A stretch of DNA of 64,000 bases. Source: an uncultured delta proteobacterium. Lineage in GTDB: Bacteria; Desulfobacterota; Desulfobaccia; Desulfobaccales; 0-14-0-80-60-11. The notes under the pieces are model-generated. The model saw only the letters and a program-made list of their open reading frames with translations. It searched no databases and was not told where the DNA came from. A program made the position numbers and the translations under genes. Location of the stretch: the NCBI GenBank assembly GCA_963812015.1, contig CAWETI010000003.1, positions 1,440,001 to 1,504,000 of the forward strand, given 5' to 3'. Positions within the stretch are counted from its first letter, which is position 1. Every line of letters begins with the position of its first letter. Of the stretch, positions 1 through 64,000 are shown piece by piece.

Positions 1-1
1 G

Positions 2-1027
2 GCCACCCTGGGCCCCCCCGGTCCCGTGGGGCGGGAACTCCGGGCCCGGGGCTATGAGGTGGTCAGCCTGGGGCTGGATATCAAACGTGCCCCCGCCGGG
101 CGGGTGGTGGGCGCGGTGCGGCGTCTGCTCCAAGCCCGCCGCCCGGACATCCTCCACACCCACCTTTACCACCCCAACTTCTATGGCCGCCTGGGGGCGC
201 TGGGGCTGGGGCTGCCGGCGGTGGTGGCCGCAGTGCATAATTCCTATACCCGAGTCAAGTTTCATCGACGCGTGTGGAACTTTCTGCTGGCCTGGGCCAC
301 GGACCGGATTCTGGTAGGGAGCGCCCAGGTGTGGCAAGACGTGCGCCGCTACGACGGGGTGCCCACCTCCCGCCTGGTGCTTATGCCTTATGGCATTCCC
401 CTGGCCGAACTGGACACTCCCTTGAGCCGGGAGGAGGCCCGGGAGCGCTTCGGGGTGTCCGGCGGTTTGGTCATTGGCGCCGTGGGCCGCCTCGAAGCGC
501 AAAAAGGCCATACCCACCTTCTGGCGGCACTGCCGGAACTGCGCCGGGAGATCCCTGACCTGGTGGTGCTCCTGGTGGGGGAAGGCCGGGAACAGGAGGC
601 GCTCCGTCGCCAGGTCCGGGACCTGGCTCTGGAGAACACGGTGCGATTTCTCGGCACCCGGCGGGACCTGGCCGAAATTTTTCGCGCCCTGGACGTTTTC
701 GTGCACCCCTCCCTGTGGGAAGGCCTGCCCTTGGCCCTGTTGAAAGCCATGGGCGCGGGGCTGCCCGTGGTGGCCACCCGGGTCAGCGGCTCCCGGGAGG
801 CTGTCGAGGACGGCGTCAACGGTTATTTGGTGGAACCCGGCGACCCCGAGGCCCTGGCCCGGGCCATACTGGATCTCCATCGCCATCCGGAGGCCCGGCG
901 GCGTTTGGGGGACGCGGCCCGGGGCACCGTGGCGAAGCGGTATTCCCTGGAGGCCATGCTGCGCCGGCTGGAAGAGCTGTACCTGGATCTCTGCTCCCAG
1001 CAGCATCTCAGAAAGTCACTAGATTAA
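2..1027 (+). CDS. Glycosyltransferase family 4 (GT-B), 5'-partial
   Basis: Motifs VGRLEAQKGH, PSLWEGLPLALLKAMGAGLPVVAT; the frame stays open to the window edge. Confidence 0.9.
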   Translation, partial: ATLGPPGPVGRELRARGYEVVSLGLDIKRAPAGRVVGAVRRLLQARRPDILHTHLYHPNFYGRLGALGLGLPAVVAAVHNSYTRVKFHRRVWNFLLAWATDRILVGSAQVWQDVRRYDGVPTSRLVLMPYGIPLAELDTPLSREEARERFGVSGGLVIGAVGRLEAQKGHTHLLAALPELRREIPDLVVLLVGEGREQEALRRQVRDLALENTVRFLGTRRDLAEIFRALDVFVHPSLWEGLPLALLKAMGAGLPVVATRVSGSREAVEDGVNGYLVEPGDPEALARAILDLHRHPEARRRLGDAARGTVAKRYSLEAMLRRLEELYLDLCSQQHLRKSLD

Positions 1028-1040
1028 TGCCCTTATAAAA

Positions 1041-2183
1041 ATGAAGAAAACTTCGCCAAAATCTTTTGCCATCCTGCATACCGAGGCCTCCCTGGGCTGG
1101 GGCGGCCAGGAGCGTCGCGTCCTCGTGGAGGCTCTGGCCATGCGCCAGCGCGGCCACCGGCTGGCCTTCGCCTGTGACCCCCGGGGGGAGTTATGCCGGC
1201 GGGCCCGGCAGCAGAAATTTCCCGTGACCCCGCTGACCTTCGGGGGGCGACACAACCTCGGGGCCTGGATCGGGCTGCGCCGCCTCCTGGTCGCCGGTGA
1301 CTTTGACATTTTGAACACGCACAGCTCCCTGGATTCCTGGGTGGGGACCCTGGCCTGGCGAAGCTTGCCGACCCGGCCCCTGCTGGTGCGGACCCGGCAT
1401 CTGTCCACCCGGGTGAAAAACAACTGGCCCACCCGCTGGCTCTACCAGACCCCGGCGGCCATCATCACCACCGGCCAGGTCACCAAGGACTTGCTGATCC
1501 AGCGCCTGGGGGTGCCGGCCCGCCGGATTTTTTCCATCCCCACCGGGGTGGAACTGGCGGAGTTTGCTCCCCAGGAAAAAAACTGGGAGTTGTTGGACCA
1601 AATGCAGATTCCCGCCGAGGCCTTCATTTTCGGCAGCGTGGCGGTGCTACGCTCCTGGAAGGGCCACCTCTATCTTTTGGAGGCCTTCCATGAGCTTATT
1701 CAGGGCGGCGCCCGGGCCTTTCTCCTTCTGGTGGGGGAGGGCCCCTACCGGGTGGTGATCGAAGAGAAAATCGTCGAGTTGGGGTTGCGGCAGCGGGTGC
1801 GTCTGGCGGGCTTCCGGGACCGCGTGGCGCCGTGGTTTGCCCTGATGGACGTGTTTGTCCTGGCGTCTTATGCCAACGAAGGGGTGCCCCAGTCCCTCCT
1901 CCAGGCCCTGGCCATGGCCCGGCCGGCAGTGGGAACCACGGTGGGCGGCATTCCGGAGGTGATCGTCGAGGGCGACACCGGCCTGCTGGCGCCCCCCCGG
2001 GACCCCGGGGCCCTGGCCCAGGCCATGGGGCGGCTGCTGGCGGACCCGGATTTGCGCCGGGAATTGGGGCGCCGGGGGCGGGAGCTGGTGGTGGAACGGT
2101 TTTCCCTGGACCAGATGGCCGCCGAAATTGAAGCGGTGTACGAGGTGTTGGGCCGGGGCGGGGAAGGGGAGGGCGGGGGATGA
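1041..2183 (+). CDS. Glycosyltransferase family 4 (LPS biosynthesis type)
   Basis: LHTEASLGWGGQERR N-terminus; VAVLRSWKGH; NEGVPQSLLQALAM. Confidence 0.9.
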   Translation: MKKTSPKSFAILHTEASLGWGGQERRVLVEALAMRQRGHRLAFACDPRGELCRRARQQKFPVTPLTFGGRHNLGAWIGLRRLLVAGDFDILNTHSSLDSWVGTLAWRSLPTRPLLVRTRHLSTRVKNNWPTRWLYQTPAAIITTGQVTKDLLIQRLGVPARRIFSIPTGVELAEFAPQEKNWELLDQMQIPAEAFIFGSVAVLRSWKGHLYLLEAFHELIQGGARAFLLLVGEGPYRVVIEEKIVELGLRQRVRLAGFRDRVAPWFALMDVFVLASYANEGVPQSLLQALAMARPAVGTTVGGIPEVIVEGDTGLLAPPRDPGALAQAMGRLLADPDLRRELGRRGRELVVERFSLDQMAAEIEAVYEVLGRGGEGEGGG

Positions 2184-2265
2184 AATCCGTCCAGGAGCCC
2201 CGAAGGAGCGCTAACGGTCACCGGTCACCCTTGCCCTTGCATCCCCGGGCCGCGGTCCCGGCGAT

Positions 2266-3036
2266 ATGAATTTCTCCCTGGCTTACCATTGGTTGATCCT
2301 GGCCGGCCTGGCGCTGTTGGGGCTCTGGGCGGCCTCCCTGGTGGCGGTGCGCCTCTGGACCAGACACCAGGTGATCAAGGCCTTGATGCGGCAGGAGGGG
2401 GAGCCGGACCAAATCAGCATCAGCCTGCCAGTCTCCCGGCCCGAAGACCTGGCGGCCCTGGACCTGATTCGCAGTTACCGCCGCCGCTACCTGCTGAAAT
2501 GGTGGCCGGGCACCATCATCTCCTTTAAGGCCATCAACGACATGTCCATGGAGTTGATCAAGGAGATCGCCCGGGTCTACCATCCCGACGACGACCGGCC
2601 GGAACTCAAGGCTTCCCTGTCCGACCTGGTGGCGCTCCACAACCGGGTGGGCACCCGCCTGGCCGCCTGGCTGGAGACCATGCCCATGCGGCCTTTTAAG
2701 GATGTGGAGTTGGCGACGGTGTTGCGGTATCACGAGATGTATCAAAGCCTCAAGGGCCATTGGGGCTATGCCTTCATCAAGCGCCATCATCTGGACCAGG
2801 TGGCCCGATGGGGCTGGACCGCGGTGAATTTTGCCAATCCCTGGCATTGGGGCCGCAAGGCGGCCTACCACGGCGGCAAAGAGGTGGCGGCCAGGCTCCT
2901 CATGGCCCGGGTTGCCGACCTGGTGGGCGAAGAGGCGGTGCGGATCTACGGCCGGCGGCGGCCGGTGGCCAAGGGCAAAGGCCGGGCCCGGGCCGCCGCG
3001 GACCGGGAAGACGCGGCCCCTGTGAGTCATTCTTGA
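2266..3036 (+). CDS. Hypothetical protein with N-terminal membrane anchor
   Basis: 256 aa ORF with host-like codon usage and a hydrophobic N-terminal helix; co-oriented with neighbours. Confidence 0.7.
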   Translation: MNFSLAYHWLILAGLALLGLWAASLVAVRLWTRHQVIKALMRQEGEPDQISISLPVSRPEDLAALDLIRSYRRRYLLKWWPGTIISFKAINDMSMELIKEIARVYHPDDDRPELKASLSDLVALHNRVGTRLAAWLETMPMRPFKDVELATVLRYHEMYQSLKGHWGYAFIKRHHLDQVARWGWTAVNFANPWHWGRKAAYHGGKEVAARLLMARVADLVGEEAVRIYGRRRPVAKGKGRARAAADREDAAPVSHS

Positions 3037-3095
3037 CGGCCCCGATCGGAGCGACGCCCCAGGGGCCACCCAATAACCGATTGCACCGAGGAACC

Positions 3096-3925
3096 ATGAC
3101 GTATTGCGGCGACTGGCTGGTGCGGAGTCTGGCAGCCCTCTGGTACCGCCTGGATAGGCGCCACCGGCGGATCACTCTGGCCAACCTGGAGTTCGCCTAT
3201 GGTGCGGCCCTCAGTCCTGCATCCAGGGAGCGCCTGGCCCGGCAAGTCTTCGCCCATTTCGTGCGCTTCGCCTGGGAAATCCTCGAACTGCTCCTGGCCC
3301 CCCTGGCAGTTATTCGCCGGAAGGTGGTCATCCTGGGGGAGGAGCACATGGAGGCCGCCCTGGCCCAGGGGCGGGGCGCCATCGCCATGGCCGCCCATGC
3401 CGGCAACTGGGAGTACACCGTCATGGGCTACGGACTGCAATGTCGACCGGGGGTGGTGGTGGGTCGGGAGCTGGACCAGCCCTGGGCGGCCCGGTTGGCC
3501 AGGTATCTCAGGCAGCGGGGCGGCAACTTCATGGTGGGTAAACAGAAGGGCATGAAGGGGATTATGGGACACCTGCGGCAGAACCGGCCGGTGGGGATCG
3601 TCATCGACCAGAACACCACCACCGCGGGGGGGTGTTGGTGGACTTTTTCGGCCATCCGGCCCGGACCACCCCGGTGGCGGCCCTCCTGGCCCGCCGGGGG
3701 GTGCCCGTCCTGCCCACCCTGTCCCGGCGTCTGCCGGACGGCCGCCACCTCATGGTGATCTTGCCACCCCTGCCCCTGACGAAAACCTCTGATCCCCAGG
3801 CCGACATCCAGCGCCACCTTGAACTTCAGAGCCAGACCATCGAAGCCTGGGTGCGGGCCGAACCCTCACAGTGGCTCTGGCTCCACCGGCGCTGGAAAAA
3901 CCAGTTTCCGGAGATTTATTCGTAA
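3096..3925 (+). pseudogene. Lipid A biosynthesis acyltransferase (LpxL/HtrB family), split by a frameshift in a G7 run at 3626-3632
   Basis: N-half has HAGNWE and GIVIDQN; C-half in another frame has VDFFGHPARTTP and PSQWLWLHRRWK; one extra G joins the two frames. Confidence 0.85.
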
Positions 3926-4013
3926 AGCTATCAGCTATCAGCTGTCAGCCTTCAGCAAAAGCCAGGAAGATCGAAGACCGGGGACGAAAAACGAAAAACG
4001 AAAAACGGGAAAC
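3926..4013. repeat. Short tandem heptamer repeats (AGCTATC-type x4 and ACGAAAA-type x4)
   Basis: AGCTATC AGCTATC AGCTGTC AGCCTTC AGC at 3926-3956; ACGAAAA x3 then ACGGGAA at 3984-4011. Confidence 0.8.
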
Positions 4014-4034
4014 AATAGCTCTCGGGGGGAGAAA

Positions 4035-4469
4035 ATGACCAAAGTTGATGAAACCTTCCTATCGGCATTCAAGGAGCGGGTGGCCGCCCAGGAGATTAGC
4101 CGGTTTTGGCAAATGGAACTGGAAGAGGTGGGCCCCGGCTGGGCCAAGGTATCCATGGTCTGCCGGCCCGAAATGGCCAACATCTTGGGGATGGTCCACG
4201 GCTCGGCCATCTTCGCCCTCATCGACGAGGCCTTCCAGGCCGCGGTGAACGGCCACGGCACGCTGGCGGTAGCCCTCAACATGAACCTCACCTTCCATGC
4301 CGCGCCCAAAATGGGGGAGCGCCTCACCGCCATGACGCGGGAGCTCCACGCCGGCCGCCGCACCGCCACCTACTTCATCGAGGTGACCGATCCCAAAGGC
4401 GGCCTCATCGCCTCCTGCCAGGCCCTGGCCTACCGCAAGGATACGCCGTTGGAGTTCGCCCAGGTGTGA
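4035..4469 (+). CDS. PaaI family hotdog-fold thioesterase
   Basis: ANILGMVHGSAIFALIDEA motif; ATG at 4035 after a GGGGGAG ribosome-binding site. Confidence 0.88.
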   Translation: MTKVDETFLSAFKERVAAQEISRFWQMELEEVGPGWAKVSMVCRPEMANILGMVHGSAIFALIDEAFQAAVNGHGTLAVALNMNLTFHAAPKMGERLTAMTRELHAGRRTATYFIEVTDPKGGLIASCQALAYRKDTPLEFAQV

Positions 4470-4585
4470 TGAGAAGGTTTGGCCGTGCAGGCATTTATCT
4501 GCGGGATTCCGGCGGAAGCTGAGAACCTGCGCCCCCGCCTGGTTATAGCGTTTGCCAAAAATTTCTTCTGATTGCCGGTTTTTTT

Positions 4586-4676
4586 AAATCCCCCTAAATC
4601 CCCCTTTTTCAAAGGGGGACTTTCAAAGGAATTTCGCTACGTTCCCCCCTTTTTCAAAGGGGGGGAGGGGGGATTT
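4586..4676. repeat. REP-like composite palindromic element between convergent genes
   Basis: Two CCCCCTTTTTCAAAGGGGG hairpins, framed by the inverted ends AAATCCCCC and GGGGGATTT. Confidence 0.75.
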
Positions 4677-4727
4677 GGGTTCTTGGAGCATGTGTCATAA
4701 CGGAAAAAACTTTTGGCATTTCCTCTA

Positions 4728-5942
4728 TCAGCCGGCGGCAGGGGTGTCGGGGGGGATGAACCCTTTCATGAGGAGATAGGAGAGGCCGATAATCAGGACC
4801 GTAATGGCCGTGGTGACAAAAAAGCCGCCCTCAAAGCCGATGCGGTCGATCACCGGCCCCAGTCCCACGGCGCTGACCATCATACCCAGGTAGATGGCGG
4901 AGTTATAGCCCCCCATGGCCAGACCCCGGAATTCCGGGGGGACGGTTTCCACGCTGAAGGCCGCCACCGAAGTAAAGGCCAGGCCCATGCTCACTCCCAT
5001 AGCAACCGCACTGAGCATGAAATGGAGCGGCTGCCGGGAGAGCCCGTAGCCGGCCATGGACGCGGCCAGGCCCAAGAGCCCCCATACCACCAGAAGGCTG
5101 CGGTGTCGCACCCGGTCGCTCAGGTGACCGAAAGGCAGGCGGGAGACGGCGTTCATCACCCCCTGGATGGCGTAGACCAGCCCGATCTGCCCGTAAGTTA
5201 ACCCCTGGTTGTGAGCATGTAACGGCAGGAAGGTAATAAAGACGCCCAAGCCGAAGCAGCCGCCGCCGGTGGCCAGCCAGGAGCCCAGCAAGGGCTGGTT
5301 GTGCCGGATTTCCCGTAGGGTGGCCCGGTTGATGGCGGGTCTGGGAGGGGGCGCCGGCAAGACGTGGCGCGCCCGGGGCAGCAAAAAGAGATTAACCCAA
5401 TAGAATAAGAAGATACTGAGGCCGGACAGGACAAAGACCATGGGAAAGCCCCAGGCCTCCGCCACAAAGCCCCCGGCTCCCGGCCCCAGGCTCATGCCGA
5501 CATAGAGCGCTGTGGTGTACCAGCCGTAGGACCGGCCCAGGTGGGTGGGAGGGGAGAACCCGGCCACATAAGCCATCATGGTGGGGCCAAACGCGGCCAA
5601 CCCGGCGCCGGAAAACAGGTAGATCCAGATGAGTTGGTGAGGCGTATGGCTGACGGCCAGGAGGAAGGAAGACGCCGCCAGCATCAGCAGGCCCAAACCG
5701 GCCAGGCGCTTCATGCCCAGACGGCCCGAGACCAGCCCCAGGGGCAGGGACAGGGTCCCGGCGGCAAGCAGGAAGGCGCCGTTGATGAGGCCCACCATCA
5801 CGGTATCGGCCCCCAGGGACCGGGCATAGAGGGGCACCACGGGAAAGCGCATGTAGGTGCCGAAGTAACAGCCCAGGACCACCGCGCAGCAGATCAACAG
5901 CAGGACGGGGTAGCTGGGAATGCGGGCCGGTTCAAGGTTCAT
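4728..5942 (-). CDS. MFS transporter
   Basis: About 12 hydrophobic segments; GHLSDRVRHR motif-A-like loop. Confidence 0.88.
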   Translation of the reverse strand: MNLEPARIPSYPVLLLICCAVVLGCYFGTYMRFPVVPLYARSLGADTVMVGLINGAFLLAAGTLSLPLGLVSGRLGMKRLAGLGLLMLAASSFLLAVSHTPHQLIWIYLFSGAGLAAFGPTMMAYVAGFSPPTHLGRSYGWYTTALYVGMSLGPGAGGFVAEAWGFPMVFVLSGLSIFLFYWVNLFLLPRARHVLPAPPPRPAINRATLREIRHNQPLLGSWLATGGGCFGLGVFITFLPLHAHNQGLTYGQIGLVYAIQGVMNAVSRLPFGHLSDRVRHRSLLVVWGLLGLAASMAGYGLSRQPLHFMLSAVAMGVSMGLAFTSVAAFSVETVPPEFRGLAMGGYNSAIYLGMMVSAVGLGPVIDRIGFEGGFFVTTAITVLIIGLSYLLMKGFIPPDTPAAG

Positions 5943-6088
5943 GGGGGGGCAGCGGCAGGGGCCGGCAGGGTTCCCAGGGCCAAGGCCGCGGGGGAGGGCA
6001 GGTCAGGCCCCGGGTCCGGAACCGGCAGGAAACTGGCCGGTTAACGACCGGGGCCTAACGCCGCCTGTCCGAACCAAGGCGGCCGGCA

Positions 6089-6691
6089 TCAGGTCCGCTT
6101 CAATTCGGACACCTTGGTCCTGAGGCGCCGCACCAGTTCGGCGTATGAAGATTCATGGATGATCCGGCTGAACTGCGAGCGGTAGTTGCTCACCAGGCTG
6201 ACGCCCTCGATCACCACGTCGTAGACCTTCCACGTGCCGCCCTCCTGGAGGAGGCGGTAGTTCAAGGGAATCCGGTCATTGGGTTTGATCACCATGGTGC
6301 GCACTTCGGCGTTATTGTCGGTGAGAATCTCGCCGGTGTAGTCAATTTTCACCCGCTGGGCGTACTTCTCGATCTTATCGGAGTAGGAAGCCTCCAGCAG
6401 TTCCGAGAACAGGCGCACAAACTCATCTTGTTGGCCGCTGCTGAGGCCCCCCCAGGCGGTTCCCAGGGACCGTTTGGCCATCTCCCGGTAATCGAAATGG
6501 GGATCCACGACGTGCTTGACCATCTGGCGCCGTTGTTCTCCGGCGTAGGAGGGATTCTGGAGAATATCCAGGGCCTTTTCAATGACTTGCCTGACAATCT
6601 CGGTGGGCGGACCCGCCCAGGCCCCGGTAGCCCCCACCACCAGTTGCAAGGCTAACCCAAGGATGACGCTTCTTATCAGCAAAGCACTCAT
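6089..6691 (-). CDS. mlaC: Phospholipid-binding periplasmic protein MlaC/Ttg2D
   Basis: Signal peptide; FDYREMAKRSLG; WKVYDVVIEGVSLVSNYRSQF; lies downstream of mlaEFD. Confidence 0.92.
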   Translation of the reverse strand: MSALLIRSVILGLALQLVVGATGAWAGPPTEIVRQVIEKALDILQNPSYAGEQRRQMVKHVVDPHFDYREMAKRSLGTAWGGLSSGQQDEFVRLFSELLEASYSDKIEKYAQRVKIDYTGEILTDNNAEVRTMVIKPNDRIPLNYRLLQEGGTWKVYDVVIEGVSLVSNYRSQFSRIIHESSYAELVRRLRTKVSELKRT

Positions 6692-6916
6692 GAGGCAACT
6701 CCTTTACCCTTAGAGCTGGAAAACTTTTTGCCGGGACCCGGTGATCGCGGCAGCCCCGGCCCCCCTTTCTCAAGGGGAATGATCAAGCCTGCCGCATTCC
6801 CTGCTCCAGGGGATCTTTTCTTAGTCATAATCAAAATAAGATCAAAAATCGACAAGTCAAAGGTCGCGAATCCCCGGAAACTTACCCGGGGCGGTTTTTG
6901 CGATAATTACCGGGCC

Positions 6917-7357
6917 TCACACCTTGCCATGGATGTAACTGCCGATCAATTCTTCCAGGTCGATGCCGGCTTCGGTGTTGATGATGGTTCCACCGTGTGG
7001 CACGAGTTTTTCCGAACTCCCGGGGGACAACTTGACGAATTTATCCCCGATGATTCCCTTGGTGCGGATGGAGGCGATGGCATCGTCATGAATCTTCAGG
7101 CCGTTATGCAACTTGATGCCGACCCGGGCCTGGTACTGGGGGGTGAGCCCGATGGACATCACCCGGCCCACTTCCACCCCGGCCACTTCCACCGCGGCCC
7201 CGGTTTTGAGTCCGGAGGCGCCATCAAAATTGGCAAAGATCTGGTAGCCCTCGCCGTAAATTTCCATCTTGCCCAAGTTAATTGACAGATAAGCCAGGCA
7301 AGCCAGGCCTATCAACACGAAGACACCTACGGTCAGCTCCAGATTGGCTCTTCTCAT
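6917..7357 (-). CDS. mlaD: MCE-domain protein MlaD
   Basis: ELTVGVFVLIG, GLKTGAAVEVAGVEVGRV, TKGIIGDKFVKLSPG. Confidence 0.93.
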   Translation of the reverse strand: MRRANLELTVGVFVLIGLACLAYLSINLGKMEIYGEGYQIFANFDGASGLKTGAAVEVAGVEVGRVMSIGLTPQYQARVGIKLHNGLKIHDDAIASIRTKGIIGDKFVKLSPGSSEKLVPHGGTIINTEAGIDLEELIGSYIHGKV

Positions 7358-7365
7358 AAGATTGT

Positions 7366-8109
7366 CTAGGCCTCCAGAAAGTCGACTTCCCCCCGGATGA
7401 AACTCTGGACCACCGGGTCCGGATGGCTTTGAATCTCCTCGGGGGTGCCCGCCGCAATGATGCGGCCCTTGTAGAGCATCGCCACCTGATGAGCCACATG
7501 GAAGACTTCGGGAATGTCGTGGCTCACCATCAAAGCCGTATAGCCGCTCTCCTGATGGGTCTTGGTGATGAGATGGAAGACGGTGTTGGTCATGGGCGGG
7601 TCCAGCCCGGTGACCGGCTCATCATAGAACATGATCTCCGGCTCCTGAATCATGGCCCGGGCCAGGGCCACCCGCTTTTTCATGCCGCCGCTCAGTTCGT
7701 CGGGAAACTTGTCCTCCACCTCAGAAGTCAGGGACATCTGGGTCAGGCGCTCCCGCACCCGCTTAGCGATCTCGGCTTCCGACAGCCGGGTTTTTTCCCG
7801 CAGCGGAAAGGCAATATTTTCAAAGACGCTGAGTGAGTCAAACAGGGCGCCGCCTTGAAAGAGCACCGCGATGCGCCGTTTGAATTCCCGCAGGCTGGAG
7901 CCCCTCAGCAAGGAGATGTCCTGGCCGTCCACGAGGATTTGGCCGGAGTCGGGTTTAATGAGGCCGATGATATGCTTCAAGAGCACGCTTTTGCCCACCC
8001 CGCTCTTGCCGATTACCACCGTAATCTGGCCGGAGGGCAGCTCCAGATTGATGCCGTCCAGGACCTTGTGGCCCCTAAAAGATTTGACCAGGTCGATGAT
8101 CTTAATCAT
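7366..8109 (-). CDS. mlaF: ABC transporter ATP-binding protein MlaF
   Basis: Walker A GKSGVGKS; FQGGALFDSL; LSGGMKKRVALARA. Confidence 0.93.
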   Translation of the reverse strand: MIKIIDLVKSFRGHKVLDGINLELPSGQITVVIGKSGVGKSVLLKHIIGLIKPDSGQILVDGQDISLLRGSSLREFKRRIAVLFQGGALFDSLSVFENIAFPLREKTRLSEAEIAKRVRERLTQMSLTSEVEDKFPDELSGGMKKRVALARAMIQEPEIMFYDEPVTGLDPPMTNTVFHLITKTHQESGYTALMVSHDIPEVFHVAHQVAMLYKGRIIAAGTPEEIQSHPDPVVQSFIRGEVDFLEA

Positions 8110-8112
8110 GGG

Positions 8113-8883
8113 TTACATGAAAAAAGACGTGAGCACGTAGTCCCACGCCAGGACCAGCACCGCCGACAGGACCACGGTCTGGTTGGTGGCCTTGCTCACG
8201 CCCTCGGCCCCGTGTTCGGTGTGATACCCCTTGTAGCAGGCCACCAGGATGATGGTGAGCCCGAACACCAGGGACTTGACGATGCCGCCGTGGATATCCA
8301 GGGGCACCACGCTCTGTCTCATGCTGGCGAAATAAGCCCCGGAGCTGACCCCCAAAAGGATAACGCCGACGAGATAGCCGCCGAGGATGCCCACCACGTC
8401 GAAGATGGCGGTGAGCAAGGGCACCCCGATGACGCCGGCCAGCAGTTTGGGCATCACCACGTATTGGATCGGGTTGACGGCCATGGTGTCCATGGCGTCC
8501 AACTGTTCGGTGATCCGCATGATGCCGATCTCGGCGGTGACTGCGGACCCGGCCCGGGCCGAGACCATGATGCCGGTGAGCACCGGACCCATCTCCCGAA
8601 TCAGGCCCAGGGCCACCACCGACCCCAACGCCCCTTCGGAGCCATACTGCTTCAGGGTGTAATAGCCTTGCAGGGCCATGACCATGCCGGTAAAGGCGCC
8701 GGTGAGCATCACGATCAGGGTGGATTTGACCCCGATCTTATGAATTTCCTGCAAGAGCCGCCGGAACCGGAAGGGCGGGAGAAAGGCCAGACCCAAGCTC
8801 TCCAGGAGGAAGAGCATCATGCCCCCGGCTTCTTGCACCAGATTTAATGACCGTTGGCCCAGCTGACGAACGAGGTTGGCCAT
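8113..8883 (-). CDS. mlaE: ABC transporter permease MlaE
   Basis: REMGPVLTGIMVSARAGSAVTAEIGIMRITEQLDAM; start taken at ATG 8883. Confidence 0.93.
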   Translation of the reverse strand: MANLVRQLGQRSLNLVQEAGGMMLFLLESLGLAFLPPFRFRRLLQEIHKIGVKSTLIVMLTGAFTGMVMALQGYYTLKQYGSEGALGSVVALGLIREMGPVLTGIMVSARAGSAVTAEIGIMRITEQLDAMDTMAVNPIQYVVMPKLLAGVIGVPLLTAIFDVVGILGGYLVGVILLGVSSGAYFASMRQSVVPLDIHGGIVKSLVFGLTIILVACYKGYHTEHGAEGVSKATNQTVVLSAVLVLAWDYVLTSFFM

Positions 8884-9192
8884 GTGGTATCCCGATAAAA
8901 AGTTAAAATATACATTTAAATGAAAACCGGCCAAAAAGCAAGGGGGAAAGGGCCTGCGCCGGTGCGGCAAATGGGGAGAACCACAATCTGAGCGCATTCC
9001 TTCACGCACGGCCTCCCGATTCCGCCCCTCCTGGCGGGGGAACCTCAGCCCATAACTCTGCCCCGATACCCTTTTCGGAAAATCCCGCCAGAAGGATAAA
9101 ATCATTGACGGCCCGAACAACTCTGATTAACATTAAGCCGTGAATAGTAAGCGTTCAGGCCCATTAGCCGGCGTGCGGGAACTGGAGGGGCA

Positions 9193-10209
9193 ATGGCGGT
9201 CAGGGTAGCCATTAATGGCTTCGGGCGTATCGGCCGGTGTCTTACCCGTCTCATGGCCACCACCGATAAGGACCTGGAACTCGTGGCCATCAACTCCCGG
9301 GCCGACCTAGCCAGGGATATCCACCTCTTTAAATATGATTCGGTCCACGGCCGGTTCACGGGCACCGTTGCGGCCCATGGAGAAAACCTTATCCTTAACG
9401 ACCGCGAGGTGCGGGTCACCCGGATTACGGAGCCGGAAGGCCTCCCCTGGAAGGAGTTGGGGGTGGAAATCGTCCTGGAATCCACCGGGGCCTTTCGGGA
9501 CCGGGCTTCCAATGAAGGGCATCTGAAGGCCGGGGCGAAACGAGTCATCCTGGGGGCGCCCGGGAAAAAGCTCGACGCCACCTTTGTCTATGGGGTGAAT
9601 CATTGGGACTTCGACCCGGCCTGCCACCGGATCATCTCCAATGCCTCCTGCACCACCAACTGTCTGGCGCCGGTGGTCAAGGTGCTGCATGATACCTTCG
9701 GCCTCGAATACGGTCTGATGACCACCTGTCATTCTTATACCATGGATCAACGCCTCCTGGATGGCTCCCATAGCGACCTCAGACGGGCCCGGGCCGCCTG
9801 TCTGTCCATGGTGCCCACCTCCACCGGCGCCGCCCGGGCGGTCACCGAGGTCTTGCCGGCCCTGGCCGGCCGTCTGGACGGTCTCTCCGTGAGGGTCCCC
9901 ACCCCCAATGTGTCCCTGGTGGACCTGGTGGCTACGGTGACCCGGCCCACCACCAAAGAGGAAGTGAACCAGGCCTTCGTGGCGGCCCAGGCAGGGTCCC
10001 TGGAGGGGGTTCTGGCCGTGTCCTTCGAGCCTTTGGTGTCCACGGACTACAACGGCTCCGGCTTTTCCGCCGTGGTGGATGCCGAACTCACCAACGTCAT
10101 GGGCGGAACCCTGGTAAAGGTGATGGCCTGGTACGATAACGAGATGGGTTTTGCCAATCGGATGCTGGACCTGGCGTTGCATGTTGGCCGCCATAAGGTT
10201 AATCTGTAA
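9193..10209 (+). CDS. gap: Glyceraldehyde-3-phosphate dehydrogenase, type I
   Basis: INGFGRIGR, SNASCTTNCLAP, WYDNEMGF. Confidence 0.97.
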   Translation: MAVRVAINGFGRIGRCLTRLMATTDKDLELVAINSRADLARDIHLFKYDSVHGRFTGTVAAHGENLILNDREVRVTRITEPEGLPWKELGVEIVLESTGAFRDRASNEGHLKAGAKRVILGAPGKKLDATFVYGVNHWDFDPACHRIISNASCTTNCLAPVVKVLHDTFGLEYGLMTTCHSYTMDQRLLDGSHSDLRRARAACLSMVPTSTGAARAVTEVLPALAGRLDGLSVRVPTPNVSLVDLVATVTRPTTKEEVNQAFVAAQAGSLEGVLAVSFEPLVSTDYNGSGFSAVVDAELTNVMGGTLVKVMAWYDNEMGFANRMLDLALHVGRHKVNL

Positions 10210-10225
10210 GCAATAGGAGCTCCCA

Positions 10226-11428
10226 GTGAAATATATCGATGAAATTGACATCAAGGGCAAGACCCTCTTTATCCGGGTAGATTTTAACGTCCCTCTGGAT
10301 CAGAACCGCAACATCACGGACGACACCCGCATCCGGGCCGTGTTGCCCACCATCAATTATTGCCTGGAAGCCGATGCCAAGGTCATCCTGGCTTCTCATC
10401 TGGGGCGGCCCAAAGGTCAGCGGATGGAGGAGTTCTCCCTGGCGCCGGTGGCCCGGCGGCTGGCGTACCGGTTGCACAAGAAGGTGGGGCTGGCGCCGAA
10501 TTGCGTCGGTCCCGAAACGGATAAGGCTAAGGCAGAAATGAACCCCGGGGATGTGCTCCTCCTGGACAACCTGCGCTATCATCCCGAGGAAGAGAAAAAT
10601 GACCAGGATTTTGCCCGGGAATTGATGAAAGGCATCGACGTCTACGTGGACGACGCCTTCGCGGTGGCCCACCGGGCCCATGCCTCGGTGGAAGCGGTCA
10701 CCCATTTCGCCCCCATCTGCGTCGGCGGATTCCTGATGCGGGATGAGGTGCATTACTTTCACCGGGCCATGGAAGACCCGGCCCGCCCCCTGGCGGCCCT
10801 CATCGGCGGCGCCAAGATCTCCGGCAAGCTTACGGCTCTCAAGAATCTTTTGCAGCACGTCGACAAGATGATCATCGGCGGGGCCATGGCCAACACCTTT
10901 CTTAAAGCCATGGGCTATGAAGTGGGGAAATCCCTGGTGGAGGACAGCCTGTTGGAGGCCGCCAAGGAGACTATGGCCGAGGCCTTGCAAAGGAACGTCA
11001 AATTCTATCTGCCGGTGGACTGCGTGGTGGCCGACCGGCTGGACAAGCAGGCCGAAACCAAGATCATTCCGGTACAGGAAGTGCCCCGGGACTGGCTCAT
11101 CACCGACATCGGGCCCGCCACCGTGACCCTCTTCGGCGAGGCCCTGCAGAACGCCAAGACCATTGTCTGGAACGGGCCCATGGGGGCCTTCGAATACGAC
11201 GCCTTCAGCCGGGGCACCATGGCCATGGTGCAGAAGGTGGCGGATTCCTATGCCCTGACCATCGTGGGCGGCGGCGACACCGATGTGGCCCTGCATAAGG
11301 CCGGGGACTTCCAGAAATTCTCCTATGTCTCCACCGGCGGCGGCGCCTTCATCGAACTGCTGGAAGGCAAGAAGTTGCCCGGCATCCAGGCCCTGGAAGA
11401 ATGGTCCCGGAGGCATCCGGATGCCTAA
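10226..11428 (+). CDS. pgk: Phosphoglycerate kinase
   Basis: [38 protein letters not shown]. Confidence 0.98.
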
Positions 11429-12173
11429 CCGCCAGCCCTTTATCGCCGGAAACTGGAAGATGCACAAGACCCTGGTCGAGGCCAGGGCTCTGGCCGCAGC
11501 TATCCGGGACGGGGTGGCTCCGGGCCGGCGGGCCGAGGTGGCCCTGGCCCCGCCCTATACCGCCCTGGCCGCGGTGGCCGATGCCCTGGCCGGGTCCGAC
11601 ATCCGTCTGGCCGCCCAGGACACCTTCTGGGAGAGGCAGGGCGCCTACACCGGGGCCATCTCCTCCATGATGCTGGCCGATGTGGGCTGCCACTACGTCA
11701 TCGTCGGGCATTCGGAGCGGCGCCTGCACTTCGGCGAGACCAATCACACGGTCAACCTGAAGCTTAAGGCGGTCCTGGCCGCGGGGCTCAAGGTCATCCT
11801 GTGCGTGGGCGAAACCAAAGAAGAACGGGAATCGGGCCTCACCATCCACCGGGTGGGGGAGCAGCTCCGGGAGGGACTGGCGGCTGTGGACGCCGCGCCG
11901 GACCAACTGGTCATCGCCTACGAACCGGTGTGGGCCATCGGTACGGGCCTCACCGCCACCCCGGCCCAGGCCCAGGAAGTGCATTTTTTTATCAGGCAGG
12001 AACTGTCCCGCCTCCTGGGCGCTGGTGATCCCTACCGCATTCAGTACGGCGGCAGCGTCACCCTGGACAACGCCGCCACCCTCCTGGCCCAGCCGGATAT
12101 CGACGGCGCCCTGGTGGGCGGGGCCTCTCTGAAGCCCGAGTTGTTCTTGCCGATTATCCATGCGGCGGGGTAG
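11421..12173 (+). CDS. tpiA: Triosephosphate isomerase
   Basis: [35 protein letters not shown] at 11421 overlaps the pgk end. Confidence 0.97.
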
Positions 12174-12373
12174 CGCCCCGGGGGATTTCCGCCTATCGGC
12201 CATCGGGCTGCCTGGATAAACCTGACGCATGATTCGGCAATGATAAGGGAGGGCTCCGTGGTCCCGGGAATCGGCTGGCTGGCCTGATAAATGCCGGATT
12301 CCGGCATCGTCAGGGGTGAGGCGGCGAAAATGCTTGCGCCCGGACGGGGTTTTTTCTATATTATACAGTTGAT

Positions 12374-12700
12374 ATGACTACCATCGTCGTTATTATCCAT
12401 GTGATCGTGTCCCTGGCCCTGATCTTTATCGTGCTCTTGCAGCACGGCAAGGGCGCCGGCATCGGCGCGGCTTTCGGCGGCTCCAGCCAGACGGTCTTCG
12501 GCTCCACCGGGGCCGCGCCGTTCCTGGCCAAAATCACCGCGGTGGTCGCCATTCTCTTTATGTGCACTTCCCTCGGCCTGACCTTCATGGGCCGGCAGCA
12601 GGCCCCTTCGGTGATGCAGGGGGTGGGAAAACCGGGAGCCAGCCAACCGGCCCCGGCCACCCCGGCCCCGCCGGCTCCTGCCGCACCGCAAAGCAAATGA
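12374..12700 (+). CDS. secG: Preprotein translocase subunit SecG
   Basis: IVLLQHGKGAGIGAAFGGSSQTVFGS; conserved tpiA-secG-tRNA-Leu order. Confidence 0.96.
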   Translation: MTTIVVIIHVIVSLALIFIVLLQHGKGAGIGAAFGGSSQTVFGSTGAAPFLAKITAVVAILFMCTSLGLTFMGRQQAPSVMQGVGKPGASQPAPATPAPPAPAAPQSK

Positions 12701-12710
12701 CCATCCATGT

Positions 12711-12797
12711 GCCGAAGTGGTGGAACCTGGTAGACACGCCATCTTGAGGGGGTGGTGGGGAATACCCGTGCGGGTTCAAATCCCGCCTTCGGCACCA
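12711..12797 (+). tRNA. tRNA-Leu(GAG)
   Basis: GCCGAAG/CTTCGGC acceptor stem plus ACCA; anticodon arm CCATC-TTGAGGG-GGTGG; long variable arm; GGTTCAAATCC T-arm. Confidence 0.97.
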
Positions 12798-12840
12798 GTT
12801 CTTTAATTAAGGCGTAATCTCAAGAGGTTACGCCTTTGGT
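12777..12840 (+). repeat. attL: 64-bp direct repeat (tRNA 3' end plus terminator)
   Basis: 62 of 64 nt identical to 54558-54621. Confidence 0.95.
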
Positions 12841-12844
12841 TTTG
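12809..12844 (+). terminator. Intrinsic terminator downstream of tRNA-Leu
   Basis: Hairpin AAGGCGTAATCT-CAAG-AGGTTACGCCTT followed by a T-rich tail. Confidence 0.7.
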
Positions 12845-12952
12845 AGGTTCCGCCCCCCTTTGTCACGAATTTGTCACGGTTTTTTGTGGGCTGATGGGGC
12901 ATTTATCGTGATTACTCCACCCGTGACACCCGTGACAACAGTCACGGATTGC

Positions 12953-14134
12953 CTATTCACTCTCACCCCTTACCAGGCTGAAAGTCTGTCCTGGACTGGC
13001 CTTCGGCCCCCGCAAGGTTTTTACCAAGTCTTTTTTCCCTTCCCCCGGGATCCAGTGACCGTAAATATCTACCGTGATCGAGATGGAGCTATGCCCTAAC
13101 TGTTTTTGCACATAGGCGGGCGAGTAGTGGTCCATCAGCAGCATGGAGGCGTAAGTATGCCGGAGATCGTGGGGATTGTGAATCCGGAGCCGGGCGGCCT
13201 TACATCCTTGCTGCATGGCCCGCTGGACCATGCGCTGGGTGATCCCTGGGAAGAGGTAGGGGCTCGGCAACCTGCCATCGGCTAGGCTCTCTTTCCGCAT
13301 CTTTTTGATGTAGACCTCCAGCTTGCCCACCAGGGTTTCATCCAGATCAATCAGCCTTTTGCCACTTTTCGGCGGCCCAAAGCGGCCCGCCCGGGTGGTC
13401 TCAGTCACATAATATTGACCGTTATGAGCGTCCAGGTTCTCCACAGTCATTGCCAAGGCTTCCCCTAAACGCAGACCGGCCATTGCCATCACTTCCAAGA
13501 TCAGGGGATAAGGTTCAAGAAGTTTATCCCAGGCGGCCTTTAGAAAATTTTCCAGGTCTTGCCGGGATAAGGGATCCGGCTCGTTGCGGACCCTCTTTTT
13601 CTTGGAAGGCAGGAGCCGCTTGAGCAGTCCATGAGCCGGGTTAACCTCGGTATAGCCCAACTCGTTGCCTTCGGTGAAAATACCGGAAATCACAGCATGC
13701 ACTACTTCCACGGTTTTTGGCGATCGGATTTTAAGCAGGTCGGCTAGAAGCCGCTTCACCTGGGCCTTATCCACTTGCTCCAGTAGCAGCTTTTCCAGGG
13801 GTCGCAGAAATTCCCGGACAATGCATTCATACCGCTCCTTAGTGCCGGGGCGCCACCGGGCAGCATTGAGTTCATACCATTCTTGGGCCAGCATCCCAAA
13901 GGTCATATCTGTCGCTTCTCTCATAAGAGTCAGGCCCAAACTGGCTGCCAGATTTTCGGCTGCTTTAACCGCCTTCTTAAAATTGTCTTCCCCTTTACCA
14001 ATAGCCTTCTTCTTCCTATGGCTCGCCCTCCTTAAGATTACCTCCCAACTCCCAAATTCATTGAGGCTGACGAAAATCCCTTCTGAAATTTGATAGATGG
14101 GGCCATGCTTGCCTTCCCTCTGCGGGTAACTCAC
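12953..14134 (-). CDS. int: Tyrosine recombinase/integrase
   Basis: Catalytic motifs GLRLGEALAM, KSGKR, HDLRHTYAS, QLGHSSISITVDIYGH; adjacent to attL. Confidence 0.95.
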   Translation of the reverse strand: MSYPQREGKHGPIYQISEGIFVSLNEFGSWEVILRRASHRKKKAIGKGEDNFKKAVKAAENLAASLGLTLMREATDMTFGMLAQEWYELNAARWRPGTKERYECIVREFLRPLEKLLLEQVDKAQVKRLLADLLKIRSPKTVEVVHAVISGIFTEGNELGYTEVNPAHGLLKRLLPSKKKRVRNEPDPLSRQDLENFLKAAWDKLLEPYPLILEVMAMAGLRLGEALAMTVENLDAHNGQYYVTETTRAGRFGPPKSGKRLIDLDETLVGKLEVYIKKMRKESLADGRLPSPYLFPGITQRMVQRAMQQGCKAARLRIHNPHDLRHTYASMLLMDHYSPAYVQKQLGHSSISITVDIYGHWIPGEGKKDLVKTLRGPKASPGQTFSLVRGESE

Positions 14135-14135
14135 T

Positions 14136-14393
14136 CTACACCTCCTTCATAACCTGGTCCCATATGGCATTCAGGTCAGTGGAGGTGCCGTTGCGGAACT
14201 GCTTTACCCAGACATCAAACTCGCTTCTCCTCACCCGGATACAGCGGCCGATCCGGTAATGAGGCATGTTAAAATCATGTAGCCATTTTTTCAAGGTATT
14301 TCTGGAAACAGAAGCATAGACCGCCAATCCCGAAAGAGAAAAGTATTCAGGCGAAAAAGTTGATAAGTTCTTAATGGAGATAAAATCGGTCAT
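14136..14393 (-). CDS. Excisionase-like helix-turn-helix protein
   Basis: 85 aa; YFSLSGLAVYASVSRNTLKKW...MPHYRIGRCIRVRRSEFDVW; directly upstream of int. Confidence 0.85.
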   Translation of the reverse strand: MTDFISIKNLSTFSPEYFSLSGLAVYASVSRNTLKKWLHDFNMPHYRIGRCIRVRRSEFDVWVKQFRNGTSTDLNAIWDQVMKEV

Positions 14394-14545
14394 CTCTTAT
14401 AGTTGCTTATCTAATGCTTCCGGACCATGCCCAAGGGCCACAGAACTGGGGACATTAAGGAAAATCCATTTTCACACCATCGCCCAACCCCAGCTCACAA
14501 ACTGACAATAAATTGCCCGTTTTCTACTGAGCCTCATTTTTCCTT

Positions 14546-16465
14546 CTACTTAAAAAAAGTGCCCCAGGGCCGGCCGGTCACTGGGTTGATTCCCCTCTCC
14601 TCCGCCACCGGCCGCGGCCGTTCGGGCTCTGGCTTCGGCAACACCTTTACCCCGCCCCAGCATTCCGGGTCGGCCATGGCCAGGGCGTAGATGATAGTAT
14701 CCAGGTAATGGTTAGCCTGCCGCCCCTGCTGGGCCCAGAGCCAACGGCCCCTTTTGTCCCGCTCCTTGGCCTCGGCGGTGAGCTGCCTGACAAAGTCCTC
14801 CCCAGTGTCGGCGTGGAAGTGGACCCGGCCCGACTCCACCCGGGACCAGAAGGCGTCCTTTAAGGCATTGGTGTCCAGGGACCAGAGCCGTATGCCGCCG
14901 GGAATAGGCCGGCCTTGGCCCGGCATACGGTCGATGAGGCTCATCACCATCTTGCGGCCCCCCGCCAGGGCCCGGGAGGCGCCCTTGGTCCCGAAGACCC
15001 GACCCCGGCCCCGCAGCCGCAGCCATTCATATGCCTGTTCCGTAAGGCTGGCGTCGCCCGCCTCCCCTTCACCACCGCCGGTGTCGAGGGCTCCGCGCCA
15101 CACCGGATAGGCTAGGGAACCGTCCCGAGTGCGGTAGACGTCCTGGAAAAGCCAGATCTCCAGTTCGGTGAAGTCCGAGAGCCAACCGTAGCGGATGAGA
15201 TGCTGATTGACGGCCCCGCTCGCGGTCTGCTCCCAGGCCCAGATGGAGCACCACAAACCCCGGCGCTGGTTATCGATTCCCGCGGTCAGGGCCAGGGTAT
15301 TGTCTGGGACCTCCAGGGCCGGCCGCGCGGTACACAATTCCAGGAGGGCTGAGGCTTCCCGCGGCTTCACCACCTCTTTCCAGGGCAGGCCCAGCCATAG
15401 ATTGACAAAGGTCTTGTACTGCTCCCGGTCCTCTTTGACCTCCCAATATTTGGCGGCGATCTCGGCCAGAGTGGCAAAAGGCGAATTCAGAGCGTTCCAA
15501 TGATAGCCGACATGCGAGGTTAGTGGGGGCAGCCCCTGCCCCTGCGGGTCCCAACCTTCCGGCAGCCAGTTTCCCCGAGTCAACATTCCCGGCAGCTTGC
15601 CTTGCTCAATCTCCGCCTGGCAATGGATGCATTCATAAACTGCCGGCCGCTCCAGCTTGACATAATCGGGGTGCCGCTTGTCCTTGGGCCACTCCAGCCG
15701 TTTCTCGCCCCGGTGCTTTACCTGCCAGAAATCCAGTACCTGGTAACCGCCACACTCGGAGCAGGGCATCCAATAGCGGCGACGGTCGGAACGCTGATAA
15801 TCGGTATTGATGAAGCCCTCGGGGACGGTCGGGGTACAGGCCGTAACGATCTTGCGGTTCCAGAAGGTGCGCCCCCGCATCTCTGCCATCTGCGTAGGCG
15901 AACCCTGGCCCTCCACGTCAGCGGGATACTTGTCCGTCTCATCCTCAAAAATATAGCGGGCCTCGAATTCACCCAGGTCGGCAGCGCTGCCCGCAGTGGC
16001 GAAGATGATCTCCAGGTTGTTCAGGATGATGGACTTCTTTTGCAGATCGTCGGGGTTGTCAGTCAGGTGCTCGGCGAGTTTTGGACTCTCCTTGATCATC
16101 CGCTGGATACGCCGGCAGGCCCGCTTCACGGACTTTTCCGTCGGCCCCACCCATAGGACCGGCCCCGGATCTTGGCAGATGACATAGCCCAGCATATTGA
16201 GCAGGATTTCGGTTTTGACCGAACGGGCCGAAGCCATCAGGGTGATCCGCTCCACCTGCGGATCGGTGAAGGCATCCATGGGTCCGCAGGCGAATGGTGC
16301 CAGGCGGTTGCTCCAGCGCCCGGGGATGGAGGCGTCTTTGGGAAATTCCCGGTAGCGCTCGGCCCACTGGCTCACCGTCAGATCCTCCGGCAGGGCCAGG
16401 GCGGCGCGCTCAAGGGGCCACCAGTTAATATGAGGCAAAAAGGTCTCGACTGATTCGTGGTTCAT
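14546..16465 (-). CDS. Phage terminase large subunit, lambda GpA family
   Basis: 639 aa; LTVSQWAERYR, deviant Walker A SARSVKTE, Walker B IFEDETDKY, ACTPT, CSEC/CIHC, LTAGIDNQ, LDTGG, NHYLDTIIYA. Confidence 0.92.
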   Translation of the reverse strand: MNHESVETFLPHINWWPLERAALALPEDLTVSQWAERYREFPKDASIPGRWSNRLAPFACGPMDAFTDPQVERITLMASARSVKTEILLNMLGYVICQDPGPVLWVGPTEKSVKRACRRIQRMIKESPKLAEHLTDNPDDLQKKSIILNNLEIIFATAGSAADLGEFEARYIFEDETDKYPADVEGQGSPTQMAEMRGRTFWNRKIVTACTPTVPEGFINTDYQRSDRRRYWMPCSECGGYQVLDFWQVKHRGEKRLEWPKDKRHPDYVKLERPAVYECIHCQAEIEQGKLPGMLTRGNWLPEGWDPQGQGLPPLTSHVGYHWNALNSPFATLAEIAAKYWEVKEDREQYKTFVNLWLGLPWKEVVKPREASALLELCTARPALEVPDNTLALTAGIDNQRRGLWCSIWAWEQTASGAVNQHLIRYGWLSDFTELEIWLFQDVYRTRDGSLAYPVWRGALDTGGGEGEAGDASLTEQAYEWLRLRGRGRVFGTKGASRALAGGRKMVMSLIDRMPGQGRPIPGGIRLWSLDTNALKDAFWSRVESGRVHFHADTGEDFVRQLTAEAKERDKRGRWLWAQQGRQANHYLDTIIYALAMADPECWGGVKVLPKPEPERPRPVAEERGINPVTGRPWGTFFK

Positions 16466-16480
16466 TGTTGGTCTTTCACT

Positions 16481-17221
16481 TCATAAAGGCTTTATAACGT
16501 CCTGGGGCAAAATGGGGTCTTCGCTGGCCGCCTGTGTCCCGAACTTCTCCGGCAGCGGCCGGCAGATATTCTCCAGGTGCTCCCGGGCCACCCGGCTGAT
16601 GACCGCCTCTATTTCGCGCTCATTCGTGCAATAAATGAGCAGCGGCGGCAATAACCGAGCGAAGCCGAGCATAGAGACCTTGAAGGCCATGGCTCGGGCC
16701 GCAAATAACGCCTCTACCTCGCCCCGCTCCACCAACTCCCCCAATCGGGCCCGATATTCCAATTGCCGGACCAGGGCCTGATATTTTTTGCCTTCTTTGT
16801 CCCAAAAATCCTTGCCGCTTTCTTCCGGCAAATTCCACTGTCTCTGTTCTTGCTCCCCGGGGCGCCCTGGACCACGCACCCCCTGCTGCCTATCCCGCCA
16901 GGCCCGGATCTGGATCAGGTCGTAGCGCCCACCGGATAGGGAGGGCATTCCTTGTTTGTAAGCCCAGCGCTGGACCGTCCGCAAAGACTTCTTGAAATGC
17001 CCGGCCACCTTTTCCAAACTATCGACGATGCTATCGCTCGTCGCCTCCGGTTTTTCCTCGGGCTTACCTCTCAATTTTTTTTCTAATAATTCAAAAGACT
17101 TTACCTCTCCAGGGGTTAGGATCTCACCCCCTTGGATTTTTTTCAAAATATCCTGGTAGGCCTTAGCGGTGGCCTTCGGGCCCAGATTTAATAACTTTTC
17201 AGTATCCAGACCTTCAGTCAT
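16481..17221 (-). CDS. Terminase small subunit, Nu1-like
   Basis: Winged-HTH segment SLRTVQRWAYKQGMP..GRYDLIQIRAW and coiled segment RQLEYRARLGELVERGEVE; directly upstream of terL. Confidence 0.75.
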   Translation of the reverse strand: MTEGLDTEKLLNLGPKATAKAYQDILKKIQGGEILTPGEVKSFELLEKKLRGKPEEKPEATSDSIVDSLEKVAGHFKKSLRTVQRWAYKQGMPSLSGGRYDLIQIRAWRDRQQGVRGPGRPGEQEQRQWNLPEESGKDFWDKEGKKYQALVRQLEYRARLGELVERGEVEALFAARAMAFKVSMLGFARLLPPLLIYCTNEREIEAVISRVAREHLENICRPLPEKFGTQAASEDPILPQDVIKPL

Positions 17222-17222
17222 T

Positions 17223-18458
17223 TTAGGCGCAGACCTCAATCAGCTTCGGCTCAAGGCCCATCTGGGCCAGGCGCTCCAGGGTGACGGCGACGTATTCGGG
17301 GGCGATTTCCATCCCGTAACAAACCCGCCTGAGTTGCTCTGCGGCAACCATTGCCGTGCCAGATCCAAGGAAGGGATCATAAATTATCTCACCCTCCTGG
17401 GAACTGTTTTTGATAGCCCTGGCGATTAACTCCACCGGCTTCATGGTGGGATGAAATTCGGATTTTAGAGGCTTATCCACCTCCCACAATGAATTCTCGC
17501 CGGCGCCTCCATAGAACCTATGCCCCGCCCCCTCCACCCAGACGTAGATAATCGGCTCATGCTTGTAGTTGTAGTCTGAACGTCCCAGGACGTGATTATT
17601 CTTTGCCCAGATCAAGATGTGGTGCAGAGGGAAACCGGAATCTTTAAGTGCCAGGAGGAGGAAGAGGAGGAGATCCCCGCCTTGGGGTCCGGTCACATAA
17701 TAACAGGCCCCCGGCCTGGCGTGGCTGCGTGCAGCCGTGAATGCTGCCCTCCAAAAGGCTGACATTTCCTCCGGGTTTTGATGATCACATGCAATGGGAG
17801 TCTGAATACGGTTGCCTTTGTCAATCGCATTCAGGAACTTATTTTTTGCGGCGTAAGAAACTCCATAAGGGGGATCGGTCACGAGAAGGTCATACTTGTC
17901 ATTATCAAACAATTTGTCAGAGTGAAGGCAATCCTCGCAAGCTACCCGATGCCGCCCCACCCGCCATATCTGCCCTAAAGCCGTACCCCACTTTTCTTGA
18001 AGCTCCCCTGCCTTGTCAATCTCCGGGCCGGGGTCCTCTGGCACAGGCTCGCCGCCGGCGCCTTCCAGCTTTAAAATATCGGTCAACTCATCCAGATCAA
18101 ATCCTGTTAAATCCATATCAAAATTCATTTCCTGCAGCGCTTTGAGTTCGAGTCCTCAAATCTCTGGAAACCATTCAGACTCGGACACCTTGTTATCAGC
18201 AATCCGGGCAGCCCGGGCCTGTTCGGGGCTTAAGTAATCAGCCACCACCACCGGCACGGTCTTGAGGCCCAGCGTTTGGGCCGCCATTAACCGCCCATGG
18301 CCCTTAATGATCACCATATCCGCATCCACTACAATCGGCTGATCCCATTGAAACTCTGCTATCTGGTCGGCCAGCTTTTTGACCTGGCCCTCCGGGTGCG
18401 CCTTAGCATTTTGGGCGTAAGGAGAGATCTTCTCAATCGGGATCTGTTCAATTTTCAT
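17223..18458 (-). pseudogene. ParB-N-terminal / N6-N4 DNA methyltransferase fusion interrupted by an in-frame TGA (18156-18158)
   Basis: ParB part PYAQNAKAH...IIKGHGRLMAA...IADNK reads in frame through EI*GLELKALQEMNFD into an MTase with TDPPY, HPTMKP and DPFLGSGT. Confidence 0.85.
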
Positions 18459-18554
18459 ACAATTTTCCTTTCCCTAAAATTTGCTTGTCGTTAATAACGT
18501 TAATGTGAGCTAACGACATTCGGCGACACCCGAAAAAAATGTCTTGCTTGGAAA

Positions 18555-18603
18555 AGCAGAGCGCCTCCGTACCCTTGTTAAATTTTGCCCCAGGAAGGAC
18601 CCG
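18555..18603 (-). other. Putative lambda-type cos packaging site (cosQ-like GGGTCCT at 18602-18596 plus adjacent cosN-like segment)
   Basis: Minus strand CGGGTCCTTCCTGGGGCAAAATTTAACAAGGGTACGGAGGCGCT, upstream of the MTase-terS-terL block; matches the lambda cosQ heptamer and its position. Confidence 0.6.
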
Positions 18604-18656
18604 CTGAGGCCGCCAACCTTGACCGGCTCCATTTCCACGCCCCACACGCTCTCGCT

Positions 18657-19679
18657 TCATGTTGCACCTCCATACTCAGCAAGGCCGGCCTGTACCCACG
18701 CCCTGAGTTTCATGCCGCCTTTAAACATTTCGCCGGGGTCCTTACCGCCAATGGGGGGCCAGCGCCGCGCCTGAGGATAGTGGTCTATCCACCAGTGCCA
18801 GGCCTCCCATGCGCCGGCCCGGTCAGCATCCAAACTAACCAGGATCAACCGGCTGTGCTGCAAGAGATTCGCCGCTTCCCGGTCCGGCCTGGCCTGGGCA
18901 TTTCCCAGGGCCGCCAGGTTCGCCAGGTCGCCGGCCTCTTGCTGCAAGAGTAGGGCGTCAAGCTCCGATTCCACCAGAACGGTCACGGGCTCCCGCTCGC
19001 CTATCAGCATCGCTTTGGTGCTTGCCCCCCGCACGATGTAGTAACGGGGCTCGCCTTCAGGCCGCCGGATTCGCACCCGTTGCACTTGGCCGCCTTGAAA
19101 GAGGGGAATCGTTAACCCTTTCGGAAGCCACAACTTCTTAGGCCTGCCGTTGTCCTTCAGGACCTCCGCCAAGCCCCAGGCCGGCGCTGCCTCCCACCGA
19201 TCATCCGGGATATAGCCCAGGTAAAACTTTTTGATGGTATCGGGGTTAAGCCCTTTCTCCTTACTTAGGAATTCCACCACTACCTTGCCCGATGCTGCCC
19301 AAAGATGGTAAATGGCGTCCTCCACCAGCCGGCGGGCTTGCCGTTGCCATAGATCATCGGGAGAGCAGCAGGTCCGGGGCTCCCAGGTGGGTTTGCTCAC
19401 TGGCTTATCGCCCGCCAAGGGCGACCGGGGCTCCCGGCCCAGGCATTCGCAGGCTACCCGGTAGCTCATGCGCCGATAATCCTTGAGGTATTGAATTGCA
19501 TCGCCAGCGCGCCCGCACTGCCGACACCAGTATTTGCCCACATCGCCTTGATTGGGCCAGCAGCGGAACCGATCCCGGCCCCCACACCAGGGACACGGCC
19601 CGCAATACTCGCCGCCGTGTGTACACCCGACACGTTTAGTAAGAAATCCATCTGCTTGAATTAACTCAATAATTGTCAT
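18657..19679 (-). CDS. Primase with P4-alpha-type zinc-binding domain and TOPRIM domain
   Basis: GPCPWCGGRDRF...WCRQCGRAGDAI; TOPRIM motifs VLVESELDA and VSLDAD; KDPGE. Confidence 0.85.
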   Translation of the reverse strand: MTIIELIQADGFLTKRVGCTHGGEYCGPCPWCGGRDRFRCWPNQGDVGKYWCRQCGRAGDAIQYLKDYRRMSYRVACECLGREPRSPLAGDKPVSKPTWEPRTCCSPDDLWQRQARRLVEDAIYHLWAASGKVVVEFLSKEKGLNPDTIKKFYLGYIPDDRWEAAPAWGLAEVLKDNGRPKKLWLPKGLTIPLFQGGQVQRVRIRRPEGEPRYYIVRGASTKAMLIGEREPVTVLVESELDALLLQQEAGDLANLAALGNAQARPDREAANLLQHSRLILVSLDADRAGAWEAWHWWIDHYPQARRWPPIGGKDPGEMFKGGMKLRAWVQAGLAEYGGAT

Positions 19680-19695
19680 AGCTAACCATTTTTAG

Positions 19696-19786
19696 TGTAC
19701 CGATGTAGCGCTTTACCCATTATTCTCCCTAGGAAACCTGTGTTTTTGGTTTTAGACTTTTATGGGGGTTTGGGTACATCGGTACA
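19696..19786. repeat. Perfect 12-bp inverted repeat flanking a 67-bp T-rich spacer; candidate replication origin
   Basis: TGTACCGATGTA (19696-19707) and TACATCGGTACA (19775-19786), between the helicase and primase genes. Confidence 0.65.
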
Positions 19787-21328
19787 TTATTGTCCGTTAT
19801 TTGTTAATCCTAATCCTTTATAATATTTACCAATTTTGTCTCTATCCTTGTAAAAGCGCTGATGTATCGTTTGGGCAAATTTCTTTTCCCCAACGGGCTT
19901 GAACCCATCCTCTTTACAAAAATCAATATATGCTTCACGTAATTCCCCAGCGCGAGCAATCTTCCCTTCACCAATTACGCAGCACTCCTCTAAAAATTGT
20001 TCAATCGAATCTTCCGACCGGCGGTATTCTTTGGTGGAGCTTAAGACAGAAGAGGGGGGGGCCAGTCCTTTTTCAAGCCATTCGTAATAGCCAGCCACCA
20101 ACCAGGCCATTATTCCCATCGCCTCCTCTTTTAATTCGGCAGCGAGGTGAGGATTTCTGAGCCGCTGGTTATCTCCTTTGGGATCATCTACGAAGCTAAT
20201 GGGAAATTCGACCAGATGCAGGCGATCCCATAGCGCCGCATCCGCAGGATTAACCACTGGTCTGAAATTGGTAATCAGCAGCAGGGTATGTGAGGGGGCA
20301 AAAGTAATTTCTCGCCGGTCATAGGGTCCGCGGCCCACCAGGGTATCACCGCCACAAAGCCATTTCACCTTACCCGCATTGAGCTTACGTCCCTCATCCG
20401 TCTCCGAAGCCCAGACCAGGCGCTTACCTCTGAAAGCCATGATTTCGGGTGAAGGGGCTCCGGGTGATCTTGGATATTTTTGCGCTAAGAGAATTTCTGC
20501 TTGAATTGGGCCAGCCAAAGGCCCCATGCAAAACCCCAAAGTTTCAAGCGCGGTACCCTTGCCCGACCGTCCGCCTGGCCCCCACCAAATAGCGAGCTTG
20601 TGGTCAATTACCCGCCCCGGAAGTGCAGACCCTAAAAGCCTTTTGTTATAGCCAATCTTTTCACTATCGCCAGCCATAATATCTTTCCAAAATTGCTCCC
20701 ATTTATGGCATGGAGCCCCAAAACCCTTCCATGCCACCGGGGCGACGTTTTTGATAAAATCCTCTGGCTTACCAGGGCGAAAATTGCCTGTTGGAAGATC
20801 GAGTATGCCATTTGTAAAGGGCAATAAGTCAGGATTGGAATCCCACTCATTCCCCCGGATCCCTAAGCTATCCGCTCCCGCTGCCGCCTGGATCAAGACA
20901 TCTTGCAGATAGCGCCGTCGGTGCAAACTGGACACTTGCTTTTCGACCAGGTGTTCAACCCATTCCGCCTTTTTAACTTCTTTATTGTCTCCAAATTTAA
21001 GAGCATTCATTTTGCGCTGATACCAGCGCTGCCCCAGCTCGATAAGCGGTTCCGTCAGATCACTAGCCATAGCGAGCTGCTCATCCCGGTCACAGGTGAG
21101 CCAATAATGTGAGCCATCGGGGAATTGGTACCAGAGTTCACTGGCATGGTCTTTTACAAGCCGGCCGCGCTGGATATGTCTGAAAAGCTTTGCGGCCCCA
21201 TTCTCGCCGGCTGCGCACCATTCGAGAAGCAGGTCATCACCCAAGGTCATAAAGCCAGCCTGCTCGGCCGCAACCTTGGCCCGGCCCTGGACCTGGTATT
21301 CTGATACCTGCTCAGTTTCGAAGGTCAT
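19787..21328 (-). CDS. P4-family D5/SF3 helicase (phage/plasmid primase C-terminal type)
   Basis: D5_N-like LLPFTNGILDLPTG; Walker A GPGGRSGKGT; RLVWASET; LITNFRP; ALWDRL. Confidence 0.9.
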   Translation of the reverse strand: MTFETEQVSEYQVQGRAKVAAEQAGFMTLGDDLLLEWCAAGENGAAKLFRHIQRGRLVKDHASELWYQFPDGSHYWLTCDRDEQLAMASDLTEPLIELGQRWYQRKMNALKFGDNKEVKKAEWVEHLVEKQVSSLHRRRYLQDVLIQAAAGADSLGIRGNEWDSNPDLLPFTNGILDLPTGNFRPGKPEDFIKNVAPVAWKGFGAPCHKWEQFWKDIMAGDSEKIGYNKRLLGSALPGRVIDHKLAIWWGPGGRSGKGTALETLGFCMGPLAGPIQAEILLAQKYPRSPGAPSPEIMAFRGKRLVWASETDEGRKLNAGKVKWLCGGDTLVGRGPYDRREITFAPSHTLLLITNFRPVVNPADAALWDRLHLVEFPISFVDDPKGDNQRLRNPHLAAELKEEAMGIMAWLVAGYYEWLEKGLAPPSSVLSSTKEYRRSEDSIEQFLEECCVIGEGKIARAGELREAYIDFCKEDGFKPVGEKKFAQTIHQRFYKDRDKIGKYYKGLGLTNNGQ

Positions 21329-21557
21329 AGCAAAGCCTATAAAGGATCAACCTTAATTTTGCCGGCTTCCGTAAAGGTTGAGCTGTTCAACCTCTGTGTC
21401 GGGATCGTAAATTTTCTTTGTCAGGGCGATACTCCTGAAGATAAAAAAACTGCCCCGTTCCTGTGGGGCAGCTTAGTGAAGCAAATGAGCTCAAGCAATT
21501 GAGCAATGTGACCTTTGCGAAAGCAACATAATGGAGCTTAAGCAAAGGTCATATTGC

Positions 21558-22352
21558 TTAACCAAACGGGGGTAATTTCTCCTCTTTTAATCTCCGCTTG
21601 ATCGTGTCGAGCGAGGTAAAGTGTTTCTTCCCCGGCGCACACACATACTTCTTATCTAATATCTCCTGAATCTGAACTGCCGCTCCATGTTTAGACTTAC
21701 CATTAATCGAAATTAATCTATAAGTTTCTAAGATTCTTCGTTTATTTTCGCCAGTCCCCATCCCCCGCCTTATAGCTTTACACCTCTTTTGCTCATAATC
21801 AAAGTAATTGCCTTCTGCGCATAGGTGTATCATTATTTGACCGCCGATTGCGAATAACTTAAGAGTTGCGATCTCAATTTTAGTTAAAAACGTAATAGAA
21901 ATGGATTTATCTCCTAATATTTCTGGCATAAATTGATAAATATTCCATAATGCCCAGAGATGATCTCGAATCATTACTGGATCAATTGTCGTAGGGTCAT
22001 AATTTGGAGATAGCATTTCCTGATATGATGCGATTAGAAAATCTTCATCATAAAGCAATCGGGCTTTTTGCTCAAGAAGTTGGATTTCTTCGTCAGTGTA
22101 ATCTGCTTCATTTATAGCAATATTCCTCGCGTCATTTGATGAATTGATTTTTGCAAACTTATTTAATTCCATTTCAAAGTTACTATTTTCTTTATACCAA
22201 AATCCTTCCAGAATGCTGGAATAAGCGGTGATAAATTCATCAATTAAGATTAATTTTACTTTCCAAAGTTGACCTAATACGATTTTTCCATCCTCTTCTG
22301 TTTTCTCCGACTGCTGAGAGAAAAAGTGTCTTAATTTTTCATAGTCAAACAT
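21558..22352 (-). CDS. Hypothetical low-GC protein with a possible C-terminal HTH
   Basis: 264 aa AT-rich ORF ending HGAAVQIQEIL...SLDTIKRRLKE; heads the replication block. Confidence 0.65.
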   Translation of the reverse strand: MFDYEKLRHFFSQQSEKTEEDGKIVLGQLWKVKLILIDEFITAYSSILEGFWYKENSNFEMELNKFAKINSSNDARNIAINEADYTDEEIQLLEQKARLLYDEDFLIASYQEMLSPNYDPTTIDPVMIRDHLWALWNIYQFMPEILGDKSISITFLTKIEIATLKLFAIGGQIMIHLCAEGNYFDYEQKRCKAIRRGMGTGENKRRILETYRLISINGKSKHGAAVQIQEILDKKYVCAPGKKHFTSLDTIKRRLKEEKLPPFG

Positions 22353-22544
22353 GACCGCTCCCGTAACGCCCGCTGATGGTTTTGCATGCTGGCAAGTGTC
22401 TGGTGCAGATTGTGAATCCTGATGCGTTCCGCAGCCTGGCTTTTGCCAGGGTCTTATAAAACACCCGCGCCCTGAAGTTCCTGCATTATTTTAATTTACC
22501 ATGAATACCAACTACAATCGACAAAACTGCTCGGCCATCTTGGC

Positions 22545-24620
22545 TCATGAATATTTGAATCCTTCACCCTCAAGACGTTTATTAATTTTCAGGAGCTTGG
22601 CACTCTGGTACTCAGTTGGAATCCTCTTTGGCAAATTGGCAGCTATATCCATCAGGCGATCCTCTTCCGGTGAAATGAGCCTTTGACCAAGCCCCCAGGA
22701 TCTCAATTGCAACCAGTAATCAGCTCCAAGATTCACTACCTGAGCCTGCGCCTCTATGCCTGAATCAATGACTTGCAGCGTTCTTCCAGCACGTCGGACC
22801 ATTCGGTCCTCCTCTTCATCAACCAGCTCTGAATAGAAATCGGGCAGAATGGCAACATTCAAGGCTTCAGCCCTTTGCCAGCATAGTTCCTTCTTACACC
22901 ATTCGGTCACATTTTGAATACCTGCAGGGGAATTTACAATAATCTCAAATACGGATCGGGCCAGCAGAACGATCTGTTCTTCAACAGGCTGGCTTATTGA
23001 CTGGCGTTGCCAGATGGATCGAAAGTCCAAAACCTTTCCTCTGGCTTTCGTTTCTATCAAAGAGACAAGCTTGGCTATTGTAAATGCTACGATTTGTGCA
23101 CGATAGCCCCCCAAGTACCAAGGCTGGGAGGAGACCAGCTTTTCTGTGCGCCTGAAAAGGATCGCTCGCCCAACAGCTCGCTTGAAGTAATCTTCGTTGA
23201 TAGCTTCGTTACTCTTCTCCCATTCCAAAGAAATATAGCTCGCAAAGGCCATGAAGTTTTTCTGGGCACCGCGGCTGACCATGTGAGGCAGTTTGCGCCA
23301 CGCATTTTCATATTTTGCAAGGTCTGTTTTTGTGAAAACCTGCTCGCGTGGGTTCATGGCTTGAAAGCGCTTTATTTCTGCAGGCGACATTGCTGCGTAG
23401 CTGTTCTGGTATTGGCCGCGAGTGCGTTCATAAAACCAGTGAGTTTCGTGCTGCAGACCGCTCCTGGCAGGTGCCCCTATTCGACGTGAGAACTGCTCTA
23501 TCCTGCGATGAAACTCGTGATTGGAAAAGAAGTCAGCGTCACTGACTCGGTTCTGGCTGTTCGCATAGCGTGAAATCAGAGGGATTATCTGACCGGATAC
23601 TTCTGGACTGATTATCGAAAGCTTCATCGGAACGAGAGTGCAGTCGAGCTGGGCTCTGTCTCTGCGCCTTGCTGCAGCCAGGGAGGCCGTGGTCTGTCCA
23701 CCATTTACGATTTGGAAATCGGTAGCCTGGAGCACATGTAATCCACCCGGCCCATCCTCTATGACAGCATCTGAGCAGGTAGCAGCAATGCCATTGTTAT
23801 ACGCAAAAAACATGTGAGGTTCGTTAAGGATAGTGGTCCTTATTCCTTTGTTGATCCGACCTCTCGTGCTGAGAAAGGACCTGACGTTGCCCTCAAGCAG
23901 ACGGCTCCCAAAAGTGTCATAAATGGATGCCAGAATATTTCCAGGTATGGCGCTCAGGTATGCTCGATATTGTTCAGTATTTATGCTGGCAGCTAGGCAG
24001 GGCAGTCCTCCCGCCAGGAACTCCTCAAAATTTATTATCAGCTCATCCCGTCCGGCTTTGGAGATGAACACACGGTAGAACCGTGATATATCCCAGATGT
24101 GAAACTCGGTCGGAATATGCTTTATATCTGCCTCAGGCCAGTCTCTTATGCGTGAGCTCAGCTGTGCATCCGTTAAAAGATAGAACCTCAGCCGGGTAAC
24201 GCTTGACAGTTGATCATGAATATTCATGGCCAATCCATGTCCCGGCGTGCTCTCTTCGATAACATGGACCAGCCGTCCATCTGCTGCATCCTCGAAGAAA
24301 GCCTGAAGCCTTCCGAAAAGTGACTTGGCCTGAGTCTGGGTAAGAGTCGGAATCCCTCCGTTTTCGCCAACAATGGGCTCGGCAACAAATAGGCGGATAG
24401 ATCCGTCGGCCTCATCAAAAGCATATCCATCAACAGCTATGGCCCGGTTCCTGGACCCGGTCCCCCTGTAGTAACAGGGTTGAAAATCAAAAACTTCTTC
24501 GGAATCTTCAAGCAGATGTGCACTGTACTCGACGAATGCGGAGTGGTGAAAGTTCATATCAGCTGAAGCCCATACGGCCACATGCCCCAAAAAGTCCTTC
24601 CTGTATTCTTCAAGATCCAT
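22545..24620 (-). CDS. mzaE: AIPR family protein (MzaE-like)
   Basis: RLLEGNVRSFL, MFFAYNNGI, FQIVNGGQTTASL, ISRYANSQN, WFYERTRGQY. Confidence 0.9.
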   Translation of the reverse strand: MDLEEYRKDFLGHVAVWASADMNFHHSAFVEYSAHLLEDSEEVFDFQPCYYRGTGSRNRAIAVDGYAFDEADGSIRLFVAEPIVGENGGIPTLTQTQAKSLFGRLQAFFEDAADGRLVHVIEESTPGHGLAMNIHDQLSSVTRLRFYLLTDAQLSSRIRDWPEADIKHIPTEFHIWDISRFYRVFISKAGRDELIINFEEFLAGGLPCLAASINTEQYRAYLSAIPGNILASIYDTFGSRLLEGNVRSFLSTRGRINKGIRTTILNEPHMFFAYNNGIAATCSDAVIEDGPGGLHVLQATDFQIVNGGQTTASLAAARRRDRAQLDCTLVPMKLSIISPEVSGQIIPLISRYANSQNRVSDADFFSNHEFHRRIEQFSRRIGAPARSGLQHETHWFYERTRGQYQNSYAAMSPAEIKRFQAMNPREQVFTKTDLAKYENAWRKLPHMVSRGAQKNFMAFASYISLEWEKSNEAINEDYFKRAVGRAILFRRTEKLVSSQPWYLGGYRAQIVAFTIAKLVSLIETKARGKVLDFRSIWQRQSISQPVEEQIVLLARSVFEIIVNSPAGIQNVTEWCKKELCWQRAEALNVAILPDFYSELVDEEEDRMVRRAGRTLQVIDSGIEAQAQVVNLGADYWLQLRSWGLGQRLISPEEDRLMDIAANLPKRIPTEYQSAKLLKINKRLEGEGFKYS

Positions 24621-25567
24621 CAGATTTCCTCCAGAGATCCAACTTTAAATTCTTGGCATACTGATAGATCAATCTCGTAGCTTATATTTACGACGCCTGA
24701 CGGGACATCGGAGCGCCTGATCCGGGGGAAACCCTCTTCAACTTTGAAGAGTTGTATCCCCTGCAATCGAAAGAATATCTGTTCGTATTCCGGGCGGTCT
24801 ACATAGCCTGCTGCAGAAAGTCTGGTTTCAAAAGCCGGTAGAATGTTTTCAGATTCAAGTATGTCTCTTAAATCTCTGACCAGTCCGGCGGGTGCGAACC
24901 GGTCTTCGGTCTCTTCTGATGCGCGTGCAAGGGTGAAAACAGAGAGAACCAGCCGGGTTTCAGCTGAATTGAGCTGCTCAACGGATGATATTCTGGCCTT
25001 GGACGAGCCGGGCCGTACAGTCTTAACCTCAACATTGAGTTCAGGGAAGACGAAGTCATGTGGGGCGTCGAATGGCCCCTCCCATCCTGTTAGGGACAGG
25101 CTTCCGCCCCACCGGGGTATTGCTGTGTCTTTCAGGAAGAGCAGCTCTCCAACCAGACCCCTGAGTTCAGCATCAGAGAGGAGATCGCTGTGTGGCTCAT
25201 CCATAAGCCTTTTCCAGCGAGCAAGTCTTGAAAGCAGGAAAGCGGGGGCAGACTGTTCGGAGGCTTGGCGGCTCGATTCCACCAGATCCTCACAGAGCAC
25301 AGCAAAATGAGAGAGAAACTCGTACTTCTTGAGCGCTATCGTTAGATACCATCTGGAATCAGATCGCTGGCTCCGGCTGACAGAGACTGCCGCATAATCA
25401 GGAGGCAGCGGCGGCTTTTCCTTGCTGATCAGGGTGATACCGGGTTCATTGGTATTCAGAACTATTGCATAAAGGTCCAGTGGATGAGTATCATCTACTC
25501 GGCGAAAGGCCGGGCGCTCAGAGACGGTCGCGAGTTCTTGCCACAGCGCTTGAAGTTGCAAGACCAT
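24620..25567 (-). CDS. mzaD: PD-(D/E)XK motif protein, DUF4420 (MzaD-like)
   Basis: RGLVGELLFL...WEGP..APHDF...VEVKT...ISSVEQL...FPRI. Confidence 0.88.
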   Translation of the reverse strand: MVLQLQALWQELATVSERPAFRRVDDTHPLDLYAIVLNTNEPGITLISKEKPPLPPDYAAVSVSRSQRSDSRWYLTIALKKYEFLSHFAVLCEDLVESSRQASEQSAPAFLLSRLARWKRLMDEPHSDLLSDAELRGLVGELLFLKDTAIPRWGGSLSLTGWEGPFDAPHDFVFPELNVEVKTVRPGSSKARISSVEQLNSAETRLVLSVFTLARASEETEDRFAPAGLVRDLRDILESENILPAFETRLSAAGYVDRPEYEQIFFRLQGIQLFKVEEGFPRIRRSDVPSGVVNISYEIDLSVCQEFKVGSLEEI

Positions 25568-28238
25568 TCTCCTCTATGTCTTCCTCATCATCGGCTTCAG
25601 ATTCAAACATGGAACGCCATTCAACCAGATTTACCCTGTACCTGACCCGGCCTGCAATGCCACTATCATCGAACTTCGGAAAGCTCAGCCCGAGAGCAAT
25701 GAGAGGATCCCCTCCGGAATCGTAAGGCTCTCCATCAAGATATGCGTTCACCACATGGATCAGCAGCAGGGGACGATAGCGGATACTGCGATACATTTTA
25801 TCCGGTACACTTTTTCCGGGGTTCTCGGCCTTGTATTTTTCCTCCATCATCCTGACCTGTTCAGGATCAATCCCCTCCCTTTCAACCCCGCGGGAGCCGA
25901 CTCGAGCCCTTGCGCCAGAGACGATAATAGCCTTCGATTGGTTGTTAATTTCAACAGCCCTTCGCTGAGGTCTTATCCTTACCCCCAAAAAGTCGATTTC
26001 GGGTTCTCCTCCATTGGGGATCGCCACATCCCATTCAGCCAGCCTTGGCTCGGGTGTCCGGTCAAGAAAGTCCGCAAGATCAGCACCCTGAAATAACATA
26101 TTAGAAGGATGACTGTCATACCTCCTGAGAAGCTTTGCGATCAGTGCTTTCGGCACCTTGCGCCAGAGCGAATTACCAAGTGAGGAAGTTTCCTTGGCGA
26201 TGCGAGTAACTGACAGATCATCCAGGAAGTCTTTAACCGCCAGCACGTTAGCACGGAGTGAGTCTCTGGAAAACCGGATTCGAGGGGTTTCAATTCCCGT
26301 CTCACTGACAGAGACAAATTTTTCGATTGTTTTCGCCAGTCGCATCTTATTCCGCGCTGTAACAATAAGGCTGTCTGGAGAAAGGCGAACCTTCAGGCCA
26401 AAATCCCTGGGTGTTCTGTCCATAGCACGCATTTTCTTGCACTCATCTCTGAGTTCCTCACTGGCAAGGGAGATATGTGAATACCACTGTGCTGCATCAT
26501 CGGTGATCCAGAGCCTTATGAGATCCTCATATCCATCCCGGTAGCCAAACCAGCGTCCCATTTGCAGGAGTGTGTCATACATCTGAGAATTGCGATAAAA
26601 ATAGCTGGTGGAAAGACCCTCAAGGGTGAGACCACGAGAGAGACTATTTCCCCCAACCGCAATGACACGGAGCCCTGTCTGTGAATGAAGCCTGTAGTCA
26701 AGACTTGCTGCCCCGGTGCGCTGGTTTACCGCCTTTACGACAACCGGGAGAGCGCCCTTAGGCAGACCTTTCTGAACACTTGGCCAGCTAAATCCCGCAC
26801 TCTGATACTCGCGCTCCCATGTGCGCCTGAGTTCGGAGATGCTTTCAATCCTCAGCGCCTCACCTGTTGGAAGCTGGCTGTAGTTTCTAATATCCTGCTG
26901 AATTCTGCGAAGTTCCAGATCGATGAGTCTTTCAACCTGATCTTGAACGTTGGTGAACTGGCTGACATTAACGAGCATTGACCTGTGGCTTGGTCCCGCA
27001 CCCCGCAGATCCCGAATTGTTGTGGCAATGATAAACGTTCGGATTGCCTCGTGAAGGCTTTCCGGGAGATCTTCAACAATGAGCGAAGACTTGTGCTTTG
27101 GCGGGAAGGATGCTTCTGCATCCCTGATTGGTCTCAGCAGTCTGCTGTCTTCGTCGAAGACGACAGATGGACCTGTATAGTTGCTGGGGGCGTCAAGGCA
27201 GTAGATAAAATCGCGTGGAAAAAGGTCGTGTCCGAGCATATCATCTTCAGTATCAGGATCAACGAAGATGTTTGCAAAGGGAGTTGCTGTGAATCCGACA
27301 TAGCTTGTCCTCGTGAAAAGATGCAGGATCGAGCGGATTCTTTCATTGATGGCTGTCGGATCATTATCCTGTGAGTTGGTATTGATTGATGCGTTGTCCG
27401 CTTCATCGTCTATAAGCAAAAGAGGGGAATCTATCCTGCCGCTGCTATCAGCATTGAAGTTTCGGAGCCAGTTTTCGAGATTTTCGAGTATTCGCTTATT
27501 CTTTTTGACCACAACCAGAACCGGCTCTATGAAGACATTTAGCCTGAAGTTCAGAGCATTCAAGATCTCTTTGTTGAAATCCCTTTGACGTGAAGTGAAG
27601 ACCCCTGCAGACCGTCTTGAATCGATCAGGCCAACACCCACTACCCGACGACTATGTTTTTGCTTGAGAATGTTAGAGCTGTCCAGGCCCACAAAACCCT
27701 CGTCGAGCCGCTCCTGTGTCTGACGCCGGAGATTTTCCAGGGTGCCCGTAAGCAGGATTATGAGTTTATATCCAGCATCGGCAGCCTTGGAGCAGAGCGC
27801 TGTGTACGTTGCTGTTTTCCCGGACTGGACATTACCGACTACAAGCCCGCGCCGTTTCCAGGAATTTCCCAACTCGGGATTCCCGAGTTGATCCAGTATG
27901 TTATCCGTTACGCGGTCAAGGGTAGATACCACCTGCGGCGGCCATGAACGTCGCCTTAGGTACATAGAGTACCGGTCCCAGTAGAAAAAATTTATTGCAG
28001 GTTTTCTGGCGCTTAGCCATGGAACATGATCCTGTTCTACGAGAGCCGTGCCTATCTCCATCGTAATGGTAAGGCGGGCATGAAGACTCCTGATCAGATG
28101 TTCAAAGTCATCATCTGGGAGGGGGAACGCCGTTCGAAGCTTCGATGCCATCTCAAACACTTCATCTTCCGTAGGGACTCGGTCACCTGGTAACGAGACT
28201 AGAACAGCGTTTTCCAGCAGTTTGAAATTTTGGTTCAT
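25518..28238 (-). CDS. mzaC: Z1-domain SF2 helicase-like protein / endonuclease (MzaC-like)
   Basis: GNVQSGKT, LRRQTQERL, IDDEADNASIN, GFTATPFANI, LSRGLTLEGL, DTLLQMGRWFGYR. Confidence 0.9.
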   Translation of the reverse strand: MNQNFKLLENAVLVSLPGDRVPTEDEVFEMASKLRTAFPLPDDDFEHLIRSLHARLTITMEIGTALVEQDHVPWLSARKPAINFFYWDRYSMYLRRRSWPPQVVSTLDRVTDNILDQLGNPELGNSWKRRGLVVGNVQSGKTATYTALCSKAADAGYKLIILLTGTLENLRRQTQERLDEGFVGLDSSNILKQKHSRRVVGVGLIDSRRSAGVFTSRQRDFNKEILNALNFRLNVFIEPVLVVVKKNKRILENLENWLRNFNADSSGRIDSPLLLIDDEADNASINTNSQDNDPTAINERIRSILHLFTRTSYVGFTATPFANIFVDPDTEDDMLGHDLFPRDFIYCLDAPSNYTGPSVVFDEDSRLLRPIRDAEASFPPKHKSSLIVEDLPESLHEAIRTFIIATTIRDLRGAGPSHRSMLVNVSQFTNVQDQVERLIDLELRRIQQDIRNYSQLPTGEALRIESISELRRTWEREYQSAGFSWPSVQKGLPKGALPVVVKAVNQRTGAASLDYRLHSQTGLRVIAVGGNSLSRGLTLEGLSTSYFYRNSQMYDTLLQMGRWFGYRDGYEDLIRLWITDDAAQWYSHISLASEELRDECKKMRAMDRTPRDFGLKVRLSPDSLIVTARNKMRLAKTIEKFVSVSETGIETPRIRFSRDSLRANVLAVKDFLDDLSVTRIAKETSSLGNSLWRKVPKALIAKLLRRYDSHPSNMLFQGADLADFLDRTPEPRLAEWDVAIPNGGEPEIDFLGVRIRPQRRAVEINNQSKAIIVSGARARVGSRGVEREGIDPEQVRMMEEKYKAENPGKSVPDKMYRSIRYRPLLLIHVVNAYLDGEPYDSGGDPLIALGLSFPKFDDSGIAGRVRYRVNLVEWRSMFESEADDEEDIEENGLATSSAVARTRDRL

Positions 28239-29707
28239 TATTTTAGCCTTTCCAGAATGCTTCTGGTCTGTTCCGGGAAAAATACAAAGGGCTCCATGCT
28301 TGGGATTGCCTGTAAGAGTCTTTCGGCAGCTTCTGGATCCCCCGAAAGAGATTCAAACATAGAAGAGATTATCGTGGCAAGCATCTCTGCCTCCCCGTTT
28401 CCTTCTGTTCGGTTCTCAACGTGTCTATCAGCAGCCATATCGGCATAGACAGCAGCGAAGGGAAACGACACCTCCAGCGAATCCAGGAGACTGTCAAGAA
28501 GTGAAAGCTCCTCGTTTGTGATCTCAGCTTTCAGGGTTTGCAGCAGGGGATGATCTCGGTTTATGCGGTAAAGGATTCCCTGTCGGCTGTCGATACGGTC
28601 CCATACATGAGTTATAGAATCCTGGGTGACCCTCCTGCCGCGGAAAGTATAGACCTGACGGCTTGTTTCGCCAATTCTTTCGATAATCCGCCGGAGGCCC
28701 TGACGGACCGCTTCGGGTGGAGAGGCCGTAGACTTTTTGATGTCCAATGTCCAGAAATGGTCCAGAGAATTAGGTATCTCGACCATAACACGGGCAAGCT
28801 TTGTAAGTTCTTCCTGCCTCGAGAGTCTGAACCATGTGCCCCAGGTAATAAGCCGACGATTCCGGTAAATATAGAATCCCTGATTTCTGCGCAGTCCTTC
28901 CTCCCCGCCGGCAATTCTTCTCTGTTCCTGGCTAAGCTTTGATAAGTGAGGAAGGATGTATGGAAGCACACGGACTCTGCTGCCTTCTACTTCCAGAACT
29001 TCTTCTGGAAGTTTCTGAGTCGCTTTATGGGAAATCAAAAATGGATCCAGCGCTTCGACCCTGTTATTGTTAATATAAATTTCAATACGGGGTCGGGTTC
29101 CCTCCGCGGAAAGGTACCTGTGAAACACAAGAGCAAGGTGATCGCGAGCCCGGTCAACGAGCTCGCCCAGTCTTCTCTCCAGGTTTGAGTAGCCAGCCTG
29201 TAATTTATCAAGTTCCTCCCAGATTATGAGCGTTCCTTGCCCCATCTCCATCAGCTCAGCTACGTGGGGTTTGGCTTGTGCTTCATGGTCGGAGAGGACC
29301 AGGAGCACCCACTCATTCCGCTGCGCTACAAAATCAAGATCCCAACAGCCTGCACTAAGATAGCCATCTTTTAAAGAAATCACAGTTAGCTTGCGGCATT
29401 GTGACAGAGAAGCGGTCTTAAGGCCCAAACCAAAACGCCCAAGATCTTCAGGATCCCGCTCAGATGAGGGATGGCGGCTGCCGTGGCGCATTGCATACAC
29501 CAGTTCATAACGTTCCATGCCAGATCCATTGTCGAGGAGAGCTACATAAGGATCTCCGAAGGGCCGAAAATCAAGTCTGATTTCGCGTGCTCCAGCAGAG
29601 ATGCTGTTATCGATCAAATCGGCTATAGCGGTCTCAAAGGAATAACCAACAGCCCTAAGCGACTCCAGCAAGGTGGACGCAACCGGAGGCAGTATAATTT
29701 CATCCAT
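28238..29707 (-). CDS. mzaB: MORC/GHKL-family ATPase (MzaB-like)
   Basis: SLRAVGYSFETAIADLIDNSISA, DNGSGM, DLGRFGLGLKTASLSQ, QGFYIYRNRRLI, LDIKKS. Confidence 0.9.
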   Translation of the reverse strand: MDEIILPPVASTLLESLRAVGYSFETAIADLIDNSISAGAREIRLDFRPFGDPYVALLDNGSGMERYELVYAMRHGSRHPSSERDPEDLGRFGLGLKTASLSQCRKLTVISLKDGYLSAGCWDLDFVAQRNEWVLLVLSDHEAQAKPHVAELMEMGQGTLIIWEELDKLQAGYSNLERRLGELVDRARDHLALVFHRYLSAEGTRPRIEIYINNNRVEALDPFLISHKATQKLPEEVLEVEGSRVRVLPYILPHLSKLSQEQRRIAGGEEGLRRNQGFYIYRNRRLITWGTWFRLSRQEELTKLARVMVEIPNSLDHFWTLDIKKSTASPPEAVRQGLRRIIERIGETSRQVYTFRGRRVTQDSITHVWDRIDSRQGILYRINRDHPLLQTLKAEITNEELSLLDSLLDSLEVSFPFAAVYADMAADRHVENRTEGNGEAEMLATIISSMFESLSGDPEAAERLLQAIPSMEPFVFFPEQTRSILERLK

Positions 29708-30074
29708 ACAGAAACCGACTCGCCAATGGCGGAAGAATTTTGCCGGCTTACAAGCCGCTAAGAGACAGCAAACTCGACGTTAGCACAAACTATTTCATGC
29801 ATGCAAGGTTTGACTAAACTGCTGTCATCGCGGAAACAACCCTTCGGGTTCGGAGCAGTCCAGAAATCGGGATCTCGCCTGCGGCGGGGACGGCAATTCG
29901 GGTTACGGATTGCGAAGGGCAGGAGAATTGGGAATTGCTGATAGAGAGTCGGGGAGAGCCACACCCCCAAGGGCCGAGAAAAGCAGGATTCCAAAGGATC
30001 ATGCTCTGTCCGGTATGCAAACCGAGAAATATGAAGTCGTTTTTGGTTAACATCCATGTCTAAAATGGTCCATA

Positions 30075-30506
30075 CTAATTTTCGCAGAGCAGGTTCGAGA
30101 GTTTCCGCCCCAGAGAGTCCAGATCAGAAAGGTCGCACTCCCAGATAACAAAGACACGCCATCCCTGGTCTTTGAGCTCGACGGTTGCCTTTTCATGAAC
30201 GTTGATGTTCTGTTCAAACTTCTTCATCCAGAAGTCGACTCTGCTTTTAGGGGTGTATGCAAATCGGCATCCAGGGTGCCTGTGCCAGAAGCAGCCGTGA
30301 ACGAATATCACTGTCTTGAACTTTGGCAGGACGATGTCAGGGGTACCGGGAAGGGATTTAACATGAAGTCTGAAGCGGTACCCCATTCTGTGCAGCAAAC
30401 TTCTCACAACCTTCTCGGGACGTGTGTCCTTTGATCGGATCCGGGACATGTTCCAGCTTCTTTTCTCTTTAGACAGTGGGTCCGTCATAAGAAGATCTTT
30501 CCTCAA
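30075..30506 (-). CDS. vsr: Very-short-patch repair endonuclease
   Basis: RSWNMSRIRSKDTRPE, LPGTPDIV, FVHGCFWHRH, GWRVFVIWEC. Confidence 0.95.
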   Translation of the reverse strand: MRKDLLMTDPLSKEKRSWNMSRIRSKDTRPEKVVRSLLHRMGYRFRLHVKSLPGTPDIVLPKFKTVIFVHGCFWHRHPGCRFAYTPKSRVDFWMKKFEQNINVHEKATVELKDQGWRVFVIWECDLSDLDSLGRKLSNLLCEN

Positions 30507-30688
30507 TCCGTTGTAAGAAATCCTCCGCTCTCAAGCTGTTCGATGACCTCATAGACCACCGATCGGATCCGGGACATGTTCCAGCTTTTTTTCTCGTGAG
30601 ACAGTGACTCCGTCATAAGCAGATCTTTCCTCGACCCGTTGTAACAAGATCCTTTGCTTTCAATCCTTGCGATGAGCTCATAGACCAC
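30433..30688. repeat. Diverged tandem duplication (about 128-bp unit) of the dcm-end/vsr-start junction
   Basis: Copies 30433-30559 and 30561-30688 both begin GATCGGATCCGGGACATGTTCCAGCTT and end TCATAGACCAC. Confidence 0.9.
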
Positions 30689-32272
30689 TTTGGCAATCTG
30701 CAAGGCCAGAAAAGGAGGGACCGCATTTCCCACCTGCTGGTACTGGGCCGTTCTTGGGCCTTCAAAAAAGTAGTTGTCCGGAAAGGTCTGAAGCCGGGCT
30801 GCCTCTCTGACACTCAGGCTACGGCATTGTCTGGGATCAGGATGTATGAAGTAGTGCCCGTCCTTTGCCATGTGACATGTAATTGTGCTCGCCGGCATGT
30901 TTAAAAGCTGCACCCGGAACCGATCAGCAAAAAGTCCCCACCCGGATCTAGCGGCCTCTGATGCATTCGCATGCTTTGGCATAAGCTCATCGGGAAAATC
31001 CATGAGGCGAGGGGACCGATTAAAGGTCTTGCCAAAACAGGCTACAAAAAGGTACCGGTGAAGATCGCTTCGCATGTGCTGGCGCGATGAGTGGTTGCAT
31101 ACGCCCTTAAGCTGCTCATCGTGGTACCAGATCTCCATCCACCCTGGCTTTTTGCTGTGGAGCATGAACTGTCCACCAGTGAGCGGGGCCTCATTCACAT
31201 TGCTACATGCCGAAAGAATCTCGGCGCGCAGTTCGGGACCTATCTTCGCATCATTAATCCAGTTTGACCGGGATATCGACTTCACGGCATCGACCCAGGC
31301 TTCGGTACTGTCCTCTCCCCTTGAAAGAGCGCTCCTGAGAGTGGGCAGATCCCCTATGACGTCCCAGGCGCTGACGTGCTTTTCACTCTCACAAAGGGGT
31401 TCAGGGGCGGCCCCGATGTCATTTCTCACCCCGATCAGTATGACGCGGTGGCGTGTCTGGGGAACTCCATACTTCTCCGCCTGCACGATGTACGGCACAA
31501 CATCTTTTGACGCGAAGGGAATATCAGTGTTTTCTGTGAGAGGGAAAATGCGGTATTTCAACCTTTTTGAAATTCGCCGTTGGATTGTCGGGTTGTCATC
31601 AAATGCCTTTCCTGGCTCCTGGAGATCTTGCAGAATTTTGCGGAAGATGCTCTCCCCGTTCAGCCTGCATGTGAGAATTCCTTTAACATTCTCCATGACA
31701 AAAACCGGTGGTCTGTGAACAGCGATAACGCGAAGGTACTCCTTGTACAGGAAATGCCTTGGATCCTTCTCGAATTGCTCCGGATTGGATCCACGCATTC
31801 GTGATCTTCCCACAGTCGAATAGGCCTGACAGGGAGGACCACCAATAAGCACCCACCGGTCGGCCCCTCCTACTGCAGCCCGTATTCGTCTGTCGACATG
31901 CCTTGATCCCAGGTCCTGATGGCCAAGTTCTGCATGCCAGGCCAAAGAAGAGGCTGACTTGCTTTCCCTGGAAAAAGCATTGAAAAGATCTTCTCGAGAG
32001 ATCTCCCCCCGCAGATAGCTGTAATACTCAGAGGGAATCCGGCCTCTTTCAAATTGTCTGAAAAAAGCCCGAAGCTCAAGGGTTTTATGGGCATGCTCTT
32101 CCTTTTCGATCGACAGGGCCACATGAAATCTTGGACCACCATCCTGGTCGCGGCAGGCTGAGAACCCCTCACCCAATCCACCTGGCCCGGCGAAAAGATC
32201 AATTATGGGAATCCGAATGGGTATCTGATGAGAGGGGTGGGATCCAGACTTTTTGTTGGAACCTGTTTCCAA
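30503..32272 (-). CDS. dcm: DNA cytosine-C5 methyltransferase
   Basis: IDLFAGPGG, GGPPCQAYS, FVMENVKG, PQTRHRV, REAARLQTFPD, QVGNAVPP. Confidence 0.93.
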   Translation of the reverse strand: METGSNKKSGSHPSHQIPIRIPIIDLFAGPGGLGEGFSACRDQDGGPRFHVALSIEKEEHAHKTLELRAFFRQFERGRIPSEYYSYLRGEISREDLFNAFSRESKSASSLAWHAELGHQDLGSRHVDRRIRAAVGGADRWVLIGGPPCQAYSTVGRSRMRGSNPEQFEKDPRHFLYKEYLRVIAVHRPPVFVMENVKGILTCRLNGESIFRKILQDLQEPGKAFDDNPTIQRRISKRLKYRIFPLTENTDIPFASKDVVPYIVQAEKYGVPQTRHRVILIGVRNDIGAAPEPLCESEKHVSAWDVIGDLPTLRSALSRGEDSTEAWVDAVKSISRSNWINDAKIGPELRAEILSACSNVNEAPLTGGQFMLHSKKPGWMEIWYHDEQLKGVCNHSSRQHMRSDLHRYLFVACFGKTFNRSPRLMDFPDELMPKHANASEAARSGWGLFADRFRVQLLNMPASTITCHMAKDGHYFIHPDPRQCRSLSVREAARLQTFPDNYFFEGPRTAQYQQVGNAVPPFLALQIAKVVYELIARIESKGSCYNGSRKDLLMTESLSHEKKSWNMSRIRSVVYEVIEQLESGGFLTTD

Positions 32273-32403
32273 GTTAAGACCACCTTAATAACGCTGCTTG
32301 GTCAATCAAACTCCACCTCGATGCGCAGGGCCTCCTCGACCTTGAGGAGGCTAGGATTTCATGGTCATGAAGGGGGAGGTCTAATGAGAAAATTTACCCG
32401 AAA

Positions 32404-32598
32404 TCAATCATCGTCGAACCTGAGGTAATTGATATCCCATAGTTCTTCGTCTATCTCTCCGCTCGACTTAACCCACTCTTCGGCTTCATCCCTGGAATGG
32501 AACACTGCAATTTCTCCTTCGCCGGCTTCCTTTCGTGCAAGAACGCAAACCCCGTTTCGCAGGTCGATTTCGAATCCTACCACCCATTTTTCCGTCAT
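32404..32598 (-). CDS. Small acidic hypothetical protein
   Basis: 64 aa ORF preceded by GGGAGA, directly downstream of the small recombinase. Confidence 0.5.
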   Translation of the reverse strand: MTEKWVVGFEIDLRNGVCVLARKEAGEGEIAVFHSRDEAEEWVKSSGEIDEELWDINYLRFDDD

Positions 32599-32622
32599 TG
32601 TTTTCTCCCGAACTCGGTCGAG

Positions 32623-33213
32623 TCACCCATCGAAGGTCACTTTTTGTTGAATCCGCAAAGCCTCCTCGGCCGTTAAGGTACTGAGATACCTCATAGTCAT
32701 AAAGGGTGAAGCATGCCCAAGGTGCAGTTGCAGGGCCCGGGGGTTGCCAGTTTGACGCAGGCGCTCGATAGCCCCGGAGTGCCGAAAGAGATGCGGATAA
32801 ACCCGTTTGCTGATCCCGGCCCGTTCGGATATTTCCCTAATGATCTGCCAAGCCCGCTTGCGGTTGATCTTGAAGATCCGGTCCTCCAGACCCAATTTTC
32901 GGTCAAAAGCGAAGCTCTTGAGGCGATGGGCCAGGCTGTCGGGACAGGCGACCAGGCGGGATTTGCCGCCCTTACCCAGGATATAGAGCACGGCGCCCCC
33001 CTCCTGAGTGCCGATGCGGCGGGGGGTCAGGCTTAAGGCCTCGGTGATGCGCACCCCGGTTTGGAAGAGGGTGAGGATCAGGAGCTCATCCCGGCTCTGG
33101 TTCCGCCCGTCGCAGGCGGCCGCCAGGCGGGCGACCTCCTCCCGGGTCAGGTAGGGGACGATGCTCAGGGCTTGGGGAACCAGAGCCTTGGAGATGAGAG
33201 AGCGACTATCCAT
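32623..33213 (-). CDS. Small tyrosine recombinase (catalytic-domain-only, resolvase-like)
   Basis: 196 aa; TGVRITEAL, GKGGKSR, PHLFRHS, HLGHASPFMTMRY. Confidence 0.9.
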   Translation of the reverse strand: MDSRSLISKALVPQALSIVPYLTREEVARLAAACDGRNQSRDELLILTLFQTGVRITEALSLTPRRIGTQEGGAVLYILGKGGKSRLVACPDSLAHRLKSFAFDRKLGLEDRIFKINRKRAWQIIREISERAGISKRVYPHLFRHSGAIERLRQTGNPRALQLHLGHASPFMTMRYLSTLTAEEALRIQQKVTFDG

Positions 33214-33218
33214 GGAAA

Positions 33219-33339
33219 ATTGGACAAAATTGATTTTGGTCCAATCTTACTTCCGGTGAAGGGCAGAAGTCAAGGGAAAGCATGGCCTTTGGGAGGGCAG
33301 AGAAGCGGAAAGTTGGACAAAAGTGCTTCTTTTGTCTAA
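33219..33339. promoter_or_regulatory. Two recombinase core-type inverted-repeat sites (res-like)
   Basis: ATTGGACAAAA-TTGA-TTTTGGTCCAAT (33219-33245) and TTGGACAAAAG-TGCTT-CTTTTGTCTAA (33313-33339), immediately upstream of the recombinase. Confidence 0.6.
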
Positions 33340-33437
33340 TTGTCTAATTAACGATATGGAATCCATATCAAAATTGATTTGTAGCCCAAAGAAGATAAAA
33401 TAAATAGCAGTACCTGACACTTTTGCTAAAACAAATT

Positions 33438-34523
33438 TTACTGTGAATTTATAAAAGGGTCTGTGATATTCAGAGGATGGAGGAACCGTTCTTTCAAAAT
33501 CCGACTCATCCCCTGGGCCACCATTTTTCGCCCCGCATCCTCCAGATGCATGCCATCGTCCTGATAAATTGGCTCGGTTCTGGGACACAAAATATTTTGA
33601 AAATCAACAAAATAAGGCTTGTTTTTTAGCCTGGAAACCAAGGCATTATTGACGATGGTAAAGTTATGGCGAAAAGCGAAATGCCGACCCACAATGCAGA
33701 AATCTTTTTCTTTCATCCTAACTTCCGATGCGACCTGACCCGTCTCAATCCACCAGGTAGGCTGCCAGAACAGGAGAAACCTTGCACCGCGATTGGCGGC
33801 GGTTTCGTTAACATAATCATAGCGCTTCTCGGCCAAATCCACAAACCTTTGCAGCTCGGGCGAGTCTGTCGCAATTGGCAGCACCCCTTGCTTAAGCTTC
33901 TCATAAAGTTCCATGGTGAAGGAGGCGTAAATAGCCGCATTCAGCGGTTTGAGCAAACCGAAGAAACTGCGCTGGTAGCTCTCAATCAACCCTTGCACCT
34001 TGGAATAGCCAAGATGGCCCCCTTCGGGTGTCCGAGTTTGGGCAAAATAGGTGCAATCGTTAGCGCCATCGTAGAAGATGATCATATCTGGGCGAGAGGA
34101 GTTCTCGACGAACACCTTTTGCAAATATTTCGTCTCCATCAGGGAATTAAAGCTTGGTTCCCCATAATTAGTGAGGAAGGCCGGGGTCAGTGGTTCTTCT
34201 TCATTGAGGATTTTAGCCAGATAGCTGGGAATAGTCTGGTCGTCATAATCGGTGGCCCCCGCCATGGTAGAACCTCCGAACATCCAAAGGCTCTTGACCT
34301 TCCCTTTTTCCGGGGCCGCGGGATTATGATGGGTGGGCCGAGGGTATCCGATGGTTTGGAAGAGGATGTATGGATCATAATGCACCCGCTCTCCATCCCT
34401 TAATTGGCCGTAGATCCAGTAATTGCTGGTGATAACGATCAAAAAGCTGAAAACTTCCACCAGGACCACAGTCATTATCAACAACTTGAAACCAACCGCC
34501 ACCCAATGGACTACTCGTTTCAT
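33438..34523 (-). CDS. SGNH/GDSL hydrolase-like protein with N-terminal membrane anchor
   Basis: WMFGGSTM (block I), IFYDGAND (block III), DDGMHL (block V). Confidence 0.8.
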   Translation of the reverse strand: MKRVVHWVAVGFKLLIMTVVLVEVFSFLIVITSNYWIYGQLRDGERVHYDPYILFQTIGYPRPTHHNPAAPEKGKVKSLWMFGGSTMAGATDYDDQTIPSYLAKILNEEEPLTPAFLTNYGEPSFNSLMETKYLQKVFVENSSRPDMIIFYDGANDCTYFAQTRTPEGGHLGYSKVQGLIESYQRSFFGLLKPLNAAIYASFTMELYEKLKQGVLPIATDSPELQRFVDLAEKRYDYVNETAANRGARFLLFWQPTWWIETGQVASEVRMKEKDFCIVGRHFAFRHNFTIVNNALVSRLKNKPYFVDFQNILCPRTEPIYQDDGMHLEDAGRKMVAQGMSRILKERFLHPLNITDPFINSQ

Positions 34524-34767
34524 GGATCACTCGTGATTTAGAGATTATCCTCTATTATGTGGTAGGCTGAGTTGCCTTTCTGTTCCGAACGCGTGAATTC
34601 GCGGCAAACCAACAGAGCCCGCATAGCTTCAAAAGTCCTCTGATTGAATTAAGCCTACATTGCGGTTATACCTTGCAACCTTTATAATTAGGCATTTTGG
34701 TCTTGAGTAATCTAATAGTAATGAACCTGTATAAATTTTGCTAATCCTGTCAATAAGGCATATTTAA

Positions 34768-36036
34768 TCAAATAATACCGTATTCCCGCCCCATTTCTGC
34801 AAATATACCCAGAGCCCTGTCCATTTCTTCCTTGGTCAGCGAGTTCATGATGCTCACCCGTAACCTGCATTCTTTGCGTCGAACTGCAGGATACGTGACG
34901 AGATTAGTAAAAACACCTCGGTGACGAAGGTCATTGTGAAGATTTGCAAGCTTGCCTTCGTCCCCGATCATAATCGGTATGATGGCGGATTCCGTGTCGC
35001 CGGTGTCGAATCCAAGCCCTTTCAAGCCCGCCAGCATATATCGAATATTGTCCCATAATCTATCCCGCCCGGCAGCATCTTTCTTCATGAGTTTAAATAC
35101 TTCAATCAGGCCCGCCACGATAGGAGCGGGAGCGCTGGTGGAGAAGAAATAGGACCGTGCATAATAACGAAGATAGCGAATCAATGATGTGGTACCTGCA
35201 CAATAGCCTCCGATTGCGCCCGGTGCTTTGCTCAGGGTGCCAAAAATGATGTCCACCTGGCCCATGCAATTGAACTTCTCCGGAGTGCCTCTTCCCGTTG
35301 GGCCGACAACTCCCAAGGCATGAGCCTCATCGATCATGACTCGTGCATTGTAGCGCTGCGCCAACTCAACAATCTGATCAAGCGGAGCCACATCGCCATT
35401 CATGGAAAAGACACCGCATGTGACAATAAGACGGCCTTTCTGGGATTCGGGTAAATTCTTAAGAGTTTTTTCCAGATGGTCTATATTGCGGTGAAGAAAC
35501 ACCTTGATTTCAGCCCCTGACAACTTACACCCATCAAAAATCGAGGCGTGATTGGCGGCATCGGTCAGGACCACATCACCTGATCCACATAGAGCTGATA
35601 TAATGCCGACATTGCCTGAATACCCGCAGGGAAAGATCATGGCATCTTCGGCTGCATAGAACTCTGCTATGAGTCTTTCCAATTGCCGATGCAGGACGCT
35701 TGTCCCTGCAAGTAGAGGAGAAGCACCCATTCCAAACCCGTATTCGTCACACGCGGCTTTGCAAGCAGCAATTACTCTCGGATGCGTGGTCAACGACAGG
35801 TAGGAATTCGACGCCAACATAATTACTTCATGGTCATGGTTGTCTTTTTCCTTGATTCTTACCCGAGGCCCGGCAGGGGTGAGAATCTGAAGTCCCAGCC
35901 CATCCAGGTAGTTAGGGGTACTCTCCTGTAGGACAGCTTCCAATTCATATACTTTTTGGAAGATATCAGCCGTCCCATTTTTTGAAATAAAGTCCTCGAA
36001 CTGTTTCGGCTGATTCCCACCTTTCACAATGCTCAT
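34768..36036 (-). CDS. PLP-dependent alpha-oxoamine synthase (BioF/KBL/serine palmitoyltransferase family)
   Basis: ASNSYLSL, NHASIFDG, GVFSMNGD, DEAHALG, GTLSKA. Confidence 0.9.
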   Translation of the reverse strand: MSIVKGGNQPKQFEDFISKNGTADIFQKVYELEAVLQESTPNYLDGLGLQILTPAGPRVRIKEKDNHDHEVIMLASNSYLSLTTHPRVIAACKAACDEYGFGMGASPLLAGTSVLHRQLERLIAEFYAAEDAMIFPCGYSGNVGIISALCGSGDVVLTDAANHASIFDGCKLSGAEIKVFLHRNIDHLEKTLKNLPESQKGRLIVTCGVFSMNGDVAPLDQIVELAQRYNARVMIDEAHALGVVGPTGRGTPEKFNCMGQVDIIFGTLSKAPGAIGGYCAGTTSLIRYLRYYARSYFFSTSAPAPIVAGLIEVFKLMKKDAAGRDRLWDNIRYMLAGLKGLGFDTGDTESAIIPIMIGDEGKLANLHNDLRHRGVFTNLVTYPAVRRKECRLRVSIMNSLTKEEMDRALGIFAEMGREYGII

Positions 36037-36214
36037 AAGCGTGATCCTTCGTGGTGGTTTGAAGCGGGTTGTTGGGTGGCGAAATACTTCCCCCTCCTAC
36101 CCAATATCATCCTTGTCTAACCAGACAGGCGGCAGCCTGAAGTTGGGAACCACCAAATAAGAGGAACATAACCTCCCGGTGACACCAATATTAAGCCACG
36201 ACCAAGAGCCTCCA

Positions 36215-36817
36215 TCAGTTCCGCTTCAATTCGGACACCTTGGTCCTGAGGCGCCGCACCAGTTCGGCGTAAGAAGACTCATGGATAATCCGGCTGAACT
36301 GGGAGCGGTAGTTGCTCACCAGGCTGACGCCCTCGATCACCACGTCGTAGACCTTCCAAGTCCCGCCCTCCTGGAGGAGGCGGTAGTTCAAGGGAATCCG
36401 GTCATTGGGTTTGACCACCATGGTGCGCACTTCGGCGCTATTGTCGGTGAGAACTTCGCCGGTGTAGTCAACTTTTACATGCTGGGTGTACTTCTCGATT
36501 TTATCGGCGTAGGAGGCCTCCAGAAGTTCTGCAAACAGGCGCACAAATTCCTCCCGCTGACCACCGCTGAGACTGTCCCAGGTGGCTCCAAGGGAACGCT
36601 TAGCCATTTCCGGGTAATCGAAGTGCGGGTCGACCATGTTCTTGAGCATCCAGCGCCTTTCCTGGGCTGGCTGGGCGGGATTTTGAAGAATCTTCAGGGC
36701 CTGTTCAATGACGTGCCTGACCGTATCGGTGGGAGGGCCGGCCCAGGCGACGGAGACGCCTACCACCAGCTGTATGATCAATCCGAACAATATGGTTCTT
36801 AACTGCAAACGCCTCAT
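36215..36817 (-). CDS. mlaC: Second MlaC/Ttg2D paralogue, carried inside the island
   Basis: C-terminal about 55 aa essentially identical to the 6089-6691 copy; ATG at 36817 after AAGGAGGA. Confidence 0.9.
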   Translation of the reverse strand: MRRLQLRTILFGLIIQLVVGVSVAWAGPPTDTVRHVIEQALKILQNPAQPAQERRWMLKNMVDPHFDYPEMAKRSLGATWDSLSGGQREEFVRLFAELLEASYADKIEKYTQHVKVDYTGEVLTDNSAEVRTMVVKPNDRIPLNYRLLQEGGTWKVYDVVIEGVSLVSNYRSQFSRIIHESSYAELVRRLRTKVSELKRN

Positions 36818-36930
36818 GGTGTCCTCCTTATACATTGCGGCCCGGGAATCTGCGCCGAGGGCCAAAATTTTGTCGGCCCTAAGCTCTGTTATTAGTTCTT
36901 AGTCTGTATACCAAATTTTATCCAAGATGC

Positions 36931-36984
36931 TGACCTGCCCCCAGTAGTTGTACCAAGTTTTAAGTTAGGATGGGGGTCAAGTCA
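36931..36984. mobile_element. 54-bp IS3-family-like remnant (two terminal inverted repeats, no transposase)
   Basis: TGACCTGCCCCCA ... TGGGGGTCAAGTCA with TG..CA ends. Confidence 0.55.
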
Positions 36985-37857
36985 AGCCAAAGATGGTTTG
37001 CCAAAGAGAAAGGGGGAAACTTGGGATCCAAAAGTTTCTAGAACTTGCCAGGAGTTGTACTTATCGGTGGAGCGGGGGAAATTGCAAGATATGGTCTGGA
37101 TATGGGAGGTTTCTGGCCCGGTGACAACTGTTGGATCATAGCAGATAGTGAAAGTTCTAAAGCGGGTTTTCTGCTCCTACTTACACCACTTCCTGCTCAC
37201 CTCTCTTCCGGTACGACCCACCAGTCAAACTTAACATATGGATCGGTTTTTGGGGGCAGGTCAAAGAACGCTACAATCGCACCACGCTTTCCGATCAAAC
37301 AAGCACAAGATTTTTTTCCGCTGGTTGAGATCGTAGATCGGGGCAAATTTCAGATCATGGCGTAAGAAATTTTCCAGAGATTGGGTCAAGAGTTCTCCGT
37401 TTTTTTGGATAAAACGCAGTTCCGCCCCGACCCCACAGCCATGACGGCGGGCCTGCTCCAGTGTGGATTTGGTGGGGTCATACTCAGGTTCGGTCTTGCT
37501 CTGGTAATGGCACTGGCTCTGGCATCGAAAGTCGATCCGATGTTGGGGAGTAAGGCCGCTTTGGTCAATGAAGACATAGTAGACCACTTTATCCGGGCAG
37601 TCCTCCTCCAGATACAGGGTGTGCGAAGCAGGGCAAAATCAGGGTGGCCTCGATGCTGAACGGCCGGATAGGGGCTCCTAACCCAATTGCCCAAGGGGGA
37701 TGAGTTTCACTTTTCCGCACCGGCTCGATTCCACCATCAGGCCAGCGTGAGCAAACCGGCCGTCAGTTGCTTGACCTGTCCCTGAAGTTCCTCCGTTGGC
37801 TAATCACCTTCATAAGTGAACGCTTAGCCTTCCCGGTCCGCTTTATCCTCAAGAGTC

Positions 37858-38427
37858 TCACCCGCCGGGAGGCGGGACCACGCAGTAATTAAGGTCAGTA
37901 CCCTGATAGCAGGCCTGATAATAGTTGCTGCCGTCATAGTAGTAGGTCTGACCCCCATATACCTGGGGGGAGGCCCCGGAGGGCAAAGCCTCCAGAATTG
38001 TGCCAATCGCCAAAGCGGCGATAATCGCGGCGGCGAGTCCCCCTCCCCCGCCATACTCCGGACCATAATAGGGGGCCCAGGCCTCGCCATAACCTCCACC
38101 AGGATAGCCGCCACCGTAGGCTCCACGGGATCCTTTAACAGCCGCGCCGCCAGAGGGGCCTCGGACGGCCGTACCTCCCCGGGGTCCTCTCGCCACTGCG
38201 CCGCCCCGGGGGGCTGGCACTGCGCGGGGGGCCGGCGCCGGGCGGAAGCTGCCGCCGCTAAAACCGCCGCCATGAGGGGCGGCGGCGGCATGACCACCGC
38301 CCGCGGGATGCCCGCCTCCGCCGCCTCCCCCCTTTGGCCCAGCCGCCGAGCTCACAAAGGGCAAAGTCAATACTAACGCCACTGCGAAAAGGCTCCAAAT
38401 AGGAGACCTGAGTTTTCTCAGCTTCAT
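37858..38427 (-). CDS. Glycine-rich exported protein
   Basis: Signal peptide, RGPxGG repeats, C-terminal YYYDGSNYY segment; overlaps the upstream gene stop (ATGA). Confidence 0.75.
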   Translation of the reverse strand: MKLRKLRSPIWSLFAVALVLTLPFVSSAAGPKGGGGGGGHPAGGGHAAAAPHGGGFSGGSFRPAPAPRAVPAPRGGAVARGPRGGTAVRGPSGGAAVKGSRGAYGGGYPGGGYGEAWAPYYGPEYGGGGGLAAAIIAALAIGTILEALPSGASPQVYGGQTYYYDGSNYYQACYQGTDLNYCVVPPPGG

Positions 38428-39278
38428 GATTTGCCTCCTTCCTTTTTCATCCCTGGTTCCGGTTTCGGGGCCTGGCTGGGCGCAACCGGGACAAACTTGA
38501 TCTTTTCGGCCCCCGGAGGGGGAGTAAAGGCAAACAGGTTGGCATTAAGCTGGGGGGAGAAATTCCAGTCGCTGATGTACGCGGTCCATTGGGGAGAATC
38601 GGGCAATTTCTTATAGGTGATCACGATCTTTCGGAGGAGGGGTTGTTCCCCGGCATCGATCCACTGCTGGAACTGGACATTTTCCCCATCGAAGGACAGG
38701 TGGTGGCAGAGAACCCCGCGGATCCTGGACTTGCCCACATAAAGGGAGTGTTTGATGTGTTTTTCCATTAATTCCCAAAGATCAGGGCTGGCCAGGTCGC
38801 TCAAGGAAACCCGGAACCCAAATTCCTTATGGGCCTTTTCCAGGGCGCTTTCGAGATCGGGAGGGACCTCCAGGGTGCCGTAGACGTTATGGTCTTTGTC
38901 GTACAGGGTGATGGTCTTGCCGTCGATGTAGAACTGCTTGTCGACCCGGTCGCCCACGGCATTGACCCTGAGCTGGTCGGGCCGCTTCACAAAGAATTCC
39001 AGGCCAGTCTCATACTGAATTTTTTTGCTGCCGTAATACACCTCGTCGACGGCGACCTCGGCTTTGTAAGTAAATTGCTGTTGAGATTTAAGGAAATCGC
39101 ACATCTTTTGGGCAATTTGGAGGGGATCAGGTGCCGGTGCCGGCGCCGGCGCCTTTTCGGCCTGAGGGGCTGCCGGCGGTGGGGCCTGCGGCTTTTGCTG
39201 TTGCTCCTGGGACAGGGCGCTACCCGTCAGTGCCCAAAACGCCAAACAAACCAGTCCTGCCAAGATTCGTTTGCTCAT
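38424..39278 (-). CDS. DUF2092-like periplasmic protein (LolA-like fold)
   Basis: Signal peptide; VKRPDQLRV, FYIDGKTITLYD, QQWIDAGEQPLLRKIVITY, FAFTPPPGAEKI. Confidence 0.8.
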   Translation of the reverse strand: MSKRILAGLVCLAFWALTGSALSQEQQQKPQAPPPAAPQAEKAPAPAPAPDPLQIAQKMCDFLKSQQQFTYKAEVAVDEVYYGSKKIQYETGLEFFVKRPDQLRVNAVGDRVDKQFYIDGKTITLYDKDHNVYGTLEVPPDLESALEKAHKEFGFRVSLSDLASPDLWELMEKHIKHSLYVGKSRIRGVLCHHLSFDGENVQFQQWIDAGEQPLLRKIVITYKKLPDSPQWTAYISDWNFSPQLNANLFAFTPPPGAEKIKFVPVAPSQAPKPEPGMKKEGGKS

Positions 39279-39535
39279 TCTGCCTCCTCGTTAATCGGCG
39301 ACCAAGTATTTATAGCCAGGAAAGAGGTTGTAGTTGCCAAGAGCGATACTCCTCGCCAATGGGAGAATTAAATTGCCGGGCCACCTCCTCCTTATTCCTG
39401 GGACGAGGTGGTACGTGAGCTAAAATTAGGTTGCAAAAATTTAAAGTCAAGTATTCAGGCTAGATCTGGCGTGACCTCGATGGAAAAATCCCGGGCCCGG
39501 GATCACGCTGGCACTCAGCCTTCCCCCCCAGGCCC

Positions 39536-40141
39536 TTAGGCCAAAAGCCTTTTCCGCATCAGGCAAACCCAGGCTTTAGGCGGGTTGGGGCGCTTGGATT
39601 CAAAATAGCTGGAAACGAGCGACAGGATTTCGAAGTGGGACTCCACAGAGTCAACAATGTCCCTGGCGGTCCGCTGGGGTGGACCCGGTCCCTGGCACTG
39701 TTCATCGGCGCTGCCAACCAGACTCAGCCACAGGCCATCTTTGATTAAATGGGCAGCCACATTTTCAGCAAAACTTTTCCGTTCTTCATCCGAGTTTAAG
39801 GTATGAAAACAGCCTCTATCAAAGGCAAAGCCAAATGGCGCCCCGGCAATTTTGCTGGTGAGGAAGTCAATCACCATAAACGTACATTGGACCTTAGCTT
39901 TTGCAGCTTTCTCTCTAGCCTTCTCTATGGCAATCTCTGAATTATCAATACCTATCACATAAAAGTCTTTTTGGGAAAGCCATATGGAATCATCGCCGGT
40001 TCCGCACCCGATATCCAATGCTTTACAGGGTGCCAGGGCCATGGCGCTCACGGTCTGAATAAGATTGAAATCGGGTCTGCCGATATCCCAGGGAGTATCG
40101 CCCGATTCATACCTTTTCTGAAAATTCTCTGCTGCCGTCAT
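39536..40141 (-). CDS. Class I SAM-dependent methyltransferase (TPMT/TehB-like)
   Basis: RYESGDTPWDIGRP, LDIGCGTG, FDRGCFH. Confidence 0.88.
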   Translation of the reverse strand: MTAAENFQKRYESGDTPWDIGRPDFNLIQTVSAMALAPCKALDIGCGTGDDSIWLSQKDFYVIGIDNSEIAIEKAREKAAKAKVQCTFMVIDFLTSKIAGAPFGFAFDRGCFHTLNSDEERKSFAENVAAHLIKDGLWLSLVGSADEQCQGPGPPQRTARDIVDSVESHFEILSLVSSYFESKRPNPPKAWVCLMRKRLLA

Positions 40142-40226
40142 GTTGTTTTTACCTCATACAGATTTCAGAACATGTTAAGAAGCTATCTGATAGAGGAGCC
40201 TTGGGTGAAAAGCGGCATTCAAAAAT

Positions 40227-40242
40227 AGCAAGGTACTTGCCA
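40227..40242 (-). promoter_or_regulatory. Sigma-54 (-24/-12) promoter of the methyltransferase gene
   Basis: Minus strand TGGCAAGTACCTTGCT fits GG-N10-GC; part of a 62-bp block repeated at 51193-51254. Confidence 0.65.
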
Positions 40243-40410
40243 GGATCACCAATTATCGCTTAAGTGGGAAAAATTCCAGATATGGAATGAATATGGAAAG
40301 CTTATGGCTCAGTGATAAGTTTCGGATCATAGCAGCTAGTTGGAATTTCTATTCTGAAAAAGATTCCCATAAGGCAGTACTAATTACTAAGAACTGAAAG
40401 GTAAAGGCCT

Positions 40411-43400
40411 TTACTTGGGAAAGGAAGTGGCTAACAACTCGCTCACCTTTCGGGCCAGATCGTCTGGCGAAAAGGGCTTTTGAATAAATGCGGTGTCTTC
40501 CTGTAAAATCCCGTGATGCACGATGGCGTTGTCGGTGTAGCCAGACATGAAGAGTACCCTCATCTGAGGATACAGCGATGCCATCTGGTCGGCCAGCTGG
40601 CGACCGCTCATGCGCGGCATTACCACGTCTGTCAGCATTAAGTGGATGGGACCTTCGTGGTCCTTGCAAATGCGCAACGCCTCGTCACCGTCCCTGGCCT
40701 CAAGAACCTCATACCCATGCATCTTGAGCACATCCATTATTAAGGGCCTCAGCCCATCATCATCTTCCACCACTAAGATGGTCTCATGGCCGGGCAACGG
40801 ATTGGCATGGCTCTCGGCCTGAGGCTTTTCCGCCGGTTCTTCCACACTGGGTAAATAGACTTTAAGCGTCGTGCCGACGCCAGCCTCGCTGTAGACCTCG
40901 ATGGACCCCCCGCTTTGCTTGACAATCCCGAACACGGTGGACAATCCCAACCCCGTCCCCTTCCCGATCTCCTTGGTGGTATAGAACGGCTCAAATATGT
41001 GGGCTCGCGTCTCCTCGTCCATGCCTGTACCATTGTCGCTTACCGTCATCATCACGAAATGGCCGGGGGAGACATAGGGATGGTCCCGGCAATAGGTCTC
41101 ATCCAGATAGACGTCGCACGTTTCAATGGTGAGCTTACCGCCCTGGGGCATGGCATCTTTGGCATTGACGGCTAGGTTTAATATGATCTGTTCTATCTGC
41201 CCTTTGTCAGCCTTCATAGATGGCAGGGCCGAGTCAAGTTTTAGGACAAGCTCAAGATCTTCCCCAATCACCCTTTCCAACATCTTTTCTAAATCAGTGA
41301 CGACCTCGTTGAGGTTGATGATCTCGAGCTGTTGGATTTGTCTGCGGCTGAAGGCCAGAAGCTGCCGGGTCAACGAGGCGGCCCGAACTGCGGCACGCTT
41401 GATCTCTCCCAAGTAACCACAGAGGGGATCATTTTCTTTCAGCCCCATCAACATGATTTCGGTATACCCTATAATGACGCCCAAAATGTTGTTAAAATCA
41501 TGAGCTATTCCTCCTGCCAGCCTCCCCACCGCTTCCATCTTTTGAGCCTGGAGGAACTGGGCCTCCAGTTTCTTGAGGGGGGTGATGTCCATAAAATATC
41601 CGAGAACTGCCCTCTGGCCTTTATATTGGGTAGGAGTGACCGTTTCCATCACCCAACCCGCTTCCCCACTCTTGTTAGTGAATTGGTATTCATAAGGGGA
41701 CAAACCTTCTCCCTTTAACCGTTGAATGGCTTGCTCCCGTACGAATGCTCGGTATCCAGGGCTCACCGAAATTAGACAGTTCTGGCCCAACAGGTCTTGG
41801 GCAGTGTAGCCGGTGATGGCTTCAACCCCGGGATTGATCATGGCAAACTTGCCATGCTGGATAATATAGATGCCCATGGGGGCATGGTTCACCAGGGATT
41901 GGAAGGCCTCTTCCGCCTCCTTGCGCTCGGTGAAATCGCGATTGGAGGCCCGGCGGCCCAATGGCTGGCCATCGGTCCCAAATACGGGCTGACAGCTATG
42001 GTTTACCCAGAACTCTTGGCCGTTGCGATGGATCAGGCGAAAATCCAGGTTTCTGGGTTCATCAAGAGATCTGACCTCCTCCATATGGTTGACGAACAGG
42101 GCTTGATCCTCAGGGTGGAGGATTTGGAAGAGCAGTTGGGGATCTTCCTGAAAAGCCTGGAAAGAATACCCGGTGAGGCGCTCACTGGCGGGGGACATGT
42201 AAAGAATTTTCCCATCAGAGGCAACCCAGTACTCCATGTCGTAGGTGTAATCCGCCACCATCCGGTAGCGCTCTTCTGAAGCGAGCAAAGCCTCTTCCGC
42301 CTGTTTATGTTCGGTGATGTCCTCATAGACACCCAGAACCCCAACGACTTCACCACTGGGCTGAATCAACGGTACTTTGCTGGTTTTCAGCCAGATCTTG
42401 TCACCCGCGGGGGTGGTTTGGGGCTCGACAATGTTTATTTTGGAGCGGCGAGACTCCATGACTTGGCGGTCGTCCCTCCGGTAGGGGTCCGCTTGTTCCT
42501 TCCAGCCCATGGCAAAGTCGTCCTTGCCCAGAAGCTGTTGCGGATTACTGAAACCTGCATCGTGGGCGAATAGGGTATTGCAACCCATGTAGCGAAGATC
42601 ATTGTCCTTCCAGAAGACCCTGACGGGTATCGATTCTATAATCAATTGCAGCATATCCCGGGATTGCTCAAGCCGGTGGGCGAAATCCTGTAACTCATTA
42701 TGATTCTTAGCTAACAGTTCCTCGGCCCGCTTGCGTTGGCTGATGTCCTCAAATATGGCTACTCCCCCTGACAATGCTCCGTCCGTCGAGAATATCGGCT
42801 GGAAAATCGCCCTTACCGGGGTTGTTTTTCCTGCGGTAACCGAAAGGTAGTCACCTTCGTAATAACCTTCTTCGCCTTTGAGGGAGGCAGCTACCGCCTC
42901 CCGCATCTTGTCGTCGCGTAGTTGCCGCATCATGTTGAAGCCGATGAATTTCTCTTTTGGGGCACCGATGATCTCCGCATACTTCTCATTGCAATTAGTA
43001 ATGGTACTCGTCTGGTCATAGTGCATGATACCCAAGGGAGCCTTTTCAAAAACCAACCGAAACTTCTCCTCACTCTCCCGCAGGGCTTCTAATGCTTGCC
43101 GGCGCAAGGTAAAGTCTTCGAATATGCCCACCCCGCCAAGGAATTCGTTGTCCGGTGAAAAGATCCCTTGGAAAATAGCCCGTACCGAGGTCAGATTGCC
43201 GCCAAGGACTGAAAGGTAGTCGCCTTCGTAGAAGCCACACTGTCCCTTCATGGATGTCAGAATCGTCTCCCGAATTCGTTTATTTTGCAATTGCCGGAGC
43301 AAATTGAACCCGATGATCTTTTCCTTAGGCGCCCCAATGATCTCCGCAAACTTGTCATTGCAATCCGCCAAGGTTCCCGTCTCATCAAAGTGGAAAATCC

Positions 43401-45087
43401 CTACGGGGTTGTTTTGGAATACCAATTTGTACTTAGTTTCTGAGCTCTGGATACGGGCGGTGGCATCTATGCCCAAGCCGAGGATGGTCAAGAATGCAAT
43501 CACTCCCAAACATACGAACAGGGTGATGCTGATTCCCATGAGCCGGCCCAACATGATAGGGCGCATAGGACTTAGGATCAGCGCGGACCAGTCCTCCCAG
43601 GGTAATGGCTGGCGCAGGGCCAGTTGGGGCGTCCCCTGGAACCGTGCTTCGGCTCGGTCCACCGGTTCTCGGTTCAAAATGGGCGTAAACGGGCCTGGCC
43701 CGAATTGACGGGAGGCCTGCAGTTTCTCCTTGGTCTCCCGGGCCAGGGGCCACAGGCTTTGCAGGACCATTTCCGGCCGGTTGGTCATGATTACAATACC
43801 GTCGGAGTCAATCACAAAACCCGGGGTATCCGCTGGAAAGAACCCCTTCATATCACTGATGGGACGCTTGAAGACCGCAACCCCAACTATCTTTCCGGCG
43901 CGGTCTCGCACCGGGCAACTGGCGTAAAAACCCAGTTCCTTGGAGGTCACCCCCAGGGCCCAATACCTCCCCGGTATTTCCGTAATCGCTTGCTGGAAAT
44001 AGGGCCGGAACTTATAAGACTTACCCACAAAGCTGTCCGGCTGGTGGCGGTTGGAGGAGGCGATGGTCAGGCCGTTGAGGTCCATCAAATAGCAGACCGA
44101 TCCAGGCAAGGCCAGGCTGTAGCGGTCCAGAATCGAGTTGGCTTGCTCAATGGTCTGGGTGTCCCTATGCTCCAAGGCAGGGCGAATCCAGGGTGATCCG
44201 GCCATGGTGTTGGCCAGATTTTCGGCTTCCTCCATTTTATCGGCCATAAACCGGTACAAGATTTTGACATGACTCTCTTGCTTAGTTCTTATATCTTTAA
44301 AGACGGCATCGCCGAAATACTGGGTGGTGAACCAGCCAGCCACCAGTAAGGCGGTCACCGCGACCACGCCTCCGAGCATCAAGGTTTTACTCCACACCCG
44401 AATGCGGCGTCCGGTTTCCTGGGGCAGGGAGACATGGGCCAGGAGAAAGAGGCAGGCGCTTAACCAGAGGGCCAGCAAGCCCTTCACCAACTGGATGGGC
44501 AGGCCGGTCAGCGCCAGGAATGATTCCGAGTTGAGTTGGGCGGCGGGGAAAAAGGGCGCTGGTGTAACCACCAAGTTGGTCAGGGCATAACCAAGCATTC
44601 CCAGGGCCGCACCTTGCAAGGCTCTTCTCCCAGCCCCGGTGACTTTGGAGGCTATGTATAGCGTCCCAGCAGCCCAAAGACCGCCCCCAAATCCCAGAAC
44701 ATAGCGGCTAACCGCAGAAAATCCGGAAAGGCCGGCAAAAAATCCCAATAGGGAAACGCCCAGGAGCGCAGCCAGGATCCAGCGGCCGGGACCGCGGCCT
44801 CGAAGGGTAAAGGTGCCGGCCCGCCCAAATTCCACCAGAAAGACGAAAGAGCCGGTGGCCAGGACCAGCCTTGCCAGGTTAAAGGCGGTGTCACTCCCCA
44901 GACTCAGGGTCAGCAGACCTATCAACTCGTTTACTCCGTGGAAGGCGCCAAACGCGCCCAGCCACACCCAGGCCAACTGCGGCTGGGGTCTCCGCTTCAA
45001 TATCTGGCAGATGGGCGCCAGGAGGATGAATGCCAGCCCATAGAAGAAAAAGATATAATCGATCTGGGATCTGAAAAAGTCAGCCAT
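40411..45087 (-). CDS. Membrane hybrid sensor histidine kinase (TM region, dCache-like domain, multiple PAS, HisKA, HATPase, receiver)
   Basis: FVGKSYKFRPYF; several PAS repeats; AGGIAHDFNNIL; GTGLGLS; LMLTDVVMPRMSG. Confidence 0.93.
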   Translation of the reverse strand: MADFFRSQIDYIFFFYGLAFILLAPICQILKRRPQPQLAWVWLGAFGAFHGVNELIGLLTLSLGSDTAFNLARLVLATGSFVFLVEFGRAGTFTLRGRGPGRWILAALLGVSLLGFFAGLSGFSAVSRYVLGFGGGLWAAGTLYIASKVTGAGRRALQGAALGMLGYALTNLVVTPAPFFPAAQLNSESFLALTGLPIQLVKGLLALWLSACLFLLAHVSLPQETGRRIRVWSKTLMLGGVVAVTALLVAGWFTTQYFGDAVFKDIRTKQESHVKILYRFMADKMEEAENLANTMAGSPWIRPALEHRDTQTIEQANSILDRYSLALPGSVCYLMDLNGLTIASSNRHQPDSFVGKSYKFRPYFQQAITEIPGRYWALGVTSKELGFYASCPVRDRAGKIVGVAVFKRPISDMKGFFPADTPGFVIDSDGIVIMTNRPEMVLQSLWPLARETKEKLQASRQFGPGPFTPILNREPVDRAEARFQGTPQLALRQPLPWEDWSALILSPMRPIMLGRLMGISITLFVCLGVIAFLTILGLGIDATARIQSSETKYKLVFQNNPVGIFHFDETGTLADCNDKFAEIIGAPKEKIIGFNLLRQLQNKRIRETILTSMKGQCGFYEGDYLSVLGGNLTSVRAIFQGIFSPDNEFLGGVGIFEDFTLRRQALEALRESEEKFRLVFEKAPLGIMHYDQTSTITNCNEKYAEIIGAPKEKFIGFNMMRQLRDDKMREAVAASLKGEEGYYEGDYLSVTAGKTTPVRAIFQPIFSTDGALSGGVAIFEDISQRKRAEELLAKNHNELQDFAHRLEQSRDMLQLIIESIPVRVFWKDNDLRYMGCNTLFAHDAGFSNPQQLLGKDDFAMGWKEQADPYRRDDRQVMESRRSKINIVEPQTTPAGDKIWLKTSKVPLIQPSGEVVGVLGVYEDITEHKQAEEALLASEERYRMVADYTYDMEYWVASDGKILYMSPASERLTGYSFQAFQEDPQLLFQILHPEDQALFVNHMEEVRSLDEPRNLDFRLIHRNGQEFWVNHSCQPVFGTDGQPLGRRASNRDFTERKEAEEAFQSLVNHAPMGIYIIQHGKFAMINPGVEAITGYTAQDLLGQNCLISVSPGYRAFVREQAIQRLKGEGLSPYEYQFTNKSGEAGWVMETVTPTQYKGQRAVLGYFMDITPLKKLEAQFLQAQKMEAVGRLAGGIAHDFNNILGVIIGYTEIMLMGLKENDPLCGYLGEIKRAAVRAASLTRQLLAFSRRQIQQLEIINLNEVVTDLEKMLERVIGEDLELVLKLDSALPSMKADKGQIEQIILNLAVNAKDAMPQGGKLTIETCDVYLDETYCRDHPYVSPGHFVMMTVSDNGTGMDEETRAHIFEPFYTTKEIGKGTGLGLSTVFGIVKQSGGSIEVYSEAGVGTTLKVYLPSVEEPAEKPQAESHANPLPGHETILVVEDDDGLRPLIMDVLKMHGYEVLEARDGDEALRICKDHEGPIHLMLTDVVMPRMSGRQLADQMASLYPQMRVLFMSGYTDNAIVHHGILQEDTAFIQKPFSPDDLARKVSELLATSFPK

Positions 45088-45661
45088 ATCTGGCTACTCC
45101 TTTTCCTGATAAGCGGGTCTAAATAATCTCTTTATCCCAATCCTCAGCCTCGAAACTAAACCCATCTCAGTGAACTGAGATTACGCGGCAGCCTTAGCTG
45201 CGTTTCTCACAAATTGATGCGTTAAACCTGTTTCCCCGATTTCCAATCTATCAAACACTTTTTCCCAAGGCAACAATCTCTTGTAAGCATCATAGCACAA
45301 AAATATTTAAGGAATCGGTTTTCCATTTAAAGTGCGGGCACACTAGTGACCATTACTGTCGCTGTATCGGCGCTGTGCGGACTAAAAAACCCCAAGTCGG
45401 CATCTCCCGTCAATGGGGAACTATTGAAACAGCTGAGTCTAATTTAGGAAGGAATTATTGAAACCAGGGGATAGAGAACCAAAGCCTTGAGGAGAGAAGC
45501 TGAAGCAGGTTTTGACCGAAAATTAAAGATAACATGGTGATTCTGCAAGCTTTTATTGCTATCCTTGGCACAAGCGGTTATCAATGCTCATTTATTCATC
45601 TGAGCTTGCTGGAATATTCGTGTCTCATAAGCGCCTAAATAATTTGAGGACAAATAACTCA

Positions 45662-46786
45662 TTAATTAGCCACAACTGCCTGATTACCCTCGAATTTAAA
45701 ATCCTTTTCGGTAAATAGTCTTATGCAGGCATCCACAATTTCTCCATCATAAAGGACACCTTTGTTTTGATAGATCTCTTTCAAGGCCACACTCAAACCC
45801 AAGGCAGGTCGGTATGGTCGGTGGGAATTCATGGCTTCCATTACATCGGCCACGCCGATTATCTTCGCCTCTAAAAGGATTTCCTGGTCGACAAGACCGT
45901 GTGGATACCCCGAGCCATTTAGCCTTTCGTGATGTTGGAGAACCATTCCGGCAATAGGCCAGGGGAAATCAATACATTTAAGGATATCGTAACCGATCTC
46001 AGAATGAAGCCTGATCAGTCCCATCTCTGCTTCATGCAGTTTTCCTGGCTTGGACAGCACATCTGAGGGGACTCCTATCTTTCCAATATCGTGGACGAAT
46101 GCGGCTAATCGCAACCCTTCAATTCTTTCCACTGGCAGCCTAATTTCTTGGGCTATTCCACAGGCAAGGTGCCCCACTCGCTGTTGGTGTCCTGCGGTGT
46201 AAGGGTCTCTTTTCTCCAGGGTTGAAACAAGTGCCCCTACCGTGTTTTCAAGCAGTCCTTTGACCCTCATAAGAGTCTGATGGAGTTGGCATAGAATGTT
46301 TTTCTCTCGTATGATCCGGAAAATCTTGGCGTTTAATTCACCCATAGAAAAAGGCTTGGCAATAAAGTCAGAGGCTCCAGCATTAATGATATCTTCATAG
46401 GAATATTCTGGAGCATAACCTGTCATAATAATGAATGGCATATAAGGATGTTTTTGGTGAACCTGTTGCATCAGTTCTATCCCATCCTTTCCCCTCATTT
46501 TAATGTCACTAATTACCAAATCAATACTCTCTTGATCGAGGATTTCCAAAGCCTTAAATGCATTCGTCGCTGTCGTATGTGAAAACCTCCTCATCTGCAG
46601 ATAGTCTTTAAGAAGTCTTACGAAAGCCTCATCGTCCTCTACTACCAAGATAGATGCCGCTGCCACAACTAACTCCCCATTGCACAGGCAAGCATTTTCT
46701 GTTTTACCTGAAGTGGAAAGCAGCTTTATTTGAGCATTCAGAGATGATAGATCTTTGGCAATTTCTTGTGCATTTATCTGGGGCAT
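45662..46786 (-). CDS. Response regulator with HD-GYP cyclic-di-GMP phosphodiesterase domain
   Basis: Receiver (ILVVEDD, SDIKM, FIAKPF); RDPYTAGHQQRV, HDIGK, HHERLNGSGYP. Confidence 0.93.
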   Translation of the reverse strand: MPQINAQEIAKDLSSLNAQIKLLSTSGKTENACLCNGELVVAAASILVVEDDEAFVRLLKDYLQMRRFSHTTATNAFKALEILDQESIDLVISDIKMRGKDGIELMQQVHQKHPYMPFIIMTGYAPEYSYEDIINAGASDFIAKPFSMGELNAKIFRIIREKNILCQLHQTLMRVKGLLENTVGALVSTLEKRDPYTAGHQQRVGHLACGIAQEIRLPVERIEGLRLAAFVHDIGKIGVPSDVLSKPGKLHEAEMGLIRLHSEIGYDILKCIDFPWPIAGMVLQHHERLNGSGYPHGLVDQEILLEAKIIGVADVMEAMNSHRPYRPALGLSVALKEIYQNKGVLYDGEIVDACIRLFTEKDFKFEGNQAVVAN

Positions 46787-47433
46787 CGATTGGTCCTCCT
46801 ACTAAGCAGCAACTATTAAATTGTGATGATACAATCGATATTATAAATTTAGAATAATATGTTCTTCGGATTCGAGTTATATCTGAATGTTTTCGACTGT
46901 ACTAAGATAACTGAATTTAGCTTGTCATTCCAATTTATGTTATTTAATGATTAATTTACTTAAGCTATTTCCATATTGGTAATTTTTGTTATAAAGATAT
47001 CTCTGGATTACAATTATTCGCCTGATAAACTATAAAAATCATAATATATGGCTTTCTTTTTACAATCAGTGATAACCCTAAATTTAAAGTTCGAAAATCC
47101 TGGTTTATAGTGTGAATAGTTAAGGATAGGATGATTAAGTAATCTTCTGGGGTAGCTTCCTGCGTTATTGTCTGATTTTTTAGAAGCAATACCTGAAAAG
47201 CCCTATTAGTGGGGATATATATAAATCATCGATTCTCGAGCGTGGGATGATGATCTTGGGGCTTATTTTAAAAAAATCTTTAGTTTAAAAATCACTAAGA
47301 AAGGTGTCCAGCACCGAATGAAAGAATCGTTAACTGCCATTTATTGGCAATATGATCTCAATTTGTGGGGTGGCTTTTTTAGTTCAGGAAAATATCAGGT
47401 GCCTACAATAAAAGAAGGGGAGAATATCGATAT

Positions 47434-48696
47434 CTATTCAGGGATTTCATTACCAGGAAAGCTGTGTGCATGTTCTGCGTAATTTAATTTAGTAACATTA
47501 TTTACATTATCTATTTGAACAGAGTCCAACACTTCCCGTATTTTTACTACAAGCGTTATGAGAGAGAAGGGCTTCTGGATAAATGCCGCAGTCTTATCTA
47601 AAGCTAAATGGTGGACAACAATGTCTTCCATATGGCCGGACATGTAAATCACCTCCATTTGGGGATTCAAAGGTAATAAACATTCGGCCAAGTGTCCCCC
47701 CCCCATCTGGGGCATCACTACATCCGTCAACATCAAATGGATCAGTCCCTGGTGTTGCTTACAAATCCGCAGGGCCTCTTCGCCGCAGCGGGCACTCAGC
47801 ACCGTATATCCATACTCTACAAGGGCATCACTTATTAGCTCTCGCAGTTTATCCTCATCTTCCACCACCAGAACTGTTTCTGAGCCTCGTAGCTGGTCAG
47901 ATTCAGCAATTTGTAGCGACCTACAAGCCTTTTTAGCCCTGGTTTTCACCGTGGGGAAGAATATTTTAAAGGTAGTTCCTTGTCCTGGTTCGCTATATAC
48001 TTCAATAAAGCCACCATTCTGTTTGACGATCTCATGGGTGGCGGAGAGGCCAATACCGGGCCCCTTCCCAGTTTCTTCGGTGCTAAAAAATGGTTCAAAA
48101 ATATGGGCACGGGCCTTTTTATCCATACCCCTGCCGGTATCGCTCACTATCAGCATAGCGTAGGCACCGGATGAGACGTCAAGGTGCCTGGATAGATAGG
48201 ATTTGTTTAGAGAAACATTAGCAGTTTCAATACTTAGTCGACCTCCTTGAGGCATGGCATTCCGTGCGTTGACCGCTAAATTCATCAGGACCTGTTCCAA
48301 TTGGCCGGGATCTATTGTTACGATTATCGCGTCCGGACCAAGATTCAGGACCAGTTCGATATCTTCCCCAATGAGACGGTGCAGCATTTTATCTATTTCA
48401 ATGACAATACTATTCAAATCGACTTCCCGAGGTTGGGTTCTCTGCCGGTGGCTTAAAGTTAGCAATTGACGGGTCAAGAAAACGGCTTGTTCCGCAGCTT
48501 CTTTAATCCCTTTGACATGAGGGTGGAATTTATCATCTGGACTCATTTCCTTCATCATGATAGCCAGATGCAATATGATAATCCCCAGCATATTACTGAA
48601 GTCGTGGGCCAACCCTCCTGCTAACCTCCCCACCGCTTCCATTTTCTGGGCCTCGAGGAATTGGTCCTGAAGTTGCTCTCGTTCATTGTTGTCCAT
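47434..48696 (-). CDS. Cytoplasmic hybrid histidine kinase/response regulator lacking a sensor domain
   Basis: Begins just before EAQKMEAVGRLAGGLAHDFSN; HATPase and receiver domains follow. Confidence 0.85.
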   Translation of the reverse strand: MDNNEREQLQDQFLEAQKMEAVGRLAGGLAHDFSNMLGIIILHLAIMMKEMSPDDKFHPHVKGIKEAAEQAVFLTRQLLTLSHRQRTQPREVDLNSIVIEIDKMLHRLIGEDIELVLNLGPDAIIVTIDPGQLEQVLMNLAVNARNAMPQGGRLSIETANVSLNKSYLSRHLDVSSGAYAMLIVSDTGRGMDKKARAHIFEPFFSTEETGKGPGIGLSATHEIVKQNGGFIEVYSEPGQGTTFKIFFPTVKTRAKKACRSLQIAESDQLRGSETVLVVEDEDKLRELISDALVEYGYTVLSARCGEEALRICKQHQGLIHLMLTDVVMPQMGGGHLAECLLPLNPQMEVIYMSGHMEDIVVHHLALDKTAAFIQKPFSLITLVVKIREVLDSVQIDNVNNVTKLNYAEHAHSFPGNEIPE

Positions 48697-48801
48697 AAGT
48701 TATCCCAAAGGGGAACTCGGTTCGGTGCGCTGGACTCAATTTCAAAGTCTAAACTGTAAGAAACCCTCTACTAACATGCAAGCCTTCCTTGAGAAGTTGC
48801 T

Positions 48802-49119
48802 CTAATCTTCCGGAGCGACCCAGGAAATATTTGTTTTATTGATGATAAATACTTTGCTATCCTGCCATTCTGCAGTAGCGTCGAACACCACTATAAAGGG
48901 GTTTCGACCAAATGTAAATAGATCGCTCACTCTTTGATAAAAAATTCCCATCTCATTATTATGCTTATCTATCATCTCAATTTCTTGGGTAGATTCGCAG
49001 AGTAAATTAATTTTACCCCTTACAATGGCCCCATCCATTAGTTTTATGGTCACATGTCTGTGCTCAATTTGCTTATAAAACATATTATGAACATTATTTT
49101 GTCCCCGAACGTTGATCAT
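48802..49119 (-). CDS. Hypothetical protein (DUF6812-like)
   Basis: GAIVRGKINL...RVSDLF...PFIVVFDA...IINKTNISWV; AAGGAGG ribosome-binding site. Confidence 0.65.
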   Translation of the reverse strand: MINVRGQNNVHNMFYKQIEHRHVTIKLMDGAIVRGKINLLCESTQEIEMIDKHNNEMGIFYQRVSDLFTFGRNPFIVVFDATAEWQDSKVFIINKTNISWVAPED

Positions 49120-49754
49120 AATATCGCCTCCTTACGATATATGTTAAATTGAACATTCTTGTTTATTCTTAATAAAGGTTAATTGGTGTAGATAAATTTT
49201 GTTGATAAACTTCTTTGATAGAATTTATTCATTCAATTAATGGACCAACCCGGTTGACTTGGGTAATTCATTTAGTTCCATAATTTTTAACCTTTGATAC
49301 GGATTATAATGGTGCCCCGTCAAAAGCGCCATAGGGAAATCCACTGATTTTTGGGGAAGAAAAATACTGGTTAATAAAGGGGTGGATAGATGATTATTTT
49401 TTTGAATTCGGCTTAATTGGATTTACCGGTCATGGTTTTTCCCCAGCAATCTGTAATCGAAAACTACTTTATGCCGCAAAAATAGGCACGTTTAACTTGC
49501 CAAACCCGGCAATTATCCCCAAACCCGGAAAAGTTGAAGATATGATCCGCATAGTGAAGGAGGTTTGCCTGATCACGTTTTGACGACCATAGATCATCAA
49601 CCGCTTGGGTCCCTGCCCATTGGCATCACTGTCTCAGGTCACTGGCCGGTGCCGGTAGCGGTGCTATTATTTCTTTAATCGTTTTTTGCGGAGAACCACC
49701 ATCTCCTTGAGGTTTCGGTTGGCAAATTTTTAAACGAAAGCATTTATCCGTGCT

Positions 49755-50903
49755 TTAGCCTTCCTGCCGTATGACTGCAACGCGAATCTGCTGCACCGCG
49801 ATCAACGAAACCACGCTCATCGCAGCCCCGGCAACAAAGGGAATGCGGTAGTCCACCATCCACAACAACCCGCCGATGGCTGGAAGAAACACTGCGGCAA
49901 TGTGGTTGATGGTGAAGCCCATTGCCATGCTGGGAGCAATGTCCCGGGGGTCCGCCACCTTCTGGAAGAAGGTCTGGATGGCAATGGCAAAATTGAAAAA
50001 AACATGATCCAAGATGAACAGAATCGACAGGACAAGTTTGGATTGTACCAGGGCGTAGGCCAGGAAGATAAAGAATAGGCTGAAATATTCCAATGACAGC
50101 ACTTTCCGTTCGCCAAAGCGCAGGATGCTTTTCCCGATTATTGGGCTCAGGAAATAATTGATCAGGTCATTAATCACAAACAGGATGGTTATGTGCTGAA
50201 GGGTGAAATGGCACCTTTTCACCAGCAGGAATACTGCAAAGGCCATAAAAATCTGGCGGCGTGCGCCGCCCATAAAGGTGAGGAAATAAAAGAGCCAATA
50301 CTTCTTGCGAAAAATCATCTTTTTGTGCTGGGGGATAATATCGCGGTGGGTTGGATCGTGCAGCAGGCCCCAGATGCTGGCTGCGACGATGGCACCTCCG
50401 ATAATCAAATAGATTTGGGTGTAATTCAATAGAGCCGCCAGGCAGTAAATCAAAATCCCAATAACCACGCTGGAAGCCGAGGCCAGACTGCGCATTTTGC
50501 CAAACACCCAGGGTGATTGGGTGGCGTCAAAATATTGCAGGGTCAACGACTGATTCGTGGTCTCGTAATAGTGAAAGCCGAAACTCATGATGAGCGTGGT
50601 GAGAATGAGGCCCAGGTAGGAAGGGAACCAGCCGGTTACCGCCAGCCCCAGCCCCAGGAAGAGAATAGACAGGGCGGACAGGCGATGTTCCTTGATCACC
50701 AGCATGATAAAAACCGCCAGCAGGGCCAGGAAACCTGGAATTTCCCGTATGGACTGGATCATGCCGATGTGGCTGCCATCCAAATGCGCCACATCTACGG
50801 CAAAATTATTGAAGAGGGTAAGCCAGGCTTTCAGGCCAACCGTCGAGCTGATGGTAAGCACCATCAGGAAACGAAACATGGCATTTTGGTTAGTTTGTGG
50901 CAC
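49755..50903 (-). CDS. MFS transporter (start approximate)
   Basis: LFNNFAVD, SIREIPGFLA, GARRQIFMAFAVFLLV, GFTINHIAAV; about 12 TM segments. Confidence 0.85.
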   Translation of the reverse strand: MPQTNQNAMFRFLMVLTISSTVGLKAWLTLFNNFAVDVAHLDGSHIGMIQSIREIPGFLALLAVFIMLVIKEHRLSALSILFLGLGLAVTGWFPSYLGLILTTLIMSFGFHYYETTNQSLTLQYFDATQSPWVFGKMRSLASASSVVIGILIYCLAALLNYTQIYLIIGGAIVAASIWGLLHDPTHRDIIPQHKKMIFRKKYWLFYFLTFMGGARRQIFMAFAVFLLVKRCHFTLQHITILFVINDLINYFLSPIIGKSILRFGERKVLSLEYFSLFFIFLAYALVQSKLVLSILFILDHVFFNFAIAIQTFFQKVADPRDIAPSMAMGFTINHIAAVFLPAIGGLLWMVDYRIPFVAGAAMSVVSLIAVQQIRVAVIRQEG

Positions 50904-51196
50904 TGAGGATTGTTCCGAAATTATGCGGCCGTCCTGGCCCCATAGTCCAAAAATAGTTTTGGGGACCTCCTTGGTTCGATGCCCCCCGCAAAAGGTATCA
51001 TCCTTTGAGCTGCCTCTCTCATGGACGGCATGGTACCACCAATTTCGCTGAAAAGTAATTCCTTGATGAATGTTGGCATACCACACCCTTAGAACCCGGA
51101 CAGCTCGGTGTCATGGAGCTTAAAGACCCCAAGCACTGGCTGCGGCGACACGTGCATACCACTATTTTTGGGAATAGGGATTAACGATAAGGAAAT

Positions 51197-51212
51197 AGCA
51201 AGTTACTTGCCA
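51197..51212 (-). promoter_or_regulatory. Sigma-54 (-24/-12) promoter upstream of the MFS gene
   Basis: Minus strand TGGCAAGTAACTTGCT fits GG-N10-GC. Confidence 0.6.
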
Positions 51213-51324
51213 CGATCGACAATTATCGTCGGACCGGAAAAAATTCCAGATATGATCTGATTATCTGAATCCCTTCCTTTGTCCTGAAGTTGGGTAATTT
51301 CTTCTTTTCATTTAAACTAAATCC

Positions 51325-52368
51325 ATGTCCCAGCCCCCCAAGACTGATCTGGAATCTTTCCATTTCCGGAATCTGCATCATAAGGTCTTAATCGGAACGG
51401 CCAGTGATCGTTATGCCGGTTGGATTGGACAAATTTATTCCCAGGACCGCTATGCTGGACGAATAACCAAACGCACCAAAATCGTGGCCTTAAAATCTTT
51501 CACGGAAGAAGTGCTCCCAGTCGACAGCGTGGAGGAGTACTTCGAACATTTCCCGGTCTTGGAAATTGATTTCATTTTTTACCGGCCGCTTTTAGACCAA
51601 AACGGCCAACCCAACCAGAACTACCAGGTATTGAAGACCTACGCCAGGCACCTAAAAAAGGGTGACCGGATAATTCTCAAAGTTCCACAAATGATCATGG
51701 CCCAAAAAATTCGGAAAGGTGACTATTATGTGGCAAACCCAGCCTATCTCAACCCCAAAATGTTTACGGAACAATTCTATGAACCAGCCATCAATCTCCT
51801 GGGCGCCAATCTCACTGGCTTCATTTTTGAACAGGAATATCAACGTAAGGAGGATCGGTTGCCTGTGGTCAAGATGGCCTATGGTCTGAATATATTTTTC
51901 AGCCAAGTTCCCACAGATTCCAGGTATCATCTGGAATTAAGAACAGACCTATATCTCCGGGACCAGGTTTTTGAGGTATTGGCCAAATATGGAGTTGGGC
52001 AAGTCTTATCTCACTGGACTTGGTTGCCGCCCTTGAGAAAACAGCTGGCCAAAGCTGACGGCAGATTTTTCAATGCCGGGAATGAATGTGTTATCCGGCT
52101 AATGACACCCTTGGGAATGAGGTATGAAGACGCTTATGCAAAAGCCCATCCTTTTGATAGGCTGGTGGAAGGTATGCTGCAGCCGGAGATGGTTTTTGAG
52201 ACTGTGGAAATGGTCAAAAGTGCCATTGAGAAAGGGATGATGGTCAATCTCATTATCAATAATCGGGCGGGGGGCAATGCACCTATGATTGCGGAGATTA
52301 TTTCAGAGAAACTTTTCCCCAAACCCACGCCAAAATCTAAGGGCCAAATGAGTCTGTGGGATTCCTGA
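51325..52368 (+). CDS. DUF72 (YecE-like) domain protein
   Basis: IGTASDRYAGW, YFEHFPVLEIDFIFY, LKVPQ, HLELR, IINNRAGGNAP. Confidence 0.82.
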   Translation: MSQPPKTDLESFHFRNLHHKVLIGTASDRYAGWIGQIYSQDRYAGRITKRTKIVALKSFTEEVLPVDSVEEYFEHFPVLEIDFIFYRPLLDQNGQPNQNYQVLKTYARHLKKGDRIILKVPQMIMAQKIRKGDYYVANPAYLNPKMFTEQFYEPAINLLGANLTGFIFEQEYQRKEDRLPVVKMAYGLNIFFSQVPTDSRYHLELRTDLYLRDQVFEVLAKYGVGQVLSHWTWLPPLRKQLAKADGRFFNAGNECVIRLMTPLGMRYEDAYAKAHPFDRLVEGMLQPEMVFETVEMVKSAIEKGMMVNLIINNRAGGNAPMIAEIISEKLFPKPTPKSKGQMSLWDS

Positions 52369-52785
52369 TTAAAAATATCGGTACAAGAATCAAAGTGATT
52401 TCCCATTCCTGGTATAAATTATTAAACTAAAACAGCTGAACGATGCAGGAGGATGGAATAATTATCAGGGGATATCATGAGGTTATATTTATAGGGTGGC
52501 TTGGTATGATTAGTGCATAATAATATTGCAGACATGAACTGTTAAGGAAACCCCCAATCCCCCCTTAAAAGTTCACATACCATTTTCTCCTTAGCTGGCC
52601 GGGACTCCCCCTCTCGGCCAGTTTGTTTTTCTACTGAGTCATTCCAGTCTAAAGATTTTGACCTTTCAGCAGCCGCCATTGACACCCCAATCGCACCTAT
52701 GCAAGATTGCCGTTCTTCCATTGCAAACCAGGGCGAAATGTAGTATGGGTGTGGACCACATGACGATACAAAGGAGATGATTCTT

Positions 52786-53076
52786 ATGGCCAGTGAAAAT
52801 CTTAAATTAACTGCCCAAATTGTCATGTCCCACGCATCAATGAGAAAGCTAACGCCACAGGAATTGGTTACGGTGATTAAAAGGTTATATGCTACCTTAG
52901 CTTCATTAGAAGCTGAAGATGTCGTTCCAGAACCAAAACCCAAAGTGATCCGCCAACGCAAGCCTCGAAAAGTTAAAATTAAAGGAACGCCGGAAGCCAA
53001 AGCGGTTGAGAATGAGGAAGGATTGACTGTTGGAGATCCGGATTATATGGAGTTTATGGAAAGCCGAGAGGGGTAA
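52786..53076 (+). CDS. MucR/Ros N-terminal-domain-only protein (no zinc finger)
   Basis: LKLTAQIVMSHASMRKLTPQELVTVIKRLYATL aligns with the N-terminus of the adjacent MucR; no CxxC; AAGGAG ribosome-binding site. Confidence 0.72.
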   Translation: MASENLKLTAQIVMSHASMRKLTPQELVTVIKRLYATLASLEAEDVVPEPKPKVIRQRKPRKVKIKGTPEAKAVENEEGLTVGDPDYMEFMESREG

Positions 53077-53147
53077 CCGAACCAAGTTGGAGAACAACGC
53101 ATTCTGGCGCAATTCCCTTACAATCAAACCCAAAGGAGATAATACCC

Positions 53148-53588
53148 ATGCCCAGCGAAGTTCTAAAAATGACCACAGAGATTGTCGTTTCCCATGCCTC
53201 GTTAACCGAACTTACCACCGAGCAATTGGTTAGCGAGATTAAAGATGTCTACAATGTCCTTTCTGTTTTGGAAGGCGGGCAAATTTTGGAGGAACCGCTT
53301 TCTGGAAAAGCTGGAGAAACTGGTGGTGTGAAAAAGCCATCTATTCCTTTGAAAGACATCGTTAAGGCCAAGTATGTGGTTTGTCTTGAATGCGGGAAAA
53401 AACTGAAAACTTTAAAGACCCACCTGCAGAAAGCTCATGGGTTGATGCCGAAAGAGTATTATAAGCGGTTTGACCTGGATCCCAAGAAGTTCCCTCTGGT
53501 GTGTAAAGAATATTCAGCGGCTCGGAGCAAGATGGCGAAAGACCGGGGGTTGGGTGCGAAGGGAGGTAGGCGTAAGGCGACTACTTAA
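53148..53588 (+). CDS. mucR: MucR/Ros family zinc-finger transcriptional regulator
   Basis: VVCLECGKKLKTLKTHLQKAHGLMPKEYYKRF...PLVCKEYSAARSKMAKDRGLG. Confidence 0.92.
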   Translation: MPSEVLKMTTEIVVSHASLTELTTEQLVSEIKDVYNVLSVLEGGQILEEPLSGKAGETGGVKKPSIPLKDIVKAKYVVCLECGKKLKTLKTHLQKAHGLMPKEYYKRFDLDPKKFPLVCKEYSAARSKMAKDRGLGAKGGRRKATT

Positions 53589-53676
53589 GTAAGTTGAAGC
53601 CCTCACAAAGACCTCCCAAACCATTGAAGAGAAATTGACCAGGGTTAAGAACCCAACAAAAGCCGAGGAGAAAGCT

Positions 53677-53766
53677 ATGGGAGACAAAGGTAAGAAGGAC
53701 AAGGCCAAGAAGGGCAAGAAAGACAAACAGAAGGTAGATAAAAAAGACAAGGATAGCAAGAAGTAG
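53677..53766 (+). CDS. 29-aa Lys/Asp-rich peptide (MGDKGKKDKAKKGKKDKQKVDKKDKDSKK)
   Basis: GAGGAG ribosome-binding site 6 nt before the ATG; co-oriented between mucR and csrA; too short for the ORF track. Confidence 0.55.
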   Translation: MGDKGKKDKAKKGKKDKQKVDKKDKDSKK

Positions 53767-53811
53767 CAGGTCAACCCAATTGAGGGGCGGCCCCGCCGTA
53801 GGAGAGCCACC

Positions 53812-53973
53812 ATGTTAATTTTGACCTTGAAGGAGGACGAAAAAATTCTCATTGGGGACAAGATAACTGTCAAGGTGGTGGAGATCCGGGGAAAACAAAT
53901 CCGCCTTGGGATCGAGGCGCCGGCTGGCCTTTTGGTTCTGCGGGAAAATCTGGCGGGAAAAGCAAAGGCATAA
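53812..53973 (+). CDS. csrA: Carbon storage regulator CsrA/RsmA homologue (53 aa)
   Basis: Hand translation MLILTLKEDEKILIGDKITVKVVEIRGKQIRLGIEAPAGLLVLRENLAGKAKA; AGGAG ribosome-binding site; absent from the ORF track. Confidence 0.88.
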   Translation: MLILTLKEDEKILIGDKITVKVVEIRGKQIRLGIEAPAGLLVLRENLAGKAKA

Positions 53974-54557
53974 AGGAGCACAGGACGGTGGGTCAAGGCG
54001 AAACTCCTGGTGCCCCACCAGGCCGCTGGCCCTTGTCCCTCCCACGCAACAGCCCATCCCCAGCCCGACCCTCCTATCTGATTACCCAATCTGGTATAGG
54101 TTATCGCTTGCGGGATAACTTACCTTAATAACCCTTTAATGCCCCATTGAAGATAGCTTGCCACTATCCGCTCTTCTGGGAATCTTTGCATATGATTCGT
54201 ATATGGAAATCTCTTAAGATGAAAAAGCCCCGGGTGGAATCCCCAGGGCTCCAATTGCACTTTTGTTCGATTCAAACACTCTCTACTTTGGAGCTCAAAC
54301 CTTCAAAAATACATGGCGAAATTTTCGCCTTTTTATGTCAACTCGCCAAGGGGCCTTCTGTCCAAGCCCTTGAAATTATTAGGCATGTAGATGCAAGTTT
54401 TTACCTGAAATAGTCCCGTTGGGACTACTTGATAATGTAATCCAAGGGGGAGAGGATCTATTCTCTGAAATGCCCCAGAAAATTCCCCAATAGCTCATTT
54501 TGACCATACCGCCGGGCCGCTGTACCCGGAAAAGTGAGGAATCATGCGGGTTTTAGG

Positions 54558-54621
54558 CAAATCCCGCCTTCGGCACCAGTTCTTTAATTAAGGCGTAACC
54601 TCAAGGGGTTACGCCTTTGGT
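54558..54621 (+). repeat. attR: duplicated tRNA-Leu 3' end plus terminator
   Basis: CAAATCCCGCCTTCGGCACCAGTTCTTTAATTAAGGCGTAACCTCAAGGGGTTACGCCTTTGGT. Confidence 0.95.
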
Positions 54622-54929
54622 CGATTATAGGATGGTGTGGGTCTAAAATTTTCCCAAGGCATTCGATTCGGCCACTTCATTTAACCGCACGGAAAGTTGC
54701 CGCCCACGAAAGTCCACCAAAATCATGCTTTCCTGGTTCACCAATATCGGGAATTGCTGTCCTGGGGGTTTTAGCCTCCACAGCAGTGAGGTATCCGCGT
54801 TCGGGGGTTGGTTTAGTGAAGTTTTTGGACAAAGCACTTTTCAGCGAAATTTGTGATAGCATGCGGCCTATGAGATAAGCTGGCTACAGAGAGAGGAGCC
54901 TTCTCTGGGTTTAACTGCGGTGAAACGCG

Positions 54930-55484
54930 TTAGCATTCATCTAAGGCGCGCCAGCCGAAACTTTCCAGATAGACCTTGAGCCTATCCCGCTTTTCCCGGT
55001 ATTGGTCGTCCCCCAGAGGCTTACAGTCCTGCAGAGAGATCTCGCCTTCCCTGAGGGCCGCAGCATAAGCCATGCAAGTGGGATAGCGGCACAGTTTGCA
55101 ATTGGTCATGGGCAGCAGCTTCAGAATCTCCATGACCTTCAGGCCGGCTTGACTCACGGAGCGCGGCGTAATGGTTGCCCGCCGGGCATAGATGTCGTTG
55201 ATCTGCCCCTGAATCCAGGTGAGCAGAGCGTGGGCTTCTTCCCTGTCCCTGACGCCGCGTATGGCAATTTTGTGGGGGTGCAGAGTGATCCATTTGCCTT
55301 CCGACAGCTTGAGCAGGAGCGAATGATTGGTGGTATCATAGTCCCAGCCGCCCAACTCGGCATTCACATAAGGAAGGGCAGGGGAGATATCGACCGTGAA
55401 GGTGGCGATGGCGTGCAGGACTTCCTTGGTGGAGTCCATTTTGGGACGGAAGATGTCAAAGTTGTCAATCCGGTCCAGGAGCAT
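54930..55484 (-). CDS. Fe-S cluster domain protein (ars-associated)
   Basis: C-terminal LLPMTNCKLCRYPTCMAYAAAL...DCKPL four-cysteine domain. Confidence 0.8.
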   Translation of the reverse strand: MLLDRIDNFDIFRPKMDSTKEVLHAIATFTVDISPALPYVNAELGGWDYDTTNHSLLLKLSEGKWITLHPHKIAIRGVRDREEAHALLTWIQGQINDIYARRATITPRSVSQAGLKVMEILKLLPMTNCKLCRYPTCMAYAAALREGEISLQDCKPLGDDQYREKRDRLKVYLESFGWRALDEC

Positions 55485-55571
55485 GTTCAGCCTTTTGTCT
55501 TCTCACCAATCGGCCCTTCATTCAGCCCATTGATCCTCAGAGGGTCAAAAGTTCCGATTACCGCCGCCTCT

Positions 55572-55805
55572 TTAGCCGATCAGCTTTTTGATCTCATCCA
55601 CACTGGGCACCTGGCCCACCACTTTGACCTCGCCATCCACCACCAGGGCTGGGGTAGTAAAGATGCCAAAGGCCATAATTTTGCTCAGTTCGCTTACCTT
55701 TTCCACTTCATAGTCCCCGCCGAGAGATTGGGCCGCCTCTGCCGTGCGCTTGGCCAACTCCGTGCATTTGGGGCAACCCGGGCCCAAGACCTGTAATTTT
55801 TTCAT
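55572..55805 (-). CDS. Small redox-active disulfide protein (MTH895-like thioredoxin family)
   Basis: VLGPGCPKC...TPALVVDGEVKVVG. Confidence 0.9.
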   Translation of the reverse strand: MKKLQVLGPGCPKCTELAKRTAEAAQSLGGDYEVEKVSELSKIMAFGIFTTPALVVDGEVKVVGQVPSVDEIKKLIG

Positions 55806-55831
55806 TGAATTTCATCTCCTTTGCAAGTAAT

Positions 55832-56212
55832 TCAGCCGCCGAATTGAGAGAGTTTAGCGGCTACGTCCTCTTTGGCCACCTCACCCACGGCCATCCACAG
55901 CATGTGGTTCTGGGCGTCCAGAAAGAGCAGGGCCGGCAACTGGATGAGATGGTACTCACCGATATACGGCACCGCGGCTTGCCGGTCGGTGTCATAATCA
56001 ATCCGCTTCAGCAATGCCTGGCGAGGCCCGGTAAAAGTCCGGTTCACCAACTCGTCGGCGGCGTGCACGCTCTTGGCGCTACAGCCGCAGGCTTTGCTCT
56101 TGGTGATGTAGACCACCTGGCTTACCGTGCTCGGTTCGGCGTTGACCAGGATAGCCGTCCCCAAGATCGCCAGGACCACGATACCAATAACCCCGATTTT
56201 GCCCTTTGCCAT
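55832..56212 (-). CDS. Exported thioredoxin-like hypothetical protein
   Basis: Signal peptide, ACGC motif, LPALLFLD. Confidence 0.7.
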   Translation of the reverse strand: MAKGKIGVIGIVVLAILGTAILVNAEPSTVSQVVYITKSKACGCSAKSVHAADELVNRTFTGPRQALLKRIDYDTDRQAAVPYIGEYHLIQLPALLFLDAQNHMLWMAVGEVAKEDVAAKLSQFGG

Positions 56213-56237
56213 GTTTCCTCCCCGGGTTTATTCTTCA

Positions 56238-56993
56238 TTACCGCTTAAAGGCCCGCACCTTGACGCTCAATATTTTTCCTTGCAGGCGGGAATCCATCTC
56301 CGGGGCCTCGTAGGCGGACTCCGAGACCACGCCCACGTCGGCAAAACCTGCTCGGCGGATAATCTCTATATATGTCTCCTTTTCCAAGGCGCCGGCCAGG
56401 CAATCGGCCCAGGCCGCAAAACTCCGGCGCACATCTTCCGGCAAGACCCCCTCAGTGACCAAATCCGAAATCAGTATGCGGCCGCCCGGCTTCAGGACCC
56501 GATGAATTTCCCGGTAACTGGCCAGCTTGTCGGCGGTGAGGTTGATGACGCAGTTGCTGATGATGACATCCACCGAATCAGTCTCCAGGGGCAGATGCTC
56601 GATCTCCCCCAGGCGAAACTCCACATTGGCGAAGCCGTGCTCCCGGGCCAACTGTCTGCCCCGGTTCACCATGTCTTCGGTCATGTCCACGCCGATGACC
56701 CGGCCCCGCTCTTTCACCCGCCGGGCCGCCAGGAAGACATCGATCCCCGCCCCGGACCCCAGGTCCACCACTGTCTCACCTTCCTGGAGGTCCGCCAACG
56801 CAGTGGGGTTGCCGCAGCCTACCCCCAGAATCGCCATCTCAGGCACCAGGCGCAAGTCCTCGGCGGTATAGCCCACGGCCAGGCACTGGTCGGTGGTGGT
56901 GGGGCCGCAGGTGGGACAGCAGAAAGTCTGCTCCCCCCGGGCGATCTTGCCGTAACGGTCCTTGATGACATCCTTCAGTTTCTGATCATTCAC
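56238..56993 (-). CDS. arsM: Arsenite S-adenosylmethionine methyltransferase
   Basis: GVGCGNP, DLGSGAGID, IISNCVINL, WADCLAGA. Confidence 0.9.
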   Translation of the reverse strand: MNDQKLKDVIKDRYGKIARGEQTFCCPTCGPTTTDQCLAVGYTAEDLRLVPEMAILGVGCGNPTALADLQEGETVVDLGSGAGIDVFLAARRVKERGRVIGVDMTEDMVNRGRQLAREHGFANVEFRLGEIEHLPLETDSVDVIISNCVINLTADKLASYREIHRVLKPGGRILISDLVTEGVLPEDVRRSFAAWADCLAGALEKETYIEIIRRAGFADVGVVSESAYEAPEMDSRLQGKILSVKVRAFKR

Positions 56994-57017
56994 GCCCTTA
57001 CTCCTCGCATTCCACCA

Positions 57018-58160
57018 TTACATAATGGCGTTAAATATGAAGCCCACGATGATGATCCCCACGGTGACCACCCCGACGAACACCGCGATGAGCTTGGGCT
57101 TTAAAACTTTTCGGAGGATGACGGTTTCCGGGAAGGAGATGCCGATAATCGACATCATAAAGGCCAGCACGGTGCCCAGGGCCGCCCCCTTTTCCAGCAA
57201 GGCCTGGACCACCGGGATGATGCCCGCGGCGTTGGAGTACAACGGTGCCCCGAGAACGACCGCCACCGGCACCGACCACCAGGCCTGTTTGCCCATGAGG
57301 GCCGCCAAAAAGCCTTCGGGAACGTAGCCGTGGATCGCCGCGCCCGCCCCGATCCCCAAAATGATATAGACCCAGACCCGCCCCACGATATCCTTTACCT
57401 GGTGTAGGCCATAATCGATTCGGCTCATCCAGCCTAACTTTTGCAGGAGAGCCGGAGTCTGCCCCATGCGGATCTCATAGACCCAGTCTTCCACCTGGTT
57501 CTCCATATTCAGACGTCCGATAATCAGGCCGGTAACCATGGCGATCAGCAAGCCCATGGACATATAGATCAGGGCGATCCGCCAGCCGAAGAGGCCGAAG
57601 AGCAGCACCAGGGCGATCTCGTTCACCATGGGGGCCGAAATCAAAAAGGCGAAGGTGACCCCGATGGGAATGCCCGCTTCGACGAAGCCGATGAAGAGCG
57701 GCACCGCCGAACAGGAGCAAAAGGGGGTCACCACCCCTAAGAGCGCCGCCAGCACGTCCCCGAGAATCTCCCGTTTGCCCGCCAAAATGGTCCGGGTGCG
57801 CTCCGGGGTGAAAAAGGAGCGCAGCACGCCCACGCCCCAGATCACCAGAATCAACAACATGAAGACCTTGGGAATATCCAGAAAGAAAAAGGACACCGCG
57901 TCCCCCAGGTGGGTGCCCTGAGCTATCCGGAAGACATCATAGGTGACCCAGGTGGAGAAGGGCGCCAGTCGGCTGTAAATCGGCCACCAGACAATCAGCG
58001 CCAGACCCAGCAAAGTCAGCTTGAGGATTTGCCTGGCCGACATCTCGGCCATTGCCGCTTTTACCTTGGCAATGAGCTTGATAGGTGGTTCGGCCGTTTC
58101 GGCGGTAATTCCCGCTGCTCCCGCCTGTTCCGGTGGATTTCGGTTATCCATGGTGAGCAT
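57018..58160 (-). CDS. arsP: ArsP/DUF318 family permease
   Basis: TPFCSCSAVPLFIG, FLISAPMVNE, PLYSNAAGIIP. Confidence 0.85.
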   Translation of the reverse strand: MLTMDNRNPPEQAGAAGITAETAEPPIKLIAKVKAAMAEMSARQILKLTLLGLALIVWWPIYSRLAPFSTWVTYDVFRIAQGTHLGDAVSFFFLDIPKVFMLLILVIWGVGVLRSFFTPERTRTILAGKREILGDVLAALLGVVTPFCSCSAVPLFIGFVEAGIPIGVTFAFLISAPMVNEIALVLLFGLFGWRIALIYMSMGLLIAMVTGLIIGRLNMENQVEDWVYEIRMGQTPALLQKLGWMSRIDYGLHQVKDIVGRVWVYIILGIGAGAAIHGYVPEGFLAALMGKQAWWSVPVAVVLGAPLYSNAAGIIPVVQALLEKGAALGTVLAFMMSIIGISFPETVILRKVLKPKLIAVFVGVVTVGIIIVGFIFNAIM

Positions 58161-58181
58161 CCCTTAAGCAAACGAAAAATA

Positions 58182-58892
58182 TTACAGGGCGCGAATCCCC
58201 TGGAAGAAAATATAAGCTCCCATGAAAAAGATCAGGCAGCCGGCAACCTTTTGCATGATGGTGCCGAATTTAGCCCCTTTGGATTGCAGGAAGCTCTCGA
58301 TCACCCCGGTAAAGGTGCCCGCCAGAATGACCAGGGTGCCCTGACCCAGGGCGTAGGCGAAGAGAAGGGTGCTCCCGTACGCCACCTCGCCCTTGACCGC
58401 GGCCAGAGTGAGGATGACCGCCAACACCGGGCTGGCGCAGGGCGACAGCACCAGGCCGAACAGGGCCCCCAGAAGCAGGGCGCCGATCAAGCCGGTGCGC
58501 TGGGGCAGGAATCTCTGGGAGGCCCCTCCCAGTTTCAGGTTGATGAGGCCGGTCAACTGCAGGCCCATAAGCATGAGGATGACCGCCACCACAAAATACC
58601 AATAAGTGCCCACCTGGCCGAACATGGTGCCCATGAGGGCCGCCGCCGCCCCCAGGATGGACATGACTAGGGCCAGCCCCACCACAAAGGTGAGTGAATA
58701 AAAAAAGGCCTGCTTCTTGTTGCCTCCGGCATAACCGCCGACGAAGCCGATGACCAAAGGGATGCTGGCCAGGATGCAAGGGCTGGCGGTGGCCACCACC
58801 CCGCCCACATACGCCGCGCCGTATCCCAGAAGGGGGCGAGTCTGCATCACCTGCCCCAGAGTTTCACTCCATCCCATGAATAGCCCCCTCAC
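58182..58892 (-). CDS. ccdA: CcdA/DsbD-type transmembrane disulfide reductase
   Basis: SPCILASIP and SPCASPVL motifs. Confidence 0.88.
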   Translation of the reverse strand: MRGLFMGWSETLGQVMQTRPLLGYGAAYVGGVVATASPCILASIPLVIGFVGGYAGGNKKQAFFYSLTFVVGLALVMSILGAAAALMGTMFGQVGTYWYFVVAVILMLMGLQLTGLINLKLGGASQRFLPQRTGLIGALLLGALFGLVLSPCASPVLAVILTLAAVKGEVAYGSTLLFAYALGQGTLVILAGTFTGVIESFLQSKGAKFGTIMQKVAGCLIFFMGAYIFFQGIRAL

Positions 58893-59279
58893 TTAGCGGA
58901 TGAACTTCAAGTCCTTGAGCTTCCTGATGACCTCATCTTTGGACAAAGCCCCAATATGCCGGTCCACCTCTTTGCCGGCTGCATCCAGGAATACCTGGGT
59001 GGGAATGAGCATGATCTTGTATTGCTGGAAGAGATCCTTTTCTTTATCGACATAGACCATCCGCACTTCCAGTTGATCGCGATATTGCGGTTTCAATTCG
59101 GCCATAATTTTTGCCATCTCCTTGCAGGAGACACAGTAACCCGCGCCGAATTCATAGAGCGCCGGCTTACCTGGCGAGGGAGCCGCACCCTGCGCCTGGG
59201 TCGGCAAAGGTTGCCAGATAATCAAGCCTCCCATTACCAGACAGACCAACCCGATAACATAGTGACGCCATGATTTCAT
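58893..59279 (-). CDS. Exported thioredoxin family protein
   Basis: Signal peptide; EFGAGYCVSCKEM; IPTQVFLD. Confidence 0.88.
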   Translation of the reverse strand: MKSWRHYVIGLVCLVMGGLIIWQPLPTQAQGAAPSPGKPALYEFGAGYCVSCKEMAKIMAELKPQYRDQLEVRMVYVDKEKDLFQQYKIMLIPTQVFLDAAGKEVDRHIGALSKDEVIRKLKDLKFIR

Positions 59280-59418
59280 AGGTGCCCATCCTTATTGAGT
59301 GATGAGGGTCAGACTCGCAATAACCGTATATCCGCATTTAAAAATATTAAATCGTGCCAGGGAGAAAAACCGGCGTGCCCTGATGATCTTTTTTACTTTC
59401 TTAAGCATGCCCCCGGAA

Positions 59419-60297
59419 TTACCGCGCCGCCGGCGGGATCAACAGCACCGGGCAGGCCGCCAACCGGGAAACATTATGGGCCACGCTGCCCAGGAAGATC
59501 TCTTTGATAAAACCTTTCCCCTGGGTGCCCATGACGATTAACGAGATGTCCTGAGATTCCAGGACCTGGAGAATGGCAGGCAGGGGATGCCCGGGATCGA
59601 AGCGGTCTTGAACCACGGGAACCCCGGCTTTGAGAAGACGCTGCTTCCATTGCTCCAGCAAGTCCCGGGCCGCCCCCTCGGCGATCTCCTGGTAGCCCGG
59701 GGAATAGGTCATCTCCCCCTCCGGCACGTCCAGGGCGTTGAGCAGCGTGACCTGAGATAAGCCTTTAGAGGCCAGGCGCTCCACATACTCCAAGGCCCGG
59801 GACGAGATTTCCGAAAAGTCCGTGGGAAAGAGCACGTGGCGGAGCACCTCGGTGTGGGAGATTTGACACGAGCCCGGCTGGCCCGGCGATTTTAGTCTCA
59901 CATTGAGCAGCAATACGGGGTATAGGGCATTATGCAACACCGCACAGGTGAAGCACCCCAGCACCCCCTCCCGCCAAAGCGATTGGCCGTGGGAGCCCAC
60001 CACGATGAGATCGGCGCAGTAGCGCCAGGCGATCTGGTTCAGAGAATCGGCCGGCAGGCCCATGGGTATCTCCAGGGTCACGCGCAGCCCTTGCGCCTCA
60101 AATTGTTGCTGCTGCGCCTCCAATTTAGGCCGGGCGGTGGACTGGAGGATGCCTTCCATCCCCGCCATGAACTTGACGCTGATCACATAGGTCAGGATTA
60201 CCTGTTTACACCCCAGGGCCTTAAATTCTCCGGCGCAGGCCACAATTTCATCCCAGGCGGGGGACAGGTCGGTGGCCAGCACGATAGTCTCGAACAT
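59419..60297 (-). CDS. Universal stress protein (tandem USP domains)
   Basis: LATDLS...IVVGSHG and FPTDFS...IVMGTQGKG...LGSVA. Confidence 0.9.
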   Translation of the reverse strand: MFETIVLATDLSPAWDEIVACAGEFKALGCKQVILTYVISVKFMAGMEGILQSTARPKLEAQQQQFEAQGLRVTLEIPMGLPADSLNQIAWRYCADLIVVGSHGQSLWREGVLGCFTCAVLHNALYPVLLLNVRLKSPGQPGSCQISHTEVLRHVLFPTDFSEISSRALEYVERLASKGLSQVTLLNALDVPEGEMTYSPGYQEIAEGAARDLLEQWKQRLLKAGVPVVQDRFDPGHPLPAILQVLESQDISLIVMGTQGKGFIKEIFLGSVAHNVSRLAACPVLLIPPAAR

Positions 60298-60320
60298 GGA
60301 CCTACTCCTTCTCTTTGGCC

Positions 60321-61418
60321 TTAGTTATCCCGGCTAGGCGTATTTTCCAGACCGCCCGCGGCACAAACCAGAGGCGTAAAATATTTCTGTCTGAACCGCA
60401 ACGCCACATTCACCAGGCTGATGAGCACCGGGACCTCCACCAGGGGGCCGATGACCGTGGCAAAGGCTTCCCCCGACTGCAAGCCGAAGACGGCTACGGC
60501 CACCGCGATGGCCAGCTCAAAATTGTTGCTGGCCGCGGTGAACGACAGGGTGGCCGAAATGCGATACCCGGCCCCGGCCTTGGCCGACATATAAAACGTG
60601 ACAAAGAACATGACGAAGAAATAGATGGCCAGGGGGATGGCGATCCGCACCACGTCCAGGGGAAGTTCCACGATATACTCCCCTTTGAGAGAAAACATCA
60701 CGACGATGGTGAACAGCAGGGCAATAAGCGTAATGGGGCTGATCTTGGGCATGAATTTTTCTTCATACCAGGTAATCCCCTTGCGCCTGACCAGGAAAAA
60801 GCGGGTGAACATGCCGCCGAAGAAGGGGATGCCCAGGTAGATCAACACGCTTTCCGCCACCTGGAGGATAGTGACCTTGACCTCCAGGCCCGAGGCGATC
60901 CCCAGCCAGGCGGGCAGCACCGTGACAAAGATATAGGCGTAGACCGAGAAAAACAGCATCTGGAAGATGGAGTTGAAGGCCACCAGCCCGGCGCAGTATT
61001 CCGTGTCCCCCTGGGCCAGGTCGTTCCAGACGATGACCATGGCGATGCAGCGGGCCAGGCCGATGATGATCAGGCCCACCATGTAGTGCGGGTAGCCCTG
61101 GAGAAAAGTGATGGCCAACAGGAACATGAGGATGGGGCCGATCACCCAGTTCTGGATTAACGACAGGGCCAAAACCTTGAAGTTTTTGAAGACCTTGGGC
61201 AGTTCCTCATACCGCACCTTGGCCAGGGGCGGATACATCATCAGGATCAAGCCGATGGCGATGGGAATATTGGTGGTGCCCACCTGGAAGAACGTCAATA
61301 CCTTGGTGGAGCCGGGCAGGAAATACCCGAGGCCAACCCCGGCTGCCATGGTCAGGAAAATCCACAGGGTCAGGAAGCGCTCCACAAAACCCAGACGTTT
61401 GGCAGTTGTGACAGCCAT
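60321..61418 (-). CDS. acr3: ACR3 family arsenite efflux transporter
   Basis: [39 protein letters not shown]. Confidence 0.95.
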
Positions 61419-61608
61419 AGGTGCTCCTATCTTTCTGATACCCGGATAACCGATTTATTAAATATCATCAGCAAAAAATATTTAGCTTACAAGAGGTCAC
61501 CGCCAGGGATTGGAAAGAATTGCGCCGCTGTTTCCATAATACTTTTATATAACCGGTTAACCGGATAAGTCAAGGTATACTGATCAAAAAAAAATGAGGC
61601 TGATAAGC

Positions 61609-61980
61609 TCAGGAGCACTGGCACGCGGCCGCGCCGTCTCTGCTCTGTTCCTTGGTAGCCAACCAGTGCTCCAATCGGTCCTGGAGCGCCTGGGCCTCGG
61701 GACGGGAGTTCAGGATCTCCGCCAGGAGCTTGAGTTGCTTGTCCTCCGGGCTGCCGGGGGCGACGCTCAAACGATAATTCATCCACACCCCTTCCCGGCG
61801 GTCGTTGACCCAGCCCAGGTGATAGAGATGGCGCAGGTGCCGGGAGGCCTTGGATTGGGTGATGCCCAGCACCCCCATGATATCGCAGACGCAGAGTTCT
61901 TCCCGGCCCATCAGCAGCCAGAGGATTTTCAGGCGGGTCTCATCAGCCAGGGATTTAAAGAGTTGGGCTTCCTTTTTCAT
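61609..61980 (-). CDS. arsR: ArsR/SmtB family transcriptional repressor
   Basis: FKSLADETRLKIL, ELCVCDI, QSKASRHL; ATG at 61980. Confidence 0.92.
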   Translation of the reverse strand: MKKEAQLFKSLADETRLKILWLLMGREELCVCDIMGVLGITQSKASRHLRHLYHLGWVNDRREGVWMNYRLSVAPGSPEDKQLKLLAEILNSRPEAQALQDRLEHWLATKEQSRDGAAACQCS

Positions 61981-61989
61981 ATTTTTCTT

Positions 61990-62009
61990 ATAACCGGTTA
62001 ATCGATTAT
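61990..62009. promoter_or_regulatory. Candidate ArsR operator (also at 59320-59337, 61438-61455, 61549-61566, 62127-62144)
   Basis: Near-palindrome ATAACCGGTTAATCGATTAT, 9 nt upstream of the arsR start; related copies precede other ars genes. Confidence 0.7.
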
Positions 62010-62186
62010 TGTCCAATAAAAATTTCGAGGAATTATGACCGCATACCCCAGAACTTAGCTTGTCCCCCTCCCAAAAAATACCCATGGCCGCGCCGGATTT
62101 GGCTGTTGGAGGGGGGTTATAGGGTAACAGCCGGTTACCCGAATGTACCATCTCCTCCCCGAACCCTGAGGAGAAAGGGGCGAACC

Positions 62187-62897
62187 ATGGATAAATCCAA
62201 GCTGAACTGTTTCATTGACGCCTTGATGTTTCTGACCATCATGACCCTGGCAGGGCTGGGTCTCTTGATCAAATATGTCCTGATCCCCGGCCCCATGGCC
62301 TGGGCGAAATACGGTCGCCAGATGGAGCTCACCTGGCTGGGGCTGGACCGTCACGCTTGGGGGGCGGTGCACCTGTGCCTGGCCTTCCTGTTGGTGCCCC
62401 TCCTGATGCTGCACGTCATCCTGCACCGGAAAATGATCCTCAGTCTCTTTACCGGATTTATTGCCGATTCCACCCTCAGGAAAGGGATCACGCCCGCCTT
62501 TTTCCTCCTTGGCCTGGCCCTCCTGGTCTTCCCTCTCCTGGTGACCCCGGAAGTTAATGAGGTGGGCTTAAGAGAACACCGAGGTCTGGGAGCCCCAGCG
62601 GCCGCGGCGAAATTACCCCATGCGGCAGTTCCGGCAAACCAGGGAGAACAGGCTAAAACCGACCTTTCCCCTCCATCCGGAGCCGGAGAGCCGAGGGCTC
62701 AAGAAAACCATCCCTCGAAAAGTCCTCGGAAAAAAATGCGCTCTTCCGTTTGGCCCAAAAAACCTTACGATAAGGCCGAATACCGGAGTCTCCACCTCCC
62801 CCGCCAGGGGCAACCAACCACGCCCCTGTTAGCTTGTAGCCAGTCACCCACGAATTGTCCGCCCCAAGGACCCGGTCCTCAGGGACTGGTTTTCTGA
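62187..62897 (+). CDS. DUF4405-like membrane protein
   Basis: IDALMFL...WLGLDRHAWGAVHL...LHVILH; ATG at 62187. Confidence 0.75.
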   Translation: MDKSKLNCFIDALMFLTIMTLAGLGLLIKYVLIPGPMAWAKYGRQMELTWLGLDRHAWGAVHLCLAFLLVPLLMLHVILHRKMILSLFTGFIADSTLRKGITPAFFLLGLALLVFPLLVTPEVNEVGLREHRGLGAPAAAAKLPHAAVPANQGEQAKTDLSPPSGAGEPRAQENHPSKSPRKKMRSSVWPKKPYDKAEYRSLHLPRQGQPTTPLLACSQSPTNCPPQGPGPQGLVF

Positions 62898-63164
62898 AAA
62901 AAATCCATCGTGGCGGTTTCCCCCAGTGGTATAGTGATAAATGCCAAGACCCGGGTAATCGATGGGACAAGTGAAGTAAAATGTCTTGACCTAGACCCCC
63001 CAATCTTACTGGCTTCCGGGGTCTGACCGGGGTCGCACCGCCGCGCTCCTGATCCCAGGGCGGCGGAGGCCGGGGCAAAAGAGGGCGGGGGGCCGCCCTT
63101 GCGGGAAGCTCAACCCACTATCAATCGCCGGCAATAAGTTAGCTTACGACTAGGGCCATGCTTG

Positions 63165-64000
63165 ATGAATAGGCGCGAACCATCTGTGGGGGAAATTGCC
63201 CGGGCCTTTCTGCATCTGGGGCTCACCGCCTTCGGCGGCCTCGCCATGCTGGAGCCCATGCGCAGGATGACCGTGGATAAGCAGGGCTGGCTGGGCCAGG
63301 AAGAATTTATGGATGGCCTGGCTTTGTGTCAGTTGCTGCCCGGGGCCACGGTGGTGCAACTGGGAACCTATATCGGCTATCGGCTACGGCGCGTCGCCGG
63401 CGCCTTCGCCGCCGCGGGAGCGTTCATCCTGCCGGCTTTCATCTTCATGCTGGCCCTCTCGTTTCTCTATTTTACCTACACCCATATCTCCTGGGTGCAA
63501 GCCGTTTCCCGGGGTATGGGCGCGGTGGTCATCGCCCTCCTGCTGCAAACCTTATGGCGCTTGGGTCAAGCGGTTCGCAAACAATGGCTCGATGCGGTTA
63601 TCGCCCTCCTGGCCTTGGCGGCCTTTTGGCTCCGGGTGAATTTTCTCCTGGTTTTCCTGCTCGCCGGACTCCTCAGAATGGCCCTGGGCCTTTGGCTTTT
63701 GCCCGGCCAGAGTTTCCCAAAGCCTGCCAGCCCGATGGCCAGACCGCGCCTGGGCCTGACCTTAGCCCTGCTCGCCCTGGTTCTGTTGGGGGTCGGCCTG
63801 GCAGTCTGGGGTTTAGGAAGGTTGCAACCCGATCTGGCCAGGATGACCCAAATTTTGCTCAAGATCGGCGTGGTCAGCTTCGGCGGCGGCTTTGTCATGA
63901 TCCCGATCTTGCAATGGGAAGTGGTGAATACGTTGAGTTGGCTCACCCTCAAGCAATTTATGGACGGCATCCTCCTGAGCTTCATCACGCCGGGCCCGAT
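63165..64000 (+). CDS. chrA: Chromate efflux transporter (long-chain CHR), 3'-partial
   Basis: Hand translation: FLHLGLTAFGG...WLGQEEFMDGLALCQLLPGA; second repeat KIGVVSFGGG...FITPGP. Confidence 0.9.
   Translation, partial: MNRREPSVGEIARAFLHLGLTAFGGLAMLEPMRRMTVDKQGWLGQEEFMDGLALCQLLPGATVVQLGTYIGYRLRRVAGAFAAAGAFILPAFIFMLALSFLYFTYTHISWVQAVSRGMGAVVIALLLQTLWRLGQAVRKQWLDAVIALLALAAFWLRVNFLLVFLLAGLLRMALGLWLLPGQSFPKPASPMARPRLGLTLALLALVLLGVGLAVWGLGRLQPDLARMTQILLKIGVVSFGGGFVMIPILQWEVVNTLSWLTLKQFMDGILLSFITPGP

Follow-up and report, generated by a model that had tools for sequence, protein, structure and literature searches.

A portal-less, att-bounded island with its own cos-like site, TerS and TerL: a candidate PICI-like satellite in a Desulfobaccales-related host

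Introduction

To our knowledge, described phage satellites either depend on the TerL of a helper (PICIs, P4, VEIMEs, tycheposons, and EPIPs) or carry a TerL together with a capsid of their own (cf-PICIs). The gap between the TerL-borrowing satellites and the cf-PICIs is filled by an element that has TerS, TerL, and cos yet lacks a shell. The 41,781-bp att-bounded island analyzed here, located at tRNA-Leu(GAG) in a Desulfobaccales-related sediment bacterium, has this composition.

Gram-negative cos-type PICIs (EcCICFT073 type, with Rpp), in the portions of the literature drawn on here, share with the island a tRNA integrase, a primase-helicase, TerS, a lambda-like cos, defence cargo, and the lack of tail and holin genes (PMC10085698, PMC9026076). 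Judged against the same portions, the island differs in its full TerL, in the position of xis-int downstream of terL with all genes co-oriented, and in having no detectable Rpp or capsid-morphogenesis gene; its integrase-to-helicase span of 8.4 kb is near the PICI median of 9.5 kb, whereas its att-to-att length of 41.8 kb is not (PMC10085698, PMC9026076). Of the features in the SatelliteFinder PICI model, the integrase, primase-replicase, and TerS are present and portal, tail, and holin genes are absent, as expected; at odds with the model are the missing capsid-morphogenesis gene and an intact TerL of the island's own in place of the helper's, terL being listed, in the section cited, as cf-PICI specific (PMC10085698). 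The cf-PICIs outlined there likewise combine a PICI-like backbone with a TerS and a TerL of their own, but the island has none of their capsid, portal, protease, head-tail connector, and adaptor genes (PMC10085698). P4-like satellites, with a psu-delta-sid operon and no terminase, are the opposite of the island on both counts: neither Pfam nor PHROGs matched that operon in the island.

According to the excerpted report on phiAH14b of Pseudomonas sp. ANT_H14, that element resembles the island in its split primase and helicase and its lack of structural genes, and it is packaged in unmodified helper heads, as proposed below for the island (PMC4936722). Unlike the island, phiAH14b has no terminase identified in that excerpt, according to which a 16.8-kb unit is packaged by the headful mechanism, probably as trimers (PMC4936722). 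PICI-like tycheposons, VEIMEs, and EPIPs, in the accounts sampled, are also integrative and carry replication genes, some with TerS; in contrast to the island, they have TerS only, with TerL expected from the helper. Finally, uncultured lambda-head phages with TerLs 55 to 71% identical to that of the island (for example, a prophage in G015 and loci L014, L018, and L046) share its cos motif, TerS, GpA-type TerL, and C-terminal tail motif. These phages also possess the portal, protease, capsid, and tail genes that, together with lysis genes, the island lacks and, where the upstream region is seen, mostly encode a fused primase-helicase of 750 to 880 aa rather than the island's split pair. They are the likely donors and helpers of the island.

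Results

Anatomy of the island. Throughout, "the window" denotes the whole 64,000-nucleotide stretch of DNA that was analyzed. The island is delimited by two 64-nt att copies, 97% identical and spaced 41,781 bp apart, the left one overlapping the 3' end of tRNA-Leu(GAG) (Table 1); the window contains no third exact copy of the att core. The att pair and the co-oriented gene block agree with the first-pass annotation of this DNA, as does the gap between terL and xis, put there at about 150 bp and measured here at 152 bp. The inverted repeat in the candidate origin is of a length found in 1 of 2,000 shuffles, and loci G073, G010, and G012 have inverted repeats of different sequence at the same place. 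The cos-like site is common to the island and its phage relatives. Hyp matched no Pfam or PADLOC family and gave a single weak PHROG match, and its Atlas neighbours are unnamed. Just upstream of hyp lies a remnant (~100 bp) of a second integrase, which had escaped earlier annotation. Beyond it, several of the host-like cargo genes have paralogues of 77 to 99.6% identity elsewhere in the same genome.

Table 1. Features of the island and its integration site (positions in the window)
Feature	Position	Strand	Remarks
tRNA-Leu(GAG), integration target	12711..12797	+	Island integrase family also at tRNA-Leu in other genomes of the class
att repeat, tRNA side	12777..12840	+	tRNA 3' end plus 43-bp extension containing a hairpin
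Tyrosine integrase (int), 393 aa, open frame	12953..14134	-	Pfam/PHROG matches
Excisionase-like HTH_17 protein (xis), 85 aa	14136..14393	-	Pfam/PHROG matches
terL-xis spacer, 152 bp	14394..14545	-	Homologous to L013 spacer, 71% identity
GpA-type TerL, 639 aa	14546..16465	-	Both Pfam domains present
TerS, Nu1-like with N-terminal extension, 246 aa	16481..17221	-	PHROG terS (phrog_57), E 1e-17
ParB-N6/N4 DNA methyltransferase fusion	17223..18458	-	In-frame stop at codon 101
cos-like site	18500..18605	-	cosQ-like motif at 18602, then conserved cosN-like core
Zn-ribbon/TOPRIM primase, 340 aa	18657..19679	-	Pfam/PHROG matches
Replication-origin (iteron) candidate, between helicase and primase	19696..19786	.	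12-bp perfect inverted repeat
D5/SF3 helicase, 513 aa	19787..21328	-	Pfam/PHROG matches
Conserved hypothetical (hyp), 264 aa, low GC	21558..22352	-	End of conserved module
Frameshifted C-terminal remnant of second tyrosine integrase	22384..22481	-	74% over 98 bp to L024 integrase
Defence cargo: Dcm-like C5 methylase, Vsr, MzaB, MzaC, MzaD, MzaE(AIPR)	22545..32272	-	
Short XerC-like recombinase, 196 aa	32623..33213	-	82% to copy elsewhere in genome
Host-like cargo: aminotransferase, MlaC, DUF2092, kinases, regulators, MFS, DUF72, MucR, CsrA	33438..54557	.	
att repeat, distal copy	54558..54621	+	

Structural genes and signs of decay. Pfam and PHROG profile scans of the 38 island ORFs returned no match to a head, tail, or lysis gene, and a six-frame tblastn search with 268 proteins encoded downstream of terL in relatives recovered no structural remnant in the island, which bears out the earlier claim that such genes are missing. 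The host genome has no lambda-type portal, and the analysis turned up no helper. Regulator searches (Pfam and PHROGs, general profiles) returned the HTH_17 xis-like gene only, with no AlpA or Stl family match.

The ParB-methyltransferase gene is present, as annotated before, but it is not intact: an in-frame TGA interrupts it at codon 101, while the gene is uninterrupted in a relative. Since codon 101 falls outside the coverage of the best-matching run, the stop could be an assembly error. Other members of the wider family carry lesions as well, including a stop in the L013 integrase, frameshifted C-termini in 2 of the 15 TerL cluster members listed, and fragments in 8 of the 15 clade-B TerL members listed. 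Phage-family remnants occur in G030, G041, G073, and L059; in the G073 remnant, cos and the module of hyp, helicase, and primase are linked to a head protease, a tape measure, and a piece of tail J, so phages with this replication backbone probably existed. With its methylase stop and host-like accretions, the copy in the window may be ageing.

TerL phylogeny and portal linkage. A portal lies 0.5 to 3.4 kb downstream of terL in 25 of 37 loci of relatives at 55 to 71% TerL identity. The window TerL groups apart from these portal-linked relatives with about 21 sequences of 84 to 94% identity (clade A; FastTree support 0.998, rising to 1.0 with its sister group of 77 to 82% identity), among which no portal-linked member was found. 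For three clade-A members the context was available as DNA; the others are indirect, being cases in which a portal or integrase was sought on a contig of the same size as the TerL contig. By this measure a portal accompanied 0 of 12 clade-A, 0 of 13 clade-B, and 26 of 67 control TerLs, in a comparison that covered the top 120 of the 332 portal clusters together with the members of 10 clusters and that misses known portal-linked controls. The family integrase shared a contig size with TerL in two further clade-A cases and one clade-B case. A single origin of clades A and B found no support: the two are separate in the whole-protein tree and in both domain trees.

Clade A was absent from two IMG/VR scans, the first of which yielded 24 loci of more distant relatives; IMG/VR scans with the primase, the helicase, and a 26-nt cos stretch returned nothing, and the integrase gave one partial match. 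Among 401 genomes sampled across the phylum Desulfobacterota, 19 had a TerL match, clade A being represented by the island's own genome only. All matches in isolated phages and plasmids fell below 60% identity, the best at about 31%.

Recurrence of the junction and selection. A synteny search, proposed with the first-pass annotation, recovered the terL-xis-int layout in two other samples, L013 and run X2. In run X2 the junction is bridged by a contig and matches span 12769 to 22352; its long contigs, 92 to 95% identical to the window, match up to the start of hyp, so that the conserved module stops where the cargo starts. Among the runs with small shares, X2, X3, and X8 were used. Alignment of the terL-xis spacers of the window and L013 scored 141, versus 1 to 51 for 23 control post-terL stretches. 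The spacer distance of 0.37 and the xis dS of 0.30 between these copies imply that the junction shares its history with terL. An origin of the junction through homology between a phage post-terL HTH gene and xis found no support, the similarity being just 29% over 38 aa.

Between the same two portal-less copies, terL shows a dN of 0.059 and a dS of 0.48, a dN/dS of 0.12 (CI, 0.08 to 0.19) that is as strict as in phage-phage controls (0.09 to 0.28). For terS, dN/dS is 0.15 (window versus G009), and terL, terS, ParB-MTase, xis, and int are all under purifying selection. The window TerL retains its ATPase and nuclease motifs and the C-terminal tail motif.

Excision. The assembled contigs showed neither an attP junction nor a molecule ending at cos; their depth is not a copy number. 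A run X1 contig with a loose end at 12777, matching the sequence before the distal att, is explained by the integrated form and was not taken as a sign of excision. In a search for an empty attB, the left and right flanks were adjacent in none of 69 family genomes; the right-flank genes are multicopy.

Discussion

The cassette clearly derives from a phage. The replication and xis-int genes are common to the island and to terminase-less islands of the same class (57 to 69% identity for xis against those at tRNA-Leu), so the whole looks like a PICI-like backbone joined to a phage cos-terminase cassette. The recurrent layout and the conserved TerL point to a probable phage parasite that uses borrowed shells, and with modest confidence we favor a satellite that uses helper proheads to package itself and has kept its captured cassette working. 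A PICI-like Desulfobaccales island would have captured cos-ParB/MTase-terS-terL from a local lambda-head phage family. Xis and Int would excise the 41.8-kb unit, the helicase and primase would start its replication at the iteron site and yield concatemers, and its own TerS would bind its own cos. Its own TerL would then cut the DNA and use its conserved C-terminal tail to dock on a helper prohead at the portal, the helper being a co-infecting phage of the cassette's family that would supply proheads, tails, and lysis. With both subunits on board, the element would have no need to recruit the helper's TerL, unlike PICIs with Rpp or TerS only. The lack of a capsid-size gene implies that normal-size heads would be filled, which would favor cargo such as the Mza system.

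The main rival is a decayed prophage or prophage-island chimera that lost its head, tail, and lysis genes, the deletion having brought terL next to the xis-int of an adjacent tRNA-Leu island; such a locus would be inherited mostly vertically and gather host DNA, and its selection signal would date back to its time as a phage or reflect recombination with intact phages. We regard this as unlikely, though several observations speak for it: the broken methylase, the second-integrase remnant, cargo with 91 to 99% identical copies elsewhere in the chromosome, the phage-family remnants at four loci, a GC content of 60.5% in terS-terL versus 51.4% in xis-int, and the portal that follows terL in most of the relatives' loci. 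Against it stand the strict dN/dS over a dS of 0.48 between two junction-sharing copies, the at least 11 full-length TerLs among the 15 clade-A members listed, the conserved module that ends where cargo begins, and the diversity of integrases found with clade-A TerLs (65, 77, 79, and 93% identity), which implies continued mobility. Decayed prophages, according to the excerpt cited, lose terminase genes preferentially (PMC7744054). Decayed copies are common. Yet the three observations that the first-pass annotation named as refuting its reading were not made: the closest TerL homologues (84 to 94% identity) were not seen beside a portal, terL is under purifying selection between portal-less copies, and the profile scans detected neither capsid nor portal in the island.

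It is improbable, in our estimation, that clade A consists of complete temperate phages with xis-int-attP between terL and portal and with head and tail genes at the other prophage end, replaced by cargo here. Such phages would account for the selection on terL, for 32 kb of cargo where head and tail genes would lie, and for two members on phage-sized contigs of 36.9 and 39.2 kb; yet the 12 clade-A contigs have no same-size portal contig, at most 9 members fall in any of the best 120 of 332 portal clusters, the IMG/VR scans did not find the clade, and the island holds no structural remnant. We give equally little credence to a terminase kept for another use, either blocking the packaging of related invading phages (competing TerS/TerL, decoy cos) or packaging in situ so as to transduce the island end and neighbouring chromosome. 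The defence genes and the conservation of both subunits and cos fit such a role, and satellite proteins that block helper packaging, such as Rpp, are described in the cited portion of PMC9026076; but the catalytic motifs are intact, not dominant-negative, and replication and excision genes are conserved alongside, as self-transfer predicts.

If the island is a satellite, the "new satellite class" proposed in the first-pass annotation is better described as a variant of PICI-like satellites. More tentatively, there may be a family with a whole cos-terminase motor and no shell, using unmodified helper heads, a helper-sized monomer, and ~32 kb of exchangeable cargo, whose TerL was acquired from the helper phages on at least two occasions (giving clades A and B, which share an integrase family), perhaps as a fit to different portals. 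Current tools would class such elements as prophage debris. If packaged at full helper size, they could account for the spread, among sulfate-reducer-related bacteria, of 30- to 40-kb defence and regulatory islands that have no conjugation genes. They also offer a testable case of prophage-to-satellite transition and natural pairs for studies of TerL-portal specificity. A single element size, 41,781 bp, underlies both the head-size fit and the clustering at 40 to 50 kb that the first-pass annotation proposed to check; L024 is another portal-less, terminase-bearing, att-bounded element, of 16.3 kb.

The island and its integration site

The feature is real. The att pair proposed in the first-pass annotation stands, as 64-bp repeats, 97% identical and 41,781 bp apart, that start inside the 3' end of a tRNA-Leu(GAG) gene. 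So does the minus-strand gene order, which runs from a conserved hypothetical gene (hyp) through D5 helicase, primase, ParB-MTase, terS and GpA-type terL (639 aa) to xis and int, a gap of 152 bp separating terL from xis; the ParB-MTase, however, is not intact. An in-frame stop interrupts it at codon 101, a position outside the coverage of sequencing run X1, and the copy in the related genome G009 is intact. A frameshifted fragment of a second integrase lies directly before hyp. The hairpin extension in both att copies (see the table) may be what a previous, related element left behind at the site.

The island had been described as devoid of head, tail and lysis genes, and Pfam and PHROGs found none of these families among its 38 ORFs. 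A six-frame search of the island with 268 proteins encoded after terL in relatives (portals, proteases, capsids, and tail proteins among them) revealed no structural trace. In the host genome (99.9% complete), neither a lambda-type portal nor a PF05065 capsid was found; its Mu-like head genes, which lie elsewhere, are not a cos-type helper.

The cos-like motif matches lambda's right-end sequence 30 bases ahead of the junction, known as cosQ. Those phage relatives for which upstream sequence is available also have it upstream of terS, and identity between the window and G009 begins abruptly at it. Because the 10-base motif by itself occurs eight times in the genome, the candidate cos is argued from its position and from the conserved core that follows it. 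A candidate replication origin lies between helicase and primase, where a 12-bp inverted repeat without mismatches (1/2000 shuffles) is found; inverted repeats of different sequence occupy the same position in three other genomes (G073, G010, and G012).

Coordinates of features in the window, the host genome, and related loci
Feature	Location	Remarks
att copies	window 12798-12840, 54579-54621	coordinates of the 43 bp past tRNA end in each, hairpin included
Inverted repeat pair, 45 bp	window 51012-51056, 54836-54880	82%; either side of distal att copy
cos-like motif	window 18602	
Run X2 contig matches	window 12769-22352	long contigs 92-95%
C5 methylase, Vsr, then MzaB-C-D-E	window 22545-32272	
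Cargo copied elsewhere in genome	window 34596-36075, 37814-39458, 48785-49486	91%, 99%, 91%
Dispersed repeat family	window around 36930-37270, 40230-40350	
Repeat, 300 bp	window 6082-6381, 36208-36507	94%
Mu-like I protease, gpT capsid	L147:6118-8639; G000 C3:484-487 kb	host genome
Complete phage relatives	L008:15800-16000	terL often followed by 66-aa HTH_17 gene, small unknown gene, then portal
att-bounded element	L024:4862-21203	16.3 kb, at tRNA-Phe
cos-terS-terL	L010:1947-5400 (G041)	adjoining tRNA-His
Clade-B module	L109:952-4519	ParB and Mom-family genes in slot of window's ParB-methylase
PICI-like island of G012	L093:1898-8352	at tRNA-Ala
G073 locus	L090:3500-18600	int-hyp-xis-helicase-primase-cos-terS piece-S49 protease-tape measure-tail J piece

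Related terminases and their neighborhoods

A portal lies 0.5-3.4 kb downstream of terL in 25 of 37 related loci, some of which are one phage from several samples; nine stop too early to judge, and three have no portal: L011, whose terL has an internal deletion, L024, and L013. The GpA nuclease family occurs in 5/83 genomes of the class and the lambda portal family in 2/83; what G068 contains is a 3' piece that probably represents locus L059 again, and the two were counted once.

The window's TerL belongs to a cluster of 19 members, plus two further at 92%. Its clade A (84-94% identity) has support of 0.998, or 1.0 when joined by a 77-82% sister group. Whether the closest homologues sit beside a portal had been the question, and our tree, which combines the window's TerL with 30 TerLs from the loci and the top protein matches (from P0032-P0107, P0066 only), places no portal-linked sequence inside clade A. 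Neither the catalytic motifs nor the motif of the C-terminal tail has been lost; in lambda, according to PMC9026076, this tail docks on the portal.

The predicted synteny recurs. In L013, terL (91%) is followed by xis, int and tRNA-Leu(GAG) in window-like order, the integrase being interrupted by a stop; one run X2 contig joins xis to the terL end, and another diverges past the hyp start. TerL and an integrase of the family are paired by identical contig size at 335,401 and 9,740 bp in two further clade-A cases, and at 28,428 bp in clade B, which comprises the P0007 cluster, L109 and L059 and is distinct in all three trees. A portal on a contig of identical size accompanies 26/67 control TerLs versus 0/12 in clade A and 0/13 in clade B, by an indirect test that covers the best 120 of 332 portal clusters and overlooks known positives. 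Members of 10 larger portal clusters gave no clade A or B match either. Two scans of IMG/VR returned no clade-A member, and near relatives may be absent from the searched set.

L109 runs helicase, cos, ParB, Mom, terS (59%), terL; the stretch between cos and terS is a swappable DNA-modification slot. The TerLs P0124 and P0007, of distant clades, have near-identical C-terminal tails, pointing to recombination at the terL 3' end. The L024 element, whose TerL is in neither clade, carries primase-helicase, cos, terS, terL, a tape-measure-like gene and int, with no portal or capsid matches. The G041 TerL has a shortened nuclease domain that continues without a frame break into ParB and PAPS-reductase domains, for a total of 879 aa.

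Selection and competing readings

Relaxed selection on terL did not emerge: window and L013 (332 codons) differ by dN 0.059 and dS 0.48, a ratio of 0.12 (CI 0.08-0.19), and phage-phage control pairs give 0.09-0.28. Their terL-xis spacers are homologous (71%, distance 0.37; score 141 versus 1-51 in 23 controls), and dS is 0.30 for xis versus 1.64 for int; terL, spacer and xis thus share a common history, and the integrase was exchanged. Against G009, for which the upstream side is known, the ratio is 0.15 for terS and 0.09 for ParB-MTase.

Beside this observed anatomy, recurrence and selection, the most likely reading, which we hold with slightly better than even confidence and whose whole cycle we infer, is a satellite that packages itself in helper proheads. 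The element would excise and replicate by its own replication genes, its TerS-TerL would cut its own cos, the terminase would dock onto proheads of a helper, and the helper would supply tails and lysis. A decayed chimera, which the interrupted ParB-MTase would suit and the constrained terL would not, is doubtful. The L059 terL, which stands next to a different xis, an integrase of 25% identity and tRNA-Glu, is 5'-truncated and frameshifted; a piece of it still gives 0.13 against L109, so a low pairwise ratio is no proof that a given copy still works. Complete phages with att placed between terL and portal would account for the selection on terL and sit poorly with the 0/12 portal pairing of clade A; we consider them improbable. 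An interference or transduction role of the terminase, compatible with its conservation, seems to us just as improbable beside the conserved replication and excision genes.

Relation to known satellites

A satellite of this kind would work as proposed for cos PICIs. As PMC10085698 describes them, PICIs differ from the island, which has its own TerL and no capsid-morphogenesis gene, and cf-PICIs have head genes, none of which the island carries. In the satellite phiAH14b of Pseudomonas sp. ANT_H14, no terminase was identified, and its DNA goes into unmodified heads (PMC4936722). Descriptions of VEIMEs, tycheposons and EPIPs mention TerS only, whereas the island has TerS and TerL. Defective prophages are possible proto-satellites, according to a review (PMC11389934). 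Our search, largely of literature outside subscription journals and supplements, found no published capsid-less satellite with both terminase subunits. To these the island adds a cos motor of the lambda type and a unit of helper size, and it allows selection to be tested over a shared junction.

Mosaic origin and cargo

Other class members carry the xis-int pair at tRNA-Leu genes in a terminase-free vicinity, G010 and G020 have the helicase-primase pair in islands without packaging genes, and most portal-linked phages have a fused primase-helicase; with a GC content of 60.5% for terS-terL versus 51.4% for xis-int, these mark the element as a mosaic. G012 has the same helicase-primase pair and a single HK97-type capsid gene. 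The G073 locus, which is missing terL, portal and capsid and whose tape measure is 33% identical to that of L024, is a remnant or a different, tape-measure-bearing satellite type; its arrangement means that the packaging cassette may have arrived with the replication genes from a single phage, against a clean split.

No MzaA match was found among the scanned proteins. The cargo beyond the Mza, methylase and Vsr genes is host-like, and because stretches of it are 91-99% identical at other chromosomal places, the sequence suggests accretion in place. Lambda packages 38-51 kb. The island's 41.8 kb fits the 35-43 kb of 10/26 portal-matched TerL contigs (sizes of contigs, not verified genomes), one size being no pattern and L024 being 16.3 kb. 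The 300-bp repeat reflects the similarity of the island's mlaC to another mlaC on the chromosome, 6 kb beyond the att site.
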